64,000 nucleotides of DNA from a bacterium. GTDB taxonomy: Bacteria; Patescibacteriota; Saccharimonadia; UBA4664. The notes below the pieces were generated by a model. The model saw only the letters and a list, made by a program, of their open reading frames with translations, was not told the origin of the DNA and did not search any database. Position 1 is the stretch's first letter. Each line of letters starts with the position of its first letter. A program made the position numbers and the translations under genes. Positions 1 through 64,000 of this stretch are shown in pieces. The stretch lies in the NCBI GenBank assembly GCA_016699105.1, contig CP064960.1, positions 1,074,715 through 1,138,714 of the forward strand, in the 5' to 3' direction.

Positions 1-690
1 CGGCGCAGATTTGAAATATTTGGATAAATCGGTCGCTAAAACTATTTCGGGTTTAACCACGTTATCCGAGTGGTATTTGACGCTGGAAGTGGTGCATTTA
101 TTTGAGCGGACTATTGTCGGTGGAGCTGTCGAAAACCGGCCGCCACCATAGGCAGAGCTATTACCTCGGTTATCTGTACTAACGATTCGGTAATAATAGT
201 TGGTTGAGGGCTCTAAGTTTGACAAGTTTAGGCTATGACTGGTGGAAAGTGTCGACATCCGCTGCTGAAAACCCATAGCGGGAGTGACACCATACTGAAC
301 ATAGGTTGACGTAGGCTTGTCCGTTAACCACTCCAGGCGTATTTTCGTGGGGTCAGCTGATAATAAATGAGCTGAGACGCCAGTGATTTGGGGTGGTATA
401 GCGCCAGATGGGGCTAAAGCTGGTATCGCCGCCGCAGCTGATCGGATCATTACCATCAGGATCTGGAGACAAAATCATAATATGCCGATTCGCCGGTGCT
501 GGATATCCAGCCCAGAACACGTTAACCGGATAGTCAAAGTAGCCCCTTCAGAAATCACCCCTAGCCAAAAGTGGCAGAACTCGGATGTAAGGTCTGTAGC
601 TGAAAATTCATCTGAGTTGGCGTCGCTGAGGGCGATGGCTCCTTCGGGACGTACTACTTGAACCCATTGAACATCTAAGACCTTCGAAAG
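1..690 (-). pseudogene. FN3-domain surface protein fragment, 3' end beyond the window, interrupted by stops and frameshifts
   Basis: Minus-strand translation of ~130-390 reads ...LEWLTDKPTSTYVQYGV...LSNLEPSTNYYYRIVSTDN..., matching the fibronectin-III pattern W..T...YG...L.L.P.T.YYYR. No single long ORF is present in the ORF track. Confidence 0.3.
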
Positions 691-982
691 TATAAAAGTG
701 AAATCTGTTGCCGCTTGGTCTGAAAGGAGGTCATGGGGTCAAGCTATACTGTACAGTACAACTAGCTGCGTTGGCAGTTGTAATGGCGCTCCGTTTAGAG
801 CTGACAATCAATAACAATGAACGCTGCCGCCATGCTTAATATGTGACTGAACTTATTCATAATTGGCTTTAAGCATAACATAATTTACTTTTATTGTACG
901 CCGTATCGATGTTCGGGTGCAATGATGGTCACTTGCAGATAATTGAAGCCTGCAAAATAGTCACTATGACACTCAAGATGAA

Positions 983-1899
983 TTGTTGGTCTGGCAGCTT
1001 TCGAAGAAACTAGCTATTAGTCTGATGGTATTGGTCGGTGTAAACCAACTCCGTCGCCAACTGAGGCGAGTCCTGACCGATTTTCCATTGCTTTCAAAAG
1101 GATATTCGCCGAGGATCAGAATGATATGCTTTTTAATTTCATCCCGTTGCGTCGTCAACAGAGGCAAAGTTCAGCGCTCTGATAGCAGATAAGACTTATA
1201 GTTTTTATTTTGAATATTTACAGAGTGGTACTTCCATCCGGATTTGACGACAGAGAATTGATTGCCGCTTCGCTGATCAAAGTTCCACTCGTCATGAATC
1301 TCTACAAAGCTGCTGAACTGCGCCGGGTCAATCTGGAACAAGTAATAACTATCCAAGAATCACAGCTCGATCACTCATACGGTGAACTGTGGCAGCGGGG
1401 CGCCGGCACAACGTTAACTTTACGTGAACTCGCTAAACTAACGCTCGCTGAATCGGATAATACGGCATCCCGAGCGATATTTGACCAGATCCAATCAAAG
1501 TTATCCGAAAATGAACAATCGCTAGCTCAGCTTGATATCGATCAGAACACGTATGATGGCCAGGCCGTTATCAATGCCCGATCATACTCGTCAGTTCTAA
1601 AAAGTTTGTATTTATCCTCATATCTGAATCGGGATCATTCATCAGAGTTACTTAATTTTTTAACACAATCAAATGAGAATACCCGCCTGACTAAACTACT
1701 ACCTAGCGATTTAGCGGTTGCACATAAAAATGGGGTTTACAATCGAGAATGGTCCGAAAGTGATTGTGGTATTGTGTATGCCAAAGCCCGGCCGTATTCG
1801 GTGTGTATCATGGTTGGATTACCTGACGATCAAGCTGGGCTGTTCATGGCCGAAACGTCGAAGCTGATTTTCGACTACGTCACAAGTTACCAGCGTTAG
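983..1899 (+). pseudogene. Class A beta-lactamase-like serine hydrolase, frameshifted (ORFs 983..1192 and 1210..1899)
   Basis: SLIK (SxxK), ESDN (SDN) and AHKNG (KTG-like) motifs. It is a paralog of 6169..7053. The shared 5' DNA motif agtttttattttgaata is present, and an in-frame stop and indels separate it from the upstream ORF. Confidence 0.5.
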
Positions 1900-4800
1900 T
1901 TGACCCGTCGCCAGTTGAGGGTGGCACCTGTCTTGACTATCGGGAAGGCCACGGCGGTGCTAGTATTTTGAGCAAATTGGAATTGCAGCGTGCTGGCAGA
2001 TCCGCCATTTACTACGACACCTTTGACTTGAATCATACCGCTGGCACTGTTACCGGCCGTTTTAGCACAGGTTTGGCCGCTTGTTATGATATTGCATAGT
2101 ATGACTGCTGTAGCCGAAGAATATGCACTGTTCATGATTGAAATAGTTGTGGCACCTGTGGCGGTAAAGGTGTATTTCATGTCGGCGGTGACATTGGAAT
2201 CATTGATAGGAATCATGGCATCGAATTCATAGGTACCGTTGGCCACCATTGGGAAGAATAACACGCTGTCATTCTGGAAAGTAATATTACTTGATGTTGC
2301 TACCTGGTTTGTAGTCCTGACTTTTGAATAAGGCCCGTCAAGACAATCTTTCCAGGCACTGCCTTCGAAACAGCGGAATTTATTATTCGTTGAGGTTATC
2401 AAGTAAGAAGCACCATTTGTTCCAGACGGGTCAGCCGTACTCACGGAAGCCAAAACGAACAATGATCCTCGTGGAGTCGACTGCCCGACGAGCCAAGATG
2501 GCCAGTTCCGGCGTAGGAAGATGACCGGTGGTAGGCACCGTTGCCGGTACCCGATAGTGATGGTTTTGGCATTGGCGGCCCGGTTCCAATATTGAGGGGC
2601 TGCCGGAATTAGAATCACCAGTTAGGGCAGCTGCCGAGGTTGGGCCGACAAAACCGACGCAAAAAAGCCGGAGGTGGCTGAGTCGATAGAGTTGGTGGTG
2701 CCCGGGAAAAGGCCAGCATTAATGGTAGTTACACCCAAATTGTTCAAGGTAGTGCTGGCACCGCCACTTCCACAGCTACCCCAAACGGGAGCTGTGCTGT
2801 AACACCACCAGAGATCAAACATGATCCACTAGCGACCGATGGCGATGGCGGTGGTGGCAGTGGTATCGGTCGTACAGAAGATCATCGACGTTGCCAGTGA
2901 AGAGGTTTTGCCAGACGAGGGCGGCCGAGCCCAGACTGCGCGTGTTGTTAGCGGCGACAGTGGTGGCGGTACCTAGGGTACGAGTATTGATGGAGCCAGA
3001 ACAAACGGGACGACTCCGGTTGAAATGAGATTGGTGGCAGCTCGGGCCGACAAAAGCGCCAGCGACGGCAAAGGTGTTGAGGCCGGTGCCACTGGTGGTC
3101 GAAACCAACAGCTCGTGGTTATGCCAGGCAGTTGAGGAAAACTCCAGAAGGAATACTAAACCGTTGATCGATTGGTACGACCGAGCGGTGATAGCAGCCC
3201 CTGGTGGTCCCCCATCAACACTGACAGCGGTGGTAGTTGGTACCGGCGTCGACGTTGCCAGTGTCGAGGTTTTGCCAGTCGAGAGATCCGATGGTCAGAC
3301 TACGCGTTTTGAATGTTGGCGCTAGGTAGTAAAGCGGCATTGATACTGGTAGTATCCAAGGTTGTCGAGCTGCTAGTGGTGGCTCCCCGCCGCCGACCCC
3401 GAATACGTTCCCAATGTAATGGGCCGTGCTGACGCCGGCCGAAATGAGACAGAAGCCAGAGCCACCGCCGCCCGGCCTCCAGATGTGAGGTTGAACCAGC
3501 ATACAAGAGATCACCGACGGCGCAGGTGGAATTACCAGTGCCAGTTTAGGCAGCACCGACGGTCGATTTGACCGGTGCCACCTGAAACATTGCCCGTAAT
3601 AGATAATGTTCCCGGAATAGTGACGGTGTTGTTCCACCCGATCCAAGATTCAAAGCTGTGACGTTGCAACAATAGGTTGAAGGTCGAAAGATCGGAATCG
3701 ATGCCGTCTTCGTTATAAAAAGTGGTGCCATTACCGGTACCAACTCCGGAGATGAAGTAGCCGCGGCCATAGCGGTTGGCCAGGGTCGGTGAGCTGACGT
3801 CGGTGCCACCGATTTCAGGAACGTGGTGCTCAACGACGGGCGGGCAGTTGCCCACGTCAGCGCAGGTGTAATCGTCAAGACGTTGCCAACAATGTTCGTG
3901 ATTTTAGAATAATAACGTTGTAGGTCCACCAGTACTGACAAGCCGCCGTATTTGCGAGTTGAATGTAATTGCCAATATTAAAGTTGGCGGAACTGGTCAC
4001 TGTCATGCTGGTCGAATTGGTGCCAGTGCCATTTGTGGTAGTAGAGCCATCGAGCTGGGTCATACCGGCAGTCTGATCGCCGAAATTGTTGACTTTGTAC
4101 TTGGTGGCGCCATTCACCTGCAAATTCAAGAAATCACCCGAGAAGCTGGCCGGATTGGCACCAATAAATGTACCACTAGCCGAGCCACCGGCGATGGCGG
4201 CATCAAGCTCAACCAGGGCAACGGTGGCTGAAGCGGTCGGTGTTGCGGCAAGTTTGAGATTTCCACTGGTATCGACTCTGAGTTGTTCGGTACCGTTCGT
4301 CAGAAGGACCACATCTTGACTCGTCGTTGTCCCAAATTGGAGGGCTGCGGATGCGGTATTGCCGCCTTCAATGAGGGCCTGGAATGGATTATTGGTGCCG
4401 CTGGCACGGATCGCCATTAGTGAGCTGCCTTGCCGAAAAAATGGTAGCTGTTGCACTAGAGACATTGGGTGCCCAATCAAGTGATACTGTGCCCGGGTTG
4501 GTAGGATTCGTGATGGTACCAACTAGTTCAATTCCATCATTGAGCGGACCGGCTGTGGATATGACTTGGCAACACTTACGTTACAGTTATTGTTTGATAC
4601 CGAAACTGCATCTTCATAATCATTAACTGTCCATTTACAGGTTGCTCCCGCTGGAGCATTAATCCGAAATTTAATATCTGGAGCTGATGCGACGCTCGCT
4701 TGAACAAAATAACGAAATGCCCAATCTTCTCCAGCACCGACATCGAAATTTAAATCAGATTCAGTCGTAAACGTAGTGGTACTTGCGAGAGACGTATCGG

Positions 4801-6063
4801 CTGAAGTCTTACTCTTGGCGATAGTCGGCGTAGTCTGCACTAGGCCGCCGTTGGTCAAAGACAGCCAATTCGAGCCATCGTAGCCTTCAAAGTCGCTCCC
4901 ATTCCAGCGAATTGTACCAGTATTTGTACCTGCTGATGTCCCAATACGGAGTGCACCGGCTACGTCTAATGCTTCACTTGGACCGGCTGTACCGATGCCC
5001 ACACGGTTATTTTGAGTATCGACATTAAATGTTGGTGTACTGGTACCATCTGGTATGACTTGGAAAGCAGTTGTTGAATTAAAACTTGTGCCGGATTTAA
5101 TAATTACATTCTTGGCCGACGAACTGGTCGTAATTTGGGCAGGACTCGCCGAATTATCGTAGACGTCTTGAAGTGTGGCGGCCGTTGAACAAGCAGCAAA
5201 TCCCAGTACTCCGGCACCGGTGGTGTCCTTCAGACAATCGCCGGCAGTCGTTAATGCAGTGGGCAATGTTAATGCAAACGTGCTAGCAGTGGCACCACTC
5301 TGAAGAGTCAACGTATTGGCATTGGTGGCGTTGTTAAACAATACAGCACCAGTATTACCAGCTGGGCCAGCAGTGCCTAACGTGAGAGTGCTAGCGCCGG
5401 TAAAGGTTGCGCTAGCTCCCTGAACAGTACCAGTTGCTTGCAAGTTTCCGCCAGCAAGTAGATCACCAGATATGTCAATGTCTCCTGCTTGCGTTGCACC
5501 TGGAGTGAGCTGGACAAAAGCATCAGAATCGAGTCCATCAAGGGTGTCGGCTTGCATAGCATAGGGCGAGCTAGCAACCCGGCGCCGGGGGTCATGGGGC
5601 CTTCCGTAAAGACAGCACAACCATTGGTAGCACAGGTGGCAGTGGCCGGCGTTGGAAGTTCGACTTCAAGATAAAGGTTGGCGTACGTTTGGGTGTTGAA
5701 GAGACTGGGACTGAGAGCTGGGTCGCCTTTCGTTGCGTCCCAAACTGGACATTGAATAATCCATTCGTGACTGTCACTCGGTAGTCGGAGGCGCCATAGA
5801 CCCGGCTACCTTGCCAACGATTCGTACCCCCGGTAAGTGCATCGTAGAGCGTAAACCTGATGTTGTAGTCACCGTTGGCAACCGTAGTACCAGCTGTATT
5901 GGTGAGGCGGCCCTGGAAGTTGATTAGATATGGAACCGTCTGTGCAGATTGCGCTTCTGGCGCTTGGGTCATTTGTAGACACAGCAAATAAGGCTGTGAG
6001 AATTAGACCGGTGATTGTCAGGGCTGATTGAACCCGGACTTTCAGATGTCTGCGTAACGCCAT
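1896..6063 (-). pseudogene. Giant secreted Thr/Ser/Gly/Asn-rich fibre/adhesin-like protein (~1380 aa) split into at least 8 overlapping ORFs
   Basis: The contiguous minus-strand ORFs 5869..6063 (signal peptide MALRRHLKVRVQSALTITGLILTALFA), 5592..5987, 4523..5620, 3875..4522, 3546..3941, 3215..3646, 2815..3108, 2622..2822 and 1896..2618 overlap end to end. Low-complexity G/T/S/N-rich repeats such as QNL(F/D)TGNVD recur through them. Confidence 0.45.
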
Positions 6064-6168
6064 TCACAACCTTGGTTTTACATAGGTAATTTACCATATT
6101 GCTTATGTTGTAAGCAATACACTGTCGAGATGATTTTCGAGATATGTTTTGTGGTAATGTAATTAAGC

Positions 6169-7053
6169 ATGAAGTTATCGAACACATATCTGTATATAGG
6201 AGTAGCCGTAGTGTGTGCCGGAATTGCTGGTTTTGCAATCGGCACTAACAGTCAAAAATCTCAAGCTACTCCGATAGATCAAATACGCTACCCTTTGCTG
6301 GCTAAACGCATCCTCATTGACAATCCGAATGATGCGATCGTGAAATTCGTGCCGTTACGCAAAGAAATCGAACGGCGGTTTCAGGAACTTCAGGTGCCAT
6401 TTAGTTTTTATTTTGAATACTTGCCAACAGGTACATCGATTCGCAATGGAGACGACGTAGCGTTGGTTGGCGCATCATTATTTAAGCTACCTATCGTCAT
6501 GGACTTATATAAAGCTGCCGAATTGGGCAAGCCTCAATATTGATGAGCAAGTGGTAGTCGAAGCCGAGATGCTCAATGACGACTATGGAAAGTTATTCCA
6601 AAAAGGTGCCGGATATAAACTGTCATTGCGTGAGGCAGCTGCCTTCACACTGGAGGAGTCCGACAATACCGCCATTAACGTGATCGAAAATCCCTGTATG
6701 GCAAATTACAACCCGAGGAAGGCAGTATGGCAGCCGTTGATGCCGACTTTAATACAGTCGATAATGCGGTCGTTATAAATTCTAAATCTTATGCATCAAT
6801 TCTGAAGTGCCTCTATTTTGCCTGTTTTAATAATTTCGCAGACTCTCAAGAGATTCTGCAGCATCTGACAAATGCAAAGAGTCCGGGAAGATTAACGGAT
6901 GGCGTGCCAGACAGTACTTTGCCGGTGGCACATAAATTTGGAACCAGTTTAAAAATATCACTGATTCGGATTGTGGGATTTTTATGTACCCAATCGGCCG
7001 TATATCGTTTGTGTCATGGTCAAACTGCCAGCAGAAGAAGCCAGCAAATTTGA
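6169..7053 (+). pseudogene. Class A beta-lactamase-like serine hydrolase with N-terminal TM segment, split into 3 ORFs
   Basis: ORFs 6169..6543, 6467..6778 and 6727..7053 read in series. SLFK (SxxK), ESDN and AHKFG motifs are present, along with an N-terminal hydrophobic segment. It is a paralog of 983..1899. Confidence 0.5.
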
Positions 7054-7193
7054 TGCCGAGCTATCGCGCATAATCTATAACGCGGTCGTCAACCAAGAAT
7101 CTAACTAAATTACTCGGCAGGGCTTCGTCGTTGGCCGGCTGGCGCTGGGACCGTATTGAGAATGGCGGCGGCGCTGACGCCAGCGGCGGAAGA

Positions 7194-8088
7194 TCAAATG
7201 AGTACTTGTCGCCCATTATAAGCTAGAATGAATGATCTTTGACGGCGTATAGGGCGAGCCAGCGGAACTCCAGCAGTAGCCAGTATGGCGCGTGGAAAGC
7301 GAGAATTACCTACCCAGTTGGTAGTGATGCGAGCCGGTGTCAGTATCGGTGATGGTGACCGGTGGCATGAAGGGACCCAAGTAAGAACCATTGAGATTGA
7401 AACTAAATTGTCGTTGACTACCGGGTAGGACAAAGCCATTTTCGAGCGTGTGCTTTTACCCCAGGGGTGATTTGGGCGACAAATTGTGGTTTGAATCCAA
7501 CGGGTTGGGCAGTGCGGTCGGTGTTAGTGAAGGCAAAGGTACCGCTCAAGCCGGGTGTGTACTGCCAAACTTTGAGTTTGAGATCATGCACGAGCCCCTG
7601 ATGAGTACTGCCTTCGCCGTTAGTCAGGAGGAGTAAGGTACCGACATTGGCGACTTCGGCGATATAAGAGTGACTGTTTGATTCTTGGGGCGCTGCGGTC
7701 TGGAAAAATACGGCTGCATAGATACCGCCCTTGGGTAATTTGGCGGCATCAACACTGAAGACCACCCGGACGGCTTCGCGGGGTCCGAGCCGAATTCGGT
7801 TAGTCCTGGTTGGATAGCGGCAGTCAGGATGGGGTCATCGAAAATTCGAGTTGACCATCGATGCCCGTTTGGCGAAAGCCCCGGACTGATGATTTGATCA
7901 AAATGGAGGTGCCGGTGGGATTGGCGACATCGACATAACCTGTAGAAACTTTGCCGCCGTCCAACGCCGCTTCGTATTGCAGGGGCAATTTGGAGACTCG
8001 TGGTACTGGCGAGGGCAGTTGGCGAGCCGATGATAGCCAGCGCCACGAGACCGACCAAGCCGGCGATAAAACGGACGAGGTACTTCAC
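7194..8088 (-). CDS. Secreted cell-surface protein, paralog of 9516..10472, fragmented into 3 ORFs
   Basis: 7624..8088 starts with a signal peptide MKYLVRFIAGLVGLVALAIIGSPTALA. 7418..7765 contains GGIYAAVFFQT, which resembles GGRYGSIVFST in 9753..10472. Confidence 0.4.
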
Positions 8089-9410
8089 GGCTTGGCCGTC
8101 GCCGAGTAGATGATGGTAGTTTTGTACAAGCCTTGTTTTTGGGTACTCAAGGTATCGGCGCGGTATTGGATAGTGGTAACCTCAGCCACTCCCCCATTTT
8201 CGCCGGTACGGGTATGGTAGAGCTCACTGGTCGATGGAATGGCGGCATACATGTAATTGGGGTTGGTGCCCCAGGCGCCAGACAATTGAGTACCAGCCGT
8301 GAGCGTGAAACCGACACCCTTGGTTGTGCCTTCACTCCACGCGGCCGGGCTGGAAATAGAACTGGAAATGTCGGGAATCGTCGTGGTAGTGTCGGTGTGC
8401 GTGAGGGGGGCGGTTTTATTCATATAGAGGTCATACCCGGGGGCTTCAGTGCGCACAATAGCGTCGGCTAAGTACGTTTGCGAGGTACCGGGGACAATGT
8501 CGGGCAGCGTAAAGGCGTTTTGGAGACTGGCAAATCCTGCCAGGTAGTCATTATTTATTTCTTGATCGGTCAATTGACGATTGTAAACGCGGGCTTCGTC
8601 GATGGTAGCAGCTAAATAACTGGAGGTTGGAGCGCTGGGCCAGCCTGACAGATTGTCGTAACCTGCACGCCAATAGCCCGTGTAGTTGGCGGCCGTTGTA
8701 ATACCGAGATTGGTGCCTTGGCGGACACCATCAACATTGAGTAGCAGTCCGCCCGCTCCGAGGCTGGCAGCCACATGGTGCCAGGAGCCATCATTGTAGG
8801 TGGCGGCGGTTGCGACCGTTTGTTGACCACTGGAACTAACTCCCCAGATAATGTGGCCAGCGTTATCGAGGTATAAATGGCGGTCGAGCGTGCCACTAGC
8901 ACCAGTAGCAGTGCTGCCAAAGCCCATGAGTCGCCCCCCATTGCCAGTCGTTGATTTGAACCAGATTTCGATAGTAAATATCTGCGGAGCGGCACCCGAT
9001 ATAGATGTGGACAGATATTGGCTCGAGCCATTGAGTAAGACACCCTGGTTGACAATGCCAGTGGCCCACGTCGGCGCGCCCTGGAGGACGCCATCATTGC
9101 CCGTGAGTGAGTTGTCATAGGCGGCGGTACCACTACCGGTATCCAGCGACCAGTCGGCGACAGTGCCGCTGGGTAAAACCGACAATTGGATCGACTGAGG
9201 TAATTGCGCATTGTAGCCGCCACCGAGCATGAAGCTTTGACTGGCGCCGGCGCCCACTATGGGTTCACCGCCGGTAGCAGACAAACTATAACTGGTCGAA
9301 CTGCCGGCACCACCAAAACTGGCCGCCACATTGGGATCAAGCCGGAAATTGGAGCTTTGCATGAGGTCGGCGGCGGCCGGGCGCGATCCTGCCGCTAGCA
9401 CGACCGACAA
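8085..9410 (-). CDS. Secreted LamG/concanavalin-A-like lectin domain protein
   Basis: 441-aa ORF with an N-terminal signal-like region. The LamG-like block reads NGSSQYL...FTIEIWFK...GGRLMGFG...HLYLDNAGHIIWGV...YNDGSWHHVAA...LLLNVDG...YWRAGYDNL. Confidence 0.6.
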   Translation of the reverse strand: MSVVLAAGSRPAAADLMQSSNFRLDPNVAASFGGAGSSTSYSLSATGGEPIVGAGASQSFMLGGGYNAQLPQSIQLSVLPSGTVADWSLDTGSGTAAYDNSLTGNDGVLQGAPTWATGIVNQGVLLNGSSQYLSTSISGAAPQIFTIEIWFKSTTGNGGRLMGFGSTATGASGTLDRHLYLDNAGHIIWGVSSSGQQTVATAATYNDGSWHHVAASLGAGGLLLNVDGVRQGTNLGITTAANYTGYWRAGYDNLSGWPSAPTSSYLAATIDEARVYNRQLTDQEINNDYLAGFASLQNAFTLPDIVPGTSQTYLADAIVRTEAPGYDLYMNKTAPLTHTDTTTTIPDISSSISSPAAWSEGTTKGVGFTLTAGTQLSGAWGTNPNYMYAAIPSTSELYHTRTGENGGVAEVTTIQYRADTLSTQKQGLYKTTIIYSATAKP

Positions 9411-9515
9411 TACGGCATATGAGCGCTCCGCGCCAACTAAAGGGCTGCTGACGTGTTACCAGGCGAGCAGATGATGCCCGTTGTGACCACCGTTTCATAC
9501 TAACTAGTATAGCAA

Positions 9516-10472
9516 AGCTTATTCGCGGCCGGCCAGTATACGCACCGCGCGCGACAAGCGGCGGCGACCTTTCCAAAAGACCAGGAAGAGGATAAGCAAG
9601 ATGACAGCGGCTACAGACAATGGCTTCCACGGTATGACCATAAAAACTCGTGGTCCCAGTAAAGGTTTTGTCTCCGGCGTAGTTAGCTGAGAGCTCGGCG
9701 GTGTATTTGCCGATTAGCCACGGTTGTTTGTCGCCCTGGGGCCACTCGTTGGTTAGACGCCGGGTGGAAGCTGGAATAATGAAGTGCTCGTCGAGGGGAT
9801 TTCGGCGACTTTGAAGCCCAGGAAATTCTTAATCGTAATGGTACCGGTGGGCTTTTCGTGGACATTACCCTGGTTAGAAACGCGGGTATAGAGTTTAACT
9901 GGGCCAGTTTCATAGAAGTTCTTTTCGGGCGCAAAGCTTTCGAGTTTCAGTTCTTCCTTGGCATCGCCATTGATACGCTGAAAGATAACACCAGCCAGGT
10001 TTTGCTGCACAGTAGCACCCGACTGACCGCTAGGAAGCTTAGGTGGAATGGTCGAAAAGACAATGGAGCCATAACGGCCGCCGGGTTCGGCATTCGCGGG
10101 AACTGAGATATTGTACGTTACTTCTTTGGTTGCTCGTGGGCCCACTTCGATAGATCCAGCCGGAATGTTAAACCAAGGCGCTAGTGAATAGAGTGGGTTG
10201 GCATTATCGACGAGTTCGATTTCACCTTCTTCGCCTTTGGCGACAAAGTTTTGCTTGGTGATGTTGAGCGTCAAGCTGGTATCGGTCAGATTCGTGACCT
10301 TCATGGTACCTTTGGACACTGTGCCGGGGTCTCCGGCGTAGTTGGATGTCGGCGGAGAGATCTGGAAACTGGCACTGGTGGCGCCTTGGGCTGTGGACGG
10401 ATTCAACAGCAGCGCCCCCACAAGGGAGGCGGCTGCGGCTAGAATGTGTGTGCGCGAGGTGGAGCGTTTCAA
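9516..10472 (-). CDS. Cell-surface protein with signal peptide and C-terminal TM anchor plus basic tail, frameshifted near 9750
   Basis: ORF 9753..10472 has signal peptide MKRSTSRTHILAAAASLVGALLL. In an alternative minus frame, 9516..9640 encodes ...PLSVAAVILLILFLVFWKGRRRLSRAV..., a TM segment followed by a positively charged tail. Confidence 0.45.
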
Positions 10473-10473
10473 T

Positions 10474-11700
10474 CTAGTATACCGGAGTGCAAGTGTAAAT
10501 TACGGTCGTGTTGTAGGTCCCTGGGTCGGTCAGGGCGGTGATGCCGACTTGGTGAGCTATACGGTAGGTGGTGGAACTTACTCCGACTGACTCGTACCCG
10601 ACTTCAGTGTTGGAGGACGGCATACCAGCGTAGGAGTAAGCGGAGCCGTTGTAATAACGGTTGGCGGTACCGGTGCCGAGGGTCTGGTCGTTGGTAGTAA
10701 ATCCATAGGCTTCAGTGACACCAGCGGCGGGGAAGGTGGTAGGAGCAGCAGTGGTTCCGGTCCAGTCAGCGATGGTCTGACCGGTGCCGTTAGTTGGAGC
10801 GGCCGTATAGCGAGCGAAGATGGTGTAGCCGCCAGTAGCATTGGTTGACGCAGTCAAGTCCTGGCAGACGAGGCCATTAGCTGCTGTTGAAACTGTGCCG
10901 AAGGGTATGGTGGTTCCGGTTGAGGCAGCTGTTGACGTTCCGCCGCCACAAGCCTGTGATCCAGCTACAGCGTTGACTGTGAAGGTAAGTGTCTGGTCGA
11001 CGGTCAGCGATAGTTGTGAACCTTGGGTGAAGATGAAGCCTACAATAGTGTTGTCTACTGGGCTGGTAGCACAGTCGGTGTTGTTATAGGTGTTGAAAAA
11101 GACCCAGTAAGAAGTATTGGCGACGCTGGCGTTAGTGACTCCGGCGATCACGAATGTCGCACCCGTCAAAGTACCTGGAGTGATACCGCCACCACTATTA
11201 ACATAGGTAATTTGATTGGTAGCTGGCGTAGCAGCCCAGTTTGTTGAGGTACTGTTGACAAGGCTCGAAGAAGCAGCTGTCACACTAGCACCAGCGGCCG
11301 TAAAACCATTACCGATAGCAACAGCGCTACTGGGACTAGATGAGAAAACGGCTTTGATGCACTGAATATTACCGCTTGTGACACTCGATACTGTAGTTGT
11401 GTAAGTTACGCTTGTAGCACTGGGTTGAGGGTCGCTCAAAGCTACTCGAGCGTTCGAAAAGGTGGCAGCATGGGCCATACCAGCGGGCAAGAATAGTTGC
11501 GCAGCAACATAACCTAAGGCCATGAGTTTTACGAACAGCGGACGATTTGGTTTGACAACTGGCACGCCCAAGGCAAGGGCCGCACGCTCTAGTCGGTTCA
11601 CGTTTTTATTTCTCCAGCAAGCTTTTAATGTGTACTTGCTAGAAGTGTAACGAATACAACAGGCTCTTGTCAAACCCTTATGCTTCAGATAGGGAGACAT
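10474..11700 (-). CDS. Secreted Thr/Ser-rich surface protein, paralog A
   Basis: 408-aa ORF with a signal peptide ending in AHA. It shares blocks with 11739..12831: SNARVALSDPQP, IQCIKAVF, TTYRIAHQV, TVIYTCTPVY. Confidence 0.55.
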   Translation of the reverse strand: MSPYLKHKGLTRACCIRYTSSKYTLKACWRNKNVNRLERAALALGVPVVKPNRPLFVKLMALGYVAAQLFLPAGMAHAATFSNARVALSDPQPSATSVTYTTTVSSVTSGNIQCIKAVFSSSPSSAVAIGNGFTAAGASVTAASSSLVNSTSTNWAATPATNQITYVNSGGGITPGTLTGATFVIAGVTNASVANTSYWVFFNTYNNTDCATSPVDNTIVGFIFTQGSQLSLTVDQTLTFTVNAVAGSQACGGGTSTAASTGTTIPFGTVSTAANGLVCQDLTASTNATGGYTIFARYTAAPTNGTGQTIADWTGTTAAPTTFPAAGVTEAYGFTTNDQTLGTGTANRYYNGSAYSYAGMPSSNTEVGYESVGVSSTTYRIAHQVGITALTDPGTYNTTVIYTCTPVY

Positions 11701-11738
11701 ATACTTGTGGATATTTGGCCGGAATAGACAGTGGCTAG

Positions 11739-12831
11739 AAGACAGGCGTACAAGTGTAAATGACGGTGGTGGTATAGGTACCAGGTTGGGTCAGGGTCGA
11801 GACACCACTTGGTGACCGACCCGATAGGTCGTGGAGGTCACACCGGCAGCTTCATAACCGACTTCGGCGTTACTGGTAGTCATGGCAGCCCAGAGATTGG
11901 AGTTAAAGCGGCCAGCAGTACCAGTACCTAAAGGTAAAGTCGTTGGTGGTGTAACCGTAAGCTTCAGTGCCAGCGGCGCTAAAGGACGTGGGGTGGTGTT
12001 TGATCCCGTATGAGAGTCAATGGTCTGCGCTAAGGTGTTGGTCGGAGCAGCCGTATAGCGCGTATAGATAGTGTAGCCACCTGTAGCGTTGGTTGCAGCT
12101 GTTAAATCTTGGCAGACAATGGCGTTAGAGGCAGCCGATACTGTACCAAAGGGTATCGTAGTGGCAGTAGACGTACCGGTAGCAGTGGCGCCATTACAGC
12201 TCGCTCCTGAAGATACGGCATTCACTGAAAAGGTCAAGGTGTTGTCAACGGTCAGCGAGAGTGTGGAGCCATTAACCATGATGAATTGGACGATGGTTGA
12301 GTCAACCGGACCAGTGGCACAGTCAGTATTAGAATAGGTGTTAAAGCGTAGGAAATAGGCAGTGTTAGCGGTGCTACCGTTGGTGATGCCGTTAATGCTC
12401 ACCGTGCGAGCCGAACCACTGGCGGGAGTTTCACCACCGGCTAAGGTTAGTTGGAGTGTACCGTTCGTAGTGGCGTTCAGCGTCCAGCTACCAGGTGTTG
12501 GTATATAGTTGGTGCCGCCAGTGTTGACGGTGGCGCCCGTGGTGGTCATGCCGGTTGGTACTGATCCAGCGCTGGGGGCATCGGCATAGACCATTTTAAT
12601 ACAACGAATTAAACCGGGACCGCCAGTGGAAACGCTGGATCCAGTAAACGTATAGTTTACCGACGGCGTGTTGGGGCGCGGGTCAGACAGGGCTACAGAC
12701 GCTGCCGACAAGGTGGCAGCTTGGGCATTAAGCCAGGGCACAAAAAGTCCCCCGACAACTAAAATAGCCGCTATCCACAGGCGCGCTAGAGTAGCACTGC
12801 GAAAACGGCGTGTACGTGAAGAACGGGTCAT
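11739..12831 (-). CDS. Secreted Thr/Ser-rich surface protein, paralog B, with a C-terminal frameshift near 11790
   Basis: 346-aa ORF. The conserved tail GTYTTTVIYTCTPVF is encoded in another frame at 11739..11790. Confidence 0.5.
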
Positions 12832-12908
12832 AAGACTTTCTCAAGCTTTCTGTTTATTTTGGTTTTTTGATGGTTTTGTAAGCCTAATTTGGGGCTTATG
12901 GCTCAAGC

Positions 12909-13934
12909 TTAAGCGGTTCCGACGGGGTTGTCAAGAGGATGTTCTTCCCTCGCTTTTTCCAAACGAGCCCGTTCTCCTAGCCAAAAGCTCAACACCACTA
13001 AGAAGACCAAGATGATTAGCGGCCAGATGAATCCCAAGAAGCCACTGTCATAATTGGTAGATATTGGTACACCGGTCGGACCACTGACAATGACGGCTAG
13101 TTGGACTAAAGCTGTGTGTCCGGCGGCATCGCGTACCCGCACTGTCATTTGGTATGCGCCTGCCGAGGTGTAACTGTGGGTTGCCCGCAAAGGTCCAGCT
13201 TGCGTAGCCGTCGTTTGCTCGGTGTGGCCGTCGCCATAGTCCCAGGCAACCGCATATGGTGGATTACCGCCAGAGACTGCTAGCTCGAAATCGACCGGCG
13301 TGCCGGGTTCGGCGGTCTGATAGAAATGACGGCCCGGATCAAGTACCAGTGGCGCCGGTGTGGGTGGGTTGGTTGGGCGTGGGGTTGGAAAGAGCGGTAG
13401 CCGGGTGGGTGTGGGGGTCGACTGAGGCGTCGGGGTACTCGACGATGATGGCGCTGGGGTAGGCGTGGTCGTCGGCGTGGCTGTTGGTGATGGTGTCGGC
13501 GTGGGGGTGGGGGTTGGAGTTGGTGGTGGTGGGTTATAGTTGATGGATACAGTCAATGAATCGGGACCGTATTGGCCGAGCGCGTCAGCGGTGCGGGCGA
13601 CCAGCTGATTGGATCCGCTACTCAAACCAACGAGCACCGAGAACAACCCACTGCCGTCACAAAAATCACTGCCGGCAAAGACGCCGTTGCGCCAGATTTC
13701 AACCAATAAACCAACCGGACAACTACCATAGACACTAATAGGTGAAGAAGTGGTAGTGTCGCCATCGAGCGGGCTATCAATGGTCGACCCGATTGGTGGT
13801 GGTGGTCCAAGTACAGTCAGATCAAGCGTGGTGGTGGCCGCCCGGCTACTCCAGCTCATTGAAGCTGCCAAAACGGTCGTGATGACGATTAGTAACGCCA
13901 ATGACGGATACGACGTATGGTGATGCGCTGTCAA
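12909..13934 (-). CDS. PKD-domain cell-surface protein with Pro/Thr linker and C-terminal TM anchor
   Basis: The PKD signature WDYGDG sits in AVAWDYGDGHTEQT. A PTPTPTPTPSPT linker and a C-terminal hydrophobic segment followed by a charged tail are present. Confidence 0.6.
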   Translation of the reverse strand: MTAHHHTSYPSLALLIVITTVLAASMSWSSRAATTTLDLTVLGPPPPIGSTIDSPLDGDTTTSSPISVYGSCPVGLLVEIWRNGVFAGSDFCDGSGLFSVLVGLSSGSNQLVARTADALGQYGPDSLTVSINYNPPPPTPTPTPTPTPSPTATPTTTPTPAPSSSSTPTPQSTPTPTRLPLFPTPRPTNPPTPAPLVLDPGRHFYQTAEPGTPVDFELAVSGGNPPYAVAWDYGDGHTEQTTATQAGPLRATHSYTSAGAYQMTVRVRDAAGHTALVQLAVIVSGPTGVPISTNYDSGFLGFIWPLIILVFLVVLSFWLGERARLEKAREEHPLDNPVGTA

Positions 13935-14976
13935 TTTGACCGCTGTGATGATGGGGGCTCAGTTTGAGCCGGCCTCGAAACTGCCGAGGCCAATGGTGCC
14001 CGATGGTGGTAAACCGATGTTTGAGTCGTTCTTGGCGACGATGCCAGGCATACCGCCAACGAAACAGCCGCGGCTCCAGCCAGCGTAACCATAGTGGCGC
14101 CCAGAGTCGATGCCAGATAGGTCCAAGATGATTCACGAGGCTTTGTCCGGGGCGGGTTTTGAGTAATAGCCGCACGAGAATGAGTAAGACTATAAGAAAC
14201 ACCAATATCCGAACTAACCAGATACCGGCCTGGCGCATAGTTGAAACGAAGGTGGAAGATTCAGTCGACGGATTGGCAGCACCTATTGGCGAGGGCGACG
14301 CGGCAGTCACTGGTTGTTCCTTACCCGTGACGGGGTCAAGTGTGACTGCTGCCGGTGGTGGCGTCACGGCAGCTCCTGGTGCTGGTGTGGGCGTCGGAGC
14401 CGGCGTTTGGCCAGGAGGCAAGGGTGTGGTGGGAGCGGCTCCCGGACCGACATAGGGCGTCGGGGTGGGGGTGTGACTGCCCCCTCCCCCACCTGATGGA
14501 GTGGGTGTCGGTGTTGGAGCGGCTGTGGGTACCGGTGTAGGGACGGGGGTGGGGGTCGGCGTCGGTGGCGGCCCATTCGTCTTGGTGACCGTATATGTAA
14601 CCACGTGCGTCGCGGGACCGCCAAAGGGATCACCGCACGACGTCAATAAAATGAGTCCGCCGCCATCAATGCTTAAGAGCAATGACCCGTCGGGAGCACC
14701 ATAAAACGCAAAACCGTGGGTGCCATTGAGATTACTGGAATACGAGCTAGGAAATTCATAGCCGGCGGTGCAGTAGATATAGGTATTAAAGGTAAACGTG
14801 CCAGTAAACACGCTGCCACTCTGAGGTCCGATAGGCGCTTGAACGCCGGGTGTTCCCGCGAGTACCGGCTCTCCCACGCTCAAGATACCGACGACCAACA
14901 GGCTCATCAGGAGACCCCATTTAGTATGGGGATGGGGCTGCCCTCCAGGGGCAAGTCTGTGCGAGATGTGGCGCAT
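13846..14976 (-). CDS. Secreted Pro/Thr-rich membrane-anchored protein
   Basis: 376-aa ORF with an N-terminal hydrophobic segment, a PTPTPVPTPVPT linker and a TM segment. The upstream context reads as a promoter. Confidence 0.5.
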   Translation of the reverse strand: MRHISHRLAPGGQPHPHTKWGLLMSLLVVGILSVGEPVLAGTPGVQAPIGPQSGSVFTGTFTFNTYIYCTAGYEFPSSYSSNLNGTHGFAFYGAPDGSLLLSIDGGGLILLTSCGDPFGGPATHVVTYTVTKTNGPPPTPTPTPVPTPVPTAAPTPTPTPSGGGGGSHTPTPTPYVGPGAAPTTPLPPGQTPAPTPTPAPGAAVTPPPAAVTLDPVTGKEQPVTAASPSPIGAANPSTESSTFVSTMRQAGIWLVRILVFLIVLLILVRLLLKTRPGQSLVNHLGPIWHRLWAPLWLRWLEPRLFRWRYAWHRRQERLKHRFTTIGHHWPRQFRGRLKLSPHHHSGQIDSASPYVVSVIGVTNRHHDRFGSFNELE

Positions 14977-15127
14977 AATTATTTTGCTTTGGTATCACCT
15001 ACAACAATGCTTACGTTTCATTGTAGCGGAAATACCATAGAGGGGGTAGGTATCAATTCGGAAATACGACTATAGCAATTCGATTGCAGCTGTCGCATAG
15101 TGAAAATGTAAAAAGGACGAACTTCAC

Positions 15128-15412
15128 ATGTCACAACGCAAAGAAGAATTCAAAGTTAGTGGTGAACAATTACTCGCTCAAGTCAAACGTCTCATCGCCG
15201 AGGGCAACGTCCGGCGAATTACAATTAAAAATAAAGATGGCAAAACTATAGTTGAGCTACCCCTCACCTTGGGAGTAGTTGGCGCAGTGCTGGCTCCCCC
15301 ATTGGCGGCTGTGGGTGCGATCGCAGCCCTGGTGACGGAGTGCTCTATTGTGGTCGAGCGCGATACGAGTGAACCGACTGAAGGGGAAGTTGTTGACAAG
15401 GTTACAAAATAG
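15128..15412 (+). CDS. DUF4342-family small protein
   Basis: 94 aa. The block EEFKVSGEQLLAQVKRLIAEGNVRRITIKNKDGKTIVELPLTLGVVGAVLAPPLAAVGAIAALV is typical of DUF4342 proteins. Confidence 0.6.
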   Translation: MSQRKEEFKVSGEQLLAQVKRLIAEGNVRRITIKNKDGKTIVELPLTLGVVGAVLAPPLAAVGAIAALVTECSIVVERDTSEPTEGEVVDKVTK

Positions 15413-15421
15413 CCTCGAAAA

Positions 15422-15817
15422 TCAATTCTTGAGTATATCTTTGAACTCAGCGCGGCTAATTATCCGAATGTTTTTGTATTTTCCTACTACAAGCAAATCT
15501 TTGTCCGCCGTCACTATATACTCCGCCTGGCCAGCTATAGCAGCCGCCAGGATATAGTCGTCGTTTGGATCACGGCAGATTCGGTCAACTGAAACGGGGT
15601 TTGCGACTACAGATAAGCGAGCAAATATCTTTGCCGTTATCCGAGCTTTTTGGATTGTTAGACTAAATTTTTGATGTAAAACTCGTTCTAATTCGTCCAG
15701 GATAAATCCTGAGGTAACCAAGGTAAGTTGATCTAATACAATGGCTTTTCGGAATGACGCCAATTCCTCGCGACGCGTCAAGGTGACGAGTACATTCGTA
15801 TCGAAGACGACCCGCAT
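15422..15817 (-). CDS. PIN-domain toxin (VapC-like)
   Basis: 131 aa. MRVVFDTNVLV is the PIN N-terminus with its acidic residue. The gene sits 4 bp downstream of an RHH gene. Confidence 0.7.
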   Translation of the reverse strand: MRVVFDTNVLVTLTRREELASFRKAIVLDQLTLVTSGFILDELERVLHQKFSLTIQKARITAKIFARLSVVANPVSVDRICRDPNDDYILAAAIAGQAEYIVTADKDLLVVGKYKNIRIISRAEFKDILKN

Positions 15818-15820
15818 GAG

Positions 15821-16102
15821 CTAAGAGCGGACTTCTTTGACAGCACGGACAAAGTCTTCGTCGGTACGGTAGCCATTTTTCTGGGCACCGCTGGCGGCGT
15901 CTTTCATGAGTGATTCGAGGAGTAACCAGTTTTGCTCTGCATCTCTGTCGAATTTGAGCTTTCCAACAAGAGCCTGTCGAATGTAATCGCTGCGGCTGGC
16001 ATATTCTGCTTTGGCAGCCTGATCGATTTTGATTACCAGTTCTTCGGGGAGAGATATGTTTATCGTTTGAGAAGACACGCTATCAATCCTTGTTATATAC
16101 AA
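15821..16102 (-). CDS. Ribbon-helix-helix (CopG-like) antitoxin
   Basis: 93 aa. ISLPEELVIKIDQAAKAEYASRSDYIRQAL is an RHH pattern. It is co-oriented and adjacent to the PIN gene. Confidence 0.65.
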   Translation of the reverse strand: MYITRIDSVSSQTINISLPEELVIKIDQAAKAEYASRSDYIRQALVGKLKFDRDAEQNWLLLESLMKDAASGAQKNGYRTDEDFVRAVKEVRS

Positions 16103-16125
16103 TTATTGTATGCTTATTGTATAGC
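16095..16125. promoter_or_regulatory. Palindromic operator-like site upstream of the RHH antitoxin
   Basis: A perfect palindrome atacaattattgtat is followed by a ttattgtata half-site, immediately 5' of the antitoxin start on the minus strand. Confidence 0.4.
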
Positions 16126-16541
16126 TTGTCAAATCAGTAACACTGCGCGAATTCGATCAGCGTAATGCTTTCGTTCCTCAACAGGAACTAAAAATCGTTG
16201 ACCGTCTTCGGCGTACTCGTACATTTGATCGTCATCATAGCGGAGCATGACATGCAATTGATATTGAAACACATCTTGACCTTTGCATTTGGCGCCCTCG
16301 ATCGGCTCATTGTGCTGGCGCATGACATTAACTTAAGTCTTTGTCAAAGTCGCGTTCGTCGACATCTCCAGTGGATATTTTGCTTGATGCGTCAGGGTTT
16401 TCAAATACAGGCGAGGCTGTAGTCAAATCTTCGCGCGAAACATATGCCTCAGATCAACCTCCGCTTACAAGCAAATGGAGGTTCGAGACTGTTCACAATC
16501 GTTGATGGCGCAAGCGAGGTAGTATCATCTTCGATTGGCTG

Positions 16542-16916
16542 TCACCATTTCAAAGTTACTGCTACCCAACTGCCTTTTTGACCAGCCGAACTAGCTCGAA
16601 CATTAACTATCGTCTGACCAGTTGGCGTAATCTTGGGAGTCCCTTTTATCAGACCATTATCGACTAAACGCAGTCCACGCGGAAGCGAGGATCCTGGAGC
16701 CACCTCCCATTTCAACGGACTTCCTTTTGCCTGTAATTGGTAACTGAACGGTTTGCCGCGTGTCGCATTCATTTGGCTTGAACGTGGCGTTGGTACTGCC
16801 ACTCTAAGGATACTATTAGCTGCCGCAATGCTAGCTTTATCTACGATGCTGCTACCACTATACAAGGTATGGACGACTGCCCCTGAGACAATATGCTTAA
16901 AAGCAAAATCACACAC
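16542..16916 (-). CDS. C-terminal Ig-like (putative-Ig / dystroglycan-type) domain fragment, probably part of one gene spanning 16542..18910
   Basis: GKPFSYQLQAKGSPLKWEVAPGSSLPRGLRLVDNGLIKGTP matches the 'putative Ig domain' pattern. Confidence 0.45.
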   Translation of the reverse strand: MCDFAFKHIVSGAVVHTLYSGSSIVDKASIAAANSILRVAVPTPRSSQMNATRGKPFSYQLQAKGSPLKWEVAPGSSLPRGLRLVDNGLIKGTPKITPTGQTIVNVRASSAGQKGSWVAVTLKW

Positions 16917-16983
16917 GACGTCATATAGGGCGCAAACTTGGTGAATTTTACTCTTCGGTAGTAGCTCACCATCATTCGGGAAT

Positions 16984-17547
16984 TTATCTGTTGAAGTACC
17001 AGATTGTGGCTGTGCCCCAAAAGCCTAAGCCGACACCACTACTCCGCTGCCGCATATTTCCATAGTATTGGGCATTATCATTTGGAACTCGATCACCATC
17101 ACCGATTAAGATAATCGCGTCAATTCTGGATAAGATGGTTTTGTTGTTACGCGGCGACGAGTCGGTTGAATTGCGTAGTTTGTATAGCTGCTGCGCAACT
17201 CTGTGCATTACCATTGCACCCTGTGAGTATCCCGCTAATACAATTCGCTCATCCGGGCATATCATCGCTCGATTCTTTAGATATAGTGACACAAAGCTCA
17301 CACCGTCACCCAGGCCATTAAAGTACTTCTCGATATCGTGCGAAATGTTATAAACTGACTCGGCCGAGAAATCTGCAGATACTGCGGAAATCGTACGTTT
17401 CGTACCAATCTCAGATGTAAACTTATCAAACGCGCTTTTCACTGTAGCCCCCATTCCGAGGGGATCAGCAGTTGTTGGCGTCCAGTCTTTATTGCCTGGC
17501 CCTTTCTCGCCCGATCCCTTGCGGCTACGAAGAGTACATCTGAACAA
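16984..17547 (-). CDS. Cutinase-like serine esterase domain
   Basis: The GYSQGA nucleophile motif of cutinases sits in the expected context, VLAGYSQGAMVMHRV. Confidence 0.55.
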   Translation of the reverse strand: MFRCTLRSRKGSGEKGPGNKDWTPTTADPLGMGATVKSAFDKFTSEIGTKRTISAVSADFSAESVYNISHDIEKYFNGLGDGVSFVSLYLKNRAMICPDERIVLAGYSQGAMVMHRVAQQLYKLRNSTDSSPRNNKTILSRIDAIILIGDGDRVPNDNAQYYGNMRQRSSGVGLGFWGTATIWYFNR

Positions 17548-17779
17548 TAGTTTGGCGTTTCGGTAAGCGTAGATGCGATATCGGTGGTGAGTCGGATTAC
17601 CTCGCCACCAATTGCGGTATCATCAGTAATAAAAAGCCTCCCATTTTCCTGGAGAACTACATCGGATACGTAAAATGATTGTGCTCTCTCAAATACATTG
17701 CTGGCACCACTGTCGTAAGTACCGTCAACGCCAATACGCCTAATGCGAAAATTTGTGTTTCCTTCGGTGTTATATCCTA

Positions 17780-18910
17780 CTAGTATTTTTTGTCAGGTTG
17801 TTGTGCTAAGAAAGTTAAATTGTTCATACCCGTATCCGGCTCTGTAATACTAACTTTGCCTAGCGCTCCGAAGCTAGGATCAAGAAGTCCGGCAATGCTA
17901 TATCGCGCGACGTATACTCCTCCGCCGGGCATCCCGGCACTAATCAGAATTTTTCCATCTGATTGAAGCACGATAGGGCGACTACTAATCTGGGTGTGAG
18001 TACTGCTTACTCGGCCAGGATTTGTAACGATTCCAGCATCGCCAAAAGTAGTATCTAGACTACCTCCTGATTTGTACCGGGCTAAGAATATTCGCAAATC
18101 GGCCGCACTAGAATTATTGTCCGGATAATAGTCACCAAATACGATAGCGTTACCGTCAGGTTGTATTTTTACACCGTAACCCCAGCTTCCCGAGTAACAA
18201 CCATTGCACGTATGAATAGCCTCTCCTGGAAGGCTTATATCTACTACACCCGTGTTACCAAAACTCCTATCTAAGCTGCCATCAGTGTTGAATCGCGATA
18301 GAGCCGCGTTGCTCATTGAGCCGTTATTTGACGACACTCCATTCGTCCCGACAGCTACGATCTTACCGTCAGACTGTAAGTCCATAGAGTAAAGCGCCGT
18401 ACCCCACGCTGGATTGTCGGCATATTGTTCTGCTATCCCGTCTCGGCCAAATGACCAATCCAATAAACCATTTGAGCTTAGCCGCAATATGAACCAATGA
18501 GATTGTGCACCCCTCCAGAAAGTACCACCTACAAGTATCTTGGCATCTGGTTGAACATAAACGGTCTCGGGGACGCACAGCACACCGGGGGTCACCTGTA
18601 TTACCTTGCCTGCATCACCCCAGTTAGTATCCGGTTTACCATCCGGGTTAAAACGAGCAACCTGACAGCCTTCCCCTCCATTTACGATTGCTCCAGCTAC
18701 GAGTATTTTACCGTCTGATTGAGTAGCCATTTTCCGCGCGCTGCCGGATAATACTGCGGAACCATTTTCTCCAAAAGAAGTGTCTGGACCAAATAGATTT
18801 GCCGCTTCAGCGGGCTTAGTTATTACTAATACATTAATTACAAGAGAAATTGCTACGATTGGTAGTAATCGCCGCCTGAATCCAATAAAGATACCGTTAT
18901 TTTCATTCAT
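17780..18910 (-). CDS. Delta-60-repeat (beta-propeller-like) secreted protein with N-terminal TM/signal
   Basis: There are at least 7 repeats of the form FN(P/T)DGSLD.SFG..G.V... plus SDGKILV blocks. Further repeats are encoded in another frame at 17560..17780, implying a frameshift fusion with the cutinase part. Confidence 0.5.
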   Translation of the reverse strand: MNENNGIFIGFRRRLLPIVAISLVINVLVITKPAEAANLFGPDTSFGENGSAVLSGSARKMATQSDGKILVAGAIVNGGEGCQVARFNPDGKPDTNWGDAGKVIQVTPGVLCVPETVYVQPDAKILVGGTFWRGAQSHWFILRLSSNGLLDWSFGRDGIAEQYADNPAWGTALYSMDLQSDGKIVAVGTNGVSSNNGSMSNAALSRFNTDGSLDRSFGNTGVVDISLPGEAIHTCNGCYSGSWGYGVKIQPDGNAIVFGDYYPDNNSSAADLRIFLARYKSGGSLDTTFGDAGIVTNPGRVSSTHTQISSRPIVLQSDGKILISAGMPGGGVYVARYSIAGLLDPSFGALGKVSITEPDTGMNNLTFLAQQPDKKY

Positions 18911-19094
18911 AATTTAATCCTGTCAGCGTGTAGCGCGAGTGTCAACATTATTAAATTACATATTCGCAATGTGGAACACCTGCCTGAATTACTCCTCCAT
19001 ATAGTGGGGAATGAGGAGCCGTCACTCCGTGACTTTCCTGCGGTACTCGGAATACGGTACCAAAACAAAAGCTCCCTGATGGGAGCACTTGTTT

Positions 19095-19171
19095 TGGTGG
19101 GCAATGAGGGGCTCGAACCCCCGACCTCCTCGGTGTAAACGAGGCGCTCTAGCCAACTGAGCTAATTGCCC
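19095..19171 (-). tRNA. tRNA-Val (anticodon TAC)
   Basis: The reverse complement folds as GGGCAAT-TA-GCTCAGTTGGCTAGAGC-G-CCTCG-TTTACAC-CGAGG-AGGTC-GGGGG-TTCGAGC-CCCTC-ATTGCCC-A-CCA. CCA is encoded. Confidence 0.85.
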
Positions 19172-19214
19172 GAACCTGGTTATATTACAAGAAATAGGCG
19201 TAAAATGCCATAAT

Positions 19215-19673
19215 ATGAGTATAAATAAGCGAATTGTCGTCAATACACCGGTCGGACATTTTGTGATGCATATTGCCGGTACCAAGGTTATATATGCAAC
19301 TTTTAATAATGAGATGGCGGTCGCACAAACAAATCATCCGTACGCCCAGCTGGTATTAGATTATTTTGAAGGCAATTTAGTAGCGCTCGATCAGATATCC
19401 CGTCAGCAATCGGCAAGCCCCTTTTTTGCCAAAATTTATGAAGCCATGAGTGCGATCCCAGTCGGTCAGACCGCCAGCTACGCCGAGTTGGCACACGAGG
19501 CTGGCAGTCCTCGGGCGATGCGAGCAGCTGGCAGTGCCTGTGCCCGTAATCAATTACCCTTGCTCGTACCCTGTCACCGGGTAGTTCGGAGCGACGGTAC
19601 CTTGGGCAACTACGGATATGGTCTCGCGGTCAAGCAGTGGCTGCTTGACCATGAAGCACGCCATGCGATTTGA
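19215..19673 (+). CDS. ogt: Methylated-DNA-protein-cysteine methyltransferase
   Basis: The PCHRV active-site motif is present, together with ...SYAELAHEAGSPRAMRAAGSACARN..LLVPCHRVV. Confidence 0.8.
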   Translation: MSINKRIVVNTPVGHFVMHIAGTKVIYATFNNEMAVAQTNHPYAQLVLDYFEGNLVALDQISRQQSASPFFAKIYEAMSAIPVGQTASYAELAHEAGSPRAMRAAGSACARNQLPLLVPCHRVVRSDGTLGNYGYGLAVKQWLLDHEARHAI

Positions 19674-19745
19674 TTAGAATCACATCTTCAAGGTCTTTGC
19701 GTCGACCGAGCTTAATCTTGCATTCGACTAAGTCTGGCATCGACA

Positions 19746-19952
19746 TTACAGGGAGATTCGTGATGTTGACAGCGGTTTTTGGAGGTCATGAATATTTAGA
19801 CCCATCCATTGCAGCATCAAATGATAGCCATCACGAGTGAGAACCCGCTTGCCGTCGTCGTGGACAAATTCCTTCCAGCCTTTATCCTTAAATTTGTCGT
19901 ACACCGATTGGTTGACGACGAGGTCTATATCATTGGTGGAACGAATTTTCAT
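19746..19952 (-). CDS. Small ORF overlapping the sulP stop through ATGA (possible nucleotidyltransferase-like remnant)
   Basis: 68 aa with DIDLVV, reminiscent of a minimal nucleotidyltransferase motif. The call is weak. Confidence 0.2.
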   Translation of the reverse strand: MKIRSTNDIDLVVNQSVYDKFKDKGWKEFVHDDGKRVLTRDGYHLMLQWMGLNIHDLQKPLSTSRISL

Positions 19953-21695
19953 GAGCTCGAGCGCCGCGCCCCGATAACGACGTAGTCTTGTGGCTTTATA
20001 CCTAATGACTGAATGCGTTCAGCTTTATCATCAATGTTCTTTATTTGAGCTTCAATTGCAAAGCGCAGATTTGGGAAAATATTTTTCGAACCAATGAGAT
20101 CAATGAGGCCGTAACGCTTGAATAGGGCGCGTAACCGAGGGGCAGCATGGGCGAGGCAGAATTGTATGTCATCAGCGTCCAATTGATTAATCAACCGAAT
20201 GAGCGTTTGGGCGGCAGTGTAATCTACATCAGTAATGGCGCTGGCATCTAAGATGAAGACTCGCACTGGCTGCTTAGTTGAAGCTACCAGCTTGGACACG
20301 CGCTCAAGGAAATACCCGGAGTTCTCAAAGAAGATGGCATCATTGAAGCGGTAGGCCAAGACGCCAGCTGGAGCAGCCACCGGATTCTTGCCTTTAGAGA
20401 ATCGATCGGCAGCCCACTCAGCATATTCCTGATCGCGTAATAAGATATCATCATGAGGATGATACTGCCGACGCAACCGCTCGACTAACGATAGGAGCAC
20501 AGCCAGCATGACGCCTTTTTGAACACCCAGCAATGCAACGGCAATCAGTGCTGCCATGGCGATCGCAAATTCACTTCGACGCATAGCCCAGATATCTCTA
20601 AGTTCAGAAATTTTTACTAAATGCAGACCAATAGTAAACACAATGGCCGCCAACGAAGCCTGGGGGACGTACGCAAATAAACCGGTAGCTACCACCAACA
20701 CCAAGCCAATCAGGAGTGACATGATAACATTTACAAGCTGAGAGCGACCACCTGCCAATTCGCCGGCTGAAGTCCGGGGTGGGCTGCCATTAATCGCAAA
20801 GCCGGGAACTAACGCTGACGTAGCGTTAGCCATACCTAAGGCCATCAAATCCGGATTGTCGTTCACCTTTTCGTCGTGGCGGGCAGCCGAACTGCGGATG
20901 ACGGCCAAACTCTGTGCCAAAATGACGACGGCAATCGAGAAGGCCGTGGGCAGGAGTGTCACCATGAGGCCTAGGGTAATGTTTGGCCACATCAAGGCCG
21001 GCAATCCTGGTGGCACCGCACCAATGACTTCGATACCTAGGTGATGCAGATCAAATACTTTGGTGGCAACAATAGCACCGACCAAAGCGATCAAGGCACC
21101 GGGTAGTTATATTTCCACCCGAATACCACAACGGCGACAACGGCGGCGGCAAGCCCGGCAGTGAGCCATTCGATGTGCGCCAGATGCGTCGCTACAAACA
21201 GGAACTTGTCAACGATGCTGCCATGAGCATGCTGACCCAACATTTCCGGCAATTTACCTATTAGTAATTGCACGCCAACGCCAGATATAAAACCGATCAG
21301 GACTGGCCGTGAAATTAAATCTGCCATAAATCCAAAACCGAGCCGCCGACATCCCCAGTAAGACCAGCGCAGTCGTGATACCGAGTACAGCGATGGCGTT
21401 GGCATACTCAGTCGTCCCAGCAGCTGCTATGGTAGCACCACCAGCAGCCACTAATGCAGCCGTTGCGGAATCTGCACCCACTACAAGCCGCCGAGATGAC
21501 GAAGGCTGCAAATACAATGGGAGCAAGCAGAGCACAATACAAGCCAGTCTGCACGGGTAAGCCGACAATGACTGCAAAACCCAGTGATTCTGGAATAGCA
21601 ATAGCCGTTACTACCATTGCCGCCATCAGATCTGATTTCAGCCAGCGTCGCTGGTAGCCCCGTAGATTTGGAAAGATGAATTTGGATAAGACCAT
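19949..21695 (-). CDS. SulP-family anion transporter with C-terminal STAS domain, split into 3 ORFs
   Basis: ORFs 21408..21695 and 21091..21405 carry the N-terminal TM region. 19949..21094 carries the TM half and a STAS domain (VFILDASAITDVDYTAAQTLIRLINQL). Confidence 0.65.
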
Positions 21696-21870
21696 TACGG
21701 TATTTCACTATACCCTATCTATTTACTGTTGTCACTACCTTCTAGTTAGAATTGACTAAATTAACTGGAATAATATTACTGAGGCGCATTAGAGCTTTGT
21801 CGCTGAATAACCGCATAAGCACTGATCGAAAACCTCACGCATTTTATGCGAGTAGGTGTAATATAGTTTT

Positions 21871-22608
21871 ATGGCGTATACGTTTACATACCGCTTTGTT
21901 GACCACGATCGAATTACTGGAGAAGAGTCTCCGTCGTATGTCTTGCGCGTGCGCGACCTGCCGCTCGAACATAAACCTCGCGAGAAACTGAAAGCAGCCG
22001 GCCCGAGTGCCTTGAGTATGGCTGAATTGGTCGCCATTATTTGGAACGTTGGTAATAAAAACGAAGACGTAATTGCAATGGCTCAACGCGTTATTCGTGA
22101 GTATGGCGGCCAAGCGATGGCGCATGAAACAAATCCTCAGAATTTGAGTGAACTCTTAGCAATTCCATACACCAAAGCCTGCCAGCTAGTGGCTTGTATG
22201 GAGCTAGGTCGGCGCCAATTTGCTACAGCAAGAGGGTTACCAATTTATATTCGCAATGCAAAAAATGCCTACGACCATTTGTCGTCCATCGCCCAGAGTC
22301 CCAAAGAACAGTTGCGTGGGCTATATCTCAACAGCCGCTATGAAGTAATACATCAGGAAATTATTTCAATTGGTAGTTTAACGGCGAGCATTGTTCACCC
22401 ACGCGAAGTTTTTGCGCCGGCTATAGCATATGGAGCAGTCGGTGTTATAGTTGCGCACAATCATCCTTCTGGCGATGCCACGCCCACTGCAGAAGATATC
22501 GAAATTACTCATCAGTTACGGGCCGCCGGTACTCTTCTCGGCATAGATTTGGTCGACCATTTAATAATTACGAATACAAGTCATACGAGTATTGTTACCC
22601 AATTATAG
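21871..22608 (+). CDS. radC: RadC-family JAB/MPN domain protein
   Basis: The JAMM motif HNHPSGDATPTAED is present, along with an N-terminal HhH-like region. Confidence 0.8.
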   Translation: MAYTFTYRFVDHDRITGEESPSYVLRVRDLPLEHKPREKLKAAGPSALSMAELVAIIWNVGNKNEDVIAMAQRVIREYGGQAMAHETNPQNLSELLAIPYTKACQLVACMELGRRQFATARGLPIYIRNAKNAYDHLSSIAQSPKEQLRGLYLNSRYEVIHQEIISIGSLTASIVHPREVFAPAIAYGAVGVIVAHNHPSGDATPTAEDIEITHQLRAAGTLLGIDLVDHLIITNTSHTSIVTQL

Positions 22609-22702
22609 GTAAATTGAAGTATGCAAGCTCGATTCTAAATATTCTCGGTATTGTTCCTAATCAATTAACCAAAGCTACGGAGCTTAGCTACCCAGGATCA
22701 CG

Positions 22703-23092
22703 ATGCCACGGCCGCTGAAAAACTTTGTGATTCGTTATATTATAAACAATAATAAAAAGGTCAAAATTATGCTGGTTTGGCGTGGCTGGGGAATCCTAGC
22801 AATTCTTATTCCGTTTGGCTGCATAGTCATATTAGAACTGATGGTTGGCAAACCGACCTATCAAAGTAGTCCCTGGTACCCGACGAGTGGGCTCATGGTG
22901 GGGGCGGTCATTGTGTATCTGGTTGGTAGCTGGTTCGACAAACGCTCAATCAGCCGTTCCCGCGAAGTTATTGATACCAAGACCGGCGAAAAGTTTACCT
23001 TATCGCATCGGAATCAATTCTTTTTCATCGATATGAAATGGTGGTCGATTATTGTGGCTGTGTTTGCCATTATATTCTTCATTAGTAATTGA
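22703..23092 (+). CDS. Small membrane protein
   Basis: 129 aa with 3 hydrophobic segments. Confidence 0.4.
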   Translation: MPRPLKNFVIRYIINNNKKVKIMLVWRGWGILAILIPFGCIVILELMVGKPTYQSSPWYPTSGLMVGAVIVYLVGSWFDKRSISRSREVIDTKTGEKFTLSHRNQFFFIDMKWWSIIVAVFAIIFFISN

Positions 23093-23380
23093 TCATATTG
23101 ATCGAGAATTAGCTACTCCCCAAGGTCAACTCAACGCAGCTACCAGTATGAGTACGAAGACCGCTGCCAACAGTACGGCAACTCCCAGCATGATGAATTT
23201 GCGCTGTTTTACGCAGATCGAAATGAGCGGGAAGAACATTGCAATAACGAAGAAGCTTGTGCTTGCCCAGTAAGTGATGTAGAACTTGGATTCGAACAGA
23301 GCGATACCTGACTCTGTTGAGCAGTATATAACCGGAATTTGCTATGTGTTGGGGGGATAGGTGATTTTTCAGGCCGCAAG

Positions 23381-23902
23381 CTATATGTGGCAGGTTATTT
23401 GGTTTACCCGGAGGTTCCTGAGTCGAATACTTACATCAATGATATTGTCTTGGTTGTTGCCAGTGTAGAGCTGTCGGATTTGTATATTGGCGGTGGTGGC
23501 GTCACTTGAGGATATAGCATAGCGCAGCGGTTGGTCACTGCCACCCTGGGTGCAAAGTACAGGGTCAAAAGCCTTCTGGCTGAAGAGCGTGCCGATATAG
23601 TCATCGGCCAGATATGGCTTCGCCACTGCCTCGCTCGAATTCTTAGAGTAGGCTGTATAGAATTCTTGTACCTTCGTTAGTGCTTGAGCGGCAGTGTATG
23701 ACATGGATGGAGTTGCCGTCGGGGTTGGGGTCAGTGCAGCATTCACGGCAGAAGCGATGGGCGTTGCCGTGCTGGTAGGAGTGGGACGGACGGACAGACG
23801 GGCACGGGTAGTATAAGCAAGTACACCGGCGCCGATTGCTATTGCAACGAGTACGATGATGATAATGAGGCCAAAGCCGCGTTCTTGATGTGATGTAGAC
23901 AT
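23381..23902 (-). CDS. Secreted/membrane-anchored hypothetical protein
   Basis: An N-terminal TM segment FGLIIIIVLVAIAIGAGVLAY is present. It is the last gene of the ECF sigma operon. Confidence 0.4.
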   Translation of the reverse strand: MSTSHQERGFGLIIIIVLVAIAIGAGVLAYTTRARLSVRPTPTSTATPIASAVNAALTPTPTATPSMSYTAAQALTKVQEFYTAYSKNSSEAVAKPYLADDYIGTLFSQKAFDPVLCTQGGSDQPLRYAISSSDATTANIQIRQLYTGNNQDNIIDVSIRLRNLRVNQITCHI

Positions 23903-23932
23903 GAAACTCTCCTTTTATTTAATTTGGGACGG

Positions 23933-24586
23933 TTAATATTTATAGGGAATCTGGCCGAGCTCCCAAGGAGCAGACAGAGCCAATTGTAGGGAACGAATCT
24001 GAGACCGAAAAGTTAATATATCGCCTTTGGCGCTGAGGGTCTGGGCCTCAGCTCTGGTAGCCGGAACATCCGGATCAACACCGTAGACAGTGCGGACATC
24101 GAGCGCATCAGTCTTCTGCCAGAATTCCACGCGCAGATGGTCACTTATTCCTATTTTGAGGTTTTTGTCGACCGCCTGACCTGAACCCGAGTATATACCC
24201 GACTCATTCAACACACTAATCCAGTTACTAATCACGAAGGTCCACAATTGTCCAGAACTGGTCCGGACCTGGACTTCCCTGTCGTCGAGCTTGATGATGC
24301 TGCCATATACCTCACGAATGATCGCGCCAGCAGGGATGTCGTTCTCAGGTGGCAGGTATGAGCCGAAGTCATAGATCGCCGGGAGTACAGGACAGAAATC
24401 ATCGATGTTATTAAAGCACAGGCCGTCAGGGCGGCGCAAAGCATGGCCCACGCTCACTTGGGTTGCCGCTTGCACGTCGGGCAGCGTATAGGTGGGCTTG
24501 GCAATATATGCGGCTGTTATACCATTCGTGCTCGGTGCCACCAAAATGAAGTCACCCGGTCGGAGTTCCAGTCGCGGCACCGGCAT
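23933..24586 (-). CDS. Hypothetical protein
   Basis: 217-aa ORF, co-oriented within the sigma/anti-sigma operon. Confidence 0.4.
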   Translation of the reverse strand: MPVPRLELRPGDFILVAPSTNGITAAYIAKPTYTLPDVQAATQVSVGHALRRPDGLCFNNIDDFCPVLPAIYDFGSYLPPENDIPAGAIIREVYGSIIKLDDREVQVRTSSGQLWTFVISNWISVLNESGIYSGSGQAVDKNLKIGISDHLRVEFWQKTDALDVRTVYGVDPDVPATRAEAQTLSAKGDILTFRSQIRSLQLALSAPWELGQIPYKY

Positions 24587-24672
24587 CAGGCCGATATATT
24601 GAACGGTGGCTGCGTCAATGACGAGTTCGTTGGGAGAGATTGGATCGCCGCTACCCAGATACCATTCAAATT

Positions 24673-25356
24673 TTATGCTAGTATTTGTGTAACTAACGAC
24701 CCGACAGGCGCAGGAGTTTGGCCTCCGTCAGCGCCGCGCTGTACAGGCAGGGTGTTTGTTATTTTGTTTAAGTTTGTCATCTCTGCCTGTGCCCGAATTT
24801 GAGTATCGGTGAGCCCAGCTGGAAATTCAAAGGTTTGGCCTTCAATAACGGTTTCTTGCTTGCCGATACTATTGATTATCCGCTCGAGCTGCATAAAGGC
24901 CGGGCCTGGTTCGGGACTAGAGGTAACAGCGGCGTAAGCTCCGGCCGATACACTAAGGCTGCCGATCACTAGAGCGCCGGCCAAAGTCGCAGGTCGCACC
25001 ACCCTAGCCCTCCGAGTCAGCCATGTTTGTCCAACCGCCAGCGCGATCACGCTTGCAAAAGCTGCGACGGCCATCCAGGGCACAGTTTCGCCGAGGGCTT
25101 GTATAAATATTGGCAGGTGCTGGCGTACAGTGGCCCATTGCTGCCAGCCAAGCTGCACCACGCGCACGCTTGAACTACGGGTCAGTGCTATAATGAGCGT
25201 AATTAAGGCTACTATCACCAGGAACCACAGAGCTCGCCGGATCATCCGCGCCCGGCGCTTGGCGGTAGTAATCTGGGAGAGCACGGGCTGCACCAGTGAC
25301 CGGCGAGGTACAAGCTGCGGCTCGAGGCGATCCAAAATGTTAGTTAATGATTCCAT
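24673..25356 (-). CDS. Putative membrane anti-sigma factor
   Basis: It overlaps the ECF sigma gene end and has a single TM segment ALWFLVIVALITLIIAL after a short cytoplasmic N-terminus. Confidence 0.4.
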   Translation of the reverse strand: MESLTNILDRLEPQLVPRRSLVQPVLSQITTAKRRARMIRRALWFLVIVALITLIIALTRSSSVRVVQLGWQQWATVRQHLPIFIQALGETVPWMAVAAFASVIALAVGQTWLTRRARVVRPATLAGALVIGSLSVSAGAYAAVTSSPEPGPAFMQLERIINSIGKQETVIEGQTFEFPAGLTDTQIRAQAEMTNLNKITNTLPVQRGADGGQTPAPVGSLVTQILA

Positions 25357-25876
25357 GACACGTCTCTTTCAATTGCTGCCGGGCTCTATACAGCCATGAC
25401 TTTACGGTTGATTCAGGTATGCCCATTACGGCGGCAATGGCTACATACGGTTGGTGATCCCAATAATGCAAGTGGATAACACTGCGATAGTGCTCCGGCA
25501 GCTGATCCACCGCCCAGCGTACCTGTGCCTCGCGCGCTTCTCGATCGAGGGTCTGCGTATGATCGTTGTCGGCTTGCAGCTCGAGCTGGCCGTCCAGAGG
25601 TAGTGGAGTAGCCAGCCGGATGTGGTTAAGAGCTAGATTGCGGGCAATCCGGTACAACCAGGTGGAGAACCGAAACGAAGGGTCGTAGTTCGACAACTGA
25701 TTGTAAGCTCGAATGAAGGCCTCTTGGGCGATGTCTTCGGCTTGGTCAGCGTCGTGCGTGATGGTAAAACAAAAGCGAATCAAACCCCACTGATGTTGCT
25801 CAATCAGTATGCCATAGGCGGCATCATCACCGCTTAATACGAGCTGGATGGTGGTTTGTTCGTCCATTGGTTTCAT
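25340..25876 (-). CDS. ECF-type sigma-70 family RNA polymerase sigma factor
   Basis: A region-2 block FIRAYNQLSNYDPSFRFSTWLYRIARN and a region-4 block VIHLHYWDHQPYVAIAAVMGIPESTVKSWLYRARQQL are present. Confidence 0.8.
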   Translation of the reverse strand: MKPMDEQTTIQLVLSGDDAAYGILIEQHQWGLIRFCFTITHDADQAEDIAQEAFIRAYNQLSNYDPSFRFSTWLYRIARNLALNHIRLATPLPLDGQLELQADNDHTQTLDREAREAQVRWAVDQLPEHYRSVIHLHYWDHQPYVAIAAVMGIPESTVKSWLYRARQQLKETCHGIIN

Positions 25877-25919
25877 AAGTTATACCCATGATAGGGAAGA
25901 AAGTTGCACAACAGATCAA

Positions 25920-25956
25920 CTTTGCCGTTGGTAGTCAATGAATACCAACGGCAAAG
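25920..25956. promoter_or_regulatory. Perfect 14-bp inverted repeat with 9-bp spacer
   Basis: The sequence is ctttgccgttggta-gtcaatgaa-taccaacggcaaag. It lies between the decayed toxin copy and the ECF sigma gene start, and no T-tract follows it. Confidence 0.35.
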
Positions 25957-25989
25957 TTGCGCCAATGCGAAGTTAAGTGGCACCATATT

Positions 25990-26290
25990 TTGGACAGTTT
26001 GATAATGATGCATAATAAGCTGGTTAATATACCTGGTTATGAGAACCAATTTCGAGAAACTCGTAATGCTTATTTGTCTCGCGATACACCACCCGCAGAT
26101 CGCCGCCTCTTGAGAACGCACGAAGACCCTTTATCGTTCCGACTAGAGGGCGGTCATCCAGCGGTTAATCGCGCACGCCATCAATAAAAATTGGAGGCGA
26201 AGTGCAAACTGGTCTTTCAGCTTGGGATTGGGTGAAATGCGACTATGAAAATTCTTAACGAATTTCTTGTGTCGAATGATAGGCTTCGGG
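25990..26290 (-). pseudogene. Decayed RelE/YafQ-family toxin gene copy
   Basis: The DNA is about 70% similar to 40536..40802. Translation gives IIRHKKFVKNFHSRISPNPKL...GGDLRVVYRETNKHYEFLEIGSHNQVY with a lost start, a frameshift and an internal stop (gattaaccg versus gattacccg). An att-like motif copy follows at 25957..25996. Confidence 0.5.
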
Positions 26291-26397
26291 GCTTAGCACG
26301 ACGGACTTGCCGTGAGAATCAAGCGTATGAGCAGCCGGATCCATGCAACAGATCATTCCTGGTGCCGAGAGAGATGTGAGGTTCGGTGAGTCTCTAT

Positions 26398-27368
26398 TTA
26401 ACGCATTAAACGCCTATCGGATATATGTTTATTTATCAAAATTTTCAGCACTAAGCTCTTTTTCTTTATCCAATCAAAGTCTTTATCAACACCGATGTAC
26501 GCGACATCAACAGCACCGCCTACACCAGGCAAATCACCCGGATCCATTTGGATACCATCCGAGAAACGCTGTATTGAAGTAGTGGTCTCGATGGCGAGTC
26601 GACTAAAGTCGATGGCATCCTGCACTGTCATGGCACCCCATTGGATCACATACTCCAACCCACTTAACTGAGCCTTTATTTGAGATTCGAAACCTCTTGT
26701 GCCGCCTTTTGTACAAAAGGCAGTGCCGAAATACGACCATCAACCCCAAGCACTATTCGAGAGACGACATCTGTTTGTCCAATCCAATCAGCTCCGTACT
26801 CCTTACCCTTTGTACTACTATCACGCATAAGTTCAATGGAGCCTGGCATACTAACATTGCATACCATGTGAGTACCGTCGTTATTGAAGCCAGCCACCAA
26901 GAAATATAGACCTTGAATGCCTGTAACCCCTGACTGTATCTCTCCGTTTGGATGCTTAAACTTAAAAACAACCTGCGCATTTACAATTTTGTGCTCAATA
27001 AGCTCCATACCGTTCTTTTTGAGGTTGGCCTCTATTTGCTGAGGTAATTGATGTAAGAGTTTCTTGTACTTAAACGTCTCCCCAAGAAACTCAACTAACT
27101 TTGTTGCTATTTGTTGAACGTTGAGCTTCTTTAGCTCATGTACCCGCTTAAATTCTTCAATGAATCTGCTAACAATCTTGGGTGTCCCGTTGTCATCCAG
27201 GAAAGCCAAGCCAGCCATTACAACGCCCACACGGTCAGTTAAGTTAAATACTTTCTGCGCTGAGTCAGAGCCAACCCTACCCATGCCTTTACGGTTAACA
27301 TACGATTGCCGACTATCGGCTGCCAGCACAATGCCGCCAGTGGTTGTAACCGCGATTCCTAAGCTCAT
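26398..27368 (-). CDS. Proteasome beta-type (Ntn-hydrolase, HslV/Anbu-like) protein, one frameshift near 26675
   Basis: The N-terminus GIAVTTTGGIVLAADSRQSY fits the Thr-nucleophile pattern T-x-x-GVVLAADTR. ORF 26398..26658 encodes DAIDFSRLAIETT...PGDLPGVGGAVDVAYIGVDKD, the typical C-terminal helix/strand. The second frame stays open upstream across the stop of the first ORF. Confidence 0.55.
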
Positions 27369-27973
27369 CTTAATCTCCTTATTAATATGATCATCAAGAC
27401 ACTGAACAAGATTGCAGCTACGACGCCACGCCCGAATATTACGACGATGGCGACGCTACAGACCGATAAGAAGACCAAGGGGTGGGTTGAGATTCCGCTT
27501 TCAGTGGATAATCTCGATGCTGTTCCCGAGTGCCCAAGTTCCGAAACTGCATTTTGTAGCAACCGGATAATGTCATCGGCGCCCGAGCCGGAGCGTGTAC
27601 CATTTGGTTGCCTTGGGTCGATCCAGGTCGCATAACCCGGGTCGGACCAAGTTGCTTGGGCGCTGGTTGGCGGAACAACTGTAGATGTGGCAAATTTGTT
27701 TGGCCACCGACCAACATCGCGCGGTGCCATTAATAGTCCAAGCTCAGTCAATGCTTTTGTCGTCAACTTAGTACAGCGAGAGATCTTTAAGCTGGGTTCA
27801 AGATAACCATTGGCCACAAGTGAGCGGAGCATGTCTATTACCGAGCGGTTCGAAGCTAGACTCTGGCCAGACACGATCATCGATAATGTTGGGCTTTCAC
27901 CATACCTTTGACGGAATTCGTGAAGAAACAGTAGTAAGCTGGCCTGCTTTTCCGGTAGTCTCGATCTGTTCAT
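27365..27973 (-). CDS. Membrane-anchored LexA-like winged-helix DNA-binding regulator
   Basis: KQASLLLFLHEFRQRYGESPTLSMIVSGQSLASNRSVIDMLRSLVANGYLE resembles the LexA N-terminal DNA-binding domain. A C-terminal TM segment is present. Translation probably starts at MNRSR, because the ORF's 5' extension runs into the repeat array. A 4-bp overlap with the downstream Ntn-hydrolase gene suggests an operon. Confidence 0.45.
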   Translation of the reverse strand: MNRSRLPEKQASLLLFLHEFRQRYGESPTLSMIVSGQSLASNRSVIDMLRSLVANGYLEPSLKISRCTKLTTKALTELGLLMAPRDVGRWPNKFATSTVVPPTSAQATWSDPGYATWIDPRQPNGTRSGSGADDIIRLLQNAVSELGHSGTASRLSTESGISTHPLVFLSVCSVAIVVIFGRGVVAAILFSVLMIILIRRLR

Positions 27974-28024
27974 ATTCTGAGTATAACATATCAGTCCACA
28001 CCAATTGGTGTGAATTATTATTTT

Positions 28025-28460
28025 GGTGCGCGAGAGAGGAGTGTGTCTCGGCAAAGCCTCGCCACGCTTCGCCGGATTACCGGCTCGCCCGAACTAGCTT
28101 TTCTATTGTGCCGGTTCGACCCGTTCGTTACATACCAAAGCAAAACTCCCCTGGCGGGGAGATTTGCTTTGGTGCGCGAGAGGAGTGTGTCTCGGCAAAG
28201 CCTCGCCACGCTTCGCCGGATTACCGGCTCGCCCGAACTAGCTTTTCTATTGTGCCGGTTCGACCCGTTCGTTACATACCAAAGCAAAACTCCCTGGCGG
28301 GGGAGGTTTGCTTTGGTGCGCGAGAGAAGAGTGTGTCTCGGCAAAGCCTCGCCACGCTTCGCCGGATTACCGGCTCGCCCGAACCAGCTTTTCTATTGTG
28401 TCGGTTCGACCCGTTCGTTACATACCAAAGCAAAACTCCCCTGGCGGGGAGGTTTGCTTT
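28025..28460. repeat. Tandem array of 3 units of ~145 bp, each a degenerate partial tRNA-Leu copy plus a terminator-like hairpin
   Basis: The units are 28025..28170, 28171..28314 and 28315..28460. Each begins (plus strand) with ggtgcgcgagagaggag, the reverse complement of the tRNA-Leu 3' acceptor/T-stem. Each contains the hairpin aaagcaaaactcccctggcggggagatttgcttt and a ggtat.cacg-like D-loop remnant. The units are more than 95% identical to each other. Confidence 0.8.
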
Positions 28461-28462
28461 AG

Positions 28463-28544
28463 TGCGCGAGAGAGGAGTCGAACCTCCACGCCTTGCGGCA
28501 CCTGCCCCTCAGACAGGCGTGTATACCATTTCACCACTCGCGCG
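28463..28544 (-). tRNA. tRNA-Leu (anticodon GAG), CCA not encoded
   Basis: The reverse complement folds as GCGCGAG-TG-GTGAAATGGTATACAC-G-CCTGT-CTGAGGG-GCAGG-TGCCGCAAGGCGT (long variable arm)-GGAGG-TTCGACT-CCTCT-CTCGCGC-A. Confidence 0.85.
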
Positions 28545-28600
28545 AATATGTAATTTTACCGGGTTATCGTACCATATGGACGCTTAAATTTAAACGGTCT

Positions 28601-28945
28601 TTATGATATGACCCAGGCAATGTAGAGGCAGCAGACACCCAGGAATAAGATGAGTGGCCACAAAAAGGCGACGTTAATGACATAATAGAGGTTACTGGGA
28701 GCGGTGAGGGCACCGGCTAGCCCTCGACGTTTGTGATAGGCTTTGAGGTACTCTTCCCAGATCTGCTTGCGATTTATTAGTACCAAGCACGAAGCTAATA
28801 CCGCAGTGGTGCCAAGTCCGGCTAGACCGAGTATGGGCTTGATTTGGACTACCACAGTAAACACGGTTAAAAGGAGGAGAAACAATGCGGGAGCAAACTG
28901 CGGTTCGGGCGATTTGTGATGAAGGAAGAGGCGTGATAAGACCAT
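28601..28945 (-). CDS. Small membrane protein
   Basis: 114 aa with 3 hydrophobic helices. Confidence 0.4.
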   Translation of the reverse strand: MVLSRLFLHHKSPEPQFAPALFLLLLTVFTVVVQIKPILGLAGLGTTAVLASCLVLINRKQIWEEYLKAYHKRRGLAGALTAPSNLYYVINVAFLWPLILFLGVCCLYIAWVIS

Positions 28946-28966
28946 GAGAATACCTTTCTTGTTTTA

Positions 28967-30588
28967 TTAGTGCAATGTTAGTTGATGATGATGGTGTCCG
29001 AATTGATAGTTGGAAAGTAAGAGTTTTTTTAACGATTCGAGAGTTGCGTGTGTTTTGTGGTCAGGGCTAAAAACGGTATATGGATCACAAATATCTTTTA
29101 CTTTGCCCATCAGATCAGCAAGCTCGTCACCATATATATCGGCTATTGCCCATCCATGCACCAATCCATCGCCCGCCGTACCACTAGGAGTACCGCCGAG
29201 TTTGGCGATTAGTTTAGTGTATTCCCGCATAAGAATAAGTAGCTTGTCGGTATCTTTCTTTTGGATAAATTTAAACGCGGTAAAAATTCAAATTGCCATC
29301 GCCAACATGACCCCAGATAGCTGCGGTTAGGTCGTGGCTACCCAATAGATGAGTGGTTTTAGTAAGCAATTCAGATAATTTTGCGGATGGAACCACTGCG
29401 CCTTCCATGAATGATATTGCCTGATTCGAACCCGGCGGTTCCAAATATTGAGCGGCGGCTGAGCGCAATTTCCACAGAGCTACCTGCTCCAGCGGATCAC
29501 GAGCAGTGCGAATCGTTGCGCCGTAGCGTTTGAGTATATTCTCGGCTCTCGTGGAGGCTACTCGTTGACCAAGCTGAGACATATTATCAAATTGGACCAG
29601 TAATGCCGTAGTAGGTTCATCGTTTGGCAATAATCCATCGAGAAATCCAGGATGACTTATAGAAACGGCTTCGAGAAGTCCCCTGTCAGCTAATTCGAGT
29701 GCAGACGGCTTGAGTTTCACAACACGACTGGCGGCCTCTAGCGCTTGTGCCGTTGCCGAGAAGTAACCGACTACTAATGTTGTACGTGGATTATACACAT
29801 ATGTGCTGAGAGTAATTTCTGTGATTATTCCGAGCGCACCTCCTGAACCGATAAAGAGCTGACCTAGATCAAACATATTACCGCGACGTACCCTTTTCAA
29901 GAGCGAAGCCCAAATTGTTGTAAGGCAATTTCGGAGTGGCGGCTCTGATCAACTCTTCATGATCGAGAAGTATATTGTCGATATCTCGATAGATTTGACC
30001 TTCAAGCGTGGTTAATCCTTTGCGGGCGCGTAGCTGTCGTGCTGTCAGTGGTTTGGTTTCGATAAGTGAGCCATCCGACAGTACTACTTTGAGTCCGCGT
30101 ACGTACTGACGGATCGATCCGTATTTAACTGCATGCAATCCTGGCGATTCTTCGGCAACGGCACCACCGATAGTGGTACCGTCAAGATTGAGCGGCAAGC
30201 ATGGAATGTGCCGTCCGTGAGACATGAGCGTTTGCTCAAGTGTCCGAAATGTGACACCTGACTGAACGGTGACTGTGCGTTTATCGAGTTTCAATATTTT
30301 GTTCATGTGAGCAGGTAGTACTATTTGGATTGCCGATGCAACTGCACCGCCACTTAGACCCATTCCGAGACCGCGAGCTATCACTGGAGTTGGATTAGTA
30401 GAAGAGATATGATCTGCCGCAAACTGAACCGTTTTACGAACATCAGCCGTATTTGCCGGGTACACGATTGCCATTGGTTCGGCAGTAACGATACTGTTAT
30501 CAGTAGCTAATTGGCGCAAAGCACCTGGCTGGTCGGTAGCCGCTCCGAGGAGGCGGGCTTGAAGCTCTCGCATGTAAGGCTTTCTCAT
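28967..30588 (-). pseudogene. FAD-linked oxidase (GlcD / D-lactate dehydrogenase-like), split into 3 ORFs
   Basis: 29878..30762 carries the FAD_binding_4-like domain (GLGMGLSGGAV...). 29271..29900 and 28967..29230 carry the C-terminal oxidase domain in two further frames. Confidence 0.65.
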
Positions 30589-30642
30589 ACTTCTATGATA
30601 CGGCGCGGCGCGGCGCCAATACAAGCCGCTTGTGCTACGATA

Positions 30643-31281
30643 ATGACTATGAATCAGCAGACAACATCCGCACTGGCAAATGCCCGGCAGAACGTAGAAG
30701 CTGATGCTTGCGATCAACGAGTAATGCCAGCATTTCGGACACGCTTGTTTGAGCCGCAACATTCAGTAGTTGGCGCTGTTCTCCTTTTGCCAGGTTACAC
30801 TTCACCGACGGATCAATTCGCTGATCTTGCTCAGATACTGGCGGATCGTGGCTACTATGCGTACATCCCACGTGCGCCGCGTCATGGAGTAGTTGACGGA
30901 CCACTAAGAATTGCGCCAACAGCCCCAGAGCTACAAGCGTATGCACGATCGGGTGCTGATATTGTTATGCGGCTATGTCCAGGTTCGAGTGGTGCGATTG
31001 GACTTAGTGGTGGAGCGGTTCTAGCTGCTTGGCTAACGGCTCAATCAGATATACAATTGAATCGACTTCTCCTTTTGAATCCATTTCTGGAACCGGCTCG
31101 TCGCCTCGTGCCGAAGTGGCGACTACATTTACTGCTTGCAATCTATGGTACACAGCGATGGCTGCCGGATAGACCCGATCCAACGCATGAGGCACGCACA
31201 TTTGCCGGACTCGCCAGCTACTTATTGCTTGCTCGATCGATCCCCGACAACTCTTACCTATACATATTGACGCCGCATTAA
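30643..31281 (+). CDS. Alpha/beta-hydrolase fold protein
   Basis: VLLLPGYTSP is followed by GLSGGAVLAAWL, a GxSxG-like nucleophile elbow. It is divergent from the oxidase gene. Confidence 0.5.
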   Translation: MTMNQQTTSALANARQNVEADACDQRVMPAFRTRLFEPQHSVVGAVLLLPGYTSPTDQFADLAQILADRGYYAYIPRAPRHGVVDGPLRIAPTAPELQAYARSGADIVMRLCPGSSGAIGLSGGAVLAAWLTAQSDIQLNRLLLLNPFLEPARRLVPKWRLHLLLAIYGTQRWLPDRPDPTHEARTFAGLASYLLLARSIPDNSYLYILTPH

Positions 31282-31440
31282 TAACTGCGCCTGGAGACGA
31301 TCAAGTTGATCTAGCTGTAGCGGCTCAGCGGTTTCAACAGTGGTTTCCTTCGGGTAGACACTATCAACTTCCTAGAGCTTGGAATCTTACTCATGATATC
31401 GCGGGGCGTTCAAGCCTAGAACCTTGGGCCGATACTGTCT

Positions 31441-32484
31441 ATGATGAATATGCTAATGTTTATTGTTGTCAATCAACAGGTTTTCAATTATGAAAAAATC
31501 CGACATTTCCTCAAGCCTAAACCCGTAAGATCTGGAATGACTGCAACATTTGTTATCACAGCTATGGTTAGCGGTGCTATCATCTACATGGCAACTCGTG
31601 CAGCTGATCAGTCTATTTCGGCTGAGGCAGAACTGGCTAGACTATCCGGAAGTGCCACCACAGTAAATGACGCCGGAGCCAGCGGAGGAAGAGCCGTTGT
31701 ATTCGGTAATCTTGCTACGCCACTACCAACTCCGACGCCAACACCAACACCGAGCACGTCAATTAGTCCACTACCATTTGGTTACGGGGCCGCCAACGGT
31801 CCAAATGGCACATGGAACCTCAAATTAAATGATAACTTCGACGGCAGTACTCTTGATACATCGATTTGGTCAACTGGTTGGCACGGATCAGGCATTACGC
31901 CCCCAAACCAGTCCCAAGAGCTAGCTTGCTATGACCCAAATCAAGTAGTGCTCGACAACGGTATCTTGCGCCTCAAGATTGACGTCAAGGCTACCAATTG
32001 TAATGGTACCCGGCCGTATATTTCAGGTGCTATTAATACCGAGAATAAGCGCGCCTATAGTTATGGGTACTTTGAGGCGCGCATCTGGTTGGACGCTAGT
32101 AGCAATGCCGTGTATAACTGGCCAGCCTGGTGGCTCAATGGTGACAGTTGGCCGACTACCGGCGAAGTAGATATCATGGAAGGATTAAGCGGTACAGCTC
32201 GCGCCAATTGGCATGGGCCTGAAGGCAATGGTGCTGGTTACGAGCTTGGAAATGGCGGAGTTATGGGCGGCTGGCATGTGTTTGCAGCTGAGTGGGCACC
32301 TGGTAAAATGGTGTCCTACTATGATGGTAAGTTGTTGGGATCATATTCGTCGAATAGTAATGTCACCTCGGCGCCGCAATACCTAATTCTTATGGCTCAG
32401 ATGAGCCCTCAAGATCGCTATGGTGGGCCAATCAAGGCACCAAGCGAAATGGATATTGATTATGTGCGAGTTTGGCAACGATAG
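31441..32484 (+). CDS. Secreted GH16-family glycoside hydrolase (beta-glucanase/laminarinase-like)
   Basis: The catalytic motif ExDxxE appears as GEVDIMEG. There is a signal-anchor and a PTPTPTPTPS linker. The probable start is near 31537 (MTATFVITAMV). Confidence 0.7.
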   Translation: MMNMLMFIVVNQQVFNYEKIRHFLKPKPVRSGMTATFVITAMVSGAIIYMATRAADQSISAEAELARLSGSATTVNDAGASGGRAVVFGNLATPLPTPTPTPTPSTSISPLPFGYGAANGPNGTWNLKLNDNFDGSTLDTSIWSTGWHGSGITPPNQSQELACYDPNQVVLDNGILRLKIDVKATNCNGTRPYISGAINTENKRAYSYGYFEARIWLDASSNAVYNWPAWWLNGDSWPTTGEVDIMEGLSGTARANWHGPEGNGAGYELGNGGVMGGWHVFAAEWAPGKMVSYYDGKLLGSYSSNSNVTSAPQYLILMAQMSPQDRYGGPIKAPSEMDIDYVRVWQR

Positions 32485-32514
32485 TTGACTGATGCCAGCC
32501 AGGGGTGCAGCTGA

Positions 32515-32600
32515 CCCAACCCTAACCCGCCTGGGCGCACGCAATACTCCCACCCGGGAATAACGTCATCAGGCGGGGTATTGGCATGGATTAAACCCAT
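32515..32600. repeat. ~86-bp dyad-containing element, copy 1 (copy 2 at 33808..33893)
   Basis: Copy 1 is cccaaccctaacccgcctgggcgcacgcaatactcccacccgggaataacgtcatcaggcggggtattggcatggattaaacccat and copy 2 is cccaaccctaaccccgcctggggcgcacgcaatactcccgcccgggaatacgtcatcaggcggggtatttgcgtgggttaacccat. An inverted repeat cccgcctgg/ccaggcggg brackets a cccggg core. Confidence 0.45.
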
Positions 32601-32948
32601 TTCGCTCAGAACCTAGCAATAATTATAATTTGGTGGTATAACCAGGCTATGGCGGTCCCATCCGGGCCGCTTGTTCCGATTCGTCCCAACAAAGGGGAAA
32701 CGCGTGACCGACGAGCGACCAACCTTAACAATCTCAACCATGACATCCGGACCCCATAAAGCCACCTACCTAGTAGCCACCAGCAACACCGAGCTATTTG
32801 ACCTATATGATCTGACAATGTCGGGGCTATGGGCGGAGCTTAATAAATACCCAGCTACTTGTGCGGCCGTCCGGTGTATTGAACTCTGCCGCGGTCGGGC
32901 GGAAATCAGCTGTGGCTTGAGTTTGATGCCGATGCCACCGAAGGCATT

Positions 32949-33776
32949 TTGGGTGACGCTGCGTCGGCGGTTCATCGCTGGGTCGATGACATAAAGCAAA
33001 GCCAGCTTCCGATCAAAGTTGTTCATGCCGACACGCCAGCAGCTGAACAGCTCAGCGGTTACTGGGTCATCACCTCATCCAGCCTGCTGCTTCGTCCAAG
33101 TGGCAGTGACGACAAACGCGGCTGGATTGAGCTCATCTATGTTGGGGCCGCCACGCAGCTGATCGAAGACCTGGTGATCCGGGCTGCCTGTGCAACCGGA
33201 ATGGTTCACACCGATCCTGACTCGGCGCCTCAGATCACGAATGGTGTGTTGGAGTATGGCCCCATCAGTCCGTATGCCATCGATCACGAAAGATTCGCTT
33301 TGCGTCTTCAAGCCGAGATCCGCACAACACTATCGTCGGGGTCGATCGTCGGCATCACCGTGGCTAGAGTAATCTGCCCGGTCGATACTGTCGACCAGAT
33401 CCCGCCGACCGTCACGCTGCTACATCAAGAGCAACGGGGCGATCACCGCGTGGTCGTGGGTGCTAACTTCCGGTTGACGGCCGGACTAAAACCAGATATG
33501 GCTTACAATCGTCCGGAGGCGCCCGGCATCTATCCACACAGCTGGCCGTATCTCGTCCAGCTCCTGTATCAGAAGATCTACGAAGCGGGCATATTCAATG
33601 TTGTTGAGCAGATTCGCGTCATCACAACTGAAACTGGTGCCGGTCAGCTCGTCTTCGTCGTCGATCCCTATGAACAGGATGGATATCAGGAAGCCTTAGG
33701 CCAGGCCGTTGCGCGAGCGGCCGTACTGTTCCTGGGTGACCGAGCCGTGGTCGATGTGGTAAGTCCGGTCTCATAA
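32949..33776 (+). CDS. Hypothetical protein (275 aa), possibly N-terminally extended by the frameshifted ORF 32671..32994
   Basis: The long ORF lies between the two copies of the dyad element. No recognisable domain was found. Confidence 0.4.
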   Translation: MGDAASAVHRWVDDIKQSQLPIKVVHADTPAAEQLSGYWVITSSSLLLRPSGSDDKRGWIELIYVGAATQLIEDLVIRAACATGMVHTDPDSAPQITNGVLEYGPISPYAIDHERFALRLQAEIRTTLSSGSIVGITVARVICPVDTVDQIPPTVTLLHQEQRGDHRVVVGANFRLTAGLKPDMAYNRPEAPGIYPHSWPYLVQLLYQKIYEAGIFNVVEQIRVITTETGAGQLVFVVDPYEQDGYQEALGQAVARAAVLFLGDRAVVDVVSPVS

Positions 33777-33899
33777 CGCTCCCACCCCCGCCGGACGTAC
33801 CCGCCAGCCCAACCCTAACCCCGCCTGGGGCGCACGCAATACTCCCGCCCGGGAATACGTCATCAGGCGGGGTATTTGCGTGGGTTAACCCATATCGCT

Positions 33900-36617
33900 A
33901 TGGCTCGGTTCAACGCGGTCTTGAACCAGCTGCTGCAGCCCAGCGAACTGGTTCTGTCTGCCGCCGAGAAAGCCTCACAGCACAGGCAGGCCTGGCAAAA
34001 GCAGTACCACTTCGAATATACGACAAAAATTTTATCAAGACCGCAAGATAAGTATGATAGTGTAAGACTTATGAGCGAGATGCCTGAGAATAATGAGCAG
34101 CAGATATTCGGCTCACTTGATCTGCAACCTGAGTTGTTAACTCACCATGTGCCACCTGAGACTGAGCCCTCAAACATTGCTCCGCAAGAAGCTATCACTC
34201 AGATAGACGCAGTCGGCCCTGATTCGGCCATTGACGCACACCAGCTCGTTGATTGGATAGTGGCGGCCGAGCATGCACCCGATTCGGACTTATCAATCCA
34301 GCTTGAGAAAATGCGATCCTGGCGTTCTCCCGGCGACCAATATCGCATCAACCAGCCGAATAAATTAGCGCTCGATGCTACTATCATTGGTTTGGTTGCA
34401 ACAAGGCATGCAAAACTCGCCGAGAAACTTATTTCATCGTCCCAGCAAGAACTCCAAAATTTGCGCTTTGCCACTAGTCTATACGCCGAGCGCAATGGAC
34501 TAGACGAGGCGGCCAAATTAGCGATCGAGAGAGAAATAAATTCAATTGTACAAAGAAACCGTACAGCATTACTCTCCAGAATGACTATCAGTTCTGCCCC
34601 CGAAGGTTTTGCTGCCGTTGTGGTCGATCGAGCGGCCAATCCTGATAGTGCCGGTGCGATCTCCGAAGCGCAATGGCAACTCATAGGCCAGCTTGGCTCT
34701 GAGGCGCAAGCTTCCCTTCTCGCGAGCAGCCGAATGGATCGGACAGCTTGCGGGATCCAAGACCTTGACACTCATGGCTTGCTCGGTGATATGCCGATTC
34801 TGATAGGCCGCATTGACCAACTTGATGATCGTGATCAAACCGAAGCTTATCTGACGGAATACGGGCAAGCCGTCGGCAAACTCGCCGAAATGCAGCAATC
34901 CGGCCAGGAGCTACGTCTGCCTATTATTAAGCGAGAACTAGCTCAGTTTGCGCAGCCGGATCAGGCATTGGCGGCCAGTGAAGCGATCTATGGCGATCTA
35001 CCGCTCGATGTTGCCACAAGCAAACTGGCCGACTTATTTCGTGATCCGGCTCATCAACAAGACCTGGTGCCGGTTGACCCTCAAATACTTGCACAACTAA
35101 CTATGGCTCGAGTTCGTTTTGACGATTTGGGTGTTTTGGATGATCTGCTTCCACCTCTTTTGGACCGCATTCGCGATTCTACAGATCAACCACAGTTGGT
35201 CGAGGATATACTGACGGCAGTGGCGGCGGCACAAGCGCTCAAGGGTGAGCGACTGTTATACTTGGATCCAGTTATCCAGACAGATCACCCCGCAGAATTG
35301 GCAGCTAGTCTAGCCAAAGTCACGGGTTTGGCCGAGCCAATGAATGATCCAACCCGCGCCGAGCTCCTTCGAGCTATTACCGATGCCCCCTCTGCTCCGC
35401 AAGCCGTAGATATGCTTCAGTCTTGCAGCCAAGCTCTAGCGTCGCGGAGCCTAAAATTTGATAGTGAGTCCGATATTACGATATCTGACATGCTGCGACA
35501 ACTCTCCCCAGTAGCCGAACAGGTGTCCGAGGCTGACCCGCAAGTGCGAGCCGACCGTTTGTCGCAAGCTGCCGAGCGAATTGCTAGTAACTACCTCGTA
35601 GCGCGGGAGATTACTGATATTTACAACAAGAATTATGGTGAAGCAATATCTCTCGCAAAGGGCAGGCGAGCCGTGTTGTCCGATTGTCCAGAAATCGCCC
35701 GCCGAATGGCAGATATTGGGTGCAGTGGAGACGATGCTAATCGAATGTTTTCGACCTGGTCGTATCACAGTGAATATGCAATGGCATCATATGCCCGTGC
35801 GCAACGAGGCGAGGGTAAGGTTACACTTAATATGCTACCCGCGTTAGTAAACCTACAGCGCCAGCATATCGAAAAAAATCTGCGGAGTTATGAGGACTAC
35901 GTAGCTCGGTTTGGATCCGAAGAGGCACGCGAGATTATGACAATGTTCAAGATTACCAACTTTGAGCATGTGGGAGTAGATTTACTACATGACCAATTGG
36001 AACGATGGCGCTCCGGCGAACGGCCAGTTGAAAATCTTATGATTGTTTCTCGTGCCGACTGGAACGGAGCGAACTCCAACGCCGGACAAGATACGCAGGA
36101 GGTTTTCAAAGACACAAACTTTTTTGTTTTTGAAGCGGGTAGTGCCCGAGATCTCGACGACATTCGCCGCGCGGTTAAGGATCGCGAATTAAGTCATGGT
36201 CGAGTTCCCAAAGAGGAGAATGCAGTGAAAAATGTTGTGATCCACGCGCATGCCAATCCAGATGGTATTCTCTTGGGGTTAGATGGAGAAGCCATTAATG
36301 TCGGTCAGTATCTTAAGTTGCAAAAGCTTCCAAACGCCCGTGCTCGCACGTACGAAGAGGAGCTCGGCTCTGCCTACCGCATTATTATCCAGGCATGTAG
36401 TACGAAAGGTGAAAATACTAGTCGTTTCCTGATTGGTGCAGACGGTAGACTCGTCCCAGGTCCAAATATTGCAGCTACAATCCATGAATATCACCAACGC
36501 ACCGTTGAGTCATCGCCTGTACCCACCGTAGGTAATATCGTCACAGACGAGAATGATAAGGTTTGGTTCGGCATCGCGGGAGGCTACTTAGAAAGCACGC
36601 CCTACGAAAAGGTGTAA
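33900..36617 (+). CDS. Large (~905 aa) protein with alpha-helical N-terminal region and predicted C-terminal caspase-like (clan CD, CHAT/C14-like) His-Cys peptidase domain
   Basis: Three C-terminal strands match the caspase-hemoglobinase fold: NLMIVSRADW (first strand plus Arg), NVVIHAHANPDGILLGLDG (His strand) and YRIIIQACSTKGE (QAC-type Cys strand). Their spacing is about 70 and 48 aa. No P-loop was found. The likely start is ATG 33900, immediately after dyad-element copy 2. Confidence 0.55.
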   Translation: MARFNAVLNQLLQPSELVLSAAEKASQHRQAWQKQYHFEYTTKILSRPQDKYDSVRLMSEMPENNEQQIFGSLDLQPELLTHHVPPETEPSNIAPQEAITQIDAVGPDSAIDAHQLVDWIVAAEHAPDSDLSIQLEKMRSWRSPGDQYRINQPNKLALDATIIGLVATRHAKLAEKLISSSQQELQNLRFATSLYAERNGLDEAAKLAIEREINSIVQRNRTALLSRMTISSAPEGFAAVVVDRAANPDSAGAISEAQWQLIGQLGSEAQASLLASSRMDRTACGIQDLDTHGLLGDMPILIGRIDQLDDRDQTEAYLTEYGQAVGKLAEMQQSGQELRLPIIKRELAQFAQPDQALAASEAIYGDLPLDVATSKLADLFRDPAHQQDLVPVDPQILAQLTMARVRFDDLGVLDDLLPPLLDRIRDSTDQPQLVEDILTAVAAAQALKGERLLYLDPVIQTDHPAELAASLAKVTGLAEPMNDPTRAELLRAITDAPSAPQAVDMLQSCSQALASRSLKFDSESDITISDMLRQLSPVAEQVSEADPQVRADRLSQAAERIASNYLVAREITDIYNKNYGEAISLAKGRRAVLSDCPEIARRMADIGCSGDDANRMFSTWSYHSEYAMASYARAQRGEGKVTLNMLPALVNLQRQHIEKNLRSYEDYVARFGSEEAREIMTMFKITNFEHVGVDLLHDQLERWRSGERPVENLMIVSRADWNGANSNAGQDTQEVFKDTNFFVFEAGSARDLDDIRRAVKDRELSHGRVPKEENAVKNVVIHAHANPDGILLGLDGEAINVGQYLKLQKLPNARARTYEEELGSAYRIIIQACSTKGENTSRFLIGADGRLVPGPNIAATIHEYHQRTVESSPVPTVGNIVTDENDKVWFGIAGGYLESTPYEKV

Positions 36618-36761
36618 ATCTTTCGTTTGAACGGTGTACCTAAAACACAAACGCCCGTTCGCTGCTGGTATCTGAACCCTCAATAGTTGAAACGATTTTG
36701 AGAGTGTGGACAGCACCGTTTTTGGCAGCCGGAACCTTGAGATTGGCTTCAAATTGTCCGG

Positions 36762-37691
36762 TTAATTGGCTGTCGATTTTTGGTATAGTGAGCTGATTTC
36801 ACCTGGTGTGTTGGCCTCAAGATATTGACCGCCAGTGCCACTGGCAAGGGCATTGATGGTGGCGGGGTTAAAGCCTGTACCCTTTGATGCCAACCGCAAA
36901 TATGGGTAGGTTGGCTTTGGCAGCGGCGTCCTTGACACTGGCAAGGGTTGATTTTGAGGCAGTGTCTTCTCCATCAGTTAGTACGGTGATGGCTTTGCGA
37001 CCGCAAGCTGGCAGGTTGGTAATGGCTAAGTTGAGCGCATCATAGATAGCCGTATTGCCACCAGCGACCAAACCAGTAGCAGCCGACCGCGCGGCCGTTT
37101 TATTGGTCGATAGTCCGGCTCGCACTGATGCGGTCTGATTAAACTGAATTAGACCGACTTGGTCGTTTGGCTTGAGCCGGTCGATATAACTAGCGGCAGC
37201 TTGGCGGGCATTGCTGATCGCTGTACCAGACATACTACCCGACACATCGACGGCCAGCATATTAGCCAGTGGCGCTTGCGTTGTATTGACGGCATTGAAT
37301 TCGAAATCGTTCATTTCTTGGCCGTCAAGGTACACTTTGACATTCTTTTACTGAAGCTCGTGTTGACGTCACCAGATTGGGCACTTACCGAAACGTAGGC
37401 CGCAATACTGGACGCAGCACAGGTATCAATTTGGTTGATTCGGAGCGTCAGCCCCTTGAGGTTCTGAAACGATACCACACCGCCGCTGAGCGACGACACG
37501 GTTCCCTTGTTGAGGCTGGAGCCTGGGCCAGTACCATTATTTGATGCCTGGCCAGATGGCGTTGGGGTTGGGCTTGTGGTTTGGCTTGCTGGCTTGATGA
37601 GTAGTAGCATTGCTAGCAGCGCGATAATTACCATCAGTACAGCCCCAATAGCCGTCATCAGCCAGAATAATTTTGATTTCCGAATGACCAT
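36762..37691 (-). CDS. Membrane-anchored von Willebrand factor A (vWA) domain protein, split into 3 ORFs
   Basis: 37311..37691 carries an N-terminal TM segment. 36868..37335 carries the MIDAS motif DVSGSMSG and a vWA body. 36762..36974 carries the C-terminal vWA remainder. Confidence 0.6.
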
Positions 37692-38347
37692 TAGTCGATC
37701 TTAATTCCATCGATGCGAGTAGTTCCGAAGGTCCAGCTCACCGTGCTACCAGATGGAACCCGTGCGAATGATACGAAGCATTCGGTGGTTTCGTTGTATT
37801 TAATATTACTACCACAAACTGGGGTGGCCAGGACTTTGCCGTCTTCGTCAGTGATGGCTGTGTATTTCTTGCCTGCGGCATCATCTACCAGGTACGACGT
37901 TACTTTATTGGCAGCATTTGAAACGATGTTGCCGCTCCAGATGGCTTGAGCGCAACCGGAACACGTATTGCGAACGGCATAATTAATCGTGGTGTTGCTG
38001 GAATTTTGTGTGGGTTTATAAACCACAAATTCAAGCTTGTCGTCGGTAGATTTGGCCGTGGTGAGAATGGTTTTGGTCGGGCTGGCCGTGGGAGTGGCGG
38101 TTTGTTGGCCATTGGTGGTTGAGTTTGACTGAGAAGTGCTTGTCGTTGATGAATCGGTCGTCTTGGATTTATTTATTAGTAATACCGCCAGTATAACCGC
38201 AGCCACAAGCAGTACGGCTAAGACTATTCCACCAATGATGAATAATTTTGTTTGATTTGGCTTCTGAGAACTTGCGGATGGCATTACCGCATTATTGTTC
38301 GAGGTATCTGGTGTTGTTGACTGAAATTGATCTGAGTTGGGTTCCAT
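37691..38347 (-). CDS. Membrane-anchored hypothetical protein with Ser/Thr-rich linker and Cys-containing C-terminal domain
   Basis: 218 aa. The TM segment is LFIIGGIVLAVLLVAAVILAVLLI. It is co-oriented with the vWA gene. Confidence 0.45.
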   Translation of the reverse strand: MEPNSDQFQSTTPDTSNNNAVMPSASSQKPNQTKLFIIGGIVLAVLLVAAVILAVLLINKSKTTDSSTTSTSQSNSTTNGQQTATPTASPTKTILTTAKSTDDKLEFVVYKPTQNSSNTTINYAVRNTCSGCAQAIWSGNIVSNAANKVTSYLVDDAAGKKYTAITDEDGKVLATPVCGSNIKYNETTECFVSFARVPSGSTVSWTFGTTRIDGIKID

Positions 38348-38468
38348 ACATAGCCTTATGCTTATTTACATACAAGTATACATGTGGGTTGCGTTTGAAG
38401 GAAGTATTGAGCTTATGTTTCAGGATAACTCCCCTATCAGTCTCAGCAAATAATGGGCAAATCAACTT

Positions 38469-38933
38469 TTAAACACTCCAGATTGCGGCTGGAACGGTAT
38501 CGCCTGGCACGTATCTTCTCTGGAATTTCCAACGCTGGTGCCCCCAAGTTGACCTACTGTCGTTAAGCTGCTCAGCCTGGTCACGGCTATCGTGCAAGTC
38601 AATGGTTTCTTCGCGAACTTCGCCCGAGGTCAAGGTGACATATATGGTATAGCGCACCCCATTGGCGTTAACCGGCGTAGATTTGGCAGACACGGCACAG
38701 CATGACCGAGTCCATAGCCGGTCATGTACCACATATGACCTAATTTCGGGCTGTTGCTTAAGATATTGGCTTATTACCATATCGGCCGAAGCCTGCACAT
38801 TCAGATCTGCCGTCGCGCTCAGTGCTAGCATCGTTAACCCGGCTACGATCAAGAGAGACACAAGTACGGTGGTTATTAGGGTAAGCTTGCGCTTTTTTGG
38901 TAGCCAGGATAGCGTCAGTGACAACGTCTTCAT
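38469..38933 (-). CDS. Hypothetical signal-anchored protein
   Basis: 154 aa with an N-terminal hydrophobic segment. Confidence 0.4.
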   Translation of the reverse strand: MKTLSLTLSWLPKKRKLTLITTVLVSLLIVAGLTMLALSATADLNVQASADMVISQYLKQQPEIRSYVVHDRLWTRSCCAVSAKSTPVNANGVRYTIYVTLTSGEVREETIDLHDSRDQAEQLNDSRSTWGHQRWKFQRRYVPGDTVPAAIWSV

Positions 38934-39221
38934 AATCTGTTGTTTCCTATCTTTACCAAATATTCTACCAAAAATGACCCTAGCGCAATAATCCCAGAGT
39001 CAATGTCAGAATCTATACTCACCTGGAGATGATGGCTGCAACATCGTGAATAAAAAATACGCCTGCACTCATTTGAGACGCCAAAACTAGAGCTACTAAC
39101 CTATTGCCCATGCAACATTTGCACAATAATTTGAATTGTGAAGACGCCTCAATCGTCGTGCTGCATACTCAAAACGAGATACCGCAGGTTCATACATTTG
39201 AACAATGATGTACACTACGAT

Positions 39222-40316
39222 TCATTCGCCACCGAGTCGCGTATCAGTTGCTCGTGCTAATAAGGTGATCTCATTTCGGGCAGTATCACTAACGTCTCGG
39301 GCAAAAAACAATCGATTAACGAATGGTATCCGAGTTCCGCTCCCTAGCCGCCGAGCTTTCTCCTGTTTTGTGAGTCTTAGCAACTCGAGGGCATCATCGA
39401 GTACGTCGCCGCGGCCGTTCATGCCGTGTGGTGTATTTACTACCATAATAGCATCAACATCTTCGGGCGCTTGAATGCTGGCGAGAATACGCTTTGGTGA
39501 GAGCATTATGTCGTCGGTACCTATGAGTATTCCAACGCCAGGAGCAGCTTCACGCTGTCGCAACTCGTGAAGTAGTGGACTTTGCTTCGAGCTACCGACT
39601 GAATAGATCACTGACCCGCCCATTGGGGTTTTGGTTGCTCTGGATTCTCGGGCAGCCCGCAACCTACTCAGACGATCTTCAAAACTATATTCTTTTCGGT
39701 TTGCCCGGTGCTCGCGTCGCAAACGGGTCAACGCCTCTTCCGCCACCACCCTGGCAATGAGCCCTTTATCTGTCATGTCCGGTGCCTCACCAAGGACGGG
39801 ATAAGCCAAGACTAGGTCTGCGAATAGATCTGGCCGTTGGTGTGCGGCAAGTATTCCCATTAAAGTATCTGCGGATTGGAAAATTGCATCGATCCTGCCT
39901 ATGCCCGCAGAATCTAATGTTTCTATCAGTAATTCTGCTCGCTTCTGCTGATAGTGTGCGACGCTTAGTTCAATTTCAGGCCGATGAGCAACAGCTAGGG
40001 TTTCTTTCCTAGATGCCTGCCTTGTTTCGCCATTTTCGGTGACGGAGAATCCGGGGTCAACCTCCCCCGGCAATGGATCTCTCAATGGCGGCAAAACATT
40101 ATGCCCTCTTGCACTTATTTCGCTCAAAGTGAATAGGTTCCGATTTGCGTCGTACCCCAATCCTCCGGCAAAAAATATTGGAGGTCCATCCCTACTGGTT
40201 TGCTCAACGCCAGTATCGGCATTCAATTCCTCACCAGCTGCACTTAACTCTTCGGCTAGACCCCTTCCGCTGAACTGTGCATTTTCTGGTGGATTATCTG
40301 GAGGAATTTCTGTCAT
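39222..40316 (-). CDS. Hypothetical protein, possibly an alpha/beta-hydrolase-like fold
   Basis: 364 aa with IFFAGGLG, AIFQSADTLMG and VVNTPHGMNG blocks loosely reminiscent of a Ser/Asp/His hydrolase. The call is weak. Confidence 0.4.
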   Translation of the reverse strand: MTEIPPDNPPENAQFSGRGLAEELSAAGEELNADTGVEQTSRDGPPIFFAGGLGYDANRNLFTLSEISARGHNVLPPLRDPLPGEVDPGFSVTENGETRQASRKETLAVAHRPEIELSVAHYQQKRAELLIETLDSAGIGRIDAIFQSADTLMGILAAHQRPDLFADLVLAYPVLGEAPDMTDKGLIARVVAEEALTRLRREHRANRKEYSFEDRLSRLRAARESRATKTPMGGSVIYSVGSSKQSPLLHELRQREAAPGVGILIGTDDIMLSPKRILASIQAPEDVDAIMVVNTPHGMNGRGDVLDDALELLRLTKQEKARRLGSGTRIPFVNRLFFARDVSDTARNEITLLARATDTRLGGE

Positions 40317-40361
40317 GGTTTAATTATACATCGGTGTAGATGCCTGTAATGAGTTTACAAT

Positions 40362-40493
40362 AGCCGAGTATTTTGGGGTAATCTTCGATAAGGTTCCAAC
40401 CTATCAAGAAATAGTGGATTGAACCAAAAATACCAGCCTTGTACCGGATATAAATCAGATATTTCAGCTGGCATTCTTGCCAAATAATTCATT
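40362..40493. repeat. ~132-bp element-end repeat, copy A (copy B at 44635..44766), abutting a tRNA-Leu 3'-fragment-like motif
   Basis: agccgagtattttggggtaat.ttcgataaggttccaacct...ccagccttgtacc.gatataaatcagatatttcagctggcattcttgccaaataattcatt is about 93% identical at the two sites. Confidence 0.7.
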
Positions 40494-40535
40494 GGTGCGC
40501 GAATGCGCCGTTAGGTGGAACCAAATTGAAGCTAG
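40494..40535. repeat. att-like motif family 2 (ggtgcgcgaRtgcgMcgttagNtggaaccaMattga), copy at the 3' end of the toxin gene
   Basis: Other copies lie at 41194..41233 and 42269..42310. Degenerate copies lie at 25957..25996 and ~42990..43030. The motif shares tcgcgcacc with the tRNA-Leu 3' end. Confidence 0.6.
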
Positions 40536-40802
40536 CTAATATACCTGATTATGCGATCCTACATCTAGAAACTCGTAGTGGTCTTCGGTCTCCCGATACA
40601 CAACTCTTAGATCGCCGCCAATTGAAAAAGCGCGCAATCCCCTCTTTGTCCCAACAAGTGGATGATCGTCCAGCGGGTAATCGCGTACGCCCTCTGTAAA
40701 TAATTGTAGCCGGGTCTGGAACTGTTTCTTGAGTTTGGGGTTCGTGGAAATGCGACTTTTGAAATTCTTTTCGAACTTACGGTGACGGCGTATAGGCTTC
40801 AT
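40536..40802 (-). CDS. RelE/YafQ-family type II toxin (mRNA interferase)
   Basis: 88 aa. ...DYPLDDHPLVGTKRGLRAFSIGGDLRVVYRETEDHYEFLDVGSHNQVY is a typical RelE/YafQ C-terminus. It sits 3 bp downstream of the antitoxin. Confidence 0.7.
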   Translation of the reverse strand: MKPIRRHRKFEKNFKSRISTNPKLKKQFQTRLQLFTEGVRDYPLDDHPLVGTKRGLRAFSIGGDLRVVYRETEDHYEFLDVGSHNQVY

Positions 40803-40804
40803 AC

Positions 40805-41083
40805 CTATAAGTCATTCATGAAGTCTTCAACGGAGCTAAATTCTTTGATCTTGCCTGACTTTTTTTCCGCATCAAGATCGGCGATCATTTGCTCATAACG
40901 AGCATTGGCTTCTGGGCTTAAAACAACAGCCTTGCCGTCAAAGTCGAGCTTTCGACCGTCTGCCTCGGCTTTTGCCCACACGCGGATATAGGCCTGGGCA
41001 GAATCAAAACCGAGGCTGCGTGCACGGCGCTCTAGGCCATCGCGAACATCTTGATCAATAGGGATTTGTAACTTGGTATTCAT
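40805..41083 (-). CDS. RelB/DinJ-like antitoxin
   Basis: 92 aa, encoded upstream of the toxin. A direct repeat aaatggtat x2 and a tataaat box lie in 41095..41135. Confidence 0.6.
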   Translation of the reverse strand: MNTKLQIPIDQDVRDGLERRARSLGFDSAQAYIRVWAKAEADGRKLDFDGKAVVLSPEANARYEQMIADLDAEKKSGKIKEFSSVEDFMNDL

Positions 41084-41277
41084 AGTACTTAAATGGTATC
41101 AAAATGGTATATAAATGTCAAAAGATAGACAATCTACAACGAAGACAAAGAGACGAACCAATTTGGCCGTCTTCTTATCTGTAAATTATTCCTGGTGCGC
41201 GAGTGCGACGTTAGATGGAACCACATTGAGACGTGCATTCTGCTGATGTATCAAAAACTAGAAGCTCTTGGCTTCAC

Positions 41278-42000
41278 TTATCGAGACGGTGAGATTTGGC
41301 CGCCCCGAACTACGATGCCACGGCCGCTGAAAAACTTCTTAAATTCGTTAAAGTTCACAGCTGCGTATTCTTGGGTCTCTTTTGAAATACCAGATGGATT
41401 GTGTAGATAGAATTCTTGTTTGGGCTTATCGTAACCCACCATAAGCACAAGATGCCCGCCTTTCGTCTTGGGCTTACTGTCTGGATATCGAATCCACGGG
41501 CTAACTCCAGCGATCACAAAGTTGCCTTTGCTGAGTTCATGAGTAAGTTCCTGTAAGGTGATACCCTGAACAACTCTCGCTTTCCATCCAAGCTCTTTTT
41601 CAACGTACGAAATGTAGGGCTTGTAGTAGAGACCCGCCGAATTTTCTAGTGGCATAACGTATCCACCGTACTCGGTGCATTTTGTGCCGAGCTCAACAAG
41701 CGGCACGATCTTGCCGGTGCGGTACGCTAGAATCATCTTTGTGCAGGCCATGCCGCAGGCGCTCCAGCTCCAGTCGTGGTACTCCTTTTTAGTCTTCGCT
41801 CCTGACTTCTTCCAATTTGGGTCGTCGTCGGTACTGATTTTCTTCTCAAGAATCGATTTCGCTAGTTCGCGCGATTCCCATTGGCAAAAATATGGCACGT
41901 CTTCATAAACAAATCGATCGGGCGCGGGGAGAGGCCGTATAAAATACTTAACTCGTTTAGCGTGATGAAGTAGGTGGTTTTTTATGTTTCTCATCTGCAC
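41278..42000 (-). CDS. Peptidase C39-like (papain-fold cysteine peptidase) domain protein
   Basis: The Cys block WSACGMACTKMIL, the His block GGHLVLMVGYD and FYLHNPSG are present. Confidence 0.6.
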   Translation of the reverse strand: MQMRNIKNHLLHHAKRVKYFIRPLPAPDRFVYEDVPYFCQWESRELAKSILEKKISTDDDPNWKKSGAKTKKEYHDWSWSACGMACTKMILAYRTGKIVPLVELGTKCTEYGGYVMPLENSAGLYYKPYISYVEKELGWKARVVQGITLQELTHELSKGNFVIAGVSPWIRYPDSKPKTKGGHLVLMVGYDKPKQEFYLHNPSGISKETQEYAAVNFNEFKKFFSGRGIVVRGGQISPSR

Positions 42001-42123
42001 TCAGAATACCAGATTTAGCCGGAAAGGACTTGAACACGCATCAACAGATTACGATTACAAAAAGAAAAGTTCCAGAAATAGATTCTGGAACTTTTCTATC
42101 TGGAATATTTTGAATAATATCCT

Positions 42124-42268
42124 GGTGCGCGAGAGAGGAGGGTGGCTCAGCAAGCTTCGCCACGCTTCGCCGGATTACCGGTTCGCCCGAACCCGCATAT
42201 TTTCTGCGTCGGTTCGACTCGTTCGTTACATACCAAAGCAAAACTCCCCTGGTGGGGAGATTTGCTTT
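42124..42268. repeat. Dispersed copy of the ~145-bp tRNA-Leu-derived repeat unit
   Basis: It begins ggtgcgcgagagaggag and ends with the hairpin aaagcaaaactcccctggtggggagatttgcttt. Further copies are at 42891..43030 (truncated), 44767..44915 (plus a partial copy at 44916..44931) and 45825..45984 (divergent, adjacent to tRNA-Leu CAG). Confidence 0.75.
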
Positions 42269-42306
42269 GGTGCGCGAGTGCGACGTTAGCTGGAACTAAA
42301 TTGAGG

Positions 42307-42840
42307 CTAGTTTTGCGCCCGTCCGTTCATGAGGAATTCATAGGTAGCGTCGCAACGGAGTTTCTGAGCGCTAACCTGTCCCTCAACGAAGGCCGGATCG
42401 GTGCGGATATCAATTTGGATGGGGTCGCGATCGGTATATTCAATGAGTAGGCGAGCGGGGTCATAGTTCCAGGTTACTTTCTCAATCGTACAGTACCCGA
42501 ATGCGGCGATGATATCGTCGTTGCGGGCATTGCGTTGAATATTACTCTGTAGGAAGAAAGCAGCCGAGATGGAGCCGAAAGTTAGGGTTAACCAAAAGAG
42601 GCCAAGATAGACATTAAGAATTCTAGGGTGCGTCTTTAGCCACCGCCCCAATAGTATGCTTAGCGCGAGAAAGGTAATGGCGCCAATTAAATATGCTAGT
42701 GCAGCTACCACGCTCAGGCCGCTGTCGGTACCCGTGACCGTGATTGTCGTATATATGGTTAATCCGACAAGCACAATTGTAATGGCGGTCAGAAACCAAA
42801 TATAAACTTTCCAGCTTTGGAGAAACCGCATGATAACCAT
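42307..42840 (-). CDS. Integral membrane protein (4 TM)
   Basis: 177 aa with 4 hydrophobic helices. Confidence 0.45.
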   Translation of the reverse strand: MVIMRFLQSWKVYIWFLTAITIVLVGLTIYTTITVTGTDSGLSVVAALAYLIGAITFLALSILLGRWLKTHPRILNVYLGLFWLTLTFGSISAAFFLQSNIQRNARNDDIIAAFGYCTIEKVTWNYDPARLLIEYTDRDPIQIDIRTDPAFVEGQVSAQKLRCDATYEFLMNGRAQN

Positions 42841-43018
42841 AGGATTATTCTAGCGCATATAATCAAATTATCCCCGGCGGATTAGGCCTTGGTGCGCGAG
42901 AGAGGAGGGCGTCTTGGCATAGCTTCGCCACGCTTCGCGCGATTACGCGCTCGCCCGAACCCGCATATCTTCTGCGTCGGTTCGACTCCACCACTTTTGC
43001 CTACCAATGCTACATTAG

Positions 43019-43426
43019 GTGGAGCCACATTATTCTTTTATAGTTAATATCATAGCCTATGAGATGCATCTGACGAGGTATAATTCGACTATGGATCAGA
43101 CTGCTCCACCTACTTTATGCGAATCAAAAGCTGAGACGCCGAAGCAAGTCGTAAGCTTAGGCACTATAGCAGACTATCTAGTTAGCTACACACAAAAGTA
43201 CAGACAAGAATACGCTAGGCTAATCGAGGCACCCCCGAAAGGGGCTGGCTTCCCTGATATCGTTAAATCACCTTATCTTGAGCGCAGCAATGTAGCATTG
43301 TATGTGGCACGTGATGGTGCTGTCTTATTGGACGCTTCAGAGCCGGAATACGATTGGTATATAGCGGGTGGACCGGCGTTTATGGTAGATTACCCCGACC
43401 TAATTCGCGTGTGCCAGAGAGTATAA
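43019..43426 (+). CDS. Hypothetical protein
   Basis: 135-aa ORF immediately upstream of the DUF4263-like gene. Confidence 0.35.
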   Translation: MEPHYSFIVNIIAYEMHLTRYNSTMDQTAPPTLCESKAETPKQVVSLGTIADYLVSYTQKYRQEYARLIEAPPKGAGFPDIVKSPYLERSNVALYVARDGAVLLDASEPEYDWYIAGGPAFMVDYPDLIRVCQRV

Positions 43427-43546
43427 AATCCATCTTGCGCTCTGCGGGAATATTGGAAAACCAATTGGGATATATCGATTGGTATTTCCGCCGGAGAAAA
43501 TTCAAATGGTAATTGGTTAACAGATTTTCCGGCTGCTGTAGACCAA

Positions 43547-44518
43547 TTGTCGGTCTCAGTCCCTGACGGACCACAATTTAAGATCTTGAAGTTAGATGTG
43601 CCGTGGAATGAGCTGATTTCTCAACTAACCTTCGGCGCTTACGGCCCAATTCTTGATGTGCATTTGCCCTCTACCTCGAATATCAACTTCTGGCAGCCGA
43701 TGATCGTAAGAAAGCTGGGTTTTCTTACGGCCGATCGTGAGCATCGGAGATTTTTGCAGTATGCCGAATTTATTCGTCATACTGAGGACGCTGCATGGGA
43801 TAAAAGGGGTATTTGGGCTCGATCGAAGCTTGACGTTCAAAGAGACCTTGCAAATGCAATTGCAATGTCAGAAAAAGATGGGGCTACGATGTCATTCGGC
43901 GAAAATCAACATGATGTACTCATCCAAATTAGGGATCGACTTGCTCGCCTAGAGACAGCCGTAAAGGGGCTTGAGGAGCTGCTACTAAAGGACCCCGGGG
44001 ACGATGAACGGCTCTACCAGAAGTTTCTTGAAGATAATCCATTACTGATAGATATATATGGCGAGGTAATACCTAGGCCACGGCTTGTATATCCGAGAGA
44101 TACGTCACCCTTAGGTAAGACATATATTGAGCCCGATTTCATAGTGCGTAGACCAGGGAATCGGTATCGCTTAATTGAAATTGAACGCCCTTCAAAGAAG
44201 ATGGCCACAAAAGCCGGGCAAGCGCGTGCCGAGACAACGCAAGCTTCATTTCAAATCTCGGAGTTTAAGGATTTTATTAAAGAGCACCACGATGTTATCA
44301 AGGATAGATTTCCGGGAATCCATCGGGCGACAACAAGTACTATCATTATCAGTCGAGCTACTGAAGAGAGTTTTGGTGGTAGGTCCAATATAAGAAGGCA
44401 GCTCTTGCTTCTCGAGAGCCAACTGGGAGTAGAAGAGCTTCTGACGTATGATGATCTATTATCTCAGGCCAAAGTTGCATTACAACAACTTGCTGGTATC
44501 ACACCAGATGTTAGCTAG
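43547..44518 (+). CDS. Shedu/DUF4263-like PD-(D/E)xK-fold nuclease candidate
   Basis: The C-terminal block ERLYQKFLEDNPLLIDIYGEVIPRPRLVYPRDTSPLGKTYIEPDFIVRRPGNRYRLIEIERPS resembles the DUF4263 pattern (FLe.nPwLl ... PDF.l ... vvElKrp). The canonical Lys is replaced (EIER), so activity is uncertain. Confidence 0.4.
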   Translation: MSVSVPDGPQFKILKLDVPWNELISQLTFGAYGPILDVHLPSTSNINFWQPMIVRKLGFLTADREHRRFLQYAEFIRHTEDAAWDKRGIWARSKLDVQRDLANAIAMSEKDGATMSFGENQHDVLIQIRDRLARLETAVKGLEELLLKDPGDDERLYQKFLEDNPLLIDIYGEVIPRPRLVYPRDTSPLGKTYIEPDFIVRRPGNRYRLIEIERPSKKMATKAGQARAETTQASFQISEFKDFIKEHHDVIKDRFPGIHRATTSTIIISRATEESFGGRSNIRRQLLLLESQLGVEELLTYDDLLSQAKVALQQLAGITPDVS

Positions 44519-45108
44519 ACTGGCCTGAATGATCGTCATGGGTCAAGAATCCACCGGGGAATATTGACGATCTAGGGCCTTCTGGTGGAACAACAGTCAG
44601 ATTGACTACTCCGTACCTGTAACCCACTAACTAAAGCCGAGTATTTTGGGGTAATTTTCGATAAGGTTCCAACCTACCAAGAAATAGTTGATGGAACCAA
44701 AAATACCAGCCTTGTACCCGATATAAATCAGATATTTCAGCTGGCATTCTTGCCAAATAATTCATTGGTGCGCGAGAGAGGAGTGTGTCTCGGCATAGCC
44801 TCACCACGCTTCGCATGATTACATGCTCGCCCGAACCAGCTTTTTTATTATTGTGTCGGTTCGACTCGTTCGTTACCTACCAAAGCAAAACTCCCCTGGC
44901 GGGGAGGTTTGCTTTGGTGCGCGAAGTGACCTCAATTTGGAACACATTACAACCTCAATTGGTTGCTCTGGATAGTAAGCTAGGAGGATTTGGGCTTCAA
45001 ATCATTGAAGGGAAGACTACCTATCCTGAAGCATCAAACGAATTTGAGGACTCGGGGTAGGCCCGGCCCCGCGTCAGAATCAACACGGGAGCCGGGGCGG
45101 ACATGAGG

Positions 45109-45606
45109 TCAGGCAGCGGCGCCGTTGGTGTATGTCGTCCGGGCGTCGCCCCATCCATCTCCGGAGTACACGCCTTCGAGGGCGCCCATCGCCTGGAGTA
45201 GGATCATCGCGACCTTGAGGCGCAGGATAGCCACCTCGTCGTGATGATGATCAGCCAGAACGCTCTCGATGGTCCACACTTGCGTGTAGTCAGCCCAGCG
45301 GAGCCAATCTGGCATTGCGCAAAGCACTCGCCCGAGGGCGGCCGGCGCGAGCCGCCCAGCCCGATCGAGTGCGACTTCAGCAGCTTTGCTGTCGCGACCA
45401 CGATTGGTCGCCAGCTCACAGGGCTCGAAAGCCCAACGCGACTGAATACCGCCGGCGATCTCGAGAAGATGCCGAATATCTGCTTCCTCGCTCATGGAAG
45501 TGTCCCTCTCTAGAGCGTTGGCCTGGAACCTGATTTCCTGGGCCGGATTACCACCACTGTGCTTCAGTAGCAATAAGCCGGCCAGGACTCTCATATCAAA
45601 ATTCAA
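45109..45606 (-). CDS. Hypothetical protein in a GC-rich (~60% GC) segment
   Basis: The 165-aa ORF has markedly higher GC than its flanks. It is bounded by repeat copies at 44767..44931 and 45825..45984. Confidence 0.4.
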   Translation of the reverse strand: MNFDMRVLAGLLLLKHSGGNPAQEIRFQANALERDTSMSEEADIRHLLEIAGGIQSRWAFEPCELATNRGRDSKAAEVALDRAGRLAPAALGRVLCAMPDWLRWADYTQVWTIESVLADHHHDEVAILRLKVAMILLQAMGALEGVYSGDGWGDARTTYTNGAAA

Positions 45607-45984
45607 CCTTTACGATTGAATGATGACTATTTTAGCATAAGTAGTACGTTTTGTCAAATATTGTGCTCAAACGAGCGCCTGCAGTGCATCGATTTTCATA
45701 GCCCAAAAGAGGAGTCGAACCCATGATTTTGCATAAGCCAAGCCATAATAAGCAAAACGGCCCCAAGATAAAGTATTATCTGGAACCGTTTTGTGGCTTG
45801 AGGGAGCCATATAATAACTTGGTGCGCGAGAGAGGAGTGAGGCTAAAGCCTCCTCCCTGCGGTGCTCGCAAAATAGCCGAGCAAGCTCGGCTATTTTGCT
45901 GCGCTCCTCGTCTACCGAACCTACGGTTCTCCCCTTTTTCTCCTACCATAGTAAAAACCCGACCTCGTGTCGGGTTTTTACTAT

Positions 45985-46069
45985 GGTGCGCGAGAGAGGA
46001 GTCGAACCTCCACACCGTTGCCGGCACTAGAACCTGAATCTAGCGTGTCTACCATTCCACCACTCGCGC
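45985..46069 (-). tRNA. tRNA-Leu (anticodon CAG), CCA encoded
   Basis: The reverse complement folds as GCGCGAG-TG-GTGGAATGGTAGACAC-G-CTAGA-TTCAGGT-TCTAG-TGCCGGCAACGGTGT-GGAGG-TTCGACT-CCTCT-CTCGCGC-A-CCA. A terminator hairpin aaaaacccgacacgaggtcgggttttt follows. Confidence 0.85.
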
Positions 46070-46106
46070 AAAGTGGGTTTGTACGACAGTCACAATAGCA
46101 TAAATA

Positions 46107-47864
46107 TCAGGGTGAGACAAACCGTTGGTTGACTGTCCAACGTTCTACTTGGTAGTAGCGGTCGGCGGGCGTAACTAAGCGCTTGGCGGTCAAGCCAGCG
46201 GCGCTGGAGCGTTGCCCGTAAACGTATACTCGTTGATAAAGTACGGCCGCGGGAGCGTCGGCATTCCATTGCCGTAAAAAGGTTTCATATTTACCTTTGC
46301 GGATGAGGTCGTCGGACTTGAGCCGGCCGGTTTCGAGTGCCCGGTCAGCTTCGGTCGACTTGTATTGTGATAAGTTGAGGCCGGGATCGGCAACCTGGCT
46401 GGAGTGCCAAAATGAATAGACGTCAGGGTCAGAACCGAGATTTATACTAAATAACAACATCTGGAATGATCGCGGGCGAATGTACGATTGTTGGAGCTCA
46501 TCTCGTCCTAGGAGTATTAAATCGACGCCAATACCGACGGCGGCGAGTTGGCTTTTGATCTGACTAGCGGCAGCTTCGAGTTCGCCACCGGATATGGTAG
46601 CTAGTTTGAGTACCAGTGGTTTGTTGTCCTTTTTCCTGATATTGTCGCCAGCCGGTAGACCCCAGCCAACGGCGGCTAATTCAGCAGCAGCACCCTTATC
46701 ATCAAGCGGAGCAAATTGATACTTGTTGGTGTAACCGATTTGGCCGGGTAGTAATGGCTGCGACAATGCCTGGCCATAGCCTTTGGTGGCTGAATCGACG
46801 AGCTGTCCCCGATCCAAGTACCGGCTGATAATTAGGCGGAGGCGCTTGTCCGACAATATCGGATCGGCATTATCAAAGAAAAGAACTGTCTCTTCCGGAA
46901 GCGTATAAGTGCCAAGTCGTAGCTGATCGTCTACCAAATAACGACTGTCGAGGCTGGCTGGCATGACTCGACCTGGAGATGTCACTTGGCGAGCAGCAAA
47001 TGCTTCGAGGGCGGCTTCTGCAGTATCATATAATCGAAACTCAAAGCCATCGAGTTGTGGCTGACCATGGTGGTAATCTTGAAAAGCTTCCAATTCTATC
47101 GTATGTGCTGATGGCGCGAATGTCTTCATTTTGAATGGTCCGGTGCCGATGGGTTCTTGGGCAAAGGCCGCTTCGCGCAACGATGTTGGTTCAACCGATT
47201 CTAGAATGTGCCGGGGCAATATGCCGACCGTGGTGGAATCGAGAAACGATGTCAGTGGTTGGGGAATTTTGAAGACGACAGTTTGAGAGTCCGGCGTTTC
47301 ATAGGTGACGCCCTGCCAACTGGAAGCCAAGGGCGAGTGCGAATCGGGATTTTGAATGGCAGTTAAGGTAAATTCAACGTCAGCAGCTGTCAGGTCTTGC
47401 CCGTCATGCCATTTAACACCTTCACGGATATGAAATGTATAGGTACGGCCGTCAGCAGATACCTCCCAGTTTGCTAAATCGGGTACAATTTGGCCGAGCG
47501 AATTGTAACGTGTCAATCCGCTAAATATCAATCTACTTATGTCCTGAGAAAGTGCGGATTCGGGCAGAATTGGATTAATACCGCGAACAGAACCGACAGC
47601 TGCCTCAATATAAACGCCACCAGGATCGGCCACCGCTTGCCGAGCTAAGCGGTTAACAAGCTGGAACTGGCTCACTAGTCCACCAATAGCGATAATAATC
47701 AGTAACCACCAGCCAAGCAAAAACCGGCGAATGAGTCCGGCTTGGCGCCATTTGCCCCAGATATATTGTTGTGAATAACCTTGTAAGCCTATAATTACTT
47801 GTCTCAGCCAACGACGCCACGATCGCCAGGCGCGCCGGTACCGAAATTGTAAGTAACTAAACAT
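46107..47864 (-). CDS. ABC transporter substrate-binding protein, family 5 (peptide/oligopeptide-binding)
   Basis: 585 aa with an N-terminal TM anchor. SBP_bac_5-like blocks (...TFHIREGVKWHDGQDLTAADVEFT...) are present. Confidence 0.75.
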   Translation of the reverse strand: MFSYLQFRYRRAWRSWRRWLRQVIIGLQGYSQQYIWGKWRQAGLIRRFLLGWWLLIIIAIGGLVSQFQLVNRLARQAVADPGGVYIEAAVGSVRGINPILPESALSQDISRLIFSGLTRYNSLGQIVPDLANWEVSADGRTYTFHIREGVKWHDGQDLTAADVEFTLTAIQNPDSHSPLASSWQGVTYETPDSQTVVFKIPQPLTSFLDSTTVGILPRHILESVEPTSLREAAFAQEPIGTGPFKMKTFAPSAHTIELEAFQDYHHGQPQLDGFEFRLYDTAEAALEAFAARQVTSPGRVMPASLDSRYLVDDQLRLGTYTLPEETVLFFDNADPILSDKRLRLIISRYLDRGQLVDSATKGYGQALSQPLLPGQIGYTNKYQFAPLDDKGAAAELAAVGWGLPAGDNIRKKDNKPLVLKLATISGGELEAAASQIKSQLAAVGIGVDLILLGRDELQQSYIRPRSFQMLLFSINLGSDPDVYSFWHSSQVADPGLNLSQYKSTEADRALETGRLKSDDLIRKGKYETFLRQWNADAPAAVLYQRVYVYGQRSSAAGLTAKRLVTPADRYYQVERWTVNQRFVSP

Positions 47865-47885
47865 CAGTTAATAAAGCCTAGAATA

Positions 47886-48107
47886 TCAGCTTTTGGCCAT
47901 GATACTTAGGATAGCTGACAGTACAAAAATAACGCCAAGGATGATAGTCGCATTAAATAATACCGCTTCAGAACCGCGTCGCGACCGGTAAAAGCTGGTC
48001 TCGCCACCAAAGGTTGAGCCCAGGCTTTGGCCACGAGTCTGAGCTAAGATAGCTATCATCATGAGAATGGCCGAGGATACGGTGAGGATGTTGAAAAAGT
48101 TACGCAC
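47886..48107 (-). CDS. secG: Preprotein translocase subunit SecG
   Basis: 73 aa with two TM helices and ILAQTRGQSLGSTFGGE. Confidence 0.6.
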   Translation of the reverse strand: MRNFFNILTVSSAILMMIAILAQTRGQSLGSTFGGETSFYRSRRGSEAVLFNATIILGVIFVLSAILSIMAKS

Positions 48108-48459
48108 GTTTGGGCTCCAATAAATCAGTTAGCAGGTAGTTCACGATCCAGATAATAACGGTCGCGATGACCGCTGTCCAGAAGGATCGTAAGTAAAAGG
48201 CCGGATATATCTTAGTCACCAGATAGAGCATGCCGGCATTGATGACCAAAGTAAATAATCCGAGCGTCAGTACGATAGCTGGCAATGAAAGTAGTACGAT
48301 AACTGGCCGAATGACCGCATTGACCAACGAAAAAATGACGGCTGTGATGGCCAAAACTTGCCATGACGACTGGTAATTGATACTTCCGGTCATGAGCTCA
48401 GCGGCAGCCCATAGACCCAAGAAGTTAACCAGTACCCGCAATGTAAATTGCCGTATCAT
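48100..48459 (-). CDS. Phage-holin-4_2 / DUF360 family membrane protein
   Basis: 119 aa with 4 TM helices. The block SLVNAVIRPVIVLLSLPAIVLTLGLFTLVINAGML is typical of this family. Confidence 0.5.
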   Translation of the reverse strand: MIRQFTLRVLVNFLGLWAAAELMTGSINYQSSWQVLAITAVIFSLVNAVIRPVIVLLSLPAIVLTLGLFTLVINAGMLYLVTKIYPAFYLRSFWTAVIATVIIWIVNYLLTDLLEPKRA

Positions 48460-48471
48460 ATCGTTCTTGTA

Positions 48472-49629
48472 TTATACCACTTCAGGACCACTCGAGAGCA
48501 ATTCATAACCGTCAGCCGTGATAAGGATGTCATCTTCGAGCCGGACCCCAATGCCTTCATCGCGTACGTACAAACCAGGCTCACAGGTGACAACCATGCC
48601 AGGTTCCAGTTTGGTATAGGCCGAGCCGGTATCGTGCACATCGAGGCCGAGATGGTGGGAAATGTGCGGGTAGTCCGCCAGTGTTGTCGGCAGTCCGAAC
48701 GCTTTGAGGTCTTCAATTTGGGATGCGCGCATGAGCGCGTCAATTTCAGCAATGGTAGTGCCGGGCCGATGGGCTTTTATACCAATGATTTGAGCCTTTT
48801 TGACGATATCGTAAATAGCTTGTTGGCGCTTGGTGAATGTTCCAGAAACTGGTACCGTACGAGAAATGTCGGCGGCGTACAAGCCAAATTCGGCGCCAAC
48901 GTCGAACAGGATGAGACCGTGACGAGAGGTATGTCCGGTTTTGGCTGGATAGTGGATGTAAGTGCTATTACTGTCGGCTGCTACAATGGGGTCAAATGAT
49001 AACCGAGCGCCGGCCGATAACATCGAGCCGATGAGTATGCCCTCGAGTTCAAACTCAGATTGATTGGGTTTAAGTGCGGCTACCGCTACTTGAATCGCCT
49101 GCTCAGTAATGGCAGCAGCGCGCCGGATGAGATCAATTTCAACTGGTTGTTTGATGAGCCTGAGTTGGTCAAGCGCGGGCAAGACCGATGACAGTGCAAT
49201 CGTGGGAAATTGCTGGCGCAGGTTTCGGGCGCGCTCATCATCATTGACGCTGACGTTGGGGAAACGGCTCGTTAATCGTGACAGGTAAAAAGGTAGGTCA
49301 TTGAGTGGCAACACCGAGGCCACACCGCTCATGTCGCTGGCCTGCTCAGGTGCCAGACGGGGCCCTTGCCATTGGCTCGTGTGGTTCGAATCTCCCGATA
49401 TAAATAATAACTCGCGGGCCTTGGGGTTGGACTGACCTGGAGCCAATATTAGGACTGCTTGAGCTTCAGAGATGCCAGTCAGGTAATAGAAGTTGGAGTC
49501 GGGGCGGTATGGGTACTCATAATCACCACGCCTGGTAATGGTGGCGGCAGTATCGATAATAGCGATGGCGTCGTCACCGATGTGCTTGGCAAATGCCTGG
49601 CGGTTTTGCGTATGGAATTGGGGCGTCAT
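48472..49629 (-). CDS. pepP: Xaa-Pro aminopeptidase (M24B)
   Basis: The M24 metal-ligand blocks are present: FDVGAEFGLYAADISRT, HHLGLDVHD and the EPG...E...D stretch. Confidence 0.8.
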   Translation of the reverse strand: MTPQFHTQNRQAFAKHIGDDAIAIIDTAATITRRGDYEYPYRPDSNFYYLTGISEAQAVLILAPGQSNPKARELLFISGDSNHTSQWQGPRLAPEQASDMSGVASVLPLNDLPFYLSRLTSRFPNVSVNDDERARNLRQQFPTIALSSVLPALDQLRLIKQPVEIDLIRRAAAITEQAIQVAVAALKPNQSEFELEGILIGSMLSAGARLSFDPIVAADSNSTYIHYPAKTGHTSRHGLILFDVGAEFGLYAADISRTVPVSGTFTKRQQAIYDIVKKAQIIGIKAHRPGTTIAEIDALMRASQIEDLKAFGLPTTLADYPHISHHLGLDVHDTGSAYTKLEPGMVVTCEPGLYVRDEGIGVRLEDDILITADGYELLSSGPEVV

Positions 49630-49982
49630 GGTCGGGTGTCGTTTATGAGTTCTAGTATACGGTCATCATAGAGACTGTAACAGACGGCAGTTCCGAGTCG
49701 TCGCGAATCGACTATGCGAGCCCGCTGTAAATATCGTAAATGCCTGGATATCGATGCATACGATGATGACAACTCACTGACTAGTACTCCGACTGACAAT
49801 TCACCGCCTTCAAGCAATTTAATAATGCGCAATCTGTCGGTGTTACTGACCGCTTTAAAGATCTCGGCAAGTCGATTGAGCTTGCGTTCTTGATCTTCAA
49901 ATATAAGTTTGTCGAACGGCAATTCAACTTCCCGATTATTGTAGGCGTCAATAATTAACTCGTATGGCGTGGGGACTGTCAT
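49626..49982 (-). CDS. ArsR/SmtB-family transcriptional regulator
   Basis: The HTH block NTDRLRIIKLLEGGELSVGVLVSELSSSYASISRHLRYLQRARIV is present. Confidence 0.65.
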   Translation of the reverse strand: MTVPTPYELIIDAYNNREVELPFDKLIFEDQERKLNRLAEIFKAVSNTDRLRIIKLLEGGELSVGVLVSELSSSYASISRHLRYLQRARIVDSRRLGTAVCYSLYDDRILELINDTRP

Positions 49983-50070
49983 AATTTTGCGAAATAAAAT
50001 TTAGATCTGGTTTCAAAACTTAAATTATCTATTTAACAAAAATAGATAATAACGATTTCGGGACAAGTGT

Positions 50071-51503
50071 TCAATTATTTTTAGTCTGGCCGAGATATTC
50101 AACGACGATTTTGGCCTTAGCCGGTCCAATCACCAAGCCTATCTCTTCGATGCTGGCAATTTTGACACCACGGACTGATCCGAACCGCTTGATGAGCGCT
50201 TTGCGGGTGGTGGGCCCGACTCCGGGAATACTATCGAGCAAACTGGTAGTCGCCCGTTTGGCTTGCAGAATACTCTGATAGGTTATGGCAAAACGGTGGG
50301 CTTCATCGCGAACCCGCTGGAGTAGTTGCAAAACGTGGCTGGATGGTGCCAACTGGATCATGCGATAGGTTCCGTCAGCTTGGCGCTGGACGACTTCCTC
50401 GAGCCGCTTCGCTAAACCAATAGCCGGAATCGGCATGCCACTGGCGGTCAGCACTTCCAAGGCTCCCAGCAAGCTGTGGTTGACCGCCATCGATGAGGAT
50501 CAAATCAGGTTTCGGCCAATCGGCCAGGTTCTTAGCACTCAGGCGCCGCGTCAGGACTTCTTTGATGTGACCGACATCATTATTCCCAGCCAATCGCATC
50601 TTGAATTTGCGATATTCATCCCGATTGGGAAGGCCATCTGAGAACACGACCATGCTGGCGGCATTGCCCGTGCCACCAAGGTGACTGATGTCGTAAGCTT
50701 CGATGCGCCGGGGCAAGACATTGAGGCCAAGTAGCTCAGTCAGGCCAGTCAGCGCTTGATCTCGGGTCAGATCGAAGGTTTCGGTATCACCAAAATGATC
50801 TGCCGGCCCAAGCCTTTGAGATCTTGAATCTGATCACGCAGATGGGCCGCCGCTTCATAATCCTTTTTGGCGGCCGCCTTGGCCATTTCTTTCTCGAGCT
50901 GGCTGATCAATTTGGGTTGCTCACCACGGAAATAGAGCTCGAGCCTTTTATCTGACGCTTGTAGTCACTGGCGGTAATAGCTCCAGCTTCTCGACCAGGA
51001 CACAACCCGAGATGATATTGGAGGCAACCCCGGGTTGGCCATTGCTCGTGCGTGACGTAGGGGAACACTTTGCGCAAATGCCGCATGGCTCGCCGCACTG
51101 GATCGCTGGATGTAAATGGGCCGTAGTAATGAGCCTTGTCGTCCATTGGCCGCCGGACATAGCTAATAACCGGGAATTCATCGGCGGATATCTTGATATA
51201 AATAAAGTTTTTGTCGTCTTTGAGGTCGATATTATATTTCGGGCGGTAGCGTTTGACGAATTCAGATTCTAGAAATAACGCTTCGGCTTCCGAGCCAACG
51301 GTAATCCACTCGGTATCAGAGATTTCGGCGACGAGCGCTGCGGTTTTGGCATCGCGAATATTGCCGCGAAAATAGCTCATCACCCGGTTCTTCAAAAGGG
51401 CGGCTTTTCCGATGTAGATAATTTTGCCCTTATCGTTGCGGTGCAAATAGATACCGGGTTCGGCGGGCAGTTCTTTGAGCTTGGCGCGGAGGCGGTCGGT
51501 CAT
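50071..51503 (-). pseudogene. uvrC: Excinuclease ABC subunit C, interrupted into 3 ORFs, short overall
   Basis: 50907..51503 carries the GIY-YIG domain (GIYLHRNDKGKIIYIGKA). 50375..50716 carries the RNase-H-like endonuclease domain. 50071..50490 carries the HhH region (IPGVGPTTRKALIKRFGSV). An ATGA overlap with the uvrA stop is present. Confidence 0.7.
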
Positions 51504-54330
51504 TTTTGGGCTTCGTGGGCAAAAATACGTTTCAAATAGCGACCAGTATGACTATCGGGTTCTTTGGCGACCATTTCGGGCGTGCCCTGAGCTATGACTA
51601 AGCCTCCCCCACTGCCACCTTCGGGCCCCATGTCGACGAGCCAGTCTGAGCTCTTGATAACATCGAGGTTGTGTTCAATCACGAGTACCGTATTGCCAGT
51701 ATCAACTAAGGCATTTAATACACCGAGTAAGCGGTTCACGTCTTCAAAGTGTAAGCCAGTAGTTGGCTCGTCCAAGATGTAGAGCGTGCGTCCAGTGGAG
51801 CGGCGGGCGAGCTCAGTGGCGAGCTTGATACGCTGGGCTTCGCCGCCCGAAAAGGTAGTGGCTGATTGACCGAGATGAATATATCCCAGTCCGACATTGA
51901 ATAATGTTTCAAATTTGCGTCTGATCGACGGGATATTCTCGAAAAACTTCACCGCTTCTTCAACGGTCATATCCAATACATCTGACACCGTTTTGCCTTT
52001 GTAGTAAATCTCGAGGGCTTCACGATTGTAGCGTTTGCCTTTGCAGTCTTCACAGGTCACGTATACGTCAGGCAAAAAGTGCATTTCAATCTTGATAATG
52101 CCGTCACCTCGGCAGAGCTCACAGCGGCCACCCTTGACGTTAAAGCTAAATCGTCCGGCTTTATATCCCCGGATTTTGGCTTCGGGCACCTGGGCGAATA
52201 ACTCCCGGATATCAGTAAAGACTCCGGTGTACGTGGCCGGGTTGGAGCGCGGGGTGCGGCCAATGGGGCTCTGGTCGACTGAAATGACTTTATCTAAATT
52301 ACCCAACCCTTGAATGTCGTCATGCTTGCCCGGTAAATCGCCAGCCCGGTGATAAACGGCACTGAGTTTTTTGGCTAAAATGTCATTGACCAAGCTCGAC
52401 TTGCCCGATCCCGACACGCCGGTGACACTGACGAGCCGACCGAGGGGAATCTCCACATCAATTCCCTGCAGGTTGTGCTCGCGGGCACCTTTGATGACGA
52501 TAGACTTACGGTTGCCCGGGCGACGTTTGGCAGGTGTGACAATGCGTTTAGCGCCCGAGAGATACTGGCCGGTCAAAGAGGCCGGGTTGGCCGCTACTTC
52601 ATCGGGTGTGCCGGATGCGACTACTTCACCACCATGTTCACCGGCGGCTGGACCAATGTCGATGACGTAATTGCTAGCGCGAATAGTGTCTTCATCGTGT
52701 TCGACCACAATGACGGTATTACCCAGATCACGTAATCGTTCGAGGGTTGCAATCAAACGGTCGTTGTCGCGTTGGTGCAAACCAATACTGGGCTCATCGA
52801 GAATATAAAGGACGCCCATAAGGCTCGAGCCAATTTGAGTAGCTAACCGAATGCGCTGGGCTTCGCCACCAGCCAAGGTATTAGCCGATCGATCAAGCGT
52901 CAAATATTCAAGACCGACATCTTGGAGAAAACTCAAGCGAGACTCGATTTCTTTGAGAATCTGGACCGCAATTTGCGCTTGGCGACCTTCGAGTTTGAGT
53001 TCGCTAAACAAGCGGTGCGCCTCACCAATGGACAGGCGCGTCAAATCGACAATCGATTTGCCATCGACCGTGACGGCCAATATTTCGGGCTTCAGCCGTT
53101 GACCATTGCAGACTGGACATTCCCGCTCCGCCATGTACTTTTCGATTTCTTTGCGGACAAAATCGGAATCGGTATCGTGGTAGCGCCGCTCCATGTTAGG
53201 AATGACACCTTCGTAGTTGGTATGGTAGGTGCGGCCACCGGGACCTCGGAGGAAATTGACTGGTCAGGTGCACCATACAAAACAATGCGCAAATCAGACG
53301 ATTTCATGTCGGCAACGGGTACATCGAGCGAGAAACCATTAGCCTTGGCAACACCGTCGAGTAGTTTGGAGTACCAACTCATGCGGCTCGTCGTTTTAGC
53401 CCACGGTCGAATAGCACCTTCGGCCAGGGTTAGGCGGCGGTTCGGAATGACCAATTCGGGATCAACTTCGAGCCGCGATCCCAAGCCAGTACAGTGTGGG
53501 CAGGCGCCGTGTGGTGAGTTAAAGGAGAAATTACGAGGAGCAATTTCGGGCAACGAAATTTCCCGGTGCTCCGGACAGGCATAGTGCTCAGAAAAAATGC
53601 GCATTTCACCGGTGTCAGCTTGGAGGGCTTTGATAATGCCGTCAGCTAGATTGAGTCCTTGCTCGACGGATTCGGTGAGGCGCTGGCGAATGTCGGAGCT
53701 GGTTGCAATCCGGTCAATGACCGCTTCGATAGTATGTTTGCGTTGTTTATCTAGATTGGGAAAATCGGCCAAGTCGTAGACGGTACCATCGACCCGCACT
53801 CTGGTATAGCCAGCTTTAGCGAGCTCCGGCGCGATGTGGCGATATTCACCTTTTTTGTCGTCTACAATTGGTGCCAACAGATACATTTTGGTGCCCTCAG
53901 GCAATTCTAATATCTGATCAACAATTTGACCGGGCGTCTGCCGGACGACTTCGCGGCCGCAGAGGGGGCAATGCGGGGTGCCGACGCGCGCATACAATAA
54001 CCGCAAATAATCATAAATTTCGGTGACCGTACCAACGGTTGAACGGGGATTGCGAGACGACGACTTTTGATCGATCGAAATAGCCGGGCTGAGACCATCG
54101 ATTTGGTCGACATCCGGTTTTTCCATGAGACCTAAGAACTGCCGGGCATAGGCCGATAAGGATTCCACATAGCGGCGCTGACCTTCGGCATAGATGGTAT
54201 CGAACGCCAATGACGATTTACCCGACCCAGATAGGCCAGTAATGACGACCAACTGATCACGTGGTATCTCCACGTTGATATTTTTCAGATTGTGCTCACG
54301 TGCACCCCGGACGACGATTTTATCCGTCAT
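51500..54330 (-). pseudogene. uvrA: Excinuclease ABC subunit A, one frameshift near 53195-53260
   Basis: The N-terminus [18 protein letters not shown] is followed by two ABC ATPase modules with GLSGSGKSS and GVSGSGKSS. The zinc-finger region begins the second ORF, 51500..53194. Confidence 0.85.
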
Positions 54331-54438
54331 AACAACACCACTTACGGGGTGTAATTGTACCGAAAAACTGCCGAATGGTAAAGACCCTACCGTCGCCCGC
54401 ATAGCGCGGAAAACGGTAGGGTCTTGCGGGCACCGTAA

Positions 54439-55350
54439 TTAACTGACGGTTCCCGTGGGTGCTTGGGCAAACACAGTAGCGACAATCTGCGCGACAAAAT
54501 TTGGCCTGGTCACCGTATTATGGTCGCGGGCGCCCCGGACATTGTCGGTGTGTACGATTACGTGTGCAACTTTCTGCCAATGGTGAACAGCTTGGCGATT
54601 GCGGACAAGTCCGTCATCGTCTGTGGCACCTTTGATGAAATGGATGGCCGGGACCAACGAATTAGCGCCGATTATTCGCGCGTCAAATTTGGACATCCAT
54701 TTAGCTTGGGCAGCTGCGCCTGGAAACGGATACCACGTCGTCATATGATACAAACGTTTCAGGGCATCAGGATCGATACCGGGGTCTGGTGTAATCGGCC
54801 GCACAGCGGTCAATTTCATGATTGCAGCTTTCAGTGCTGTGGCAATCGGTCCATGCCCAAGTTTACCCATGAGGGCGAAACCCCAGCGAGGGATCATGAC
54901 ATCCTCAGGACAGGCAGGAGCACTGTCAAATATGGGTGGTAATGGTAAGCCGTACGGATTAGCTATACACTCAGCTCGATAATGGCGCATGAGCTCGAAC
55001 CAGATCTCGCCACCCATAGAACCGCCAACCGCGGTCCAAGCTGTCGGTTGGTGTAGTTTGAGTTGACGGATCAACTCCTGGTAAATATCACGCAGGTAAA
55101 AGCCTCGGTGAGGATAATCAAATGCCACCACAGTCGCAATCTGATTAATTTGACCTTCGGCAAGGATCTGGCCAACTGCTCGTCCATCTTGACCCCATCC
55201 GGGCAAAACAAAGACAATTCTTGAATTGTCTATACCAGGGAATACATGGGTGACTACGCTTGTTCGATACGAAGCCAGCTGACCCCAGACGATATCAGCT
55301 GTAAACAGCACTAATACTGCCAGACATATCCTGGTCAGGGGGTGCGACAT
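54439..55350 (-). CDS. Secreted alpha/beta-hydrolase-like protein
   Basis: A signal peptide is followed by the GGSMGG nucleophile elbow. Confidence 0.45.
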   Translation of the reverse strand: MSHPLTRICLAVLVLFTADIVWGQLASYRTSVVTHVFPGIDNSRIVFVLPGWGQDGRAVGQILAEGQINQIATVVAFDYPHRGFYLRDIYQELIRQLKLHQPTAWTAVGGSMGGEIWFELMRHYRAECIANPYGLPLPPIFDSAPACPEDVMIPRWGFALMGKLGHGPIATALKAAIMKLTAVRPITPDPGIDPDALKRLYHMTTWYPFPGAAAQAKWMSKFDARIIGANSLVPAIHFIKGATDDDGLVRNRQAVHHWQKVAHVIVHTDNVRGARDHNTVTRPNFVAQIVATVFAQAPTGTVS

Positions 55351-55409
55351 TTCTGATCACCTCAGATTCGCTCTATATCATGTGATGGTAAAGGACGTCG
55401 AACATCTTA

Positions 55410-56138
55410 TTATAGTACAGTTTTACTCAGATTGCGATGCCGGCTCGCAGCCTGGCGCCACGCTTGCAGTCGCCACCAAAATTTGGCCGGCGACTCACCC
55501 AGAAATGCCCGGCGCGAGACGCCAACTTTGAGACTTGGCTCATATACGACTAGGCCGTATCGATTGACATGAATACTCAGATCCACATCTTCATGAACAG
55601 ATTGACTGTCGGTGCAGGTTTCAGACTTAACCTTTTGCCAAGCCGCCGCTGTGATAACCATATTCGAGCCATAAAGCGGCTGATGACCCAAAAACAACCG
55701 GGATATACCGAAAAAGCCAAAGGCAATTACAACGTGTCCCACCAACCGACCAAGCCACCGAGGCAAACCATAGGCATAAGCCGGGCCACTGAGCGCGTAG
55801 ATTTCGCCTGCGTGCTTATCACCTAACCGATGCACGGTGGCAACCCAATCTGGCGGCAAAACAGTATCGGCATCGATGCGACCGATCAGATCACTGCGGG
55901 CGGCATTAAAGCCCTTATCCCGGGCCGGGGCGATGCCGCGTTTGGGTTCTTGCAGTAGCTTGACGAACGGATACGATTGGGCGATGGCATCAGTAGCATC
56001 TTGCGAATGGTTATCGACCACAAATACTTCATCGACCGGCAATGTTTGAGCCGCAATCGAATCGAGAGCAGCACGTAAGACTGATTCTTCGTTGTAGGCC
56101 GGTATCACGATCGACAATGTGCGTTTTGGTGGGGCCAT
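55410..56138 (-). CDS. Family 2 glycosyltransferase
   Basis: LSIVIPAYNEE...VFVVDNHSQDAT is typical of GT2. Confidence 0.7.
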   Translation of the reverse strand: MAPPKRTLSIVIPAYNEESVLRAALDSIAAQTLPVDEVFVVDNHSQDATDAIAQSYPFVKLLQEPKRGIAPARDKGFNAARSDLIGRIDADTVLPPDWVATVHRLGDKHAGEIYALSGPAYAYGLPRWLGRLVGHVVIAFGFFGISRLFLGHQPLYGSNMVITAAAWQKVKSETCTDSQSVHEDVDLSIHVNRYGLVVYEPSLKVGVSRRAFLGESPAKFWWRLQAWRQAASRHRNLSKTVL

Positions 56139-56167
56139 CTTGCGTTAATGATACAATAAACCGTATC

Positions 56168-57054
56168 ATGTCACACGTTTTAATACCCGACGTCGTCGAT
56201 GTCCAGGGCAAGCCGGTATTCTTTGTGCAATCTGGTAGTCGCGACAGCCTCGATGTTGTCCTCGTACTGCACGGTTTTATGTCTGATTACCGCAGTATGC
56301 AAATGGTGGCCGAAAAGCTATCGGTGCCGGCCGGAACCGCGATTTTACTACCAGATTTGCCCGGCTTTGGCTCGTCTGAACCATTTCAGACCAATGGCGC
56401 CAGTCTGAATCATTATATCGATTGGGTGGAGTTATTTTTGACTGCAGCCGCGCCATCTGCCCAACGGGTAACTATTATTGGATATTCTTTTGGCTCATAT
56501 ATTGCTATCAATTACGCCGCCAGACAACCAGCACTATTGTCGAATCTCATTTTGATCACACCCGTCATCCGGGTAGCTCGGCCGGTGCGAATGTTTACCA
56601 CAATTTTGACAACTTATCAGATTATTCAATGGCGGCAGCCCATGCTTTGTATAAGTGGCGGCCCAATTTTGACCTGACATCACTGTATCTAACCCGTAGT
56701 CTTCATCCCGAAAAAGTCATCAAATTGCTGCGACACCGCCGGCAAGAATTGCACGACTTGCGGCCAGAAGTTGTGCTCGAATTGTCACGGGAATTGTTGC
56801 AAATTGATTTGCTGGAATCGGCACCACACATCACCATTCCAGTTTTTATCATGGCCGCCAAATATGATACGGTAGCCGTCAAAAGTGCCACCGAGAAGTT
56901 TGTGGCAGCTTTGGGCGAGCGCGGAACTTTGCATTACCTCCCGAAAGCAGGCCATTTAGTGCCGTTTGAAGGTCCCGATCAGATTAATCAAATTTTAGAC
57001 GAAAAATACTGGCCTCAGAACGTAGCCTTGTCACCTCCTGAGAGTGTCAGTTAA
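56168..57054 (+). CDS. Alpha/beta hydrolase, frameshifted (ORFs 56042..56677 and 56422..57054)
   Basis: VLVLHGFMSD and the GYSFGSYIA elbow are present, with the C-terminal half in a second frame. Confidence 0.5.
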
Positions 57055-57157
57055 CGGCTTAAAATTGACGCGTAGAGCTTAGTGGCCTGAGCCGTCATGG
57101 CGCTTTGTCGAAAATTATAATCTTTACCCAAGACAACTCGCTGACGCTTGTGTTGAA

Positions 57158-58220
57158 TTAGGTCCTGATAAGCGACGGTTTTAGCGTGGCACTTAAATCA
57201 GCAATTGTGTCGCTTTTTACCGCCCAAAAATGTTCTGGCGGAAAATCATCGGCAATGTTTGGATCGCAAATAATCGCGGGCGTTCCGAGCGACATGGCTT
57301 CGAAAACCGTCATGCCCTGGGTCTCGAATCCAATTGAAGTTTGGACATACACGTCAGCCGATGCTAAACCATTGAGGACTTCATTATGGCTGAGTTTGCC
57401 ATGGAAGGTCACCCGACTACTTAGTCCATGCTTCTGTACATATGACTCAGCTTCAGCCCGCATTGCGCCATCGCCAAATATCTCAAATTGTGCAGGCACA
57501 TGTGACATGTCGATGGCCTGCATAAACTCGACTAATCTCTTCTCACGACTCATCCGCCCAAGCCACACAAACGATGGGGTTTTGAAGGACGACGTTGAAT
57601 ATGGTCCAAGCTATCATCATCAATACCGTTTGACATCACCGTCACGTGCTTGGCAACGCCAAGTTTTCTAAATGTTTTGCGAAATGGCGACTTGGTGCCA
57701 ATACTAATTGAGCCCATTGCGCCAAATGTCTAGTGAGCGCCCAGGGGTCCGTCCAGCTACCCAAATGCGGTCCACCTAGTAATCGATTGGTAAGATATGA
57801 AAAATAAAGAGTAAGTATTTTCATGCCCAAAGTACCGACCACTTGGCGCATGCCGATCTCGACATTGGTATGGCAGGTCATAACCACAGGCAATTGTTGC
57901 GCCTTAGCAAAATATAGCCCACTAATAGCCCCCCAGTAATCGGCTTGTACGTGCACAATATCGACTGGCGGAAATGACTTCAATGATTCGGCAAGCCAGC
58001 GCAGACGGCGCTTGGTCGGGATATAGGCTCGATACTCGCTACCAATGCTAAAAGAGGGGATATTTATTTCACTAGTGGAAACCTGATTTTTTCGTGACGC
58101 TGGTTGACAAATTGTGACGATATGTCCTAATTTTTCAAGATATTTTTTTTGGAGTACTACTGACGTCTGGACACCACCAAGTGATGATACTGGTTGGTCG
58201 ATAAATATTGCGATATGCAT
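57158..58220 (-). CDS. Family 4 glycosyltransferase, frameshifted (ORFs 57642..58337 and 57158..57568)
   Basis: The N-terminal Rossmann MHIAIFIDQPVSSLGGVQ and the C-terminal GT4 motif ETQGMTVFEAMSLGTPAII are in separate frames. Confidence 0.6.
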
Positions 58221-58281
58221 AATACATTTCATTATATGCTTGAAACCATGTTTTGCCGATGCTAGTGATATAATTGTGCTC

Positions 58282-59460
58282 ATGCGAATACTCATTGCGT
58301 CCGATCTGCACTGGCCGACTATTAATGGCATCGCCACGTTTGGACGAAATTTAGCGACCGAACTGGCTGAGCGCGGTCATGAAGTTATGGTGGTAGCGCC
58401 GTCCCAAACTGGCCGTAAAACAGAAGAAACTGATGGCCTCTATACCATTAGCCGGACAGCATCGTTGATATTTCCGTTCTATCAAAATCTGCGAGTTTCG
58501 GTGTCGCCGCAACGAGAAATGAAGCACATTGTGCAGCAGTTTCAACCGGACATCATACACGTACAAACGCCCTTGGGTGTCGGTGTGGCGGCAGTTAACG
58601 TAGCCAAAAAACTGCACATTCCCCTGGTGGCTACGAACCACGCCATGAGCGAGAATTTGATTGAGAATCTACGGTTGCTGGCGCCGTTTGCTAAGCCCAT
58701 CGACCGCCTGTTGCGTGAGTATGGTTCCCGGTTTTATGCCAATGCCGACTATATGACCTTCCCGACTACCGCTGCTATTGCCATGCAACGACCAGAGTCG
58801 TTTACAACTCCACACAAGGCTATATCTAATGGTATCGACTTGCGTCGTTTCCAGCCGGGGGTACCAGATGCCGCTATCGCTCAACGATATGGTATCGATC
58901 TCAAGCGGCCGGTAGTAATGTACCTCGGTCGGATTGATGCCGAAAAACAAGTAAGCACCTTGATCAAAGCAGCTGCACTTGTACCTAAGCACTTCCGACT
59001 CCAACTGTTGATTGTTGGTTTTGGTAATGATTTAGAAAATTTGAAGAAACTAGCGCTGGAGTTAAAACTAGCCGACGATGTAGTATTTACCGGTCGGATA
59101 GCCGAAGACGATAAGCCGGCCATTTTGCGCTTGGCGAGCATTTTCGTCATGACGTCGCCAGCAGAATTACAAAGTATTGCTATGTTGGAAGCTATGGCAA
59201 CGGGCCTACCAGTAGTGGCAGTCAATGCCGGGGCTTTGTACGAACTATGTCACGATAGTAAAAACGGTTTCCTCTACAAATTGGGCCAACCCAATGAGCT
59301 GGCGTCCCATATCGAGACTTTGTTGAATGACAAAGAACTCATGACAAAATTTGGTTCGATGAGCCAGGAATTAGCCAGTCACCATGATTTAGGCGAGACA
59401 ATCGGCCAGTTTGAAGCATTATATGAAACGGTGCTCAAACAGCGTCGAGAAATCGCTTAA
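58282..59460 (+). CDS. Family 4 glycosyltransferase
   Basis: MRILIASDLHWPTINGIATF is followed by the GT4 motif LEAMATGLPVVAVNAG. It is divergent from the other GT4 gene. Confidence 0.7.
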   Translation: MRILIASDLHWPTINGIATFGRNLATELAERGHEVMVVAPSQTGRKTEETDGLYTISRTASLIFPFYQNLRVSVSPQREMKHIVQQFQPDIIHVQTPLGVGVAAVNVAKKLHIPLVATNHAMSENLIENLRLLAPFAKPIDRLLREYGSRFYANADYMTFPTTAAIAMQRPESFTTPHKAISNGIDLRRFQPGVPDAAIAQRYGIDLKRPVVMYLGRIDAEKQVSTLIKAAALVPKHFRLQLLIVGFGNDLENLKKLALELKLADDVVFTGRIAEDDKPAILRLASIFVMTSPAELQSIAMLEAMATGLPVVAVNAGALYELCHDSKNGFLYKLGQPNELASHIETLLNDKELMTKFGSMSQELASHHDLGETIGQFEALYETVLKQRREIA

Positions 59461-60277
59461 TGTGAGTGGCGGCTTCGGCTGGTCTTTCATAATGAATCAG
59501 ATGTCCAACACCTTTGAGTGTTACGAGTTGTGATAGTTCTAATCGACCAGTGAGTCGCTGTTGCCCAGACAGCGGTGCAATGTTGTCGTTGTCACCGGCC
59601 AAAATCAAAACTGGCATAGTCAGTTTATCGGCTACAGGTACCACGCCGTGTTTGAGTGAAGACGACATGAGCTGCGCAAATTGGCGCGGATGGGCGAATT
59701 GATTCATATATCGGCGGTGGTACTGATGGATAATGCGCCGCAACGGTTGACGATGCGTCGTGACCATGAGACGGCTAATCACTGTTGTGGGCCAGGGATG
59801 GCGCAATAGCGTATCGCCGAGGCGCTGAGGCATGGCATGTGCGGCCAGCCAGACACTAGCGCGTACTGGTGCCAGCTTGACCTGATCCAGGTTGGTTGCG
59901 GCTTCAGCAATGGGGTTGATAAAAATCACGCGCTGAGCCACAGTAGGGTCGCACTGCAACGCCTGAGCTACCACTTGGCTGCCCATAGAGTGACCTAACA
60001 AGATAATGTTCTCGAGACTGAGTGTCTGCACAAATGTCTGCAACCAGTGACCGTAAGCGTCGATAGTGTGATTATCGGTAGCTAGTGGTTCAGAGCGGCC
60101 AAAACCCGGTAAATCGGGAATGATAAGGCGGTATTCCGGCAAGAATCCAGCAATATCATTCAATCCATGATGGGTGCCTCTGAAGCCGTGGATACAGACG
60201 ATGACGTGCCCCTCAGCTGGCCCAGCAGTCCAGTAATGCGTGCGTCGACCGAGAACTTCGACCGTGTGATGGGTCAT
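59435..60277 (-). CDS. Alpha/beta hydrolase
   Basis: VIVCIHGFRGTHH and the GHSMGS nucleophile elbow are present. Confidence 0.6.
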   Translation of the reverse strand: MTHHTVEVLGRRTHYWTAGPAEGHVIVCIHGFRGTHHGLNDIAGFLPEYRLIIPDLPGFGRSEPLATDNHTIDAYGHWLQTFVQTLSLENIILLGHSMGSQVVAQALQCDPTVAQRVIFINPIAEAATNLDQVKLAPVRASVWLAAHAMPQRLGDTLLRHPWPTTVISRLMVTTHRQPLRRIIHQYHRRYMNQFAHPRQFAQLMSSSLKHGVVPVADKLTMPVLILAGDNDNIAPLSGQQRLTGRLELSQLVTLKGVGHLIHYERPAEAATHIKRFLDAV

Positions 60278-60693
60278 TGTTTGAAAGCGGCAAGTTCAGT
60301 GTAGGTGAAACACTGGCGGCCTGAGTCGTGATATTCTGGATTGGGTGTAGTGCCATATTGGATGACACCTCGACCTGGTGACTGTTTCGACTTGAAGGTA
60401 GCGCAGAGCTCATATTGGGCTTTGTTACCCGCCGTTTCAGTCTTGGTTAAGACATGATATTCCAGGGTAGCAGCGCGGGCGCCGAGTTCGGATGTACTGT
60501 ATATAACTTGGCTCAAATTATCGGGCAATTCGTTTTTATTGAGATAATAGTAGTCAACCTCGTTGGCAATATTTCGGATATCGTCAGCTAGGAGTTGATC
60601 GGCCACTGGACCACGGCGCAGTAGGTACAAACTGGTAGCGGCAATTACCGAAACCACAAATGTGATGACAAAAAAGACGTAATAACGTTTCAT
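60274..60693 (-). CDS. Membrane-anchored hypothetical protein
   Basis: 139 aa with an N-terminal TM segment. Confidence 0.4.
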   Translation of the reverse strand: MKRYYVFFVITFVVSVIAATSLYLLRRGPVADQLLADDIRNIANEVDYYYLNKNELPDNLSQVIYSTSELGARAATLEYHVLTKTETAGNKAQYELCATFKSKQSPGRGVIQYGTTPNPEYHDSGRQCFTYTELAAFKQ

Positions 60694-60696
60694 ATA

Positions 60697-61398
60697 TTAG
60701 TCCTCGATTTTACGGTGGTCGTCCACCCAGTAATAGCCAAAAATGAGACCTGAGACACCAACGGTGACCAACGCATGGAGCGTTTCACTTAAGTAGCTGG
60801 CATTGCCTACGAGCGGCATATTGCCCACATTCATGAGCTGGTAAATCCAATAGGCTGTCCGGCCCAGGGCAATGACAAATGTAATGATGAGTGTGAGTTG
60901 AACAGCAGCTTTGCGGCTCGGGTCAGTCCGGATGACCGGTTCCCCTATTTCGCGTTTCTTGAGCCGCAAGAACATAAATATGAATATAGGCAAGCTTACG
61001 AGCATAGCCGAAGTTGCAAACGTCGCAATACCCTCATAGAACGAGTCGGAATTGCCAACGAGCGTATCGATAAGACTGTGCATGACAGAAGCCAATGACA
61101 TGGCCGCTACCCATAAACTGATAAAGGTAATGAGATATTCAAGGCCGGCGGTTGAGCGGTAGCTAACGACTTTGACGACACCGGGCTTGTCGGCGGTCAA
61201 TGCAGCGGATCTGGACTGGTACGCATGTTCCGGTTGGTTTGGCGGGGGCGGAGGCGGCAACAAGCCGTCATCTTCAGCGAGGGCAGCTTGGGCTGTGGTT
61301 TCGTCCCAACCGGCCTCAACCAAGTTTTTAATAATTTGTTCGTCGGTCCGGCCTTTGCGGCGGGCCAAATCTATATAGTGGCTAAGTGATGCTTTCAT
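60697..61398 (-). CDS. Membrane protein with Pro-rich linker
   Basis: 233 aa with a PPPPPN linker and 4 TM helices. Confidence 0.4.
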   Translation of the reverse strand: MKASLSHYIDLARRKGRTDEQIIKNLVEAGWDETTAQAALAEDDGLLPPPPPPNQPEHAYQSRSAALTADKPGVVKVVSYRSTAGLEYLITFISLWVAAMSLASVMHSLIDTLVGNSDSFYEGIATFATSAMLVSLPIFIFMFLRLKKREIGEPVIRTDPSRKAAVQLTLIITFVIALGRTAYWIYQLMNVGNMPLVGNASYLSETLHALVTVGVSGLIFGYYWVDDHRKIED

Positions 61399-61425
61399 GC
61401 GTCAATTGTGCGCTTTCGATGCGTC

Positions 61426-62079
61426 TTAGTGCAAGAGACTGACCGACCGGGCTAGTATCAATGCCAAGGTAAATACCGAGACGAGCGCCTGCAAGCCCAT
61501 CAACAATTTGGCTTGATGGGTAACTGGCCGGGCGTCAGCAGGCGCAAAGTTGATAGCATTGGTAACTGACAAATAGATATAGTCGACGAGACCTGGTTGC
61601 CACCGAGGAAAATCTGTCGGTTGGTCATATTGAGTGAATTGAAAATCTTTGGTGTGTCGGCTGAGCCGATGTCCGCTTAGTCCGGGGCTATCTATTTCCC
61701 AATACCACAGGGCAAAAACGAAGATATTGGTGGCAAAAATTGTGATGGCGGCGGTGATTAATTCGGCGCCACTCAAGGTTGCTTGGCCCATAATGAGTAG
61801 TCGACTGATGAGGACAAAGGCCAAGACATTGGCCGCCGAGATAAAACCAAGTAATCCCAAAACTGCGCGCCGGGGCCATTTCTGCTGCCGTTGGGCATGA
61901 TCTGGAGCGGACAGTGTGATCGCGACCAGTAACAAGGCTTCGATTACGAGAATGCTGTTGTGGAGCGTCACCATGAAGCTGGGAAGTAAATCACTGGATA
62001 GCACTTGCATGACAATAGCAGCGCCTAAAACGAGCTGGGCGAGTAGTCGGTCATGGGTGGGGGTTTGGGTGGTTTTCAC
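61426..62079 (-). CDS. Integral membrane protein, DUF1345-like
   Basis: 217 aa, multi-TM. The family assignment is tentative. Confidence 0.35.
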   Translation of the reverse strand: MKTTQTPTHDRLLAQLVLGAAIVMQVLSSDLLPSFMVTLHNSILVIEALLLVAITLSAPDHAQRQQKWPRRAVLGLLGFISAANVLAFVLISRLLIMGQATLSGAELITAAITIFATNIFVFALWYWEIDSPGLSGHRLSRHTKDFQFTQYDQPTDFPRWQPGLVDYIYLSVTNAINFAPADARPVTHQAKLLMGLQALVSVFTLALILARSVSLLH

Positions 62080-62726
62080 TAAGCACTTGTACCGGAATCA
62101 GTAATTTCAGTTATTACCTGATAATGACTTGGCTGGTTTGGAGTCGACTCAGTCAACCTCAGGGTAAAAGTCAACCCGGGAATTTGGGTATCATAAGCTT
62201 CGACCGCACCGGCTGCATGTTTTGCGCCCACTCTTTGAGTAGCGCCAATTATCTCTAATAACGTATCAGTGGCTTGTTTATACACGGTTGCATCGGGGTC
62301 AGTAATAGCAATATCTACAAGAGTCGAATCGTACCCAGGATTCTGCAGGAGCGACCCCAGTCCAACGAGCACTTGATTGAGTTTGGTGGCATATTCTGAT
62401 TCATGTGACGAAGTATCTAATTTTGGTGCAGTTGGCGCTGTTAGAACATGTGATTTTGAATCAAGTAATTGCAAATATTTATCAAGCTGAGGAGTTTGCT
62501 CTGCTCCTCCAGGGAGTGTGTTGGCGATTAAATTTCTGGCATCGATAATTTTGCGGCTTAAATCATCCCAGTCTTCAATAAGTTCACCATGTTCAAATTG
62601 ATCAAGTTGCTCGACAGGGCCAGTATCTGAGCGCGATACGCTTTCAACATCAATTGGATGAGACGGAGCTGGTCGTCCAACTTGGTACGGTTTGCGAGGT
62701 GCAGGTATTTCACCCATATGTATCAT
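62079..62726 (-). CDS. Hypothetical protein
   Basis: 215-aa ORF, co-oriented with the upstream membrane genes. Confidence 0.4.
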   Translation of the reverse strand: MIHMGEIPAPRKPYQVGRPAPSHPIDVESVSRSDTGPVEQLDQFEHGELIEDWDDLSRKIIDARNLIANTLPGGAEQTPQLDKYLQLLDSKSHVLTAPTAPKLDTSSHESEYATKLNQVLVGLGSLLQNPGYDSTLVDIAITDPDATVYKQATDTLLEIIGATQRVGAKHAAGAVEAYDTQIPGLTFTLRLTESTPNQPSHYQVITEITDSGTSA

Positions 62727-62807
62727 GCCATTACTGTTTAATTGGTTTTAAGTATAACGGCACTGGTCTCGATGGTACAACTATACATGTTATGCTTAGA
62801 GGTAATT

Positions 62808-63953
62808 ATGAAGCGGGCGCGTTCTTCCCAGTGGCAAAAGTTCCAACCGATTGCGGTGATGCTGGCTGTGGCTTTATTGGGCGGTATGATGGCTTTATGG
62901 ACGCGCGCGGCCGGGTCTCTGGCGGCGTTTGAAGTTGAATCTGGTACCAAAAGTGGCACGGTGTCGACGGCGGCAGTGACCGGCGCAAGTGGCGGAAATG
63001 TCGTGCGATTTGGGAGCGCCAGTGATGATTTGCCAGCCAGTGTGAAATCGCAAGGCAATTACACTTTGCGCTGGAGTGATGATTTCGAAGGTTCGTCAGT
63101 GGATACCTCGAAATGGAACGTGCTCAACAACAGCAATTACGGCTCAGGCAATAATGAAGACCAGTGCTACAAGGCTGCCAATTCAACGGTTGCAGGCGGT
63201 ATCTTAAGTTTGACTGCCAAACGCGAAACCGTCTCAGGCTGTGGCACCAATCCGCAAGGTGGATCAAATTATTATTGGACATCTGGTGCGTTGACGACAC
63301 GAGCTATGGGTGGGTCTCTCACCTATGCTTTCACCGAGGGCTATGCCCAGGTTCGCATGAAAGCCCCGCGCGGCAATCCCTATTGGCCGGCGTTTTGGCT
63401 CGTCAGTACCGGCGAGTCGGGTCAACCGAGCTGGCCAGACTACGGCGAATTTGATGTCGTAGAATTGTATGGCGGCCATCCTGATTCAACCTATGGCACT
63501 TTGCATTACTCGTCGAGTGGACATGTCCAAACGTGGCCGAACCAGTACAACGTGGCTACCAAAAGCCCTAATTCGAACCAAGGCCAAGTAGTGCCACCAC
63601 TGGTCACTGGAGCTACCAACGATTGGCATACCTATGGGTTGTTGTGGACGTTTAATCGATTGACCTGGTATGTGGACGGTGTGCCATTCCAATACTTTGA
63701 CGGTACCAATAACACCATGTATACAGTAAGTGCTGGTGGTGTGGCTACTTCGATGAAGACTACCGGCGCACCATCGACAAACTTTTGGGCATTGCGGCAT
63801 GCCATTATTTTGAATCTGGCCTTTGGCGGCGATGGACCGAGCTATCACGGTTACACCGGATCAGATTCGAGTAGCGGGTATAACAATGGTAATTTAACGG
63901 CCGACCAGCCCGGCGTCATGCAAGTTGACTACGTTAGGGTTTGGCAAAAGTAA
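62808..63953 (+). CDS. Secreted GH16-family glycoside hydrolase, second copy
   Basis: The catalytic motif GEFDVVELYGG is present. A signal peptide MKRARSSQWQKFQPIAVMLAVALLGGMMALWTRAAG is present. Confidence 0.65.
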   Translation: MKRARSSQWQKFQPIAVMLAVALLGGMMALWTRAAGSLAAFEVESGTKSGTVSTAAVTGASGGNVVRFGSASDDLPASVKSQGNYTLRWSDDFEGSSVDTSKWNVLNNSNYGSGNNEDQCYKAANSTVAGGILSLTAKRETVSGCGTNPQGGSNYYWTSGALTTRAMGGSLTYAFTEGYAQVRMKAPRGNPYWPAFWLVSTGESGQPSWPDYGEFDVVELYGGHPDSTYGTLHYSSSGHVQTWPNQYNVATKSPNSNQGQVVPPLVTGATNDWHTYGLLWTFNRLTWYVDGVPFQYFDGTNNTMYTVSAGGVATSMKTTGAPSTNFWALRHAIILNLAFGGDGPSYHGYTGSDSSSGYNNGNLTADQPGVMQVDYVRVWQK

Positions 63954-64000
63954 CTATCTGCGACTTAAATCTGCTATGCGACGCTCGGCGTCATCCGCGC

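Follow-up and report, generated by a model that had tools for sequence, protein, structure and literature searches.

Small defence and toxin cassettes joined at copies of a tRNA-Leu 3' end form a strain-variable array in a saccharibacterial genome, most likely built by large serine recombinases

In a 64,000-nucleotide stretch of a saccharibacterial (CPR) genome (GCA_016699105.1 CP064960.1:1074715-1138714, hereafter the window), copies of the 3' end of tRNA-Leu mark the joints between small defence and toxin cassettes, in an array that varies from strain to strain. The recombinase of the array is a large serine recombinase (LSR), and not the tyrosine integrase that is usual for tRNA sites, and I regard the array as a new variant on the tRNA-linked genomic island, most likely LSR-built. 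How Saccharibacteria and other CPR bacteria, whose genomes are tiny, gain genes is little known.

The motif CGCGCACCA is observed 12 times between 28.0 and 46.0 kb, always on the minus strand, where 0.84 copies are expected. A 17-mer is found at 28025, 28315, 42124, 42891 and 44767 as well as in both tRNA-Leu genes, and a search for it with at most two mismatches yields 8 matches versus 0.03 expected. The original prediction had placed two tRNA-Leu genes with identical 3' halves on the same strand, and tRNA-Leu(GAG) and tRNA-Leu(CAG) indeed show no difference from the T-stem to the discriminator. It had also listed these five repeat starts, together with shorter variants at 40494, 41194, 42269 and 44916, all of which are present. 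However, the repeat it placed at 45825 starts at 45821, the copy at 28171 carries a 2-nt deletion, and its 12 or more fragments amount to 10 non-tRNA copies and the 2 tRNAs. Read in the sense of the tRNA, every copy of the core is the 3' end of a unit; the core measures 18 nt at the units that I call A (16 nt in A2) and 10 nt at the short sites that I call B. Co-oriented direct repeats of the tRNA 3' end bound the array segments, as tandem accretion would have it.

The array lies downstream of tRNA-Leu(CAG) and extends, in the tRNA sense (minus strand), from 45983 down to about 32.5 kb in nine tandem segments, mostly cassettes of 0.6-1.9 kb without a recombinase of their own. Each of the first eight segments terminates in a copy of the tRNA 3' end, and for the ninth, E9, a relaxed search found no distal core, not even a degenerate one. 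In the order of the array the features are:

45984..46069 (-), tRNA-Leu(CAG), found by ARAGORN and Rfam, adjoining a peptide-binding-protein gene in all relatives; its last 18 nt, CTCCTCTCTCGCGCACCA, are core C0 (45984-46001)
45820..45983 (-), unit A7: hairpin, structured body and 18-nt core C1 (45820-45837)
44915..45819 (-), cassette E2: foreign tRNA 3' fragment (45701-45745), promoter-like site (45657-45629), 161-aa ORF (45109-45594), ending in site B4 with core C2 (44915-44943)
44766..44914 (-), unit A6: hairpin, body with P2 variant GCATG-TAAT-CATGC, core C3 (44766-44783)
44561..44765 (+), LSR gene remnant, last ~75 codons, reading into core C3
43019..44518 (+), Shedu SduA defence gene, split in two ORFs (43019-43426 and 43547-44518)
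42890..43035 (-), unit A5: no terminator hairpin, P2 variant GCGCG-TAAT-CGCGC, core C4 (42890-42907)
42268..42889 (-), cassette E5: 177-aa membrane-like ORF (42307-42840), ending in site B3 with core C5 (42268-42296), the site starting at the stop codon
42123..42267 (-), unit A4: hairpin, body, core C6 (42123-42140)
41193..42122 (-), cassette E7: tRNA-type trailer and terminator hairpin (42063-42097), C39-like peptidase ORF (41278-42000), ending in site B2 with core C7 (41193-41221)
40493..41192 (-), cassette E8: promoter-like site, antitoxin (40805-41083), YafQ/ParE toxin (40536-40802), ending in site B1 with core C8 (40493-40521)
40336..40492 (+), LSR gene remnant, last ~55 codons, reading into core C8
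32500..40335, segment E9, oldest and lineage-specific, with gene content at this position differing in L001, L008 and L009: 364-aa, 154-aa and 218-aa ORFs, a VWA gene, and a strain-specific 2.75-kb insert with a 913-aa ORF (33887-36640)

The defence-like and toxin cargo that had been predicted is thus present as Shedu SduA and the YafQ/ParE toxin. The two SduA ORFs match positions 4-84 (E=8e-26) and 144-455 (E=6e-101) of PADLOC profile PDLC00404, and Pfam gives a match to SduA_C. Promoter-like sites were detected in E2, E8 and E9. The single 17.5-kb island of the original prediction does not hold: the array is real, but spans only ~45.98 to 32.5 kb, the DNA from 28.6 to 32.5 kb is a syntenic core in relatives, and a second variable stretch (19172-28023) lies outside the proposed island. 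Variable DNA is found downstream of both tRNA-Leu genes.

Near-identical strains have or lack entire cassettes and vary in their count of A units, and the junctions fall inside the 10-18-nt core. In L004 and L070 the left side of B4 is joined to the DNA right of C7, so that 3.7 kb of cassettes (window 41203-44914) are missing there, and L004 also lacks unit A7, with a junction exact at the core. Cassette E2 is 99.7-100% identical in these two (99.7% in L004, where the flank shows 95.6% and E8 92%), and L070 carries E9 except for 33887-36640. In L008, tRNA-Leu(CAG) is followed by a homologous toxin-antitoxin cassette with a B1-like site, and the DNA after this tRNA shows ~80% identity to the first ~100 nt of E7. 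The empty sites that were to be sought in related genomes do exist, as empty or differently filled sites with breakpoints at the repeats (L004 and L070; for tRNA-Val, L072 and the window itself).

The original prediction saw no tyrosine or serine recombinase in the window. It is correct that no intact gene is present among the about 50 large ORFs scanned, that none of these has a Phage_integrase domain, and that tblastn finds no LSR catalytic domain in the window, but two 3' remnants of LSR genes are present (44561-44765 and 40336-40492). They correspond to the two copies of what had been taken for a ~132-bp element end, a duplication that I also observe (40343-40502 and 44616-44775, 92% identical). 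The remnant at C3, whose translation includes LLRTCNPLTKAEYFGVIFDKVPTYQEIVDGT, is found by tblastn with P0121 at E=1e-21 and the one at C8 at E=8e-16, and the former is 88.5% identical, at the nucleotide level, to the terminal 3' part of a recombinase gene in L070. This apparently full-length gene of 575 aa (precomputed PF00239 match) abuts tRNA-Val in L070 and L071 and is absent from L072 and the window. The far end of the intact element was not recovered, as contigs break at recombinase genes.

Homologues in other Patescibacteria lie against a tRNA 3' end in 6 of the 7 contexts retrieved; they adjoin tRNA-Leu(TAG), tRNA-Lys and tRNA-Glu, and a remnant adjoins tRNA-Val. The peptide GxEP, encoded antisense to the T-loop, occurs in 33 of 120 homologue tails. 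The family shows the recombinase domain, zinc-ribbon domain and coiled coil of LSRs: P0174 and P0192 match PF07508 and PF13408, and an AF2 model (pLDDT 79) has as its top PDB folds the serine integrase-att complexes 9y66, 9dxh and Bxb1 9iu2, with E-values from 1e-12 to 8e-8. With ~25% identity to phage LSRs the recombinase is distant from characterised members, and the kinship is at the level of the superfamily.

The four short B sites close single-gene cassettes, and all four show the motif GTTCCA-N20-CCA. The motif recurs in L080, where a 10.7-kb element at tRNA-Glu has it in its distal repeat, in L077 at an attP-like junction, and in L008 behind the toxin-antitoxin cassette at tRNA-Leu(CAG). 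The window contains 5 matches versus 0.53 in shuffles, namely the four B sites and an unrelated match at 22047; because of the homology among B1-B3, the independent sites behind the motif number about four. In the B sites the distance from GTTCCA to the CCA end is 23 nt, and in the tRNA the distance from the T-loop GTTCGA to this end is 18 nt. In the published comparison of attP and attB, the motif of the zinc-ribbon domain is shifted 5 bp towards the centre in attB (PMC3783163), and the offset between B site and T-loop appears to fit this shift. Junctions with an attP-like order of P arm, core and recombinase end occur at C8 and in L077, both chromosomal.

Judging from these comparisons, I consider it probable that the array arose by SCCmec-like accretion through LSRs that occur Patescibacteria-wide and act at tRNA 3' ends, with the recombinase decayed in this window. 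Elements of this family would insert at the extreme 3' end of a tRNA gene, their recombinase gene converging on the tRNA and reading into it, and the B sites would represent the element-side P arm joined to the core. Given the 5-bp motif shift and the minimal shared sequence (...CACCA), the crossover would fall within the last ~4-8 nt of the tRNA. Successive insertions beside earlier ones, as in composite SCCmec elements, would have given rise to the single-gene or toxin-antitoxin cassettes, each with a trailer or terminator and a terminal B site, and most with a detectable promoter-like site. Both recombinase genes in the array would later have decayed to 3' stubs, and the array should therefore no longer move, unless a recombinase is provided from another source. 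Repeated site-specific recombination at the tRNA-Leu 3' end with duplicated att cores and subsequent decay, as originally proposed, is upheld by the cassette polymorphism, the stubs and the full-length homologue at tRNA-Val.

Several observations sit uneasily with site-specific accretion by LSRs. In canonical LSRs only attP and attB are recombined with each other, and tandem accretion would require attP x attL or attP x attR pairings, of the kind reported for CcrAB. The differences between strains could also have come about by homologous recombination or transformation using flanking cassettes, a distal core is missing for both E9 and the 19.2-28.0-kb stretch, and the A units, which lack GTTCCA, are not accounted for.

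The seven A units measure ~145-165 nt; each has a structured body and the core, and all but A5 also a terminator hairpin. Besides those of the array, three are found in tandem after the second tRNA gene:

28462..28543 (-), tRNA-Leu(GAG), with 3' end CTA here and CCA in sister strains
28024..28461 (-), tandem units A3 (28314-28461), A2 (28170-28313) and A1 (28024-28169)

These three are 93-97% identical to each other, and L070, L071 and L072 have one unit at this place. The hairpins P2 and P3 are kept in the type-A bodies, with 95.9% of cells paired compared to 21-35% with the partner slid, and 3 pairs are altered on both sides, in a sample of 7 sequences of which about 4 are independent. Unit A7 is recovered by the type-A covariance model (E=6e-4) and has a homologue with compensatory changes at the corresponding place in L001; a unit homologous to A persists in relatives at 60-80% protein identity. 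Serial integration of islands followed by decay, as originally proposed, fails to account for A1-A3, A4, A6 and A7, which form a conserved structured module. The A units also contain an antisense segment resembling a tRNA end, and tentatively they could be extra tRNA-end copies acting as secondary insertion sites. A more far-reaching version, which I find doubtful, is that they are structured landing pads, offering in tandem an extra tRNA-Leu 3' end behind the tRNA's own terminator, and that the LSR family reads the universal T-loop as an attB half-site and loads small promoter-bearing defence and toxin cassettes there rather than into the tRNA, which would amount to tRNA-anchored, integron-like gene capture in CPR.

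Alternatively, the repeats may have arisen without site-specific recombination, if slippage or unequal crossing-over duplicated the tRNA 3' end with its trailer, the copies spread and homologous recombination moved the cassettes. E. coli tyrT, which is followed by 178-bp repeats, could serve as a model. The tandem units, in one versus three copies, and the loss of A7 between 18-nt repeats are the pattern of unequal crossing-over, and the hairpin of the A units matches the native terminator of tRNA-Leu(GAG) in L009; for the tandem A units alone, I take such duplication to be a real possibility, if not the favoured one. For the array as a whole it is unlikely, as the B sites and the tRNA share just 10 nt and yet it is exactly there that two strains have their junctions, 3.7 kb apart, recombinase stubs stand at the cores, and other lineages have the GTTCCA arm, with its spacing unchanged, next to the end of another tRNA (Glu).

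The units could also act as RNA, i.e. as tRNA-like 3' modules with a terminator, transcribed with the cassettes or the tRNA and serving in 3' processing, stability or CCA-related roles, with plant mitochondrial t-elements and E. coli rtT RNA as precedents. The compensatory changes and the persistence of the unit in relatives speak for this, as does the start of B sites at or near stop codons, followed by terminator hairpins. However, the A units have no Rfam family and no tRNA-like score even with relaxed thresholds, their bodies sit downstream of an intrinsic terminator, the covariation sample is small, and the recombinase stubs and cassette polymorphism are left unexplained. As the sole explanation a role as RNA is decidedly improbable, and it could coexist with LSR-driven accretion.

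Direct repeats of 10-18 nt from a tRNA 3' end are the textbook signature of classical islands moved by tyrosine integrases of the P4/lambda type, with the integrase lost or elsewhere in the genome, and an actinophage contig of high GC (L006) has this very tRNA-Leu 3' end beside its integrase-like gene. Even so, I give this explanation very little credence, as the scanned ORFs have no Phage_integrase domain, the core-adjacent recombinase remnants are solely serine, and it is the serine family that abuts tRNA 3' ends in the retrieved contexts. Misassembly of a repeated or collapsed tRNA cluster, a possibility raised with the original prediction, is practically negligible, since despite many 1-nt homopolymer deletions in the window, typical of long-read assemblies, the same sites and junction types are present in independent short-read contigs from several samples (L004, L070-L072) and the copies differ by substitutions and indels.

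The accretion by LSRs proposed here resembles that of SCCmec/SCC (CcrAB) in that a serine recombinase inserts at the 3' end of a conserved gene, in the tandem accretion with short direct-repeat borders, in the many members without recombinase and in the accessory or defence-like cargo. It differs in that the target is a tRNA 3' end and its copies instead of rlmH, the recombinase is related at superfamily level only, its gene points towards the target and runs into it, the cassettes are far smaller (0.6-1.9 kb) and the host is a CPR bacterium. Lacking a Ccr-type recombinase and the rlmH 3' end, the array is SCC-like in its working and not a member of that class. With the tRNA-gene islands of tyrosine integrases (e.g. 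P4-like) it shares insertion at the tRNA 3' end, regeneration of the tRNA, direct-repeat borders and a role as defence hotspot; pipolins at tRNA-Leu are an example (PMC11551731), and tRNA fragments persist as scars at such islands (PMC9897764). In contrast to these, the recombinase here is of the serine class, the shared core goes down to 6-10 nt, the arm motif is offset 5 bp from the T-loop and the segments are single-gene cassettes.

Single-gene cassettes in a common orientation, each with a recombination site at its end and with toxin-antitoxin and defence cargo, are also reminiscent of integrons, and the absence of a recombinase from the window of CALINs. However, E2, E8 and E9 have promoter-like sites of their own, the sites contain the tRNA 3' end, no IntI or tyrosine recombinase domain was found, and attC-type pairs (RYYYAAC-N40-130-GTTRRRY) number 0 on the cassette strand at 40.3-46.1 kb, so that I do not assign the array to either. 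In E. coli tyrT (rtT RNA), tandem units of ~150-180 bp follow the tRNA gene, each ending in the tRNA 3' end including CCA. The A units are similarly closed by a tRNA 3'-end copy, but are also dispersed between cassettes and beside recombinase stubs. Rfam (release 15, in which the presence of the rtT family is unconfirmed) matches only tRNAs at its gathering thresholds, with no credible further match up to E=10, and the likeness to rtT/tyrT repeats is one of layout alone.

If the array was indeed built in this way, one recombinase family would explain how, throughout the group, defence and toxin genes at tRNA loci turn over between strains, and serine integrases, which are normally tied to protein-gene targets, would have colonised the classic tRNA niche, with the invariant T-loop as part of their site. 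Such recombinases, being compact and having short sites that can be predicted (any tRNA 3' end), may then also aid the engineering of CPR bacteria, which are hard to manipulate.

Beyond the array, towards lower coordinates, the window contains:

28601..32484, conserved core and no part of an island: 114-aa ORF, FAD-linked oxidase (split here), 283-aa hydrolase-like gene, GH16
19172..28023, second variable stretch from unit A1 to tRNA-Val, with LexA-like, ECF sigma, RadC, SulP and MGMT genes (Pfam)
18960..19171 (-), tRNA-Val(TAC) (19095-19171), then a terminator hairpin, an A7-like body and a degenerate Val 3' end, CTCATTCCCCACTA (~19002-19015)

The DNA at 28.6-32.5 kb is ancestral core, as its gene set and order are kept in L001 (80% relative), its FAD oxidase and 114-aa ORF are also found in L009 (60% relative) and its genes are intact in L070-L075. 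Within 19172-28023 both a recombinase and a distal core are absent, and the gap between tRNA-Leu(GAG) and tRNA-Val is 39 nt in L009. Next to tRNA-Val, at ~18960-19000, a possible tiny recombinase remnant was assigned by eye only.

Three tRNA genes, all on the minus strand, were identified in the window with ARAGORN and Rfam:

19095-19171, minus strand, tRNA-Val(TAC)
28462-28543, minus strand, tRNA-Leu(GAG)
45984-46069, minus strand, tRNA-Leu(CAG)

The stretch from T-stem to discriminator is the same in the two tRNA-Leu genes, and copies of this 3' end (here called cores, numbered C0 to C8 away from C0 in tRNA-Leu(CAG) itself) recur in the window. The 17-mer of the original prediction has 8 matches at two or fewer mismatches against 0.03 expected, and the 9-mer CGCGCACCA occurs without mismatch 12 times where 0.84 would be expected; every one of these copies is on the minus strand and within 28024-45992. 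Read in tRNA sense, each repeat is the 3' terminus that ends its unit, closing with CGCGCACCA. The predicted repeat positions were borne out, except that 45821 is the start of the copy placed at 45825 and that a 2-nt deletion affects the one at 28171. At 28460-28462, CTA follows tRNA-Leu(GAG) where the sister strains L070-L075 have CCA, which is either a true substitution or a sequencing error.

A single island at 28025-46069, as was predicted, does not agree with the gene order of relatives. In contig L009, with 60% protein identity, the binding-protein gene and tRNA-Leu(CAG) are followed by two small genes, the FAD oxidase, the 114-aa ORF, tRNA-Leu(GAG) and, after a gap of 39 nt, tRNA-Val; the closer L001 (80% identity) keeps the GH16, hydrolase, FAD oxidase and 114-aa ORF genes. 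These contigs show the ancestral order, and the region at 28.6-32.5 kb is therefore conserved core, not island. Variable DNA is found downstream of both tRNA-Leu genes, from 45983 to ~32.5 kb and from 28461 to 19172, the latter stretch lying beyond the predicted interval. The peptide-binding-protein gene in the flank (46107-47864) has its closest named relatives in Candidatus Saccharimonadia. The 9-kb block at 19172-28023, between tRNA-Leu(GAG) with its adjoining unit A1 and tRNA-Val, carries LexA-like, ECF sigma, RadC, SulP and MGMT genes and is kept in sister strains, and its flanking tRNA genes are neighbours in L009; no recombinase or distal repeat was found in this block.

The core-ended units fall into two classes, type A and type B, and the segments are arranged from tRNA-Leu(CAG) in the order A7, E2, A6, E4, E5, A4, E7, E8, E9, where E denotes the segments other than A units:

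28024-28461, A1-A3, tandem type A units
42123-42267, A4
42890-43035, A5, without the terminator hairpin
44766-44914, A6
45820-45983, A7, more divergent than the other A units
40493, 41193, 42268 and 44915, type B sites (B1-B4) of ~29-44 nt
E2, 161-aa ORF
E4, recombinase stub and Shedu SduA, closed by A5
E5, 177-aa membrane-like ORF
E7, C39-like peptidase
E8, YafQ/ParE toxin-antitoxin pair
E9, recombinase stub and ~8 kb

Type A units are ~145-165 nt long and consist of a terminator hairpin, similar to the native tRNA-Leu(GAG) terminator in L009, a body with hairpins P1-P3, and the 18-nt core CTCCTCTCTCGCGCACCA, which a 2-nt deletion shortens to 16 nt in A2. The only tRNA sequence present in type B sites is TCGCGCACCA. 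The ORFs ahead of the B sites are on the minus strand in all four cases; B1 and B3 begin at the stop codon, and B2 and B4 lie ~40 nt and ~150 nt downstream of it. Promoter-like sites are observed upstream of E2, E8 and E9, and terminators after the cores. The cassettes also hold 3' fragments of other tRNAs (window 45701-45745 and ~42010-42040; 8290-8320 in contig L008; e.g. GGGTTCGACTCCTCTTTTGGGCTA), whose T-stem halves are mismatched, as though fused inside the T-loop. A 218-aa ORF at 37691-38347 has a weak PADLOC match to PD-T4-6 (E=4e-6), confined to its C-terminal part. The 2.75-kb segment at 33887-36640, with a 913-aa ORF without match in Pfam or PADLOC, is absent from L070, which holds 66 nt at that place; this segment starts where a ~65-bp direct repeat, with copies at 32533-32597 and 33828-33891, occurs for the second time.

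The ~132-bp duplicated element of the original prediction (40343-40502 and 44616-44775, 92% identical) is the 3' end of a recombinase gene, on the plus strand and reading into C3 and C8. In L070 and L071 the tRNA-Val CCA is directly followed by a 575-aa gene in convergent orientation that matches Resolvase (PF00239) and whose last ~15 codons are tRNA-Val antisense; this gene is missing from L072 and from the window. The window stub, with the translation ...LLRTCNPLTKAEYFGVIFDKVPTYQEIVDGT...SLVRERG, is 88.5% identical in nucleotides to the L070 gene, and tblastn detects two stubs in the window (E=1e-21 and 8e-16) and no further recombinase fragments. The predicted absence of a recombinase thus holds for the ~50 large ORFs across the window, none of which has a recombinase domain, but not for these two 3' stubs.

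Homologues are common across Saccharibacteria and other Patescibacteria, and in 6 of the 7 contexts retrieved the recombinase ORF runs into a tRNA 3' end:

tRNA-Val, full-length gene in L070 and L071, remnant in L009
tRNA-Leu(TAG), L076
tRNA-Lys, L078
tRNA-Glu, L080 and L077

Of the two L077 copies, the shorter, a remnant, adjoins tRNA-Glu, and the 393-aa one lies at an internal junction. The genes of L077 and L080 are truncated, and those of L076 and L078, on long contigs, are situated at contig ends, so that neither gives an element with both ends. In L077, an unrelated member of the Patescibacteria, two tandem recombinase-remnant elements at tRNA-Glu (6171-8884 and 12056-14886) each carry an ABC/FtsX transporter pair, an independent case of tandem accretion. 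The family has the domains PF07508 and PF13408 and ~25% identity to phage large serine recombinases; the AF2 model of the homologue P0174 (pLDDT 79) has significant PDB fold matches only to complexes of serine integrases with att DNA, that of Bxb1 among them. By sequence, the PDB yielded nothing but coiled-coil noise, and the recombinase alignment found no match in viral contigs. The antisense T-loop peptide GxEP occurs in the tails of 33 of 120 homologues, and others show the remaining two reading frames. Gene callers run many ORFs among the database homologues P0121-P0240 on into the neighbouring tRNA gene, in antisense, with spurious tails such as ...GLEPP and ...RRIELRLPG, and many entries are N-terminally truncated or at contig ends.

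All four B sites share the motif GTTCCA-N20-CCA. Shuffled sequence gives 0.53 matches and the window 5, of which the one outside the B sites, at 22047, is unrelated. Elsewhere the motif occurs in L080, in the degenerate distal repeat of a 10.7-kb tRNA-Glu element, at the L077 internal junction (P arm, core and recombinase end, with the right side the same as the sequence after tRNA-Glu), and in L008, where it closes a homologous toxin-antitoxin cassette right after tRNA-Leu(CAG). Sequence comparison of the arm-linked core in L077 and L080 limits the tRNA match to the last ~6 nt. In the tRNAs the T-loop GTTCGA is 18 nt away from the end, which is 5 nt less than for GTTCCA. Serine integrases have the same outer (zinc-ribbon-domain) motif in both sites, with attB holding it 5 bp further in towards the centre than attP (PMC3783163). 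From this offset, the published shift and the ~6-nt core match I infer that the B body would be the P arm, that the T-loop would be its counterpart in the B arm, and that crossover would take place within the last ~4-8 nt of the tRNA. Such an arrangement would explain how one recombinase family can use many tRNAs. No convincing right-hand half-site motif was found.

Serial integration, as originally predicted, called for empty or differently filled sites in related genomes, and these exist. In L004, a 4.4-kb contig from another sample with a binding protein 99% identical to that of the window, E2 starts directly after the tRNA-Leu(CAG) CCA, without A7, and E8 starts directly after the B4 core, without 41203-44914, both junctions falling within the core. 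The B4/E8 junction is also present in L070 (24.5-kb contig, ~99% identical to the window). One A unit follows tRNA-Leu(GAG) in L070, L071 and L072 against three in the window; repeat collapse in these assemblies is unlikely, because assembly k-mers were 127-141 and the copies are just 93-97% alike. All strain breakpoints lie inside the common 10-18 nt. The identity between L004 and the window is a mosaic (flank 95.6%, E2 99.7%, E8 92%).

The junctions of the array are of four types: attB-like, with a tRNA or A unit next to a terminator; attP-like at C8, with a B arm next to a recombinase end; attL-like at C3, with A6 next to a recombinase end; and attR-like at C2 and C5, with a B arm next to a terminator. 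Tandem insertion beside earlier elements and later loss of the recombinase genes would produce this junction pattern as well as the tandem pair in L077. In one parse, A7, A6 and A4 would once have formed a tandem series of A units, and cassettes would later have struck each of them, in parallel to the unoccupied A3-A2 run after tRNA-Leu(GAG); I reached no single consistent attL/attR parse covering the A units. Canonical serine integrases are not known to pair attP with attL or attR, and the tandem-insertion step would therefore need relaxed pairing. Such pairing is reported for CcrAB. Exchange of cassettes among strains through homologous recombination would be an alternative.

In its workings the system resembles SCC composite islands and tandem tRNA islands. 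It belongs to none of SCC, integrons and rtT, whose defining features it lacks; an attC test rejected the sites as attC. The best classification is serine-recombinase cassette accretion at the 3' ends of tRNAs in CPR bacteria. The original mechanism was right in outline, was wrong on how far the island extends, and does not fully cover the recombinase and the A units. In the full-text literature I found no paper tying serine recombinases of Saccharibacteria or Patescibacteria to tRNA integration, which is weak evidence of novelty.

Between the window and L070 there are 27 indels (e.g. at 29262, 29286, 31498, 26463 and 19780), about half of them 1-nt deletions in A/T/G homopolymer runs and the remainder mostly other 1-2-nt indels, which split the FAD oxidase, VWA, SulP, 313-aa and 474-aa genes and probably SduA. 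A decaying genome was rejected as the reason for the split genes, given the 1-nt homopolymer deletions relative to sister strains, and the indels look like long-read assembly error more than pseudogenisation.

The type A units match no tRNA and no Rfam family, and their bodies as tRNA pseudogenes were dismissed, with nothing detected by Infernal or ARAGORN. Pairing in P2 and P3 is preserved through two-sided changes, P2 having the variants GCCGG/CCGGC, GCGCG/CGCGC and GCATG/CATGC, and GCCTG/CAGGC in the contig L010. Among 7 sequences, ~4 of them independent, 95.9% of cells are paired against 21-35% with the partner slid, 3 pairs are doubly changed, and the observed covariation score was reached by none of 500 shuffles. 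A type-A covariance model recovers the L001 units (E=1e-6) and A7 (E=6e-4), and no unit at distant recombinase loci. The left part of the units resembles an antisense tRNA 3' end, most clearly in L001 and L010, and tRNA-Val carries an A-like unit with a degenerate Val end. The A units may serve as secondary att sites, may have arisen by unequal crossing-over, or may be structures of RNA or single-stranded DNA.

The type-A motif gave 50 matches in genome contigs, all chance, and two scans of metagenome contigs for relatives gave 0 matches and 9 chance matches. Exact-protein look-ups with the 161-aa E2 protein and with the gene beside tRNA-Val yielded no useful match. In viral contigs the 18-nt core was found just in two phage tRNA arrays and one actinophage att site. 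An IMG/VR contig (L006, high GC, actinobacterial phage-like) has at 1232-1258 a 27-nt tRNA-Leu 3' fragment, 26/27 identical to that of the window, which adjoins a putative integrase-type gene, as judged by eye. Cultured Saccharibacteria live on Actinobacteria, and the match may be mere tRNA conservation.

Follow-up and report, generated by a model that had tools for sequence, protein, structure and literature searches.

Directly after the tRNA-Leu(GAG) gene in a 64,000-nucleotide stretch of a Saccharimonadia genome (the window) lie three similar repeats, and the question that they raise is whether they are remains of tRNA genes or something else. Tandem Repeats Finder delimited the array at 28022-28478 (period 146, 3.1 copies, 95% matches), and ARAGORN and Rfam agreed that an intact tRNA-Leu(GAG) adjoins it, which confirmed the three-copy tandem array of the first-pass annotation. 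The array is real: phased from CCA to CCA, it consists of three units of 146, 144 and 146 bp, all on the minus strand.

28462..28543, minus strand: tRNA-Leu(GAG), called by ARAGORN and by Rfam RF00005 (51.5 bits)
28314..28459, minus strand: unit A copy 1, 146 nt, 173.5 bits with the R1 covariance model
28170..28313, minus strand: unit A copy 2, 144 nt, whose tRNA-end copy has lost 2 nt from the CT tract, R1 156.6 bits
28024..28169, minus strand: unit A copy 3, 146 nt, tRNA-end copy intact, R1 171 bits

The encoded CCA of tRNA-Leu(GAG) reads CTA in the window (28460-28462) and CCA in other strains. Copy 1 has three parts: a hairpin resembling a bidirectional terminator (28425-28460), ~93 nt of structured body and a copy of the tRNA-Leu 3' end, CTCTTCTCTCGCGCACCA. 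It had been claimed that the last 19 nt of the tRNA are intact in each unit; this was true of copy 3, but copy 1 has one mismatch and copy 2 carries the 2-nt deletion. Likewise, the same hairpin was said to follow the tRNA and every unit, and we found it after the tRNA, copy 1 and copy 2, whereas copy 3 is followed by the palindrome CACACCAATTGGTGTG (27997-28012). Besides this palindrome, AAAATAATAATT and a promoter-like site for a LexA-like ORF follow copy 3. By pattern matching, terminator-like sites number nine in 27800-28750 on both strands (1.0 expected), and the unit hairpin has the form of an intrinsic bidirectional terminator, G+C-rich, followed by a T run and with an A run upstream, its stems covarying. 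A 16-nt tRNA 3' end was also over-represented, with 9 matches against 0.6 expected.

The units are bounded by a 10-nt core, TCGCGCACCA, which comprises the acceptor end and CCA. This core occurs 13 times in the window, always on the minus strand and always downstream of one of its two tRNA-Leu genes; there are no occurrences elsewhere in the window. The tRNA 3' end is thus repeated directly, in the same orientation and downstream of the gene, as in a tDNA-integrated island.

Comparison of related contigs showed one unit in each of L022, L023 and L024, at least two in L031, and three in the window. The single unit in three short-read contigs is what would be seen if the array were an assembly expansion of one unit, but short reads collapse or break at tandem repeats, whereas long reads resolve them, and contigs L025-L030 do break, at the tRNA or at the first core. 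The one-unit contigs, being short-read assemblies, are possibly collapsed, and the firm copy-number polymorphism is 'at least two versus three' only. The window itself looks like a long-read assembly because 21 of its 27 indels relative to L022 are 1-nt homopolymer differences, which split ORFs that are intact in L022. Furthermore, the three copies differ from one another, including in length (144 versus 146 nt), and the units in L031, an independent sample, also have base differences of their own. The expansion that the first-pass annotation had named as the outcome that would undo its reading is contradicted by the distinct units of L031 and by the homopolymer indel pattern, and we consider it very unlikely. 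It is plausible that an element which had diverged earlier was amplified in tandem.

According to the first-pass annotation, the units were degenerate partial tRNA-Leu copies, that is, pseudogenes left by tandem duplication of the gene. The 17-19 nt of 3' identity and the hairpin that units and gene have in common fit such an origin. However, when the last 19 nt were removed before local alignment, the unit bodies were no more similar to the sense tRNA than expected by chance (z = -0.8 to 0.3 against 500 shuffles), and the reported D-loop and variable-arm remnants have to be withdrawn; the part derived from the tRNA in sense orientation is limited to the last 17-19 nt. No unit was called as a tRNA by ARAGORN or, at E up to 10, by the tRNA model of Rfam. 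The sole additional tRNA-like stretch in the unit body, GAGTCGAACC, is an inverted copy of the T-loop region (z = 3.1-3.8 in copies A4-A6), and units are also present at cassette boundaries, far from any tRNA 5' half. The three repeats are therefore not decayed tRNA genes, an origin to which we assign hardly any probability, but copies of a non-coding module of 146 bp, the end of which is formed by the terminal 19 bases of tRNA-Leu.

Three other readings of the unit were considered and dropped. On the reverse strand of the units, long ORFs cross the array, but their peptides are not conserved, and the frame changes from copy to copy through indels of 1-2 nt. An acceptor-like stem (GGGCGAG with CTCGCGC) closing a tRNA-sized two-arm fold has a persistent mismatch at position 2, competes with an extension of P2 and with P0, and has no equivalent in the analogous tRNA-Val copy. 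Finally, the unit plus strand starts with TGG and 15 nt complementary to the tRNA-Leu 3' end, in the manner of a primer-binding site, but no reverse transcriptase lies nearby.

The R1 covariance model located unit copies in the window at the two tRNA-Leu loci only. Downstream of the second gene, tRNA-Leu(CAG), the units are not in tandem but dispersed among cassettes encoding a Shedu nuclease, a toxin-antitoxin pair and a C39 peptidase. From the tRNA gene outward, this region is arranged as follows.

45984..46069, minus strand: tRNA-Leu(CAG), at the head of the dispersed second array, its 3' end identical to that of tRNA-Leu(GAG)
45820..45983, minus strand: unit B, 164 nt, homologous to unit A but with different hairpins, R1 39.9 bits (E = 1e-8)
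44925..45819, minus strand: cassette 1, with ORF165 (45109-45606, no Pfam match), ending in a degenerate P motif and TTCGCGCACCA (44915-44924)
44766..44914, minus strand: unit A copy 4, dispersed, between the P-like site at the end of cassette 1 and a recombinase remnant, R1 162.5 bits
44586..44765, plus strand: 3'-end remnant of a large serine recombinase gene (repeat D5), reading ...LLRTCNPLTKAEYFGVIFDKVPTYQEIVDGTKNTSLVPDINQIFQLAFLPNNS into the core of copy 4, an attL-like junction
43547..44518, plus strand: cargo of cassette 2, a homologue of the Shedu (SduA_C) defence nuclease (Pfam PF14082, E = 5.5e-14)
42890..43034, minus strand: unit A copy 5, with hairpin and left core decayed, preceded by a degenerate P motif (42997-43034), R1 115.5 bits
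42268..42889, minus strand: cassette 3, with ORF177 (42307-42840), ending with the P motif AGTTCCAGCTAACGTCGCACTCGCGCACC (42269-42297)
42123..42267, minus strand: unit A copy 6, R1 163.6 bits
41193..42122, minus strand: cassette 4, with a C39-like peptidase gene (41278-42000), ending in a P motif (41194-41222) and core
40493..41192, minus strand: cassette 5, with an antitoxin and a YafQ/ParE-type toxin (40536-41083), ending in a P motif (40494-40522) and core
40343..40492, plus strand: second recombinase 3'-end remnant (D5 copy, 92% identical), abutting a P motif in an attP-like P/P' junction

Each cassette 3' of tRNA-Leu(CAG) starts immediately after a core and has a core at its end. The unit hairpin recurs at 42233-42268 and 44880-44915, and the same hairpin is the native terminator after tRNA-Leu(GAG) in L018 and L019, both of which lack the unit. 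The native flank and terminator of tRNA-Leu(CAG), which adjoin that gene directly in L017, follow copy 6 in the window (42063-42122). Further partial tRNA fragments were observed in these islands at 45701-45722 of the window and at 8290-8320 of L017. A third tRNA gene of the window has a comparable downstream region.

19002..19171, minus strand: tRNA-Val(TAC) region, with the tRNA at 19095-19171, then an analogous hairpin, ~55 nt of spacer and the tRNA-Val 3' end copied in degenerate form, CTCATTCCCCAC (19004-19015)

Comparison of strains showed that blocks are gained or lost exactly at these repeats. In L011, whose flanking protein is 99% identical to that of the window, the core of tRNA-Leu(CAG) is joined straight to cassette 1, without unit B, and the core of cassette 1 is joined straight to cassette 5, without about 41205-44915 (cassettes 2-4 and copies A4, A5 and A6). 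L022, from another sample, has the same junction between cassettes 1 and 5 and lacks 41206-44914. Since the repeats at these junctions are only 10-19 nt, the L011 and L022 junctions are not the product of assembly collapse at k=141. Together with L018 and L019, which differ from each other at tRNA-Val, they represent presence/absence polymorphism with breakpoints at the repeats. Of the three possibilities listed in the first-pass annotation (a tRNA-derived small RNA, an att array or a slippage product), the att array is the one that these results support, as a core lies at every cassette boundary of the second locus, block differences break at cores, and recombinase genes or remnants abut a core.

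The evidence for the enzyme came from relatives and from the two remnants. In L022 and L023, a 575-aa gene with a Resolvase domain ends inside tRNA-Val, the element being inserted exactly after the CCA of that tRNA, and in L033 and L032 recombinase homologues lie against tRNA-Leu(GAG) and tRNA-Leu(TAG), respectively, with junctions in which CACCA is followed by ATGA. An element of the same recombinase type distinguishes L018 from L019, which belong to one species, at tRNA-Val. Domain searches identified PF00239 on the L022 gene and PF07508 and PF13408 on homologues, all of them in relatives rather than in the window, and the family with these three domains is widespread in Patescibacteria. Among ~50 ORFs searched with Pfam, the 64-kb window has no intact recombinase gene, only the two remnants of ~170 nt. 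The first of these (44586-44758) is 88.5% identical to L022 19578-19750, which encodes the C-terminus of the 575-aa protein abutting tRNA-Val. When a 59-aa recombinase remnant was used as query, only other short remnants were found; their loci, in another species, have the P/P' junction and lack the unit. The junction type of 40343-40492 is present in another species also (L036).

The protein-coding cassettes end in a conserved 30-nt motif, GGTTCCAnCTAACGnCGCAnTCGCGCACCA (the P motif), that resembles the terminal 25 nt of the tRNA, GGTTCGACTCCTCTCTCGCGCACCA. From the start of GGTTC to the end of the core the distance is 30 nt in three copies of the P motif and 25 nt in the tRNA, a comparison confined to the left half-sites. 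In serine integrases, the motif bound by the zinc-ribbon domain is shifted by 5 bp between attP and attB (PMC3783163), a shift that the 30 versus 25 nt offset matches. In addition, the P side encodes a conserved peptide that continues the recombinase ORF (VRECDVRWNHIETCILLMYQKLEALGF; ...VRQCDLTWNQIEPSILMMYQKLIELDF), suggesting that the recombinase gene spans attP. An Xer/dif-like site, to which the resemblance of GGTGCGC to the XerC arm of E. coli dif had pointed, was dropped after serine recombinase genes were found at the junctions. An analogy to the bridge RNAs of IS110 was also dropped, as no DEDD transposase lies near any unit and the one in L035 is unrelated.

From these results, we consider it reasonably probable that the 146-bp unit is a non-coding, cargo-less module bounded by the core TCGCGCACCA that has multiplied in tandem within a recombinase-driven accretion hotspot. 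In this Saccharimonadia lineage, mobile cassettes would enter tRNA-Leu and tRNA-Val loci directly next to the CCA, on its 3' side, with the tRNA end serving as the B half-site and the 30-nt motif as the P half-site of a large serine recombinase, and with crossover predicted inside the shared 10 nt or where they end. The unit boundary, which consists of the tRNA-end copy and the native terminator hairpin, would be a copy of the real attB region of the tRNA, from about -19 to +35; recombination between cores could therefore remove a unit, put it back or duplicate it, and the unit would itself offer extra docking sites. The three tandem copies may have arisen from recombination between cores or from unequal crossing-over. 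Against this account, the tRNA-end copy of the unit lacks the GGTTC block at -25 and would therefore be a weaker attB than the real tRNA. Nor does the recombinase model account for how the 19-nt tRNA end was duplicated in the first place, and an identity block of this length that starts in the T-loop is more typical of tyrosine integrases.

This last feature raises the alternative that the units are scars of an older integrative element, whose tyrosine integrase crossed over in the T-loop, and that elements with serine recombinases merely share the hotspot. The 19-nt block ACTCC...CCA would then be the displaced 3' fragment of the tRNA, with the 127 nt between cores representing the left and right arms, now fused, of an element from which the cargo was lost. 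Identity to the tRNA does start exactly after GGTTCG and runs to CCA. This is the pattern described for tDNA islands, in which the island restores the tRNA gene and the displaced fragment marks the island end (PMC4383910). The presence of the native tRNA-Leu(CAG) flank right after copy 6 is also expected of a displaced original 3' end, and the additional tRNA fragments noted above in the islands are of the same kind. However, we found no tyrosine recombinase or integrase, nor a remnant of one, in the window ORFs scanned or in any relative locus examined. Also, in single-unit strains the unit is not followed by the native hairpin that follows tRNA-Leu(GAG) in L018, and an older scar accounts for the conserved structure and the tandem copies no better than the core-bounded module does. 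We therefore regard such a scar as improbable.

The conserved structure points to a further alternative, that the unit is primarily a small-RNA gene. Its product would be a four-way-junction RNA in which the 3' strand, copying the acceptor end of tRNA-Leu with CCA, pairs with an upstream purine-rich inverted copy. Its transcription would accompany or follow that of the tRNA and stop at the next hairpin, the tandem array would reflect gene amplification, and the position at cassette boundaries would be secondary. Several results favor such an RNA. The consensus fold has four helices and a terminator, and 91.7% of the unit A cells are paired, against 25-46% with the partners slid. Double changes occurred in nine pairs, compared with 4.2 +/- 1.4 in shuffles (1 of 500 shuffles), and the P2 hairpin exists in four compensatory variants (GCCGG/CCGGC, GCATG/CATGC, GCGCG/CGCGC and GCCTG/CAGGC). 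For unit B, 11 pairs covary among three species, the L012 and L034 copies included, and a covariance model links units A and B with E = 1e-8 to 1e-11. A terminator-like hairpin follows every unit, the unit is kept in genomes that are only ~60% identical in the flanking protein, and the frame-shifting indels between copies fit a unit that is non-coding.

Other results argue against a small RNA as the primary role. Promoter-like sites are lacking inside the units, and a terminator-like hairpin separates the tRNA from each unit body. Five of the nine covarying pairs lie within the terminator hairpin itself, the covariation is drawn from ~7 independent lineages, and, taken by itself, the 108-nt body shows no better folding than its shuffled versions (z = -0.45). 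We also counted against the RNA that compensatory change can be mimicked, with no selection at work, when quasi-palindromes are corrected by template switching. The 3' GCACCA has decayed where the unit no longer adjoins the hairpin or an element (L021, L034 and L009), which fits a DNA site better than a selected RNA 3' end. Finally, Rfam 15 returned only tRNA at E up to 10 in 26000-30500 and up to 1 in 40000-46300, with no family for unit A or unit B. Overall, we judge a dedicated small-RNA gene to be unlikely, while giving it appreciable weight. Returning to the core-bounded module, the compensatory hairpin changes should not occur in an inert scar, and some function is missing from the recombinase account. 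Because the body has the inverted T-loop copy and three hairpins whose pairing persists across species, the unit may also act as a folded RNA or DNA, e.g., as an insulator that terminates transcription in both directions, or as an accessory site for recombination.

A more speculative extension, which we offer as a tentative possibility, is that units A and B are portable, structured mimics of the tRNA-Leu 3' end which, together with the native terminator hairpin, provide an amplifiable extra attB for elements whose recombinase gene spans attP. Such a locus would be an integron-like CPR platform for the capture and shuffling of small cassettes, including defence genes. If this is true, the conservation of the hairpins across species would follow from selection on docking, or on an RNA or insulator function linked to it.

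Searches for further relatives suggested that the unit family is rare or too diverged for exact patterns. A DNA pattern scan with the unit core yielded nine matches in genome contigs, eight of them chance matches in unrelated phyla and one real (L009, also Saccharimonadia), one real match in metagenome contigs (L010) and none in viral contigs. Two units compared by blastn with phage and plasmid collections gave no match, and neither did an exact look-up of the proteasome-like protein. Two known kinds of repeat were rejected as descriptions of the array: a MITE-like dispersed repeat, as the inverted similarity of the ends is weak and R1 copies in the window are restricted to the two tRNA-Leu loci, and an integron, as no tyrosine recombinase was present among the ORFs scanned and the cassettes lie in both orientations.

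CPR and Saccharimonadia genomes are tiny and regarded as poor in classical mobile elements. Within the present 64 kb, a pair of neighbouring tRNA-Leu genes and a tRNA-Val gene appear to serve as insertion points, and Shedu, toxin-antitoxin and peptidase cassettes come and go between strains of one species. To our knowledge, there is no earlier description of a serine recombinase that docks at the CCA end of a tRNA gene, of a recombinase gene extending across its own attP, or of a small, structured and non-coding module by which the docking core is multiplied. If the module is a functional landing pad or RNA, it would constitute a compact gene-capture device, of practical interest because it would define att sites for serine integrases that are short and lie at tRNA ends. 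If it is a scar only, it still gives a clear map of accessory and defence gene turnover in an uncultivated lineage.

Several known systems resemble parts of this arrangement. Integron arrays (attI/attC) share ordered, promoter-poor cassettes that each end in a recombination site with secondary-structure potential, beside a fixed platform; they differ in that the loci described here have no IntI and no R''-L''/L'-R' organisation of attC, hold cassettes in both orientations (Shedu lies on the opposite strand) and use a tRNA gene as platform. In the attP/attB pair of Listeria phage A118-type integrases, the distance between crossover and outer motif is 5 bp greater on the element side than on the host side (PMC3783163), as in the left half-sites compared here, whereas no dyad symmetry with the right half-sites is evident in our case.

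The composite islands of the staphylococcal cassette chromosome (SCC) at rlmH are built by large serine recombinases, which place cassettes at the 3' end of a conserved housekeeping gene, and tandem cassettes are separated by direct repeats of the integration site, some of them (pseudo-SCC) without a recombinase (bioRxiv 10.1101/336396). Here the target is the 3' end of a tRNA gene instead of rlmH, the recombinase gene appears to span attP, and a non-coding 146-bp unit is itself repeated. The tycheposon islands of Prochlorococcus likewise show serial accretion beside a tRNA gene, tandem junctions and strain heterogeneity (bioRxiv 10.1101/2020.12.28.424599). In these and in Islander-type tDNA islands, as here, new elements insert beside the tRNA and push older ones further in (bioRxiv 10.1101/2020.12.28.424599; PMC4383910), leaving partial tRNA repeats, fragmented recombinase genes and cargo-only remnants. 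Their tyrosine recombinases cross over inside the tRNA, whereas here a large serine recombinase is found at the junctions and elements insert exactly where the encoded CCA ends. Particular to the present loci, relative to both kinds of island, are the 146-bp structured, cargo-less unit in tandem and the CPR host.

Directly after tRNA-Leu(GAG), on the minus strand, lie three head-to-tail copies of a 146-bp non-coding module, unit A (28022-28478: period 146, 3.1 copies and 95% matches by Tandem Repeats Finder), which bears out the array that the first-pass annotation had described here.

28462-28543, minus strand, tRNA-Leu(GAG) (ARAGORN; Rfam tRNA, 51.5 bits)
28314-28459, minus strand, unit 1, phased CCA to CCA
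28170-28313, minus strand, unit 2, phased CCA to CCA
28024-28169, minus strand, unit 3, phased CCA to CCA

A unit consists of a hairpin (AAAGCAAACCTCCCC-GCCA-GGGGAGTTTTGCTTT; terminator-like score on both strands), a body of ~93 nt and a copy of the tRNA-Leu 3' end, ACTCCTCTCTCGCGCACCA. This copy, described at first as 19 intact nucleotides in every unit, is perfect in unit 3 only; there is a single mismatch in unit 1, and unit 2 lacks 2 nt. Likewise, the hairpin of the tRNA, said to recur after each unit, stands after the tRNA, unit 1 and unit 2, whereas the sequence 3' of unit 3 has another palindrome, together with a promoter-like site for the gene that follows. At 28460-28462, where the other strain contigs all have the encoded CCA of tRNA-Leu(GAG), the window has CTA; this could reflect either a true mutation or an error in the reads.

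The units had also been taken for degenerate tRNA-Leu copies with D-loop and variable-arm remnants. Neither ARAGORN nor Rfam called a tRNA in them, and alignment of the unit body (last 19 nt removed) to the sense tRNA scored at the level of shuffled sequence (z = -0.8 to 0.3). Thus, the proposed remnants are unsupported, and the units were rejected as a set of tRNA pseudogenes. At 13290-13345 of L021, a relative's contig, the unit hairpin occurs away from any tRNA, where it forms the middle of a perfect palindrome of 50 nt (GCATACCAAAGCAAATCTCCCC-GAAA-GGGGAGATTTGCTTTGGTATGC), suggesting that TGGTATG, the start of the unit body, may belong to an extended palindrome and not be what is left of a tRNA D-loop.

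The window was assigned to Candidatus Saccharimonadia by a flanking substrate-binding protein, and same-species contigs from other samples were used for comparison. Between window positions 19092 and 33886, 21 of 27 indels relative to one of these contigs, L022, were homopolymer differences of 1 nt, most of them a base missing from the window, and window indels split ORFs that are intact in L022, i.e., FAD oxidase (29271-30762), SulP (19949-21601) and a 474-aa ORF (window 23933-25356); VWA (36868-37691) and UvrA (51500-54402) are likewise split in the window. This pattern makes it probable that the window was assembled from long reads and retains homopolymer errors, because of which apparent pseudogenes here are not to be trusted. 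A comparison of unit number across strains, which the first-pass annotation had proposed, gave differing counts: at tRNA-Leu(GAG), L031 has at least two units, mutually different, and L022, L023 and L024 have one each; six further contigs end at tRNA-Leu(GAG) or at the first core (tRNA acceptor end plus CCA). Given the probable long-read origin of the window, the three-copy array is credible and the one-copy short-read contigs are possibly collapsed. A further strain-variable segment of ~2.75 kb (33887-36640), absent from L022, has no tRNA core at its bounds; a 913-aa ORF in this stretch (33876-36617) has no Pfam match, and direct repeats of ~65 nt lie nearby (32533-32597 and 33828-33891).

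The 16-nt tRNA end has 9 matches in the window, compared with 0.6 expected, and the 10-nt core TCGCGCACCA is present in 13 copies, 13 of 13 on the minus strand and all at or downstream of tRNA-Leu(GAG) or tRNA-Leu(CAG). The latter heads a second locus, in which each segment begins right after ...GCGCACCA and closes with ...GCGCACCA.

Segments of the second locus, in minus-strand order
45984-46069, minus strand, tRNA-Leu(CAG), the second tRNA-Leu gene
1st after tRNA-Leu(CAG), unit B, a 164-nt relative of the unit
2nd, cassette 1 (ORF165)
3rd, unit A
4th, 170-nt remnant and Shedu nuclease gene
5th, decayed unit A
6th, cassette 3 (ORF177)
7th, unit A
8th, ancestral tRNA flank, then cassette 4 (C39-like peptidase)
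9th, cassette 5 (antitoxin and YafQ/ParE-type toxin)
10th, second copy of the 170-nt remnant

With a core at the start and end of every segment, the 146-bp unit thus behaves like one more cassette, without cargo. In L011, 99% identical to the window in the flanking substrate-binding protein, the tRNA-Leu(CAG) core is joined straight to cassette 1, so that unit B is absent, and the cassette-1 core is joined straight to cassette 5, so that window 44915-41205, with its three units plus Shedu, ORF177 and C39, is absent as well. L022, from a different sample, has the same cassette-1 core/cassette-5 junction, and the breakpoint repeats (10-19 nt) are too short for collapse in k=141 assemblies. Cassette cargo includes the Shedu (SduA_C) defence nuclease (43547-44518, plus strand) and the YafQ/ParE-type toxin with its antitoxin (40536-41083, minus strand); the tRNA-Leu(CAG) island is in part a small defence island, variable between strains. 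Partial tRNA 3' fragments also lie inside islands (window 45701-45722, minus strand; 8290-8320 of the contig L017); the fragment GGGTTCGACTCCTCTTTTGGGC matches the T arm of tRNA-Leu over 14 nt and diverges beyond that, which suggests additional, older integration events of another kind.

Units were also found in relatives with only ~60% identity in the flanking protein: unit A follows tRNA-Leu(CAG) in L021, and in L034 tRNA-Leu(CAG) is followed by unit B and tRNA-Leu(GAG) by a mini-unit. A covariance model built from 11 unit A copies recovered the unit B copies (E = 1e-8 to 1e-11); therefore, units A and B are homologous. In the consensus fold, a terminator precedes a four-way junction of helices.

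P0, pairing of a purine-rich 5' stretch with the pyrimidine tract in the tRNA-end copy
P1, GAACC paired with GGTTC
P2, GCNNG-TAAT-CNNGC, with four compensatory variants
P3, the fourth helix

In unit A, 91.7% of cells pair, compared with 25-46% with slid partners, and there are 9 double-change pairs, compared with 4.2 +/- 1.4 in shuffles, with five of the nine covarying pairs lying within the terminator and only ~7 independent lineages represented; unit B has 11 double-change pairs among three species. Quasi-palindrome correction is able to mimic compensatory change without selection. The 5' stretch of the unit contains a copy, in inverted orientation, of the T-loop region (GAGTCGAACC), with z = 3.1-3.8 in the further copies A4-A6 and 1.2 in the tandem copies. 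The body alone folded no better than shuffles, no promoter-like site was found inside any unit, and the unit matched no Rfam family, phage record or plasmid record. We consider it unlikely that the unit is primarily a structured RNA gene. A coding sequence was rejected because the reading frame is not conserved.

A Pfam scan of ~50 ORFs found no recombinase gene in the window. In L022 and L023, a recombinase element is inserted exactly at the CCA of tRNA-Val(TAC); its 575-aa Resolvase-domain gene lies directly after this CCA on the opposite strand, in a reading frame that terminates inside tRNA-Val. The last 170 nt of the gene are 88.5% identical to window 44586-44758, which adjoins the core of unit A4, and a second remnant copy (40343-40502, 92%) adjoins another core. 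Homologues are common in Patescibacteria and often truncated; both of the two examined in context adjoin the CCA of a tRNA-Leu, (GAG) in L033 and (TAG) in L032, with junctions CACCA/ATGA.... L018 and L019, contigs of one species, differ by a recombinase-type element at tRNA-Val.

The protein-coding cassettes end in a conserved motif, GGTTCCAnCTAACGnCGCAnTCGCGCACCA (window, L009, L010, L021, L036), which we read as a half-site, P, of the recombinase element. It has GGTTC and the 10-nt core in common with the tRNA end GGTTCGACTCCTCTCTCGCGCACCA, with GGTTC 5 nt further from the core than in the tRNA end. In the left half-sites, which were the ones compared, this offset agrees with the 5-bp displacement published for the outer motif of serine integrase sites between attP and attB (PMC3783163). 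On the opposite strand, the motif and its upstream flank code for a peptide, ..RWNxIExxxLxMYxKxxxLxF, that is conserved and extends the recombinase ORF in frame with its C-terminus (window 41195-41410 and 40343-40530, plus strand; L036 4040-4280). From this continuity, attP appears to lie inside the recombinase gene, which integration would split; the truncated gene then seems to gain a tRNA-encoded tail (..SLVRERGLEPP) instead. Junctions of P with P', the side of the recombinase 3'-end remnant (window 40494-40522/40343-40492, and in L036), are what tandem accretion would leave behind.

The unit hairpin is the native tRNA-Leu(GAG) terminator, as it is present in L018 and L019, which are without the unit and have tRNA-Val 38 nt after tRNA-Leu(GAG). 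Similarly, the sequence 3' of unit A6 is the native tRNA-Leu(CAG) flank, found directly after the tRNA in L017. The unit boundary (tRNA-end copy, then hairpin) reproduces the real tRNA/hairpin junction from about -19 to +35. Element ends adjoin units on both sides: P motifs adjoin the hairpin at window 44915 and 42268 and in L009, L010 and L021, and the recombinase remnant adjoins the A4 core. Altogether, we favor, with moderate confidence, the reading that the units are core-bounded modules of a tRNA-adjacent accretion system. The cores would serve as recombination sites, and recombination between them would excise, re-insert or duplicate a unit; the tandem triple would have come from core-core recombination, or from unequal crossing-over once two copies existed. 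For the first unit copy, a fair alternative is the scar of a tyrosine integrase that crosses over in the T-loop, since the block of identity begins immediately 3' of GGTTCG (PMC4383910).

On the minus strand of window 19002-19171, a similar terminator hairpin stands 3' of tRNA-Val(TAC); next come ~55 nt of spacer and then a degenerate repeat of the tRNA-Val 3' end (CTCATTCCCCAC). GAGYACCGCAGGRA is common to the spacer and unit B, and the region resembles a tRNA-Val counterpart of the tRNA-Leu units. The gap from tRNA-Leu(GAG) to tRNA-Val, 38 nt in L018 and L019, is 1.4 kb in L034 and ~9 kb in the window species. This ~9-kb stretch (window 19172-28023; LexA-like, proteasome-like, ECF sigma, RadC, SulP and MGMT genes) begins right after the core of the last unit and therefore may be an old insertion there.

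An integron was rejected because there is no IntI or attC and the cassettes lie in both orientations. In behaviour, the closest known systems are tycheposon islands, which also accrete serially at tRNA genes and carry partial tRNAs, fragmented integrases and tandem junctions. For enzyme class, the closest are SCC composite islands, where serine recombinases stack cassettes, including some without a recombinase, at the rlmH 3' end. Unlike these known systems, the one described here combines apparent serine recombinase insertion at the extreme tRNA CCA end, in a CPR lineage, with a recombinase gene that seems to span attP and with multiplication of the core by a small, structured unit that carries no cargo.

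Follow-up and report, generated by a model that had tools for sequence, protein, structure and literature searches.

A duplicated 92-bp stem-loop element beside strain-variable genes in a small bacterial genome

Genes and repeat copies at the locus

The locus lies in a 64,000-nt stretch of DNA, referred to here as the window. Read along the forward strand, it carries a GH16-family glycoside hydrolase gene (31441..32484), the first copy of a repeated element, an orphan gene encoding 357 aa (P0002, 32704..33776), the second copy of the element and a long gene ending at 36617, which we call the 913-aa gene after its longest reading. The GH16 gene has a native-like GC3 of 0.445, and the orphan gene, with a GC3 of 0.62 against 0.45-0.47 in its neighbours, is compositionally foreign. 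It had been given as 275 aa in the initial annotation, and in fact runs from GTG 32704 to 33776; long-read frameshift errors split real genes in the window, and here one base is missing at 32886, which divides the gene into frames of 32704-32994 and 32949-33776. Elsewhere it occurs only as strain variants of 345-357 aa inside its own 90% cluster, and no homologue outside that cluster was found. Between copy 1 and the orphan gene (32624..32697, forward strand) lie a TATAAT at 32624-32629, the extended -10-like TGGTATAAC at 32634-32642 and a Shine-Dalgarno-like AAAGGGG at 32691-32697, ahead of GTG 32704; these are consensus matches read from the sequence, and are likely to be the gene's own expression signals.

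The 913-aa gene is annotated by NCBI as a protein of 848 aa (QQR52265.1, 34071..36617, forward strand) that begins at M58. The reading frame is open upstream of 34071, such that ATG 33900 gives 905 aa and TTG 33876 gives 913 aa. The N-termini of homologues map to residues 35-62 of the 913-aa protein and its residues 1-88 are modelled as disordered, and the start codon is probably ATG 34071.

The repeat itself had been described as two same-orientation elements of about 86 bp (32515..32600 and 33808..33893). It is real and slightly longer, with copy 1 at 32515..32606 and copy 2 at 33808..33899, both on the forward strand and with starts 1,293 nt apart. As read in the window the copies align over 94 columns with 90.4% identity (E 1e-25), but short-read assemblies of this organism (L006, L007 and L018), from which our corrections were drawn, show that homopolymers in copy 1 of the window are short by one C and one G; once corrected, identity rises to 87/94 (92.6%), and the true sequence of copy 1 at the corrected site is ACCCCGCCTGGGGCG, the same as in copy 2. 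The copies are identical over their first 39 nt, all seven differences falling in the last 55 columns (Fisher p = 0.04).

The window contains exactly two instances each of two 19-mers of the element, where 0.00-0.01 would be expected, and a profile search of the window (nhmmer --max) recovers just the two copies (E 7e-29 and 6e-28). No third copy was found in the 64 kb by 3-mismatch, blastn-short or nhmmer searches, and exact 19-mers give chance matches only in 185,579 species genomes and the JGI metagenomes; within these bounds the element is not a generic repeat found at many loci.

Copy 1 starts 31 nt past the GH16 stop codon (32482-32484) and copy 2 starts 32 nt past that of the orphan gene (33774-33776), a near-constant distance. 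The distance to the likely downstream start differs, being 97 nt for copy 1 and about 171 nt for copy 2 (0 if ATG 33900 were used). Copy 2 had been thought to end 6 nt before the ATG of the 913-aa gene; the similarity in fact reaches the base just before ATG 33900, and the probable start lies further on, at 34071.

The stem-loop and its probable place in transcription

An inverted repeat, cccgcctgg ... ccaggcggg, had been noted in each copy. This dyad is real, although larger than described, and forms a 15-bp GC-rich stem, ACCCCGCCUGGGGCG / CGUC-A-UCAGGCGGGGU. In copy 2 (33818..33873, forward strand) its arms lie at 33818-33832 (ACCCCGCCTGGGGCG) and 33858-33873 (CGTCATCAGGCGGGGT) and pair over 15 bp with one bulge, closing a 25-nt loop that itself holds a minor hairpin (CCCG/CGGG). 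In copy 1 the corresponding arms occupy 32525-32537 and 32564-32579. Folding of the corrected element of 92-94 nt gives z-scores of -2.7 for copy 2 and -2.4 for copy 1. The dyad is conserved, in that none of the roughly 12 sites that vary among the two copies and four assemblies falls in the 31 bases of its arms (P = 0.06 for the seven differences between copies; 0.012 computed for 11 sites). As the arms never vary, covariation is unmeasurable, and a double change is seen in none of 26 predicted pairs; this constancy, though improbable by chance, bears neither way on pairing. In Rfam, nothing in the window reached gathering score, and at E <= 10 the interval 32400-34000 gave only two chance miRNA/snoRNA matches.

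The fixed distance from the upstream stop codons and the strong, conserved GC-rich stem, which is followed by AUUUG or AUUGG, would both suit a plain 3' stem-loop, that is, an atypical terminator or mRNA stabiliser passively copied along with an inserted gene and having no part in recombination. We regard this as unlikely, though it keeps some weight. The U tract is weak and the loop of 25 nt is long, and a terminator scan by consensus calls neither copy despite finding canonical intrinsic terminators elsewhere in the window (26 against 15.9 expected). A canonical intrinsic terminator, with a short GC-rich stem, a loop of 3-8 nt and a T run, was rejected on the same two features of loop and tail.

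A second inverted repeat (33833..33882, forward strand; arms 33833-33852 and 33864-33882, CACGCAATACTCCCGCCCGG / CAGGCGGGGTATTTGCGTG) pairs over 17 bp with a bulge and an 11-nt spacer. It overlaps the dyad, and the two pairings are mutually exclusive. In copy 2 the alternative pairing is strong, at -27.8 kcal/mol with a z-score of -4.2; its counterpart in copy 1 is degenerate, at -15.9 kcal/mol with a z-score of -0.5.

Two competing pairings (a:c and b:c), as present in copy 2, are also what is seen in attenuators, and the initial annotation had proposed a two-gene unit, of the 275-aa and 913-aa genes, under a shared repressor or a structured 5' leader. A cis-regulatory element of this kind, whether an operator or a riboswitch-like leader RNA co-regulating the orphan and 913-aa genes, would be consistent with arms that are invariant while loops and tails vary, with three CCCGCC boxes spaced at 21-24 nt and with a copy 2 that ends exactly at ATG 33900. 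We nevertheless judge it highly improbable, and several observations speak against it. The element keeps its distance to stops and not to starts, the -10-like boxes come after copy 1, and the NCBI start, the N-termini of homologues and the modelled disorder all set the beginning of the 913-aa protein beyond ATG 33900. Copy 1 no longer supports the b:c pairing, the invariant arms offer no measurable covariation, Rfam gives no match even at E <= 10, and the window holds no further instance of the box motif. The two genes are, furthermore, not a conserved pair. The 913-aa gene is missing in sister strains (L018 and L019) that keep the element, and the orphan gene stands next to none of six homologous 913-aa loci, in all of which the 913-aa homologue stands alone among housekeeping genes. 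Neither the element nor any conserved leader was found at these six loci, although the homologues there share just 25-34% protein identity. The proposed two-gene unit is therefore not a unit, and the element is probably not its shared control element. Of the three readings first offered, only that of a cassette flanked by a duplicated element agrees with a locus that is modular and strain-variable.

Strain variation at the element

Comparison with the assemblies L018 and L019, whose flanks are 98.8-99.2% identical to those of the window, places a breakpoint inside the element. In both, the GH16 gene, copy 1 and the orphan gene are retained together with most of copy 2, and the 913-aa gene is missing, with an unrelated stretch of 66 nt replacing a segment of 2,754 nt (33887..36640, forward strand). 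The left breakpoint falls inside copy 2, directly after GGGTT at 33886, where copy 2 of these two strains ends; the right breakpoint lies 23 nt past the stop codon of the 913-aa gene. In L006 copy 2 is identical to that of the window, and five of the six substitutions relative to the window fall within 109 nt around copy 1 (P = 1e-6). Such clustering is expected from a recombination or gene-conversion hotspot, although it could also reflect a metagenome-assembly chimera at the repeat. The reading of the element as a passively copied 3' stem-loop leaves both this hotspot and the breakpoint inside copy 2 unexplained.

The explanation that we favour, tentatively and with a little less than even confidence, takes the element to be a stem-loop module peculiar to this lineage and placed at the joints of strain-variable single-gene modules, where it provides homology or a site for recombination and probably a hairpin at the transcript end. 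The layout would then be read as GH16 gene, element, orphan gene, element, and either the 913-aa gene or the 66-nt filler. The element, with 39 identical and about 79 nearly identical bases, would provide shared homology for recombination with DNA bearing another copy, either by homologous exchange or by a site-specific one near its GTT. Beside the element, modules might be added, swapped or lost, the duplication of the element being the footprint of one such event, and the direct repeats would make the 1.29-kb segment with the orphan gene deletable. At the RNA level, the fixed distance from the preceding stop codons leads us to infer that the stem-loop most likely serves to end the transcript arriving from upstream, or to insulate it.

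This layout resembles genomic islets bounded by direct repeats, which come and go by homologous recombination in the homology beside them. In these, close strains share conserved flanks but not the whole-gene segments in between, with one flank ending in a repeat and the repeats permitting deletion of the enclosed gene. The anchors of such islets are usually core genes, tRNA genes or IS copies, whereas here the anchor is a private 92-bp hairpin element. If the favoured reading is right, the locus would show how strains with a small genome can exchange accessory genes one at a time at a hairpin repeat of their own, without visible mobile-element machinery, and the element would be a concrete candidate site for cassette exchange. 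Variable single genes at a repeat, probably with no shared control, make the finding a fairly ordinary case of genome plasticity.

Some features of the locus sit less easily with a boundary module. About 45 ORFs scanned in the window include no recombinase, transposase or reverse transcriptase. No copy of the element follows the 913-aa segment on its 3' side, and the loss of the gene in L018 and L019 is a replacement by 66 nt and not a clean excision. An empty site without the orphan gene was not found. As to a role at transcript ends, the stem-loop is not a canonical terminator, though the genome has canonical ones.

A third copy lying elsewhere could, by conversion, explain the differences of L006 copy 1 from the window at sites that neither conversion by copy 2 nor neutral drift explains, and this would fit a dispersed non-autonomous repeat family (MITE-, REP/REPIN- or Correia-like) of which two members happen to lie 1.3 kb apart. 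Like the REP/REPIN and Correia/ERIC repeats, the element is a short GC-rich hairpin in intergenic DNA after stop codons, with a fitting size and internal inverted repeats, and could likewise influence mRNA ends or act as a recombination substrate. We consider membership of such a family improbable, however. Those repeats occur as tens to hundreds of dispersed copies, REPINs together with RAYT, whereas the element has two adjacent copies in 64 kb of a 1.32-Mb genome, no Y1/RAYT or other transposase in the window and, by exact 19-mers, no relative in the genome and metagenome collections searched; two copies so close together would also be unlikely for a sparse random family. On inspection of the sequence, no duplicated bases flank either copy and the two ends of the element do not form an inverted repeat; a MITE was accordingly rejected, there being neither terminal inverted repeats nor target-site duplications. 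A diversity-generating retroelement was rejected as well, with no reverse transcriptase match in the window, both copies intergenic and the would-be TR copy being the strain-variable one; in a TR/VR test, five of the seven copy differences fall at adenines of copy 1, two of these five being indels.

A site-specific cassette system is a further candidate. An integron attC site carries two mutually complementary cores, the 5' one (R'') reading RYYYAAC and the 3' one (R') reading GTTRRRY. Here the 5' boundary (ACCCAAC in copy 1, GCCCAAC in copy 2) fits RYYYAAC and is followed by a 5-nt spacer before the inner arm, and the strains diverge right after GGGTT, where L018 reads GTTGAGT, in agreement with GTTRRRY; the comparison is by sequence reading. 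Clusters of attC sites lacking an integrase nearby (CALIN) have at least two same-strand sites within 4 kb, each after a cassette ORF (PMC4889954), and their sites are imperfect palindromes of about 60-140 nt, highly similar within an array and placed directly after consecutive same-strand ORFs, with cassette genes that are orphan or accessory (Cury et al. 2016, PMC4889954). The two copies share this layout, being imperfect palindromes of 92 nt that lie on the same strand within 4 kb of each other; each closely follows an ORF, and the genes concerned are an orphan and an accessory gene. That they are attC-like sites of an integron-type cassette array, with exchange at G/TT of the 3' core, is nonetheless very unlikely. 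The 3' core is only partly matched (ATTAAAC in copy 1, GTTAACC in copy 2 of the window), the spacers are unequal (5 nt towards the 5' end, 11 nt towards the 3' end) and similarity between the copies runs 13 nt beyond the GTT. The last "cassette", the 913-aa segment, lacks a site of its own, and the orphan gene seems to have its own promoter, judging by the signals described above. A complete integron was rejected, as no IntI or Phage_integrase match was obtained among about 45 ORFs of the 64 kb; among the ORFs scanned, which include every one of at least 300 aa, there was also no other tyrosine recombinase or recombinase of any kind, no transposase and no reverse transcriptase. We give little credence to an integron-like or other hairpin-site-specific system in which single accessory genes, in this case the orphan gene and a separase-like protease, are inserted and excised at GTT by a recombinase encoded elsewhere. 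If true, it would represent a cassette system in an uncultured small-genome bacterium with attC-like sites unlike canonical ones.

The protein encoded by the 913-aa gene

The 913-aa protein consists of an all-helical repeat region of about 600 aa (residues 95-705) followed by an alpha/beta domain (residues 712-905, nt 36033-36617). It has no match in Pfam, NCBIfam, PADLOC, PHROG or PDB sequences, the Pfam profiles CHAT, Peptidase_C14 and C13 among them, and across 64 family members the sole related Pfam match is to DUF4347 (2/64, best E 3e-4). Within the alpha/beta domain, His784 (36249-36251, in VVIHAHANPDG) and Cys833 (36396-36398, in RIIIQACSTKG) are invariant in alignments of 41 and 64 sequences, and both lie at strand ends in the structure model. 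They correspond to the signature of clan CD peptidases, a His-Gly and Ala-Cys dyad with each pair following a hydrophobic beta-strand, and are 49 residues apart. The top Foldseek matches are PIGK/GPI8 and caspases 3, 7 and 8, which are weak (E 2e-3 to 7e-2, TM about 0.4). The earlier term "caspase-like" is only weakly supported, by the invariant pair and by these matches to caspases and PIGK; the domain is probably a clan-CD protease.

Helical N-terminal regions are known from other clan CD peptidases, such as separase (C50) and TPR-CHAT/Csx29, and the architecture of the 913-aa protein, with its long helical repeats and C-terminal alpha/beta domain, is similar. It differs in that structures of separase and CHAT are not among its top fold matches and in that its locus has no CRISPR or defence context. 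The family to which it belongs (about 100 clusters, combining helical repeats with a probable clan-CD protease) is undescribed and merits a family model.

A two-copy hairpin repeat

The 86-bp direct repeat described in the initial annotation is real and occurs only twice in the 64 kb of the window. It is slightly longer than had been given, with copies on the + strand at 32515-32606 and 33808-33899 that align over 94 columns at 90.4% identity (E 1e-25). Each of two 19-mers of the element is present exactly twice in the window, where 0.00-0.01 occurrences would be expected, and no third copy was found in the 64 kb by blastn-short or by nhmmer --max with a profile of the element. Assemblies of short reads from the same organism or very close ones, recovered via the upstream protein, revealed homopolymer errors in the window: the true sequence of copy 1 is ACCCCGCCTGGGGCG, the same as copy 2 there, and the corrected copies agree at 87 of 94 columns (92.6%). 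They are identical over the first 39 nt, all seven differences falling within the last 55 columns (Fisher p = 0.04). As a coding sequence the element was rejected, because an indel that shifts the frame leaves the open reading frames of both strands unconserved between the copies.

The search was extended beyond the locus, where an exact 19-mer of the element against GTDB species genomes and another against JGI metagenomes gave only chance matches with unrelated flanks, a 17-mer gave only chance matches to viral contigs, and plasmid and phage collections yielded neither a DNA nor a protein match. That the element belongs to a dispersed MITE- or REPIN-like family is a reading to which we give little weight, given that no further copies appear in the 64 kb or, as exact 19-mers, in public collections, and that the element has neither terminal inverted repeats nor target duplications.

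The corrected element is predicted to form a 15-bp GC-rich stem (arms at 33818-33832 and 33858-33873 in copy 2) around a loop of 25 nt, itself containing a small CCCG/CGGG hairpin; a short hairpin follows 3' of the stem. Folding z-scores are -2.7 for copy 2 and -2.4 for copy 1 after correction, and merely -0.5 to -1.6 for uncorrected 111-nt pieces of the window. The stem has an alternative with which it cannot coexist, an inverted repeat at 33833-33852 and 33864-33882 that pairs over 17 bp with a bulge; this repeat folds strongly in copy 2 (-27.8 kcal/mol, z -4.2), and copy 1 has a degenerate form of it (z -0.5). The 31 arm bases contain none of the seven differences between copies, and none of about 12 variable sites when strain differences are counted as well; the chance of sparing the arms is P 0.06 for seven sites and 0.012 as computed for 11. 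Because the arms never vary, no compensatory change could be counted among the 26 pairs. A known RNA family was rejected, as no Rfam family matched the element at gathering score or at E <= 10.

Spacing to genes and variation between strains

Both copies begin 31-32 nt past an upstream stop codon, that of a GH16 gene (31441-32484) for copy 1 and that of an orphan 357-aa gene (32704-33776) for copy 2. Downstream, copy 1 is separated from the GTG of the orphan gene at 32704 by 97 nt of lower-GC sequence containing TATAAT (32624-32629), TGGTATAAC (32634-42) and, just before the GTG, AAAGGGG; judged by these motifs, the orphan gene is apparently served by a promoter and ribosome-binding site of its own, located after the element. 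Copy 2, which had been thought to end 6 nt before the ATG of a 913-aa gene (open reading frame to 36617), extends as far as that ATG at 33900, and this codon is itself probably not the true start. The NCBI start of the downstream protein is M58, or ATG 34071 (848 aa), homologue N-termini align to query residues 35-62 in the HMMER alignments, and residues 1-88 are disordered in the AlphaFold model. Among six homologues, four lack a Shine-Dalgarno sequence and carry a -10-like hexamer 6-10 nt 5' of the ATG, a pattern that ATG 34071 fits (TATGAT, then 12 nt) and ATG 33900 does not.

The spacing of the element is thus consistent with respect to upstream stops and inconsistent with respect to downstream starts (97 vs ~171 nt), which speaks against a leader or operator common to both genes. 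The earlier proposal of a repressor-controlled regulon or structured 5' leader is very improbable on these distances, and also since the 357-aa and 913-aa genes are not a unit and the six loci fetched with homologues of the latter lack the element.

Four short-read assemblies bear on the history of the locus: L006 (ENA, 2,379 bp, 99.5% identical to the window), L007 (Logan), and the contigs L018 (24.5 kb) and L019 (5.8 kb), from two different samples, which match the window at 96.5-99.9% identity in the aligned blocks, or ~99% once the divergent 5' part of the orphan gene is set aside. The last two retain GH16, a complete copy 1, the orphan gene (here 345 aa) and the part of copy 2 through GGGTT (window 33886), after which an unrelated 66-nt stretch leads directly to a VWA gene. 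Both lack window 33887-36640 and with it the 913-aa gene, and therefore this gene is the accessory one there, with its left breakpoint inside copy 2. The L018 copy 2 tail is not significantly similar to the copy 1 tail (p = 0.15), so the breakpoint was kept at 33886. Between L006 and the window, five of six substitutions lie inside 109 nt around copy 1 (P ~1e-6), a cluster that either a recombination or gene-conversion hotspot or an assembly chimera at the repeat would give.

We regard the locus as a modest, lineage-specific case of repeat-bounded gene flux. The reading with the best support, though a tentative one, is that the element is a lineage-specific stem-loop at the joints of strain-variable single-gene modules, acting as a site of homology or recombination and, in RNA, as a hairpin at the 3' end of the upstream transcript. 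It would offer a shared site beside which modules are gained, replaced or lost, its duplication would be the footprint of one such event, and the transcribed hairpin would most likely mark or insulate the upstream 3' end. The earlier suggestion of a cassette is thereby partly supported, with the breakpoint inside copy 2 and the strain variability of the 913-aa gene in its favour. Counting against the boundary-module reading, no recombinase was found among ~45 scanned window ORFs, the far end of the 913-aa segment lacks the element, no strain without the orphan gene was found, and the hairpin is a non-canonical terminator though canonical ones exist in the genome; the profile search for further copies covered 64 kb of a 1.32-Mb genome. 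A plain transcript-end hairpin, passively copied, is an unlikely alternative, leaving the breakpoint in copy 2 and the substitution hotspot unexplained.

Sites of attC type are recognised by core-site consensus motifs, such as RYYYAAC at the 5' boundary, and the element was judged by core motifs and layout. The 5' boundary fits RYYYAAC in both copies, and a 5-nt spacer precedes the inner arm. The strain breakpoint falls immediately after GTT, and L018 has GTTGAGT; the layout also fits the definition of a CALIN (PMC4889954). We consider it highly doubtful that the element is an attC-like site within a cassette cluster lacking an integrase: copy 1 and window copy 2 both have imperfect 3' cores, the spacers on the two sides differ in length (5 vs 11 nt), homology between copies extends 13 nt beyond GTT, and an integrase is absent from the ~45 ORFs. 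Readings as DGR, IS200/IS605-PATE, dif/IMEX or res sites were rejected, since neither an RT nor TnpA/TnpB nor a recombinase was found and the motifs are a poor match.

The two genes downstream of the element

The supposed 275-aa gene is really the 357-aa gene, split in the window into 107 and 275 aa by a base missing at 32886, as the short-read assemblies show. Searches of Pfam, NCBIfam, PADLOC, PHROGs and PDB sequences gave no match to its product, which has no homologue beyond its own 90% cluster. The gene has a GC3 of 0.62, compared with 0.47 in the 913-aa gene and 0.445 in GH16. The 5' part (window 32708-32815) is a hotspot of divergence between strains, differing from L018 by a 12-nt in-frame deletion and 15 substitutions in ~110 nt; the rest of the gene has nine substitutions. 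Tandem duplication of the 357-aa and 913-aa genes was rejected, as they share no similarity.

The sole match to the downstream protein was NCBI QQR52265.1 ("hypothetical protein IPG36_06945 [bacterium]"); looking up GH16 and the 905-, 848- and 913-aa proteins by exact sequence returned nothing, and a homologous-protein search with the family alignment returned only the query. Exhaustive HMMER gave 101 representatives at E <= 1e-3, with 23-39% identity and mostly 800-1,030 aa. The 913/848-aa protein (34071-36617; P0003-P0102) represents a family not described before, with ~100 clusters at 50% identity and lengths of 800-1,030 aa, in which a helical-repeat N-terminal region is joined to a C-terminal His/Cys domain; Pfam, NCBIfam, PADLOC and PHROG have no model for it. 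Six homologous loci were fetched (L008-L015), and in all of them the homologue is a lone gene amid housekeeping genes (photolyase, Mur ligase, YchF, tRNA genes, Leu/Val-tRNA synthetase), and upstream of it lies neither the element nor a relative of the 357-aa protein. The proposed two-gene unit therefore fails, with such a relative present in none of the six loci, and a conserved partner gene was rejected likewise, the upstream genes being unrelated to the 357-aa protein. Collinear similarity upstream of the closest homologue (L008) was attributed to chance (p ~0.006-0.018 vs real-sequence windows); nhmmer gave it no score and the dyad is not kept. Within 1 kb upstream of another homologue, L010 4966-6000 carries tRNA genes and repeated 'GATTAGCTTGA(G/A)TTG(A/G)CTGTC(A/G)AGCCTCGGCGAGCGATA' units, with a bAvd gene ~6 kb away.

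The full-length 913-aa model (pLDDT 87.6) consists of all-helical repeats at 95-705 and an alpha/beta domain at 712-905. The caspase-like assignment is weakly supported. The His/Cys pair, H784 (VVIHAHANPDG) and C833 (RIIIQACSTKG), is invariant in alignments of 41 and 64 sequences. The isolated-domain model (pLDDT 95.3) has PIGK/GPI8, caspase-7, caspase-3 and procaspase-8 as its top PDB matches with probabilities of 0.84-0.99, but with weak E-values (2e-3 to 7e-2) and TM ~0.4, and none of 64 family members matches a Pfam clan-CD model (two match DUF4347 weakly). A helical region with a C-terminal caspase-like domain recalls separase (PMC4626109) and TPR-CHAT, a resemblance in architecture only.

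Other features of the window

The window derives from a long-read MAG, and frameshift errors split further real genes: VWA (36868-37691; 155 + 126 aa vs 350 aa in L018/L019), an FAD-linked oxidase (29271-30762; 209 + 294 aa vs 535 aa in L018) and a 474-aa gene (23933-25356; 217 + 227 aa). Another error region spans 32498-32532. A second GH16 gene (62742-63953) is 27% identical to that at 31441-32484, with no element in the 47 nt left before the window end. The small ORF at 40805-41083 (- strand), scanned from the window, had no Pfam match at E <= 0.01; its counterpart at L019 5283-5549 matches YafQ_toxin/ParE_toxin.

A second strain-variable island of 3.7 kb (41203-44914), with a Peptidase_C39-like gene, two small ORFs and a Shedu (SduA_C) defence gene, is missing in L018; its junctions coincide with local repeats, among them copies of a tRNA-like unit, and the joined ends overlap by 10 nt. 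These ~146-nt units, on the - strand at 28022-28478, 42123-42278, 44765-44924 and, partially, 42886-42988, include three in tandem adjoining tRNA-Leu(GAG) (28462-28543), where L018 has one, and are otherwise dispersed. Each combines a canonical terminator hairpin (CTCCCCGCCAGGGGAG + TTTTGCTTTG) with a ~100-nt body ending ...ACUCCUCUCUCGCGCACCA, which matches the 3' end of the real tRNA-Leu, but with CCA encoded. Neither ARAGORN nor Rfam calls them as tRNA. Compensatory double changes occur in their internal hairpin GCCGG-UAAU-CCGGC, where CCGG becomes CATG or, in the partial copy, GCGC. The units may be small-RNA genes that derive from a tRNA, or else att-type sites that have been duplicated.

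Follow-up and report, generated by a model that had tools for sequence, protein, structure and literature searches.

Within the 64-kb stretch of a Candidatus Saccharimonadia genome analysed here (the window), repeats scattered downstream of two tRNA-Leu genes carry a short hairpin whose sequence changes from copy to copy while its arms continue to pair, which raises the question of what these repeats are and whether the pairing is kept by selection. We find that the hairpin, here called arm B, forms part of a three-way-junction fold carried by a gene-less, tRNA-Leu-derived module of ∼145 bp. Read in the tRNA orientation, the module consists of a bidirectional terminator hairpin, a remodelled copy of tRNA-Leu and an exact copy of the last 18 nt of tRNA-Leu with its CCA. 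In this genome, modules are found only behind tRNA-Leu(GAG) and tRNA-Leu(CAG), where they are interleaved with single-gene islets (Table 1), and it is this structured, gene-less module that constitutes the new part of the array.

Table 1. Modules, tRNA genes, recombinase remnants and islets in the window (u, type-1 unit; positions in window coordinates).
Feature	Position	Strand	Evidence or remark
tRNA-Val-type unit	19004..19094	-	directly after tRNA-Val (19095-19171)
Tandem array, three type-1 units, 146-bp period	28024..28461	-	TRF 3.1 copies, 95% identity; covariance model 133-141 bits
Arm B hairpin GCCGG-ATTA-CCGGC	28071..28084	.	identical at 28215-28228 and 28361-28374
tRNA-Leu(GAG) gene	28462..28543	-	ARAGORN; Rfam tRNA 51.5 bits
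Second dead recombinase 3' end	40345..40492	+	tblastn 77% identity/47 aa, E 9e-19
Single-gene islets between cores and units	40504..45819	.	Pfam, promoter scan
Islet F	40504-41192		YafQ/ParE toxin + antitoxin
Islet E	41204-42122		C39-like peptidase
Islet D	42279-42889		177-aa membrane protein
Islet C	43031-44560		Shedu
Islet B	44921-45819		165-aa protein, no assigned function; own promoter
Short tRNA-Leu ends, similar to 44910..44920	42268-42278, 41193-41203, 40493-40503		motif GGTTCCAnCTAACGnCGCA before all three
Type-1 unit u42123	42123..42267	-	arm B 42169-42182; 128.8 bits
Type-1 unit u42890	42890..43030	-	arm B 42937-42950 GCGCGATTACGCGC; 116.6 bits
Dead large serine recombinase 3' end	44561..44765	+	tblastn, L103 C-terminus
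Type-1 unit u44766	44766..44909	-	arm B 44813-44826 GCATGATTACATGC; 131.7 bits
Short displaced tRNA-Leu end TTCGCGCACCA (tRNA orientation)	44910..44920	-	closes islet B
Type-2 unit, same architecture	45820..45983	-	20.7 bits, E 3e-4 with type-1 model
tRNA-Leu(CAG) gene, head of dispersed array	45984..46069	-	ARAGORN; Rfam

The tRNA origin suggested by the first-pass annotation is supported by the exact 18-nt end, by the acceptor-like 5' strand GGGCGAG and by a block resembling the variable arm and T stem. In type-1 units, the terminator hairpin is followed by a folded body of ∼95 nt and the 18-nt tRNA-Leu 3' end copy, and the tRNA-like part retains an acceptor-like pairing of GGGCGAG with CTCGCGC. 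From class II tRNA-Leu, the units recognisably keep the strands of the acceptor and T stems, a discriminator A with CCA, and a portion of the variable-arm region; unlike it (RF00005), they lack a D arm, replace the anticodon arm by a stem of 5 bp with a loop of 4 nt, and have a T loop expanded to 13–17 nt. In the type-2 unit, the terminator is followed by arm C (GAACC/GGTTC), then by an arm B of 15 bp, by arm A and finally by the 18-nt tRNA end. The Val-type unit has no arm B; its terminator is followed by ∼41 nt that include an arm-A-like hairpin (GTCAC/GTGAC), and its tRNA-Val end (CTCCTCATTCCCCAC) is degenerate. Downstream of the two tRNA-Leu genes there are twelve tRNA-end cores, every one of them on the minus strand, and the motif GGTTCCAnCTAACGnCGCA carries T or G as its fourth-from-last base. 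The tRNA-Leu(GAG) gene itself ends in ..GCGCACTA in the window and in ..CACCA in the related contigs L103–L105 and L112. Among the type-1 units, u42890 has a terminal hairpin unlike that of the others and is identical in L049–L053.

RNAalifold recovers the same three-way junction independently in type 1 and in type 2/3. In type 1, 92% of the cells are paired, against 35–44% in slid controls, and none of 500 shuffles reached the covariation score of the fold. Paired changes extend beyond arm B: an inner pair of arm A runs through the series G-C/G.U/A-U, arm A reads GAGGC/GCCTC, GTGGC/GCCAC and GTCAC/GTGAC in three unit types, type 2 differs from its L054 homologue by three double changes, and the terminator stems covary among unit types (CTCCCC, CCCGAC, CACCCC, GGGCTC). 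At the position of arm B, type 2 shows two perfectly complementary 15-bp arms around a 4-nt spacer, and the L054 unit a stem with 3 mismatches. With the type-1 covariance model, type 2 reaches 20.7 bits and L054 13.3 bits, whereas genuine tRNA-Leu genes that share the core reach only 7–9 bits; by these scores, type 1, type 2 and L054 units form one family. Strand preference is modest in type 1 (alifold −33.5 versus −29.6 kcal/mol; G.U in 39 versus 4 cells; 92% of cells paired on the plus strand versus 78%) and absent in type 2/3; the type-1 bias is at most an indirect hint of recombination through one folded strand. The type-1 family is mosaic, as L043 combines a u28024-like arm A with a u42890-like arm C, and u42123 and u42890 have arm C in common and different tails; cores are degenerate in the L043/L060 and Val-type units. 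An outer closing stem (UGGUG/UACCA) obtained by single-sequence folding was dropped, as RNAalifold does not support it, and UACCA is better read as an extension of the terminator stem.

The motif GCNNGATTACNNGC occurs five times on the plus strand of the window, where shuffles predict 0.14 occurrences, reading GCCGGATTACCGGC at 28071, 28215 and 28361, GCGCGATTACGCGC at 42937 and GCATGATTACATGC at 44813; as these are homologous repeat copies, they do not represent five independent events. The first-pass annotation had assigned the sequence of the 28-kb array to the copy at 42124 as well and described every copy as perfectly complementary. That copy instead reads GCCGGATTACCGGT at 42169–42182, so that its closing pair is G.T (G.U on the plus strand, A.C on the other) and its arms are imperfect complements. 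Nor do all three inner pairs differ, as had been stated: variation is confined to pairs 3 (C-G/G-C/A-U) and 4 (G-C/C-G/U-A), with pairs 1, 2 and 5 constant except for the G.U of u42123. The claim that compensatory changes keep the 5-bp hairpin was therefore overstated in extent and correct in kind, since the double changes do stay paired: the stem is 100% paired in all seven type-1 sequences compared (six in the window plus L043), and two of its five pairs have changed on both sides.

The two closest pairs of units, u42123/u42890 and u28024/u44766, each differ at all four inner stem positions and at 5 of ∼68 other body positions (∼93% identical); at this background rate, four differences out of four have a chance of ∼0.07^4 = 3e-5 per pair. 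The sample comprises three stem variants and at most two derived events, and the u42890 variant is identical across five independent short-read assemblies (L049–L053). Conservation is very uneven, with ∼29 invariant columns around four hypervariable ones and an invariant ATTA loop, and the arm cores are each a 4-nt palindrome (CCGG, CGCG, CATG). Compensation is also seen in other helices and in a second unit family, and selection on pairing is likely; the earlier step from covariation to selection falls short of proof, as the copies are mosaic, and gene conversion among them is a realistic alternative.

Searches for further members returned little. Rfam 15 matched only the three tRNA genes across the whole window, with sub-threshold hits corresponding to terminator-like noise; RF00005 had no match at E ≤ 10 in any unit on either strand, and ARAGORN found the three real tRNAs in the window and no unit. 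Scanning a genome collection with only the conserved flanks of the hairpin specified yielded 26 matches, all by chance, and no units were found in species-representative genomes, while a metagenome scan yielded 16 matches, one of them genuine (L043). In viral sequences, the unit flanks, the blocks of types 1 and 2 and the recombinase gave chance matches or none; the bare 18-nt core turned up there in two tRNA-Leu genes of jumbo phages and in a single tRNA fragment, and nowhere else. A search for miscalled open reading frames over related repeats, made with a composite four-frame protein query, had no match.

Several known elements were set aside on the basis of Pfam searches of the window: a PBS-like primer site (no reverse transcriptase), an IS200/IS605 end (no TnpA/TnpB), an IS110 bridge RNA (no DEDD recombinase) and a CRISPR-transposon homing guide (no Cas gene). 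Integron arrays are made of single-gene cassettes, often encoding toxin-antitoxin or defence functions, separated by structured attC repeats of 60–150 bp in which pairing is kept over sequence. The locus resembles them in its single-gene islets between structured repeats and in the one strand favoured in type 1, but differs in that it is associated with a serine recombinase instead of IntI, lacks the R''/R' consensus RYYYAAC/GTTRRRY, carries 9–18 nt of tRNA end in its repeats and has genes pointing both ways. An attC identity was rejected: the window encodes no Phage_integrase-type protein, and the nearest R''/R' strings found by eye (ATGTAAC, CCCGAAC/GTTCGAC) each break RYYYAAC...GTTRRRY.

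Intrinsic terminators are predicted at the unit hairpins on both strands (9 sites versus 0.7 expected; 14 versus 4.6), where a GC-rich stem is accompanied by a T run in either direction, and a promoter scan of the units detected no internal promoter on either strand.

Among near-identical strains, the missing segments are delimited exactly by the tRNA-end repeats: the 45820 unit is missing from L029 and L059, and a 3.7-kb block (41204–44909) from L059 and L103. At tRNA-Leu(GAG), L103–L105 have one tandem unit, L112 at least two and the window three, and empty sites are found in the more distant relatives L062, L063 and L064. The locus shows several hallmarks of tandem islands: direct repeats of the target 3' end, in one orientation and downstream of it, breakpoints at the repeats, and empty sites. 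The contigs around the 177-aa gene of islet D come from the same strain and add no variation, and the Shedu and C39 genes of the window carry frameshifts or are called differently, so that look-ups of their proteins returned nothing.

A candidate enzyme is found in related genomes. In L103–L105, a 575-aa Resolvase-domain (PF00239) gene ends inside tRNA-Val, and in L113 a 67% homologue adjoins tRNA-Leu(TAG); no intact homologue was seen at the GAG or CAG tRNA-Leu genes. The 272-aa C-terminal part of the L103 protein has no Pfam match, and the homologues P0169 and P0192 carry PF07508 (Recombinase), PF13408 (zinc ribbon) and weak coiled-coil-type matches, so that the domains of a large serine recombinase are present, PF00239 on the L103 product and the others on homologues. 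The P0121 contig covers the attL side only and starts inside the recombinase gene. Within the 64-kb window, Pfam detects no intact recombinase gene; the gene is represented there only by dead 3' ends that abut two cores. The remnant at 44561..44765 (68% identity over 75 aa to the L103 C-terminus, E 9e-28, with in-frame stops) runs straight into the u44766 core and is a DNA duplicate of the one at 40345..40492, which adjoins the core at 40493–40503. As its repeats are abutted by dead recombinase ends, with intact copies at other tRNAs, the array fits an established type of tandem integration into tRNA 3' ends, comparable to that at Dehalococcoides ssrA. The link to site-specific recombination put forward earlier is supported by these remnants and by presence and absence exactly at the tRNA-end repeats.

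The Dehalococcoides ssrA islands (serine recombinase DsiB) lie in tandem downstream of one small-RNA gene, each bounded by a ∼20-bp direct repeat of the gene's 3' end; the recombinase gene adjoins attL, with the repeat embedded in the gene end, many islands have no integration genes, and strain-to-strain variation is high (PMC3146451). The present array shares with them the repeats of the target 3' end and the strain variation; its recombinase ends at two cores are dead remnants, intact homologues adjoining other tRNA genes in related genomes. In contrast to them, it includes ∼145-bp gene-less, folded, tRNA-like modules, interleaved as well as in a pure tandem array, for which there is no counterpart in PMC3146451. 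It further differs in its targets, tRNA-Leu and tRNA-Val in a CPR bacterium, and in its single-gene islets of ∼0.6–1.9 kb. CIMEs (cis-mobilizable elements), from the ICESt work in Streptococcus thermophilus, reportedly keep their att sites without encoding a recombinase, accrete one behind the other and are mobilized in trans. The CIMEs on record span kilobases and contain genes, unlike our units, which hold a terminator and a folded tRNA mimic only and no genes. The CIME concept is quoted in PMC3146451. Likewise, in the islands at tRNA and tmRNA genes treated by Islander, the tRNA gene split by the island is restored from the island's own copy, and the far end is recognised by a tRNA fragment that has been displaced (PMC4383910), both of which recur here; the abstract names tyrosine integrases as the usual catalysts and does not cover structured gene-less units.

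On this basis we tentatively read the modules as attachment-site modules of a large-serine-recombinase integration system, with a fold kept by selection for a role at the DNA level. Such a system would stack single-gene islets behind tRNA-Leu genes, each module regenerating the tRNA end as a fresh landing pad and bringing a terminator, and recombination between any two tRNA-end repeats would delete or insert the intervening DNA. Pairing would be maintained by selection on the folded single strand, with the fold serving as a recombination or insulation element in DNA and not as an independent small RNA. The unit body may itself be an element arm, as suggested by a single decayed element (recombinase remnant, Shedu, u42890 body and core). 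Serine-recombinase sites need ∼40–50 bp of duplex DNA and no hairpins, and arm B lies ∼30–45 nt from the likely crossover, outside such a minimal site. Other observations also weigh against attachment modules, namely the want of an intact recombinase in the 64-kb window, the Val-type unit without arm B, the mismatched arm B of L054, the modest or absent strand preference and the mere three arm B variants. The order terminator-body-core also differs from that predicted for a simple attR scar. In a bolder version, which we hold to be improbable, the units, lacking genes, would be portable landing pads that mimic tRNA and, with the serine recombinase, form an integron-like cassette system of CPR bacteria; each unit would present a new attachment site and an insulator, in the form of either a folded single strand or a tRNA-gene mimic, and the hypervariable, always paired, palindromic arm B pairs would be a code of compatibility or identity between modules.

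The same fold could instead act as RNA, the units being transcribed by read-through from tRNA-Leu or islet genes and arm B kept as an RNA helix, either in a tRNA-Leu-like minihelix ending in ACCA that is processed by the tRNA machinery and serves as a decoy or as a "punctuation" signal for processing, or in a structured 3' UTR and insulator. The tRNA-like fold with its acceptor-like GGGCGAG/CTCGCGC and ACCA agrees with this, as do the G-C to G.U to A-U series and the G.U excess, typical of RNA helices; the plus-strand Shedu gene reads into u44766, and in L063 the hairpin that precedes the unit parts tRNA-Leu(GAG) from tRNA-Val by only 38 nt, which suggests that it lets transcription pass. We nevertheless regard an RNA function as rather doubtful: promoters are absent from both strands of the units, bidirectional terminators flank them, the plus strand favoured by G.U pairs is the antisense strand for both the tRNA-like reading and tRNA transcription, Rfam gives no match, with tRNA failing even at E ≤ 10, and the units are missing in relatives of ∼60% protein identity and in some 99% strains, hence dispensable.

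It is unlikely, in our view, that the fold is unselected altogether, with stems inherited from tRNA arms and palindromic terminator flanks in modules that are decaying integration scars, and with paired changes produced by gene-conversion patches between paralogous units or by intrastrand template switching correcting quasi-palindromes. Mosaicism in type 1 agrees with such processes, a four-base change between otherwise 93%-identical copies is easier as one patch, and the degenerate cores, the three mismatches of L054 and the mere two derived arm B states fit as well. The ∼29 invariant columns flanking four hypervariable ones and the invariant ATTA loop argue the other way, and so do arms A and B, which are paired with different sequences across unit types at different tRNAs; moreover, a conversion donor itself needs a prior compensated stem, and a change from CG to GC lacks a wobble intermediate. 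Least probable, indeed very improbable, is that the "hairpin" never folds and is a duplex inverted-repeat operator, bound by a protein dimer (for example a repressor or a recombination directionality factor), whose two 5-bp half-sites, 9 bp apart, change together as specificity shifts. Their spacing fits a dimeric helix-turn-helix protein, both change in concert between invariant flanks and a constant central ATTA, and the palindromic arm cores are not required by a hairpin; however, the perfect 15-bp repeat of type 2 with its 4-nt spacer and the partly mismatched one of L054 look like stems, no protein that might be the cognate binder varies along with the units, and the G.T closing pair of u42123 breaks the symmetry.

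Tiny genomes are typical of Saccharibacteria and other CPR bacteria, in which gene gain and loss are little understood. The locus is a compact, fast-turning cassette array that differs among 99%-identical strains, is anchored on tRNA 3' ends and carries defence (Shedu) and toxin-antitoxin genes, and it is linked to a family of large serine recombinases found widely in this group. Should the fold prove dispensable, the array would be a clear natural case of paired changes arising in mosaic repeats; if it is needed for recombination or insulation, the modules would represent a new kind of attachment-site element and a possible landing pad for engineering these bacteria, which are hard to manipulate.

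The repeat units are all found downstream of a tRNA-Leu gene (GAG or CAG), on the minus strand. In tRNA orientation each comprises a hairpin predicted as a terminator on both strands, a body of ~95 nt and an exact copy of the final 18 nt of tRNA-Leu (CTCCTCTCTCGCGCACCA). Three of them form a tandem array with a 146-bp period adjoining tRNA-Leu(GAG), and three dispersed type-1 units (42123, 42890 and 44766) together with the type 2 unit occupy 4.8 kb behind tRNA-Leu(CAG). The cores, or tRNA-end copies, are separated by single-gene islets encoding Shedu, a C39-like peptidase, a YafQ/ParE toxin with its antitoxin, a membrane protein and an uncharacterised protein, the last with a strong predicted promoter of its own. 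In type-1 units, the left part of the body (28103-28137 and equivalents) begins, in tRNA orientation, with TGGTATGTAACGAACGAGTCGAACC, an inverted, diverged copy of the tRNA 3′ end (exactly GGAGTCGAACC in the 42890 unit), so that tRNA-end-like sequences in convergent orientation lie on both sides of each type-1 terminator. Short cores, also in the related contig L043, are directly preceded by the motif GGTTCCAnCTAACGnCGCA, whose fourth-from-last base is T or G, and GTTCCAGA-type hairpins or motifs recur directly past cores; both are candidate protein-binding arm sites of islet-type elements. In the window, tRNA-Leu(GAG) continues into CTA rather than CCA (..GCGCACTA; 28460-28462), with ..CACCA in the related contigs L103-L105 and L112 and in the repeat units.

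Features of the repeat loci and their surroundings (positions in the window)
Feature	Position	Strand	Remark
tRNA-Leu(GAG) gene	28462-28543	minus	
tRNA-Leu(CAG) gene	45984-46069	minus	
Type 2 unit	45820-45983	minus	sequence type differs from other units
tRNA-Val-type unit	19004-19094	minus	directly after tRNA-Val
Short tRNA-end fragments	40493, 41193, 42268, 44910		9-11 nt
Motif GGTTCCAnCTAACGnCGCA	41204-41224, 42279-42299, 40504-40524		
Arm B, GCCGGATTACCGGC	28071, 28215, 28361	plus	
Arm B, GCGCGATTACGCGC	42937	plus	
Arm B, GCATGATTACATGC	44813	plus	
Arm B, GCCGGATTACCGGT	42169-42182		closing pair G.T; first placed at 42124
Recombinase remnants	44611-44765, 40338-40492		~155 bp, each after a core
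PIN-domain toxin gene	15422-15817		outside the arrays
913-aa ORF	33876-36617		no Pfam match
275-aa ORF	32949-33776		no Pfam match; adjacent to 913-aa ORF
Frameshift-split gene regions	50071-54402, 29271-30762, 43019-44518, 56042-57054, 57158-58337		

Judged by its sequence, the unit is tRNA-derived, yet not a tRNA. Just 5′ of arm B, a 5-bp hairpin, its strand reads GGGCGAG in tRNA orientation, which differs by a single substitution from GCGCGAG, the 5′ acceptor strand of the tRNA; a block GCGAAGCGTGGCGAGG resembles the variable-arm/T-stem region of tRNA-Leu(GAG) (GCCGCAAGGCGTGGAGG); and the T-stem strands are retained around a loop enlarged to 13-17 nt. The D arm is missing, and arm B (4-nt loop) occupies the place of the anticodon arm. 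ARAGORN made no call on the units, and with a cut-off as lax as E≤10 no Rfam family, the tRNA model included, matched them on the plus or the minus strand. Islet B contains a minus-strand fragment resembling a tRNA T arm (GGGTTCGACTCCTCTTTTGGGC; ~45700-45725), and a similar one lies in the related contig L062, in native sequence flanking tRNA-Leu(CAG) (~7988-8012); both may be traces of older integrations. The GC-rich viral contig IMGVR_UViG_3300011997_000017 (L068) carries, without a complete tRNA, a tRNA-Leu 3′ fragment with the identical 18-nt end and a terminator, probably the attachment core of an unrelated element.

The type-1 alignment (seven sequences, about five lineages) folds in RNAalifold into a three-way junction, whose closing helix (GCGA/UCGC) has the tRNA-end sequence as partner and encloses arms A and B, followed by a separate arm C (CGAACC/GGUUCG). 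Type 2 and its homologue in the related genome L054 yielded the same architecture independently of type 1. A type-1 covariance model found no further copies in the window; it matched type 2 at full length (20.7 bits, E 3e-4) and scored the L054 unit at 13.3 bits, against 7-9 bits for genuine tRNA-Leu genes with the same 18-nt core, and the unit types thus form one family beyond their common core. The Val-type unit consists of a terminator, ~41 nt and a degenerate tRNA-Val end; it lacks arm B and has the block CGAG(C/T)ACCGCAGG in common with type 2/3 units.

The arm B motif has five matches on the + strand of the window against 0.14 expected, and all its variants have a stable predicted fold, as RNA or DNA; that of the 42890 unit recurs with the same sequence in five independent short-read assemblies. 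Between copies, variation is confined to stem pairs 3 and 4, with pairs 1, 2 and 5 constant. The first-pass annotation had reported changes at three inner pairs and perfect complementarity in every copy: its core observation of paired stem changes stands, the pair count was one too high, and the G.T pair is a slight deviation from complementarity. Each variable core is a 4-nt palindrome (CCGG, CGCG, CATG; 28071-28084, 42937-42950, 44813-44826), which makes the two arms direct as well as inverted repeats. This regularity, with a chance of roughly 1/16 to 1/64 across only three variants, is required by neither a hairpin nor an operator and may be of chance origin.

Across the type-1 alignment 92% of cells are paired, and 100% in arm B, where two pairs are changed on both sides; the inner pair of arm A occurs as G-C, G.U and A-U. 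None of 500 shuffles reached the covariation score, and slid controls were 35-44% paired. Type 2 and the L054 homologue show three double-sided changes; their divergence is greatest in arm B, with three broken pairs. In the place of arm A, the Val-type unit has GTCAC/GTGAC and others GAGGC/GCCTC and GTGGC/GCCAC. The simplest explanation for the pairing of arms A and B is selection acting on a single strand in folded form; the selection on structure proposed earlier is probable. Since the unit family is mosaic, paired changes might also have entered through conversion of short patches or through template switches that correct palindromes, with no selection at this locus itself. The most striking figure is a rate: type-1 units nearest to each other differ at 4/4 inner arm B positions versus 5 of ~68 other body positions, a 4/4 difference seen twice, in different sub-lineages, and the ATTA loop and ~29 columns around arm B are invariant in type 1.

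As for the strand on which such a fold would form, type 1 prefers the + strand (G.U in 39 versus 4 cells; 92% versus 78% paired; alifold -33.5 versus -29.6 kcal/mol), and type 2/3 is symmetric (-45.2 versus -45.0). The + strand runs antisense to transcription of the tRNAs, bidirectional terminators lie on both sides of the units, and neither strand of any unit has a promoter-like site; this makes a small RNA that stands alone unlikely. The units may be carried on read-through transcripts: in the related contig L063 only 38 nt, with the same hairpin, separate tRNA-Leu(GAG) from tRNA-Val, which suggests that it is leaky as a terminator.

Homologues of the flanking binding protein bear names that assign the organism to Candidatus Saccharimonadia. 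Comparison with related contigs documents gain and loss. In near-identical strains the 45820 unit is precisely absent (L029, L059), as is the block 41204-44909 (L059, L103), the closing core of islet B being joined there to the toxin-antitoxin islet. Such strains have one type-1 unit against three in the window (at least two in L112), a difference to which assembly collapse may contribute. At 80-82% protein identity, L054 and L060 have one unit directly after tRNA-Leu(CAG), that of L060 recurring in a second context (L043); relatives at about 60% have empty sites, where the native tRNA-Leu(GAG) terminator is nearly identical to that of type-1 units.

Between tRNA-Val and tRNA-Leu(GAG) with its units lie ~9 kb (19172-28023), against the 38 nt of L063, coding for a LexA-like protein, a proteasome-like protein, an ECF sigma factor, RadC, a sulfate permease and MGMT; L103-L105 also have this block. 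In place of the 913-aa and 275-aa ORFs, L103 has a single 345-aa gene. Toxin and defence modules are generally abundant in the window. Many genes are split by frameshifts (UvrC into three pieces, UvrA into two, and a FAD oxidase, Shedu, a hydrolase and a glycosyltransferase): either the long-read assembly is rich in indels or the genome is decaying. In related contigs these genes are intact, Shedu with 476 aa (L049) and the FAD oxidase with 535 aa (L054, L103).

Translated matches identify the two near-identical segments of ~155 bp as defunct remains of the 3′ end of a large serine recombinase gene: in tblastn one reaches 68% over 75 aa (E 9e-28) and the other 77% over 47 aa (E 9e-19), with in-frame stops. 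The family, with Recombinase and zinc-ribbon domains, is common in Patescibacteria. No intact recombinase gene was found within the window; an intact 575-aa Resolvase-domain gene terminates inside tRNA-Val in L103-L105, and in another Saccharibacteria genome a homologue at 67% extends, in antisense orientation, into tRNA-Leu(TAG). One decayed element has the order recombinase remnant, Shedu, 42890 unit body, core, and the unit body would be its recombinase-distal end. Four points make any specific role for arm B tentative: its position outside a minimal serine-recombinase site, its absence from the Val-type unit, the mosaic nature of the family and the palindromic cores.

Point by point, the array corresponds to the tandem islands at ssrA in Dehalococcoides (PMC3146451), and it obeys the general rule for tRNA-gene islands (PMC4383910). 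New against these precedents is a gene-less, folded tRNA-mimic module that alternates with islets and is able to form a pure tandem array. The earlier interpretation is partly supported, in that the repeats are linked to recombination and are not neutral debris. The module would be an attachment-site element that provides a terminator and regenerates the tRNA end, which would then serve as landing pad.
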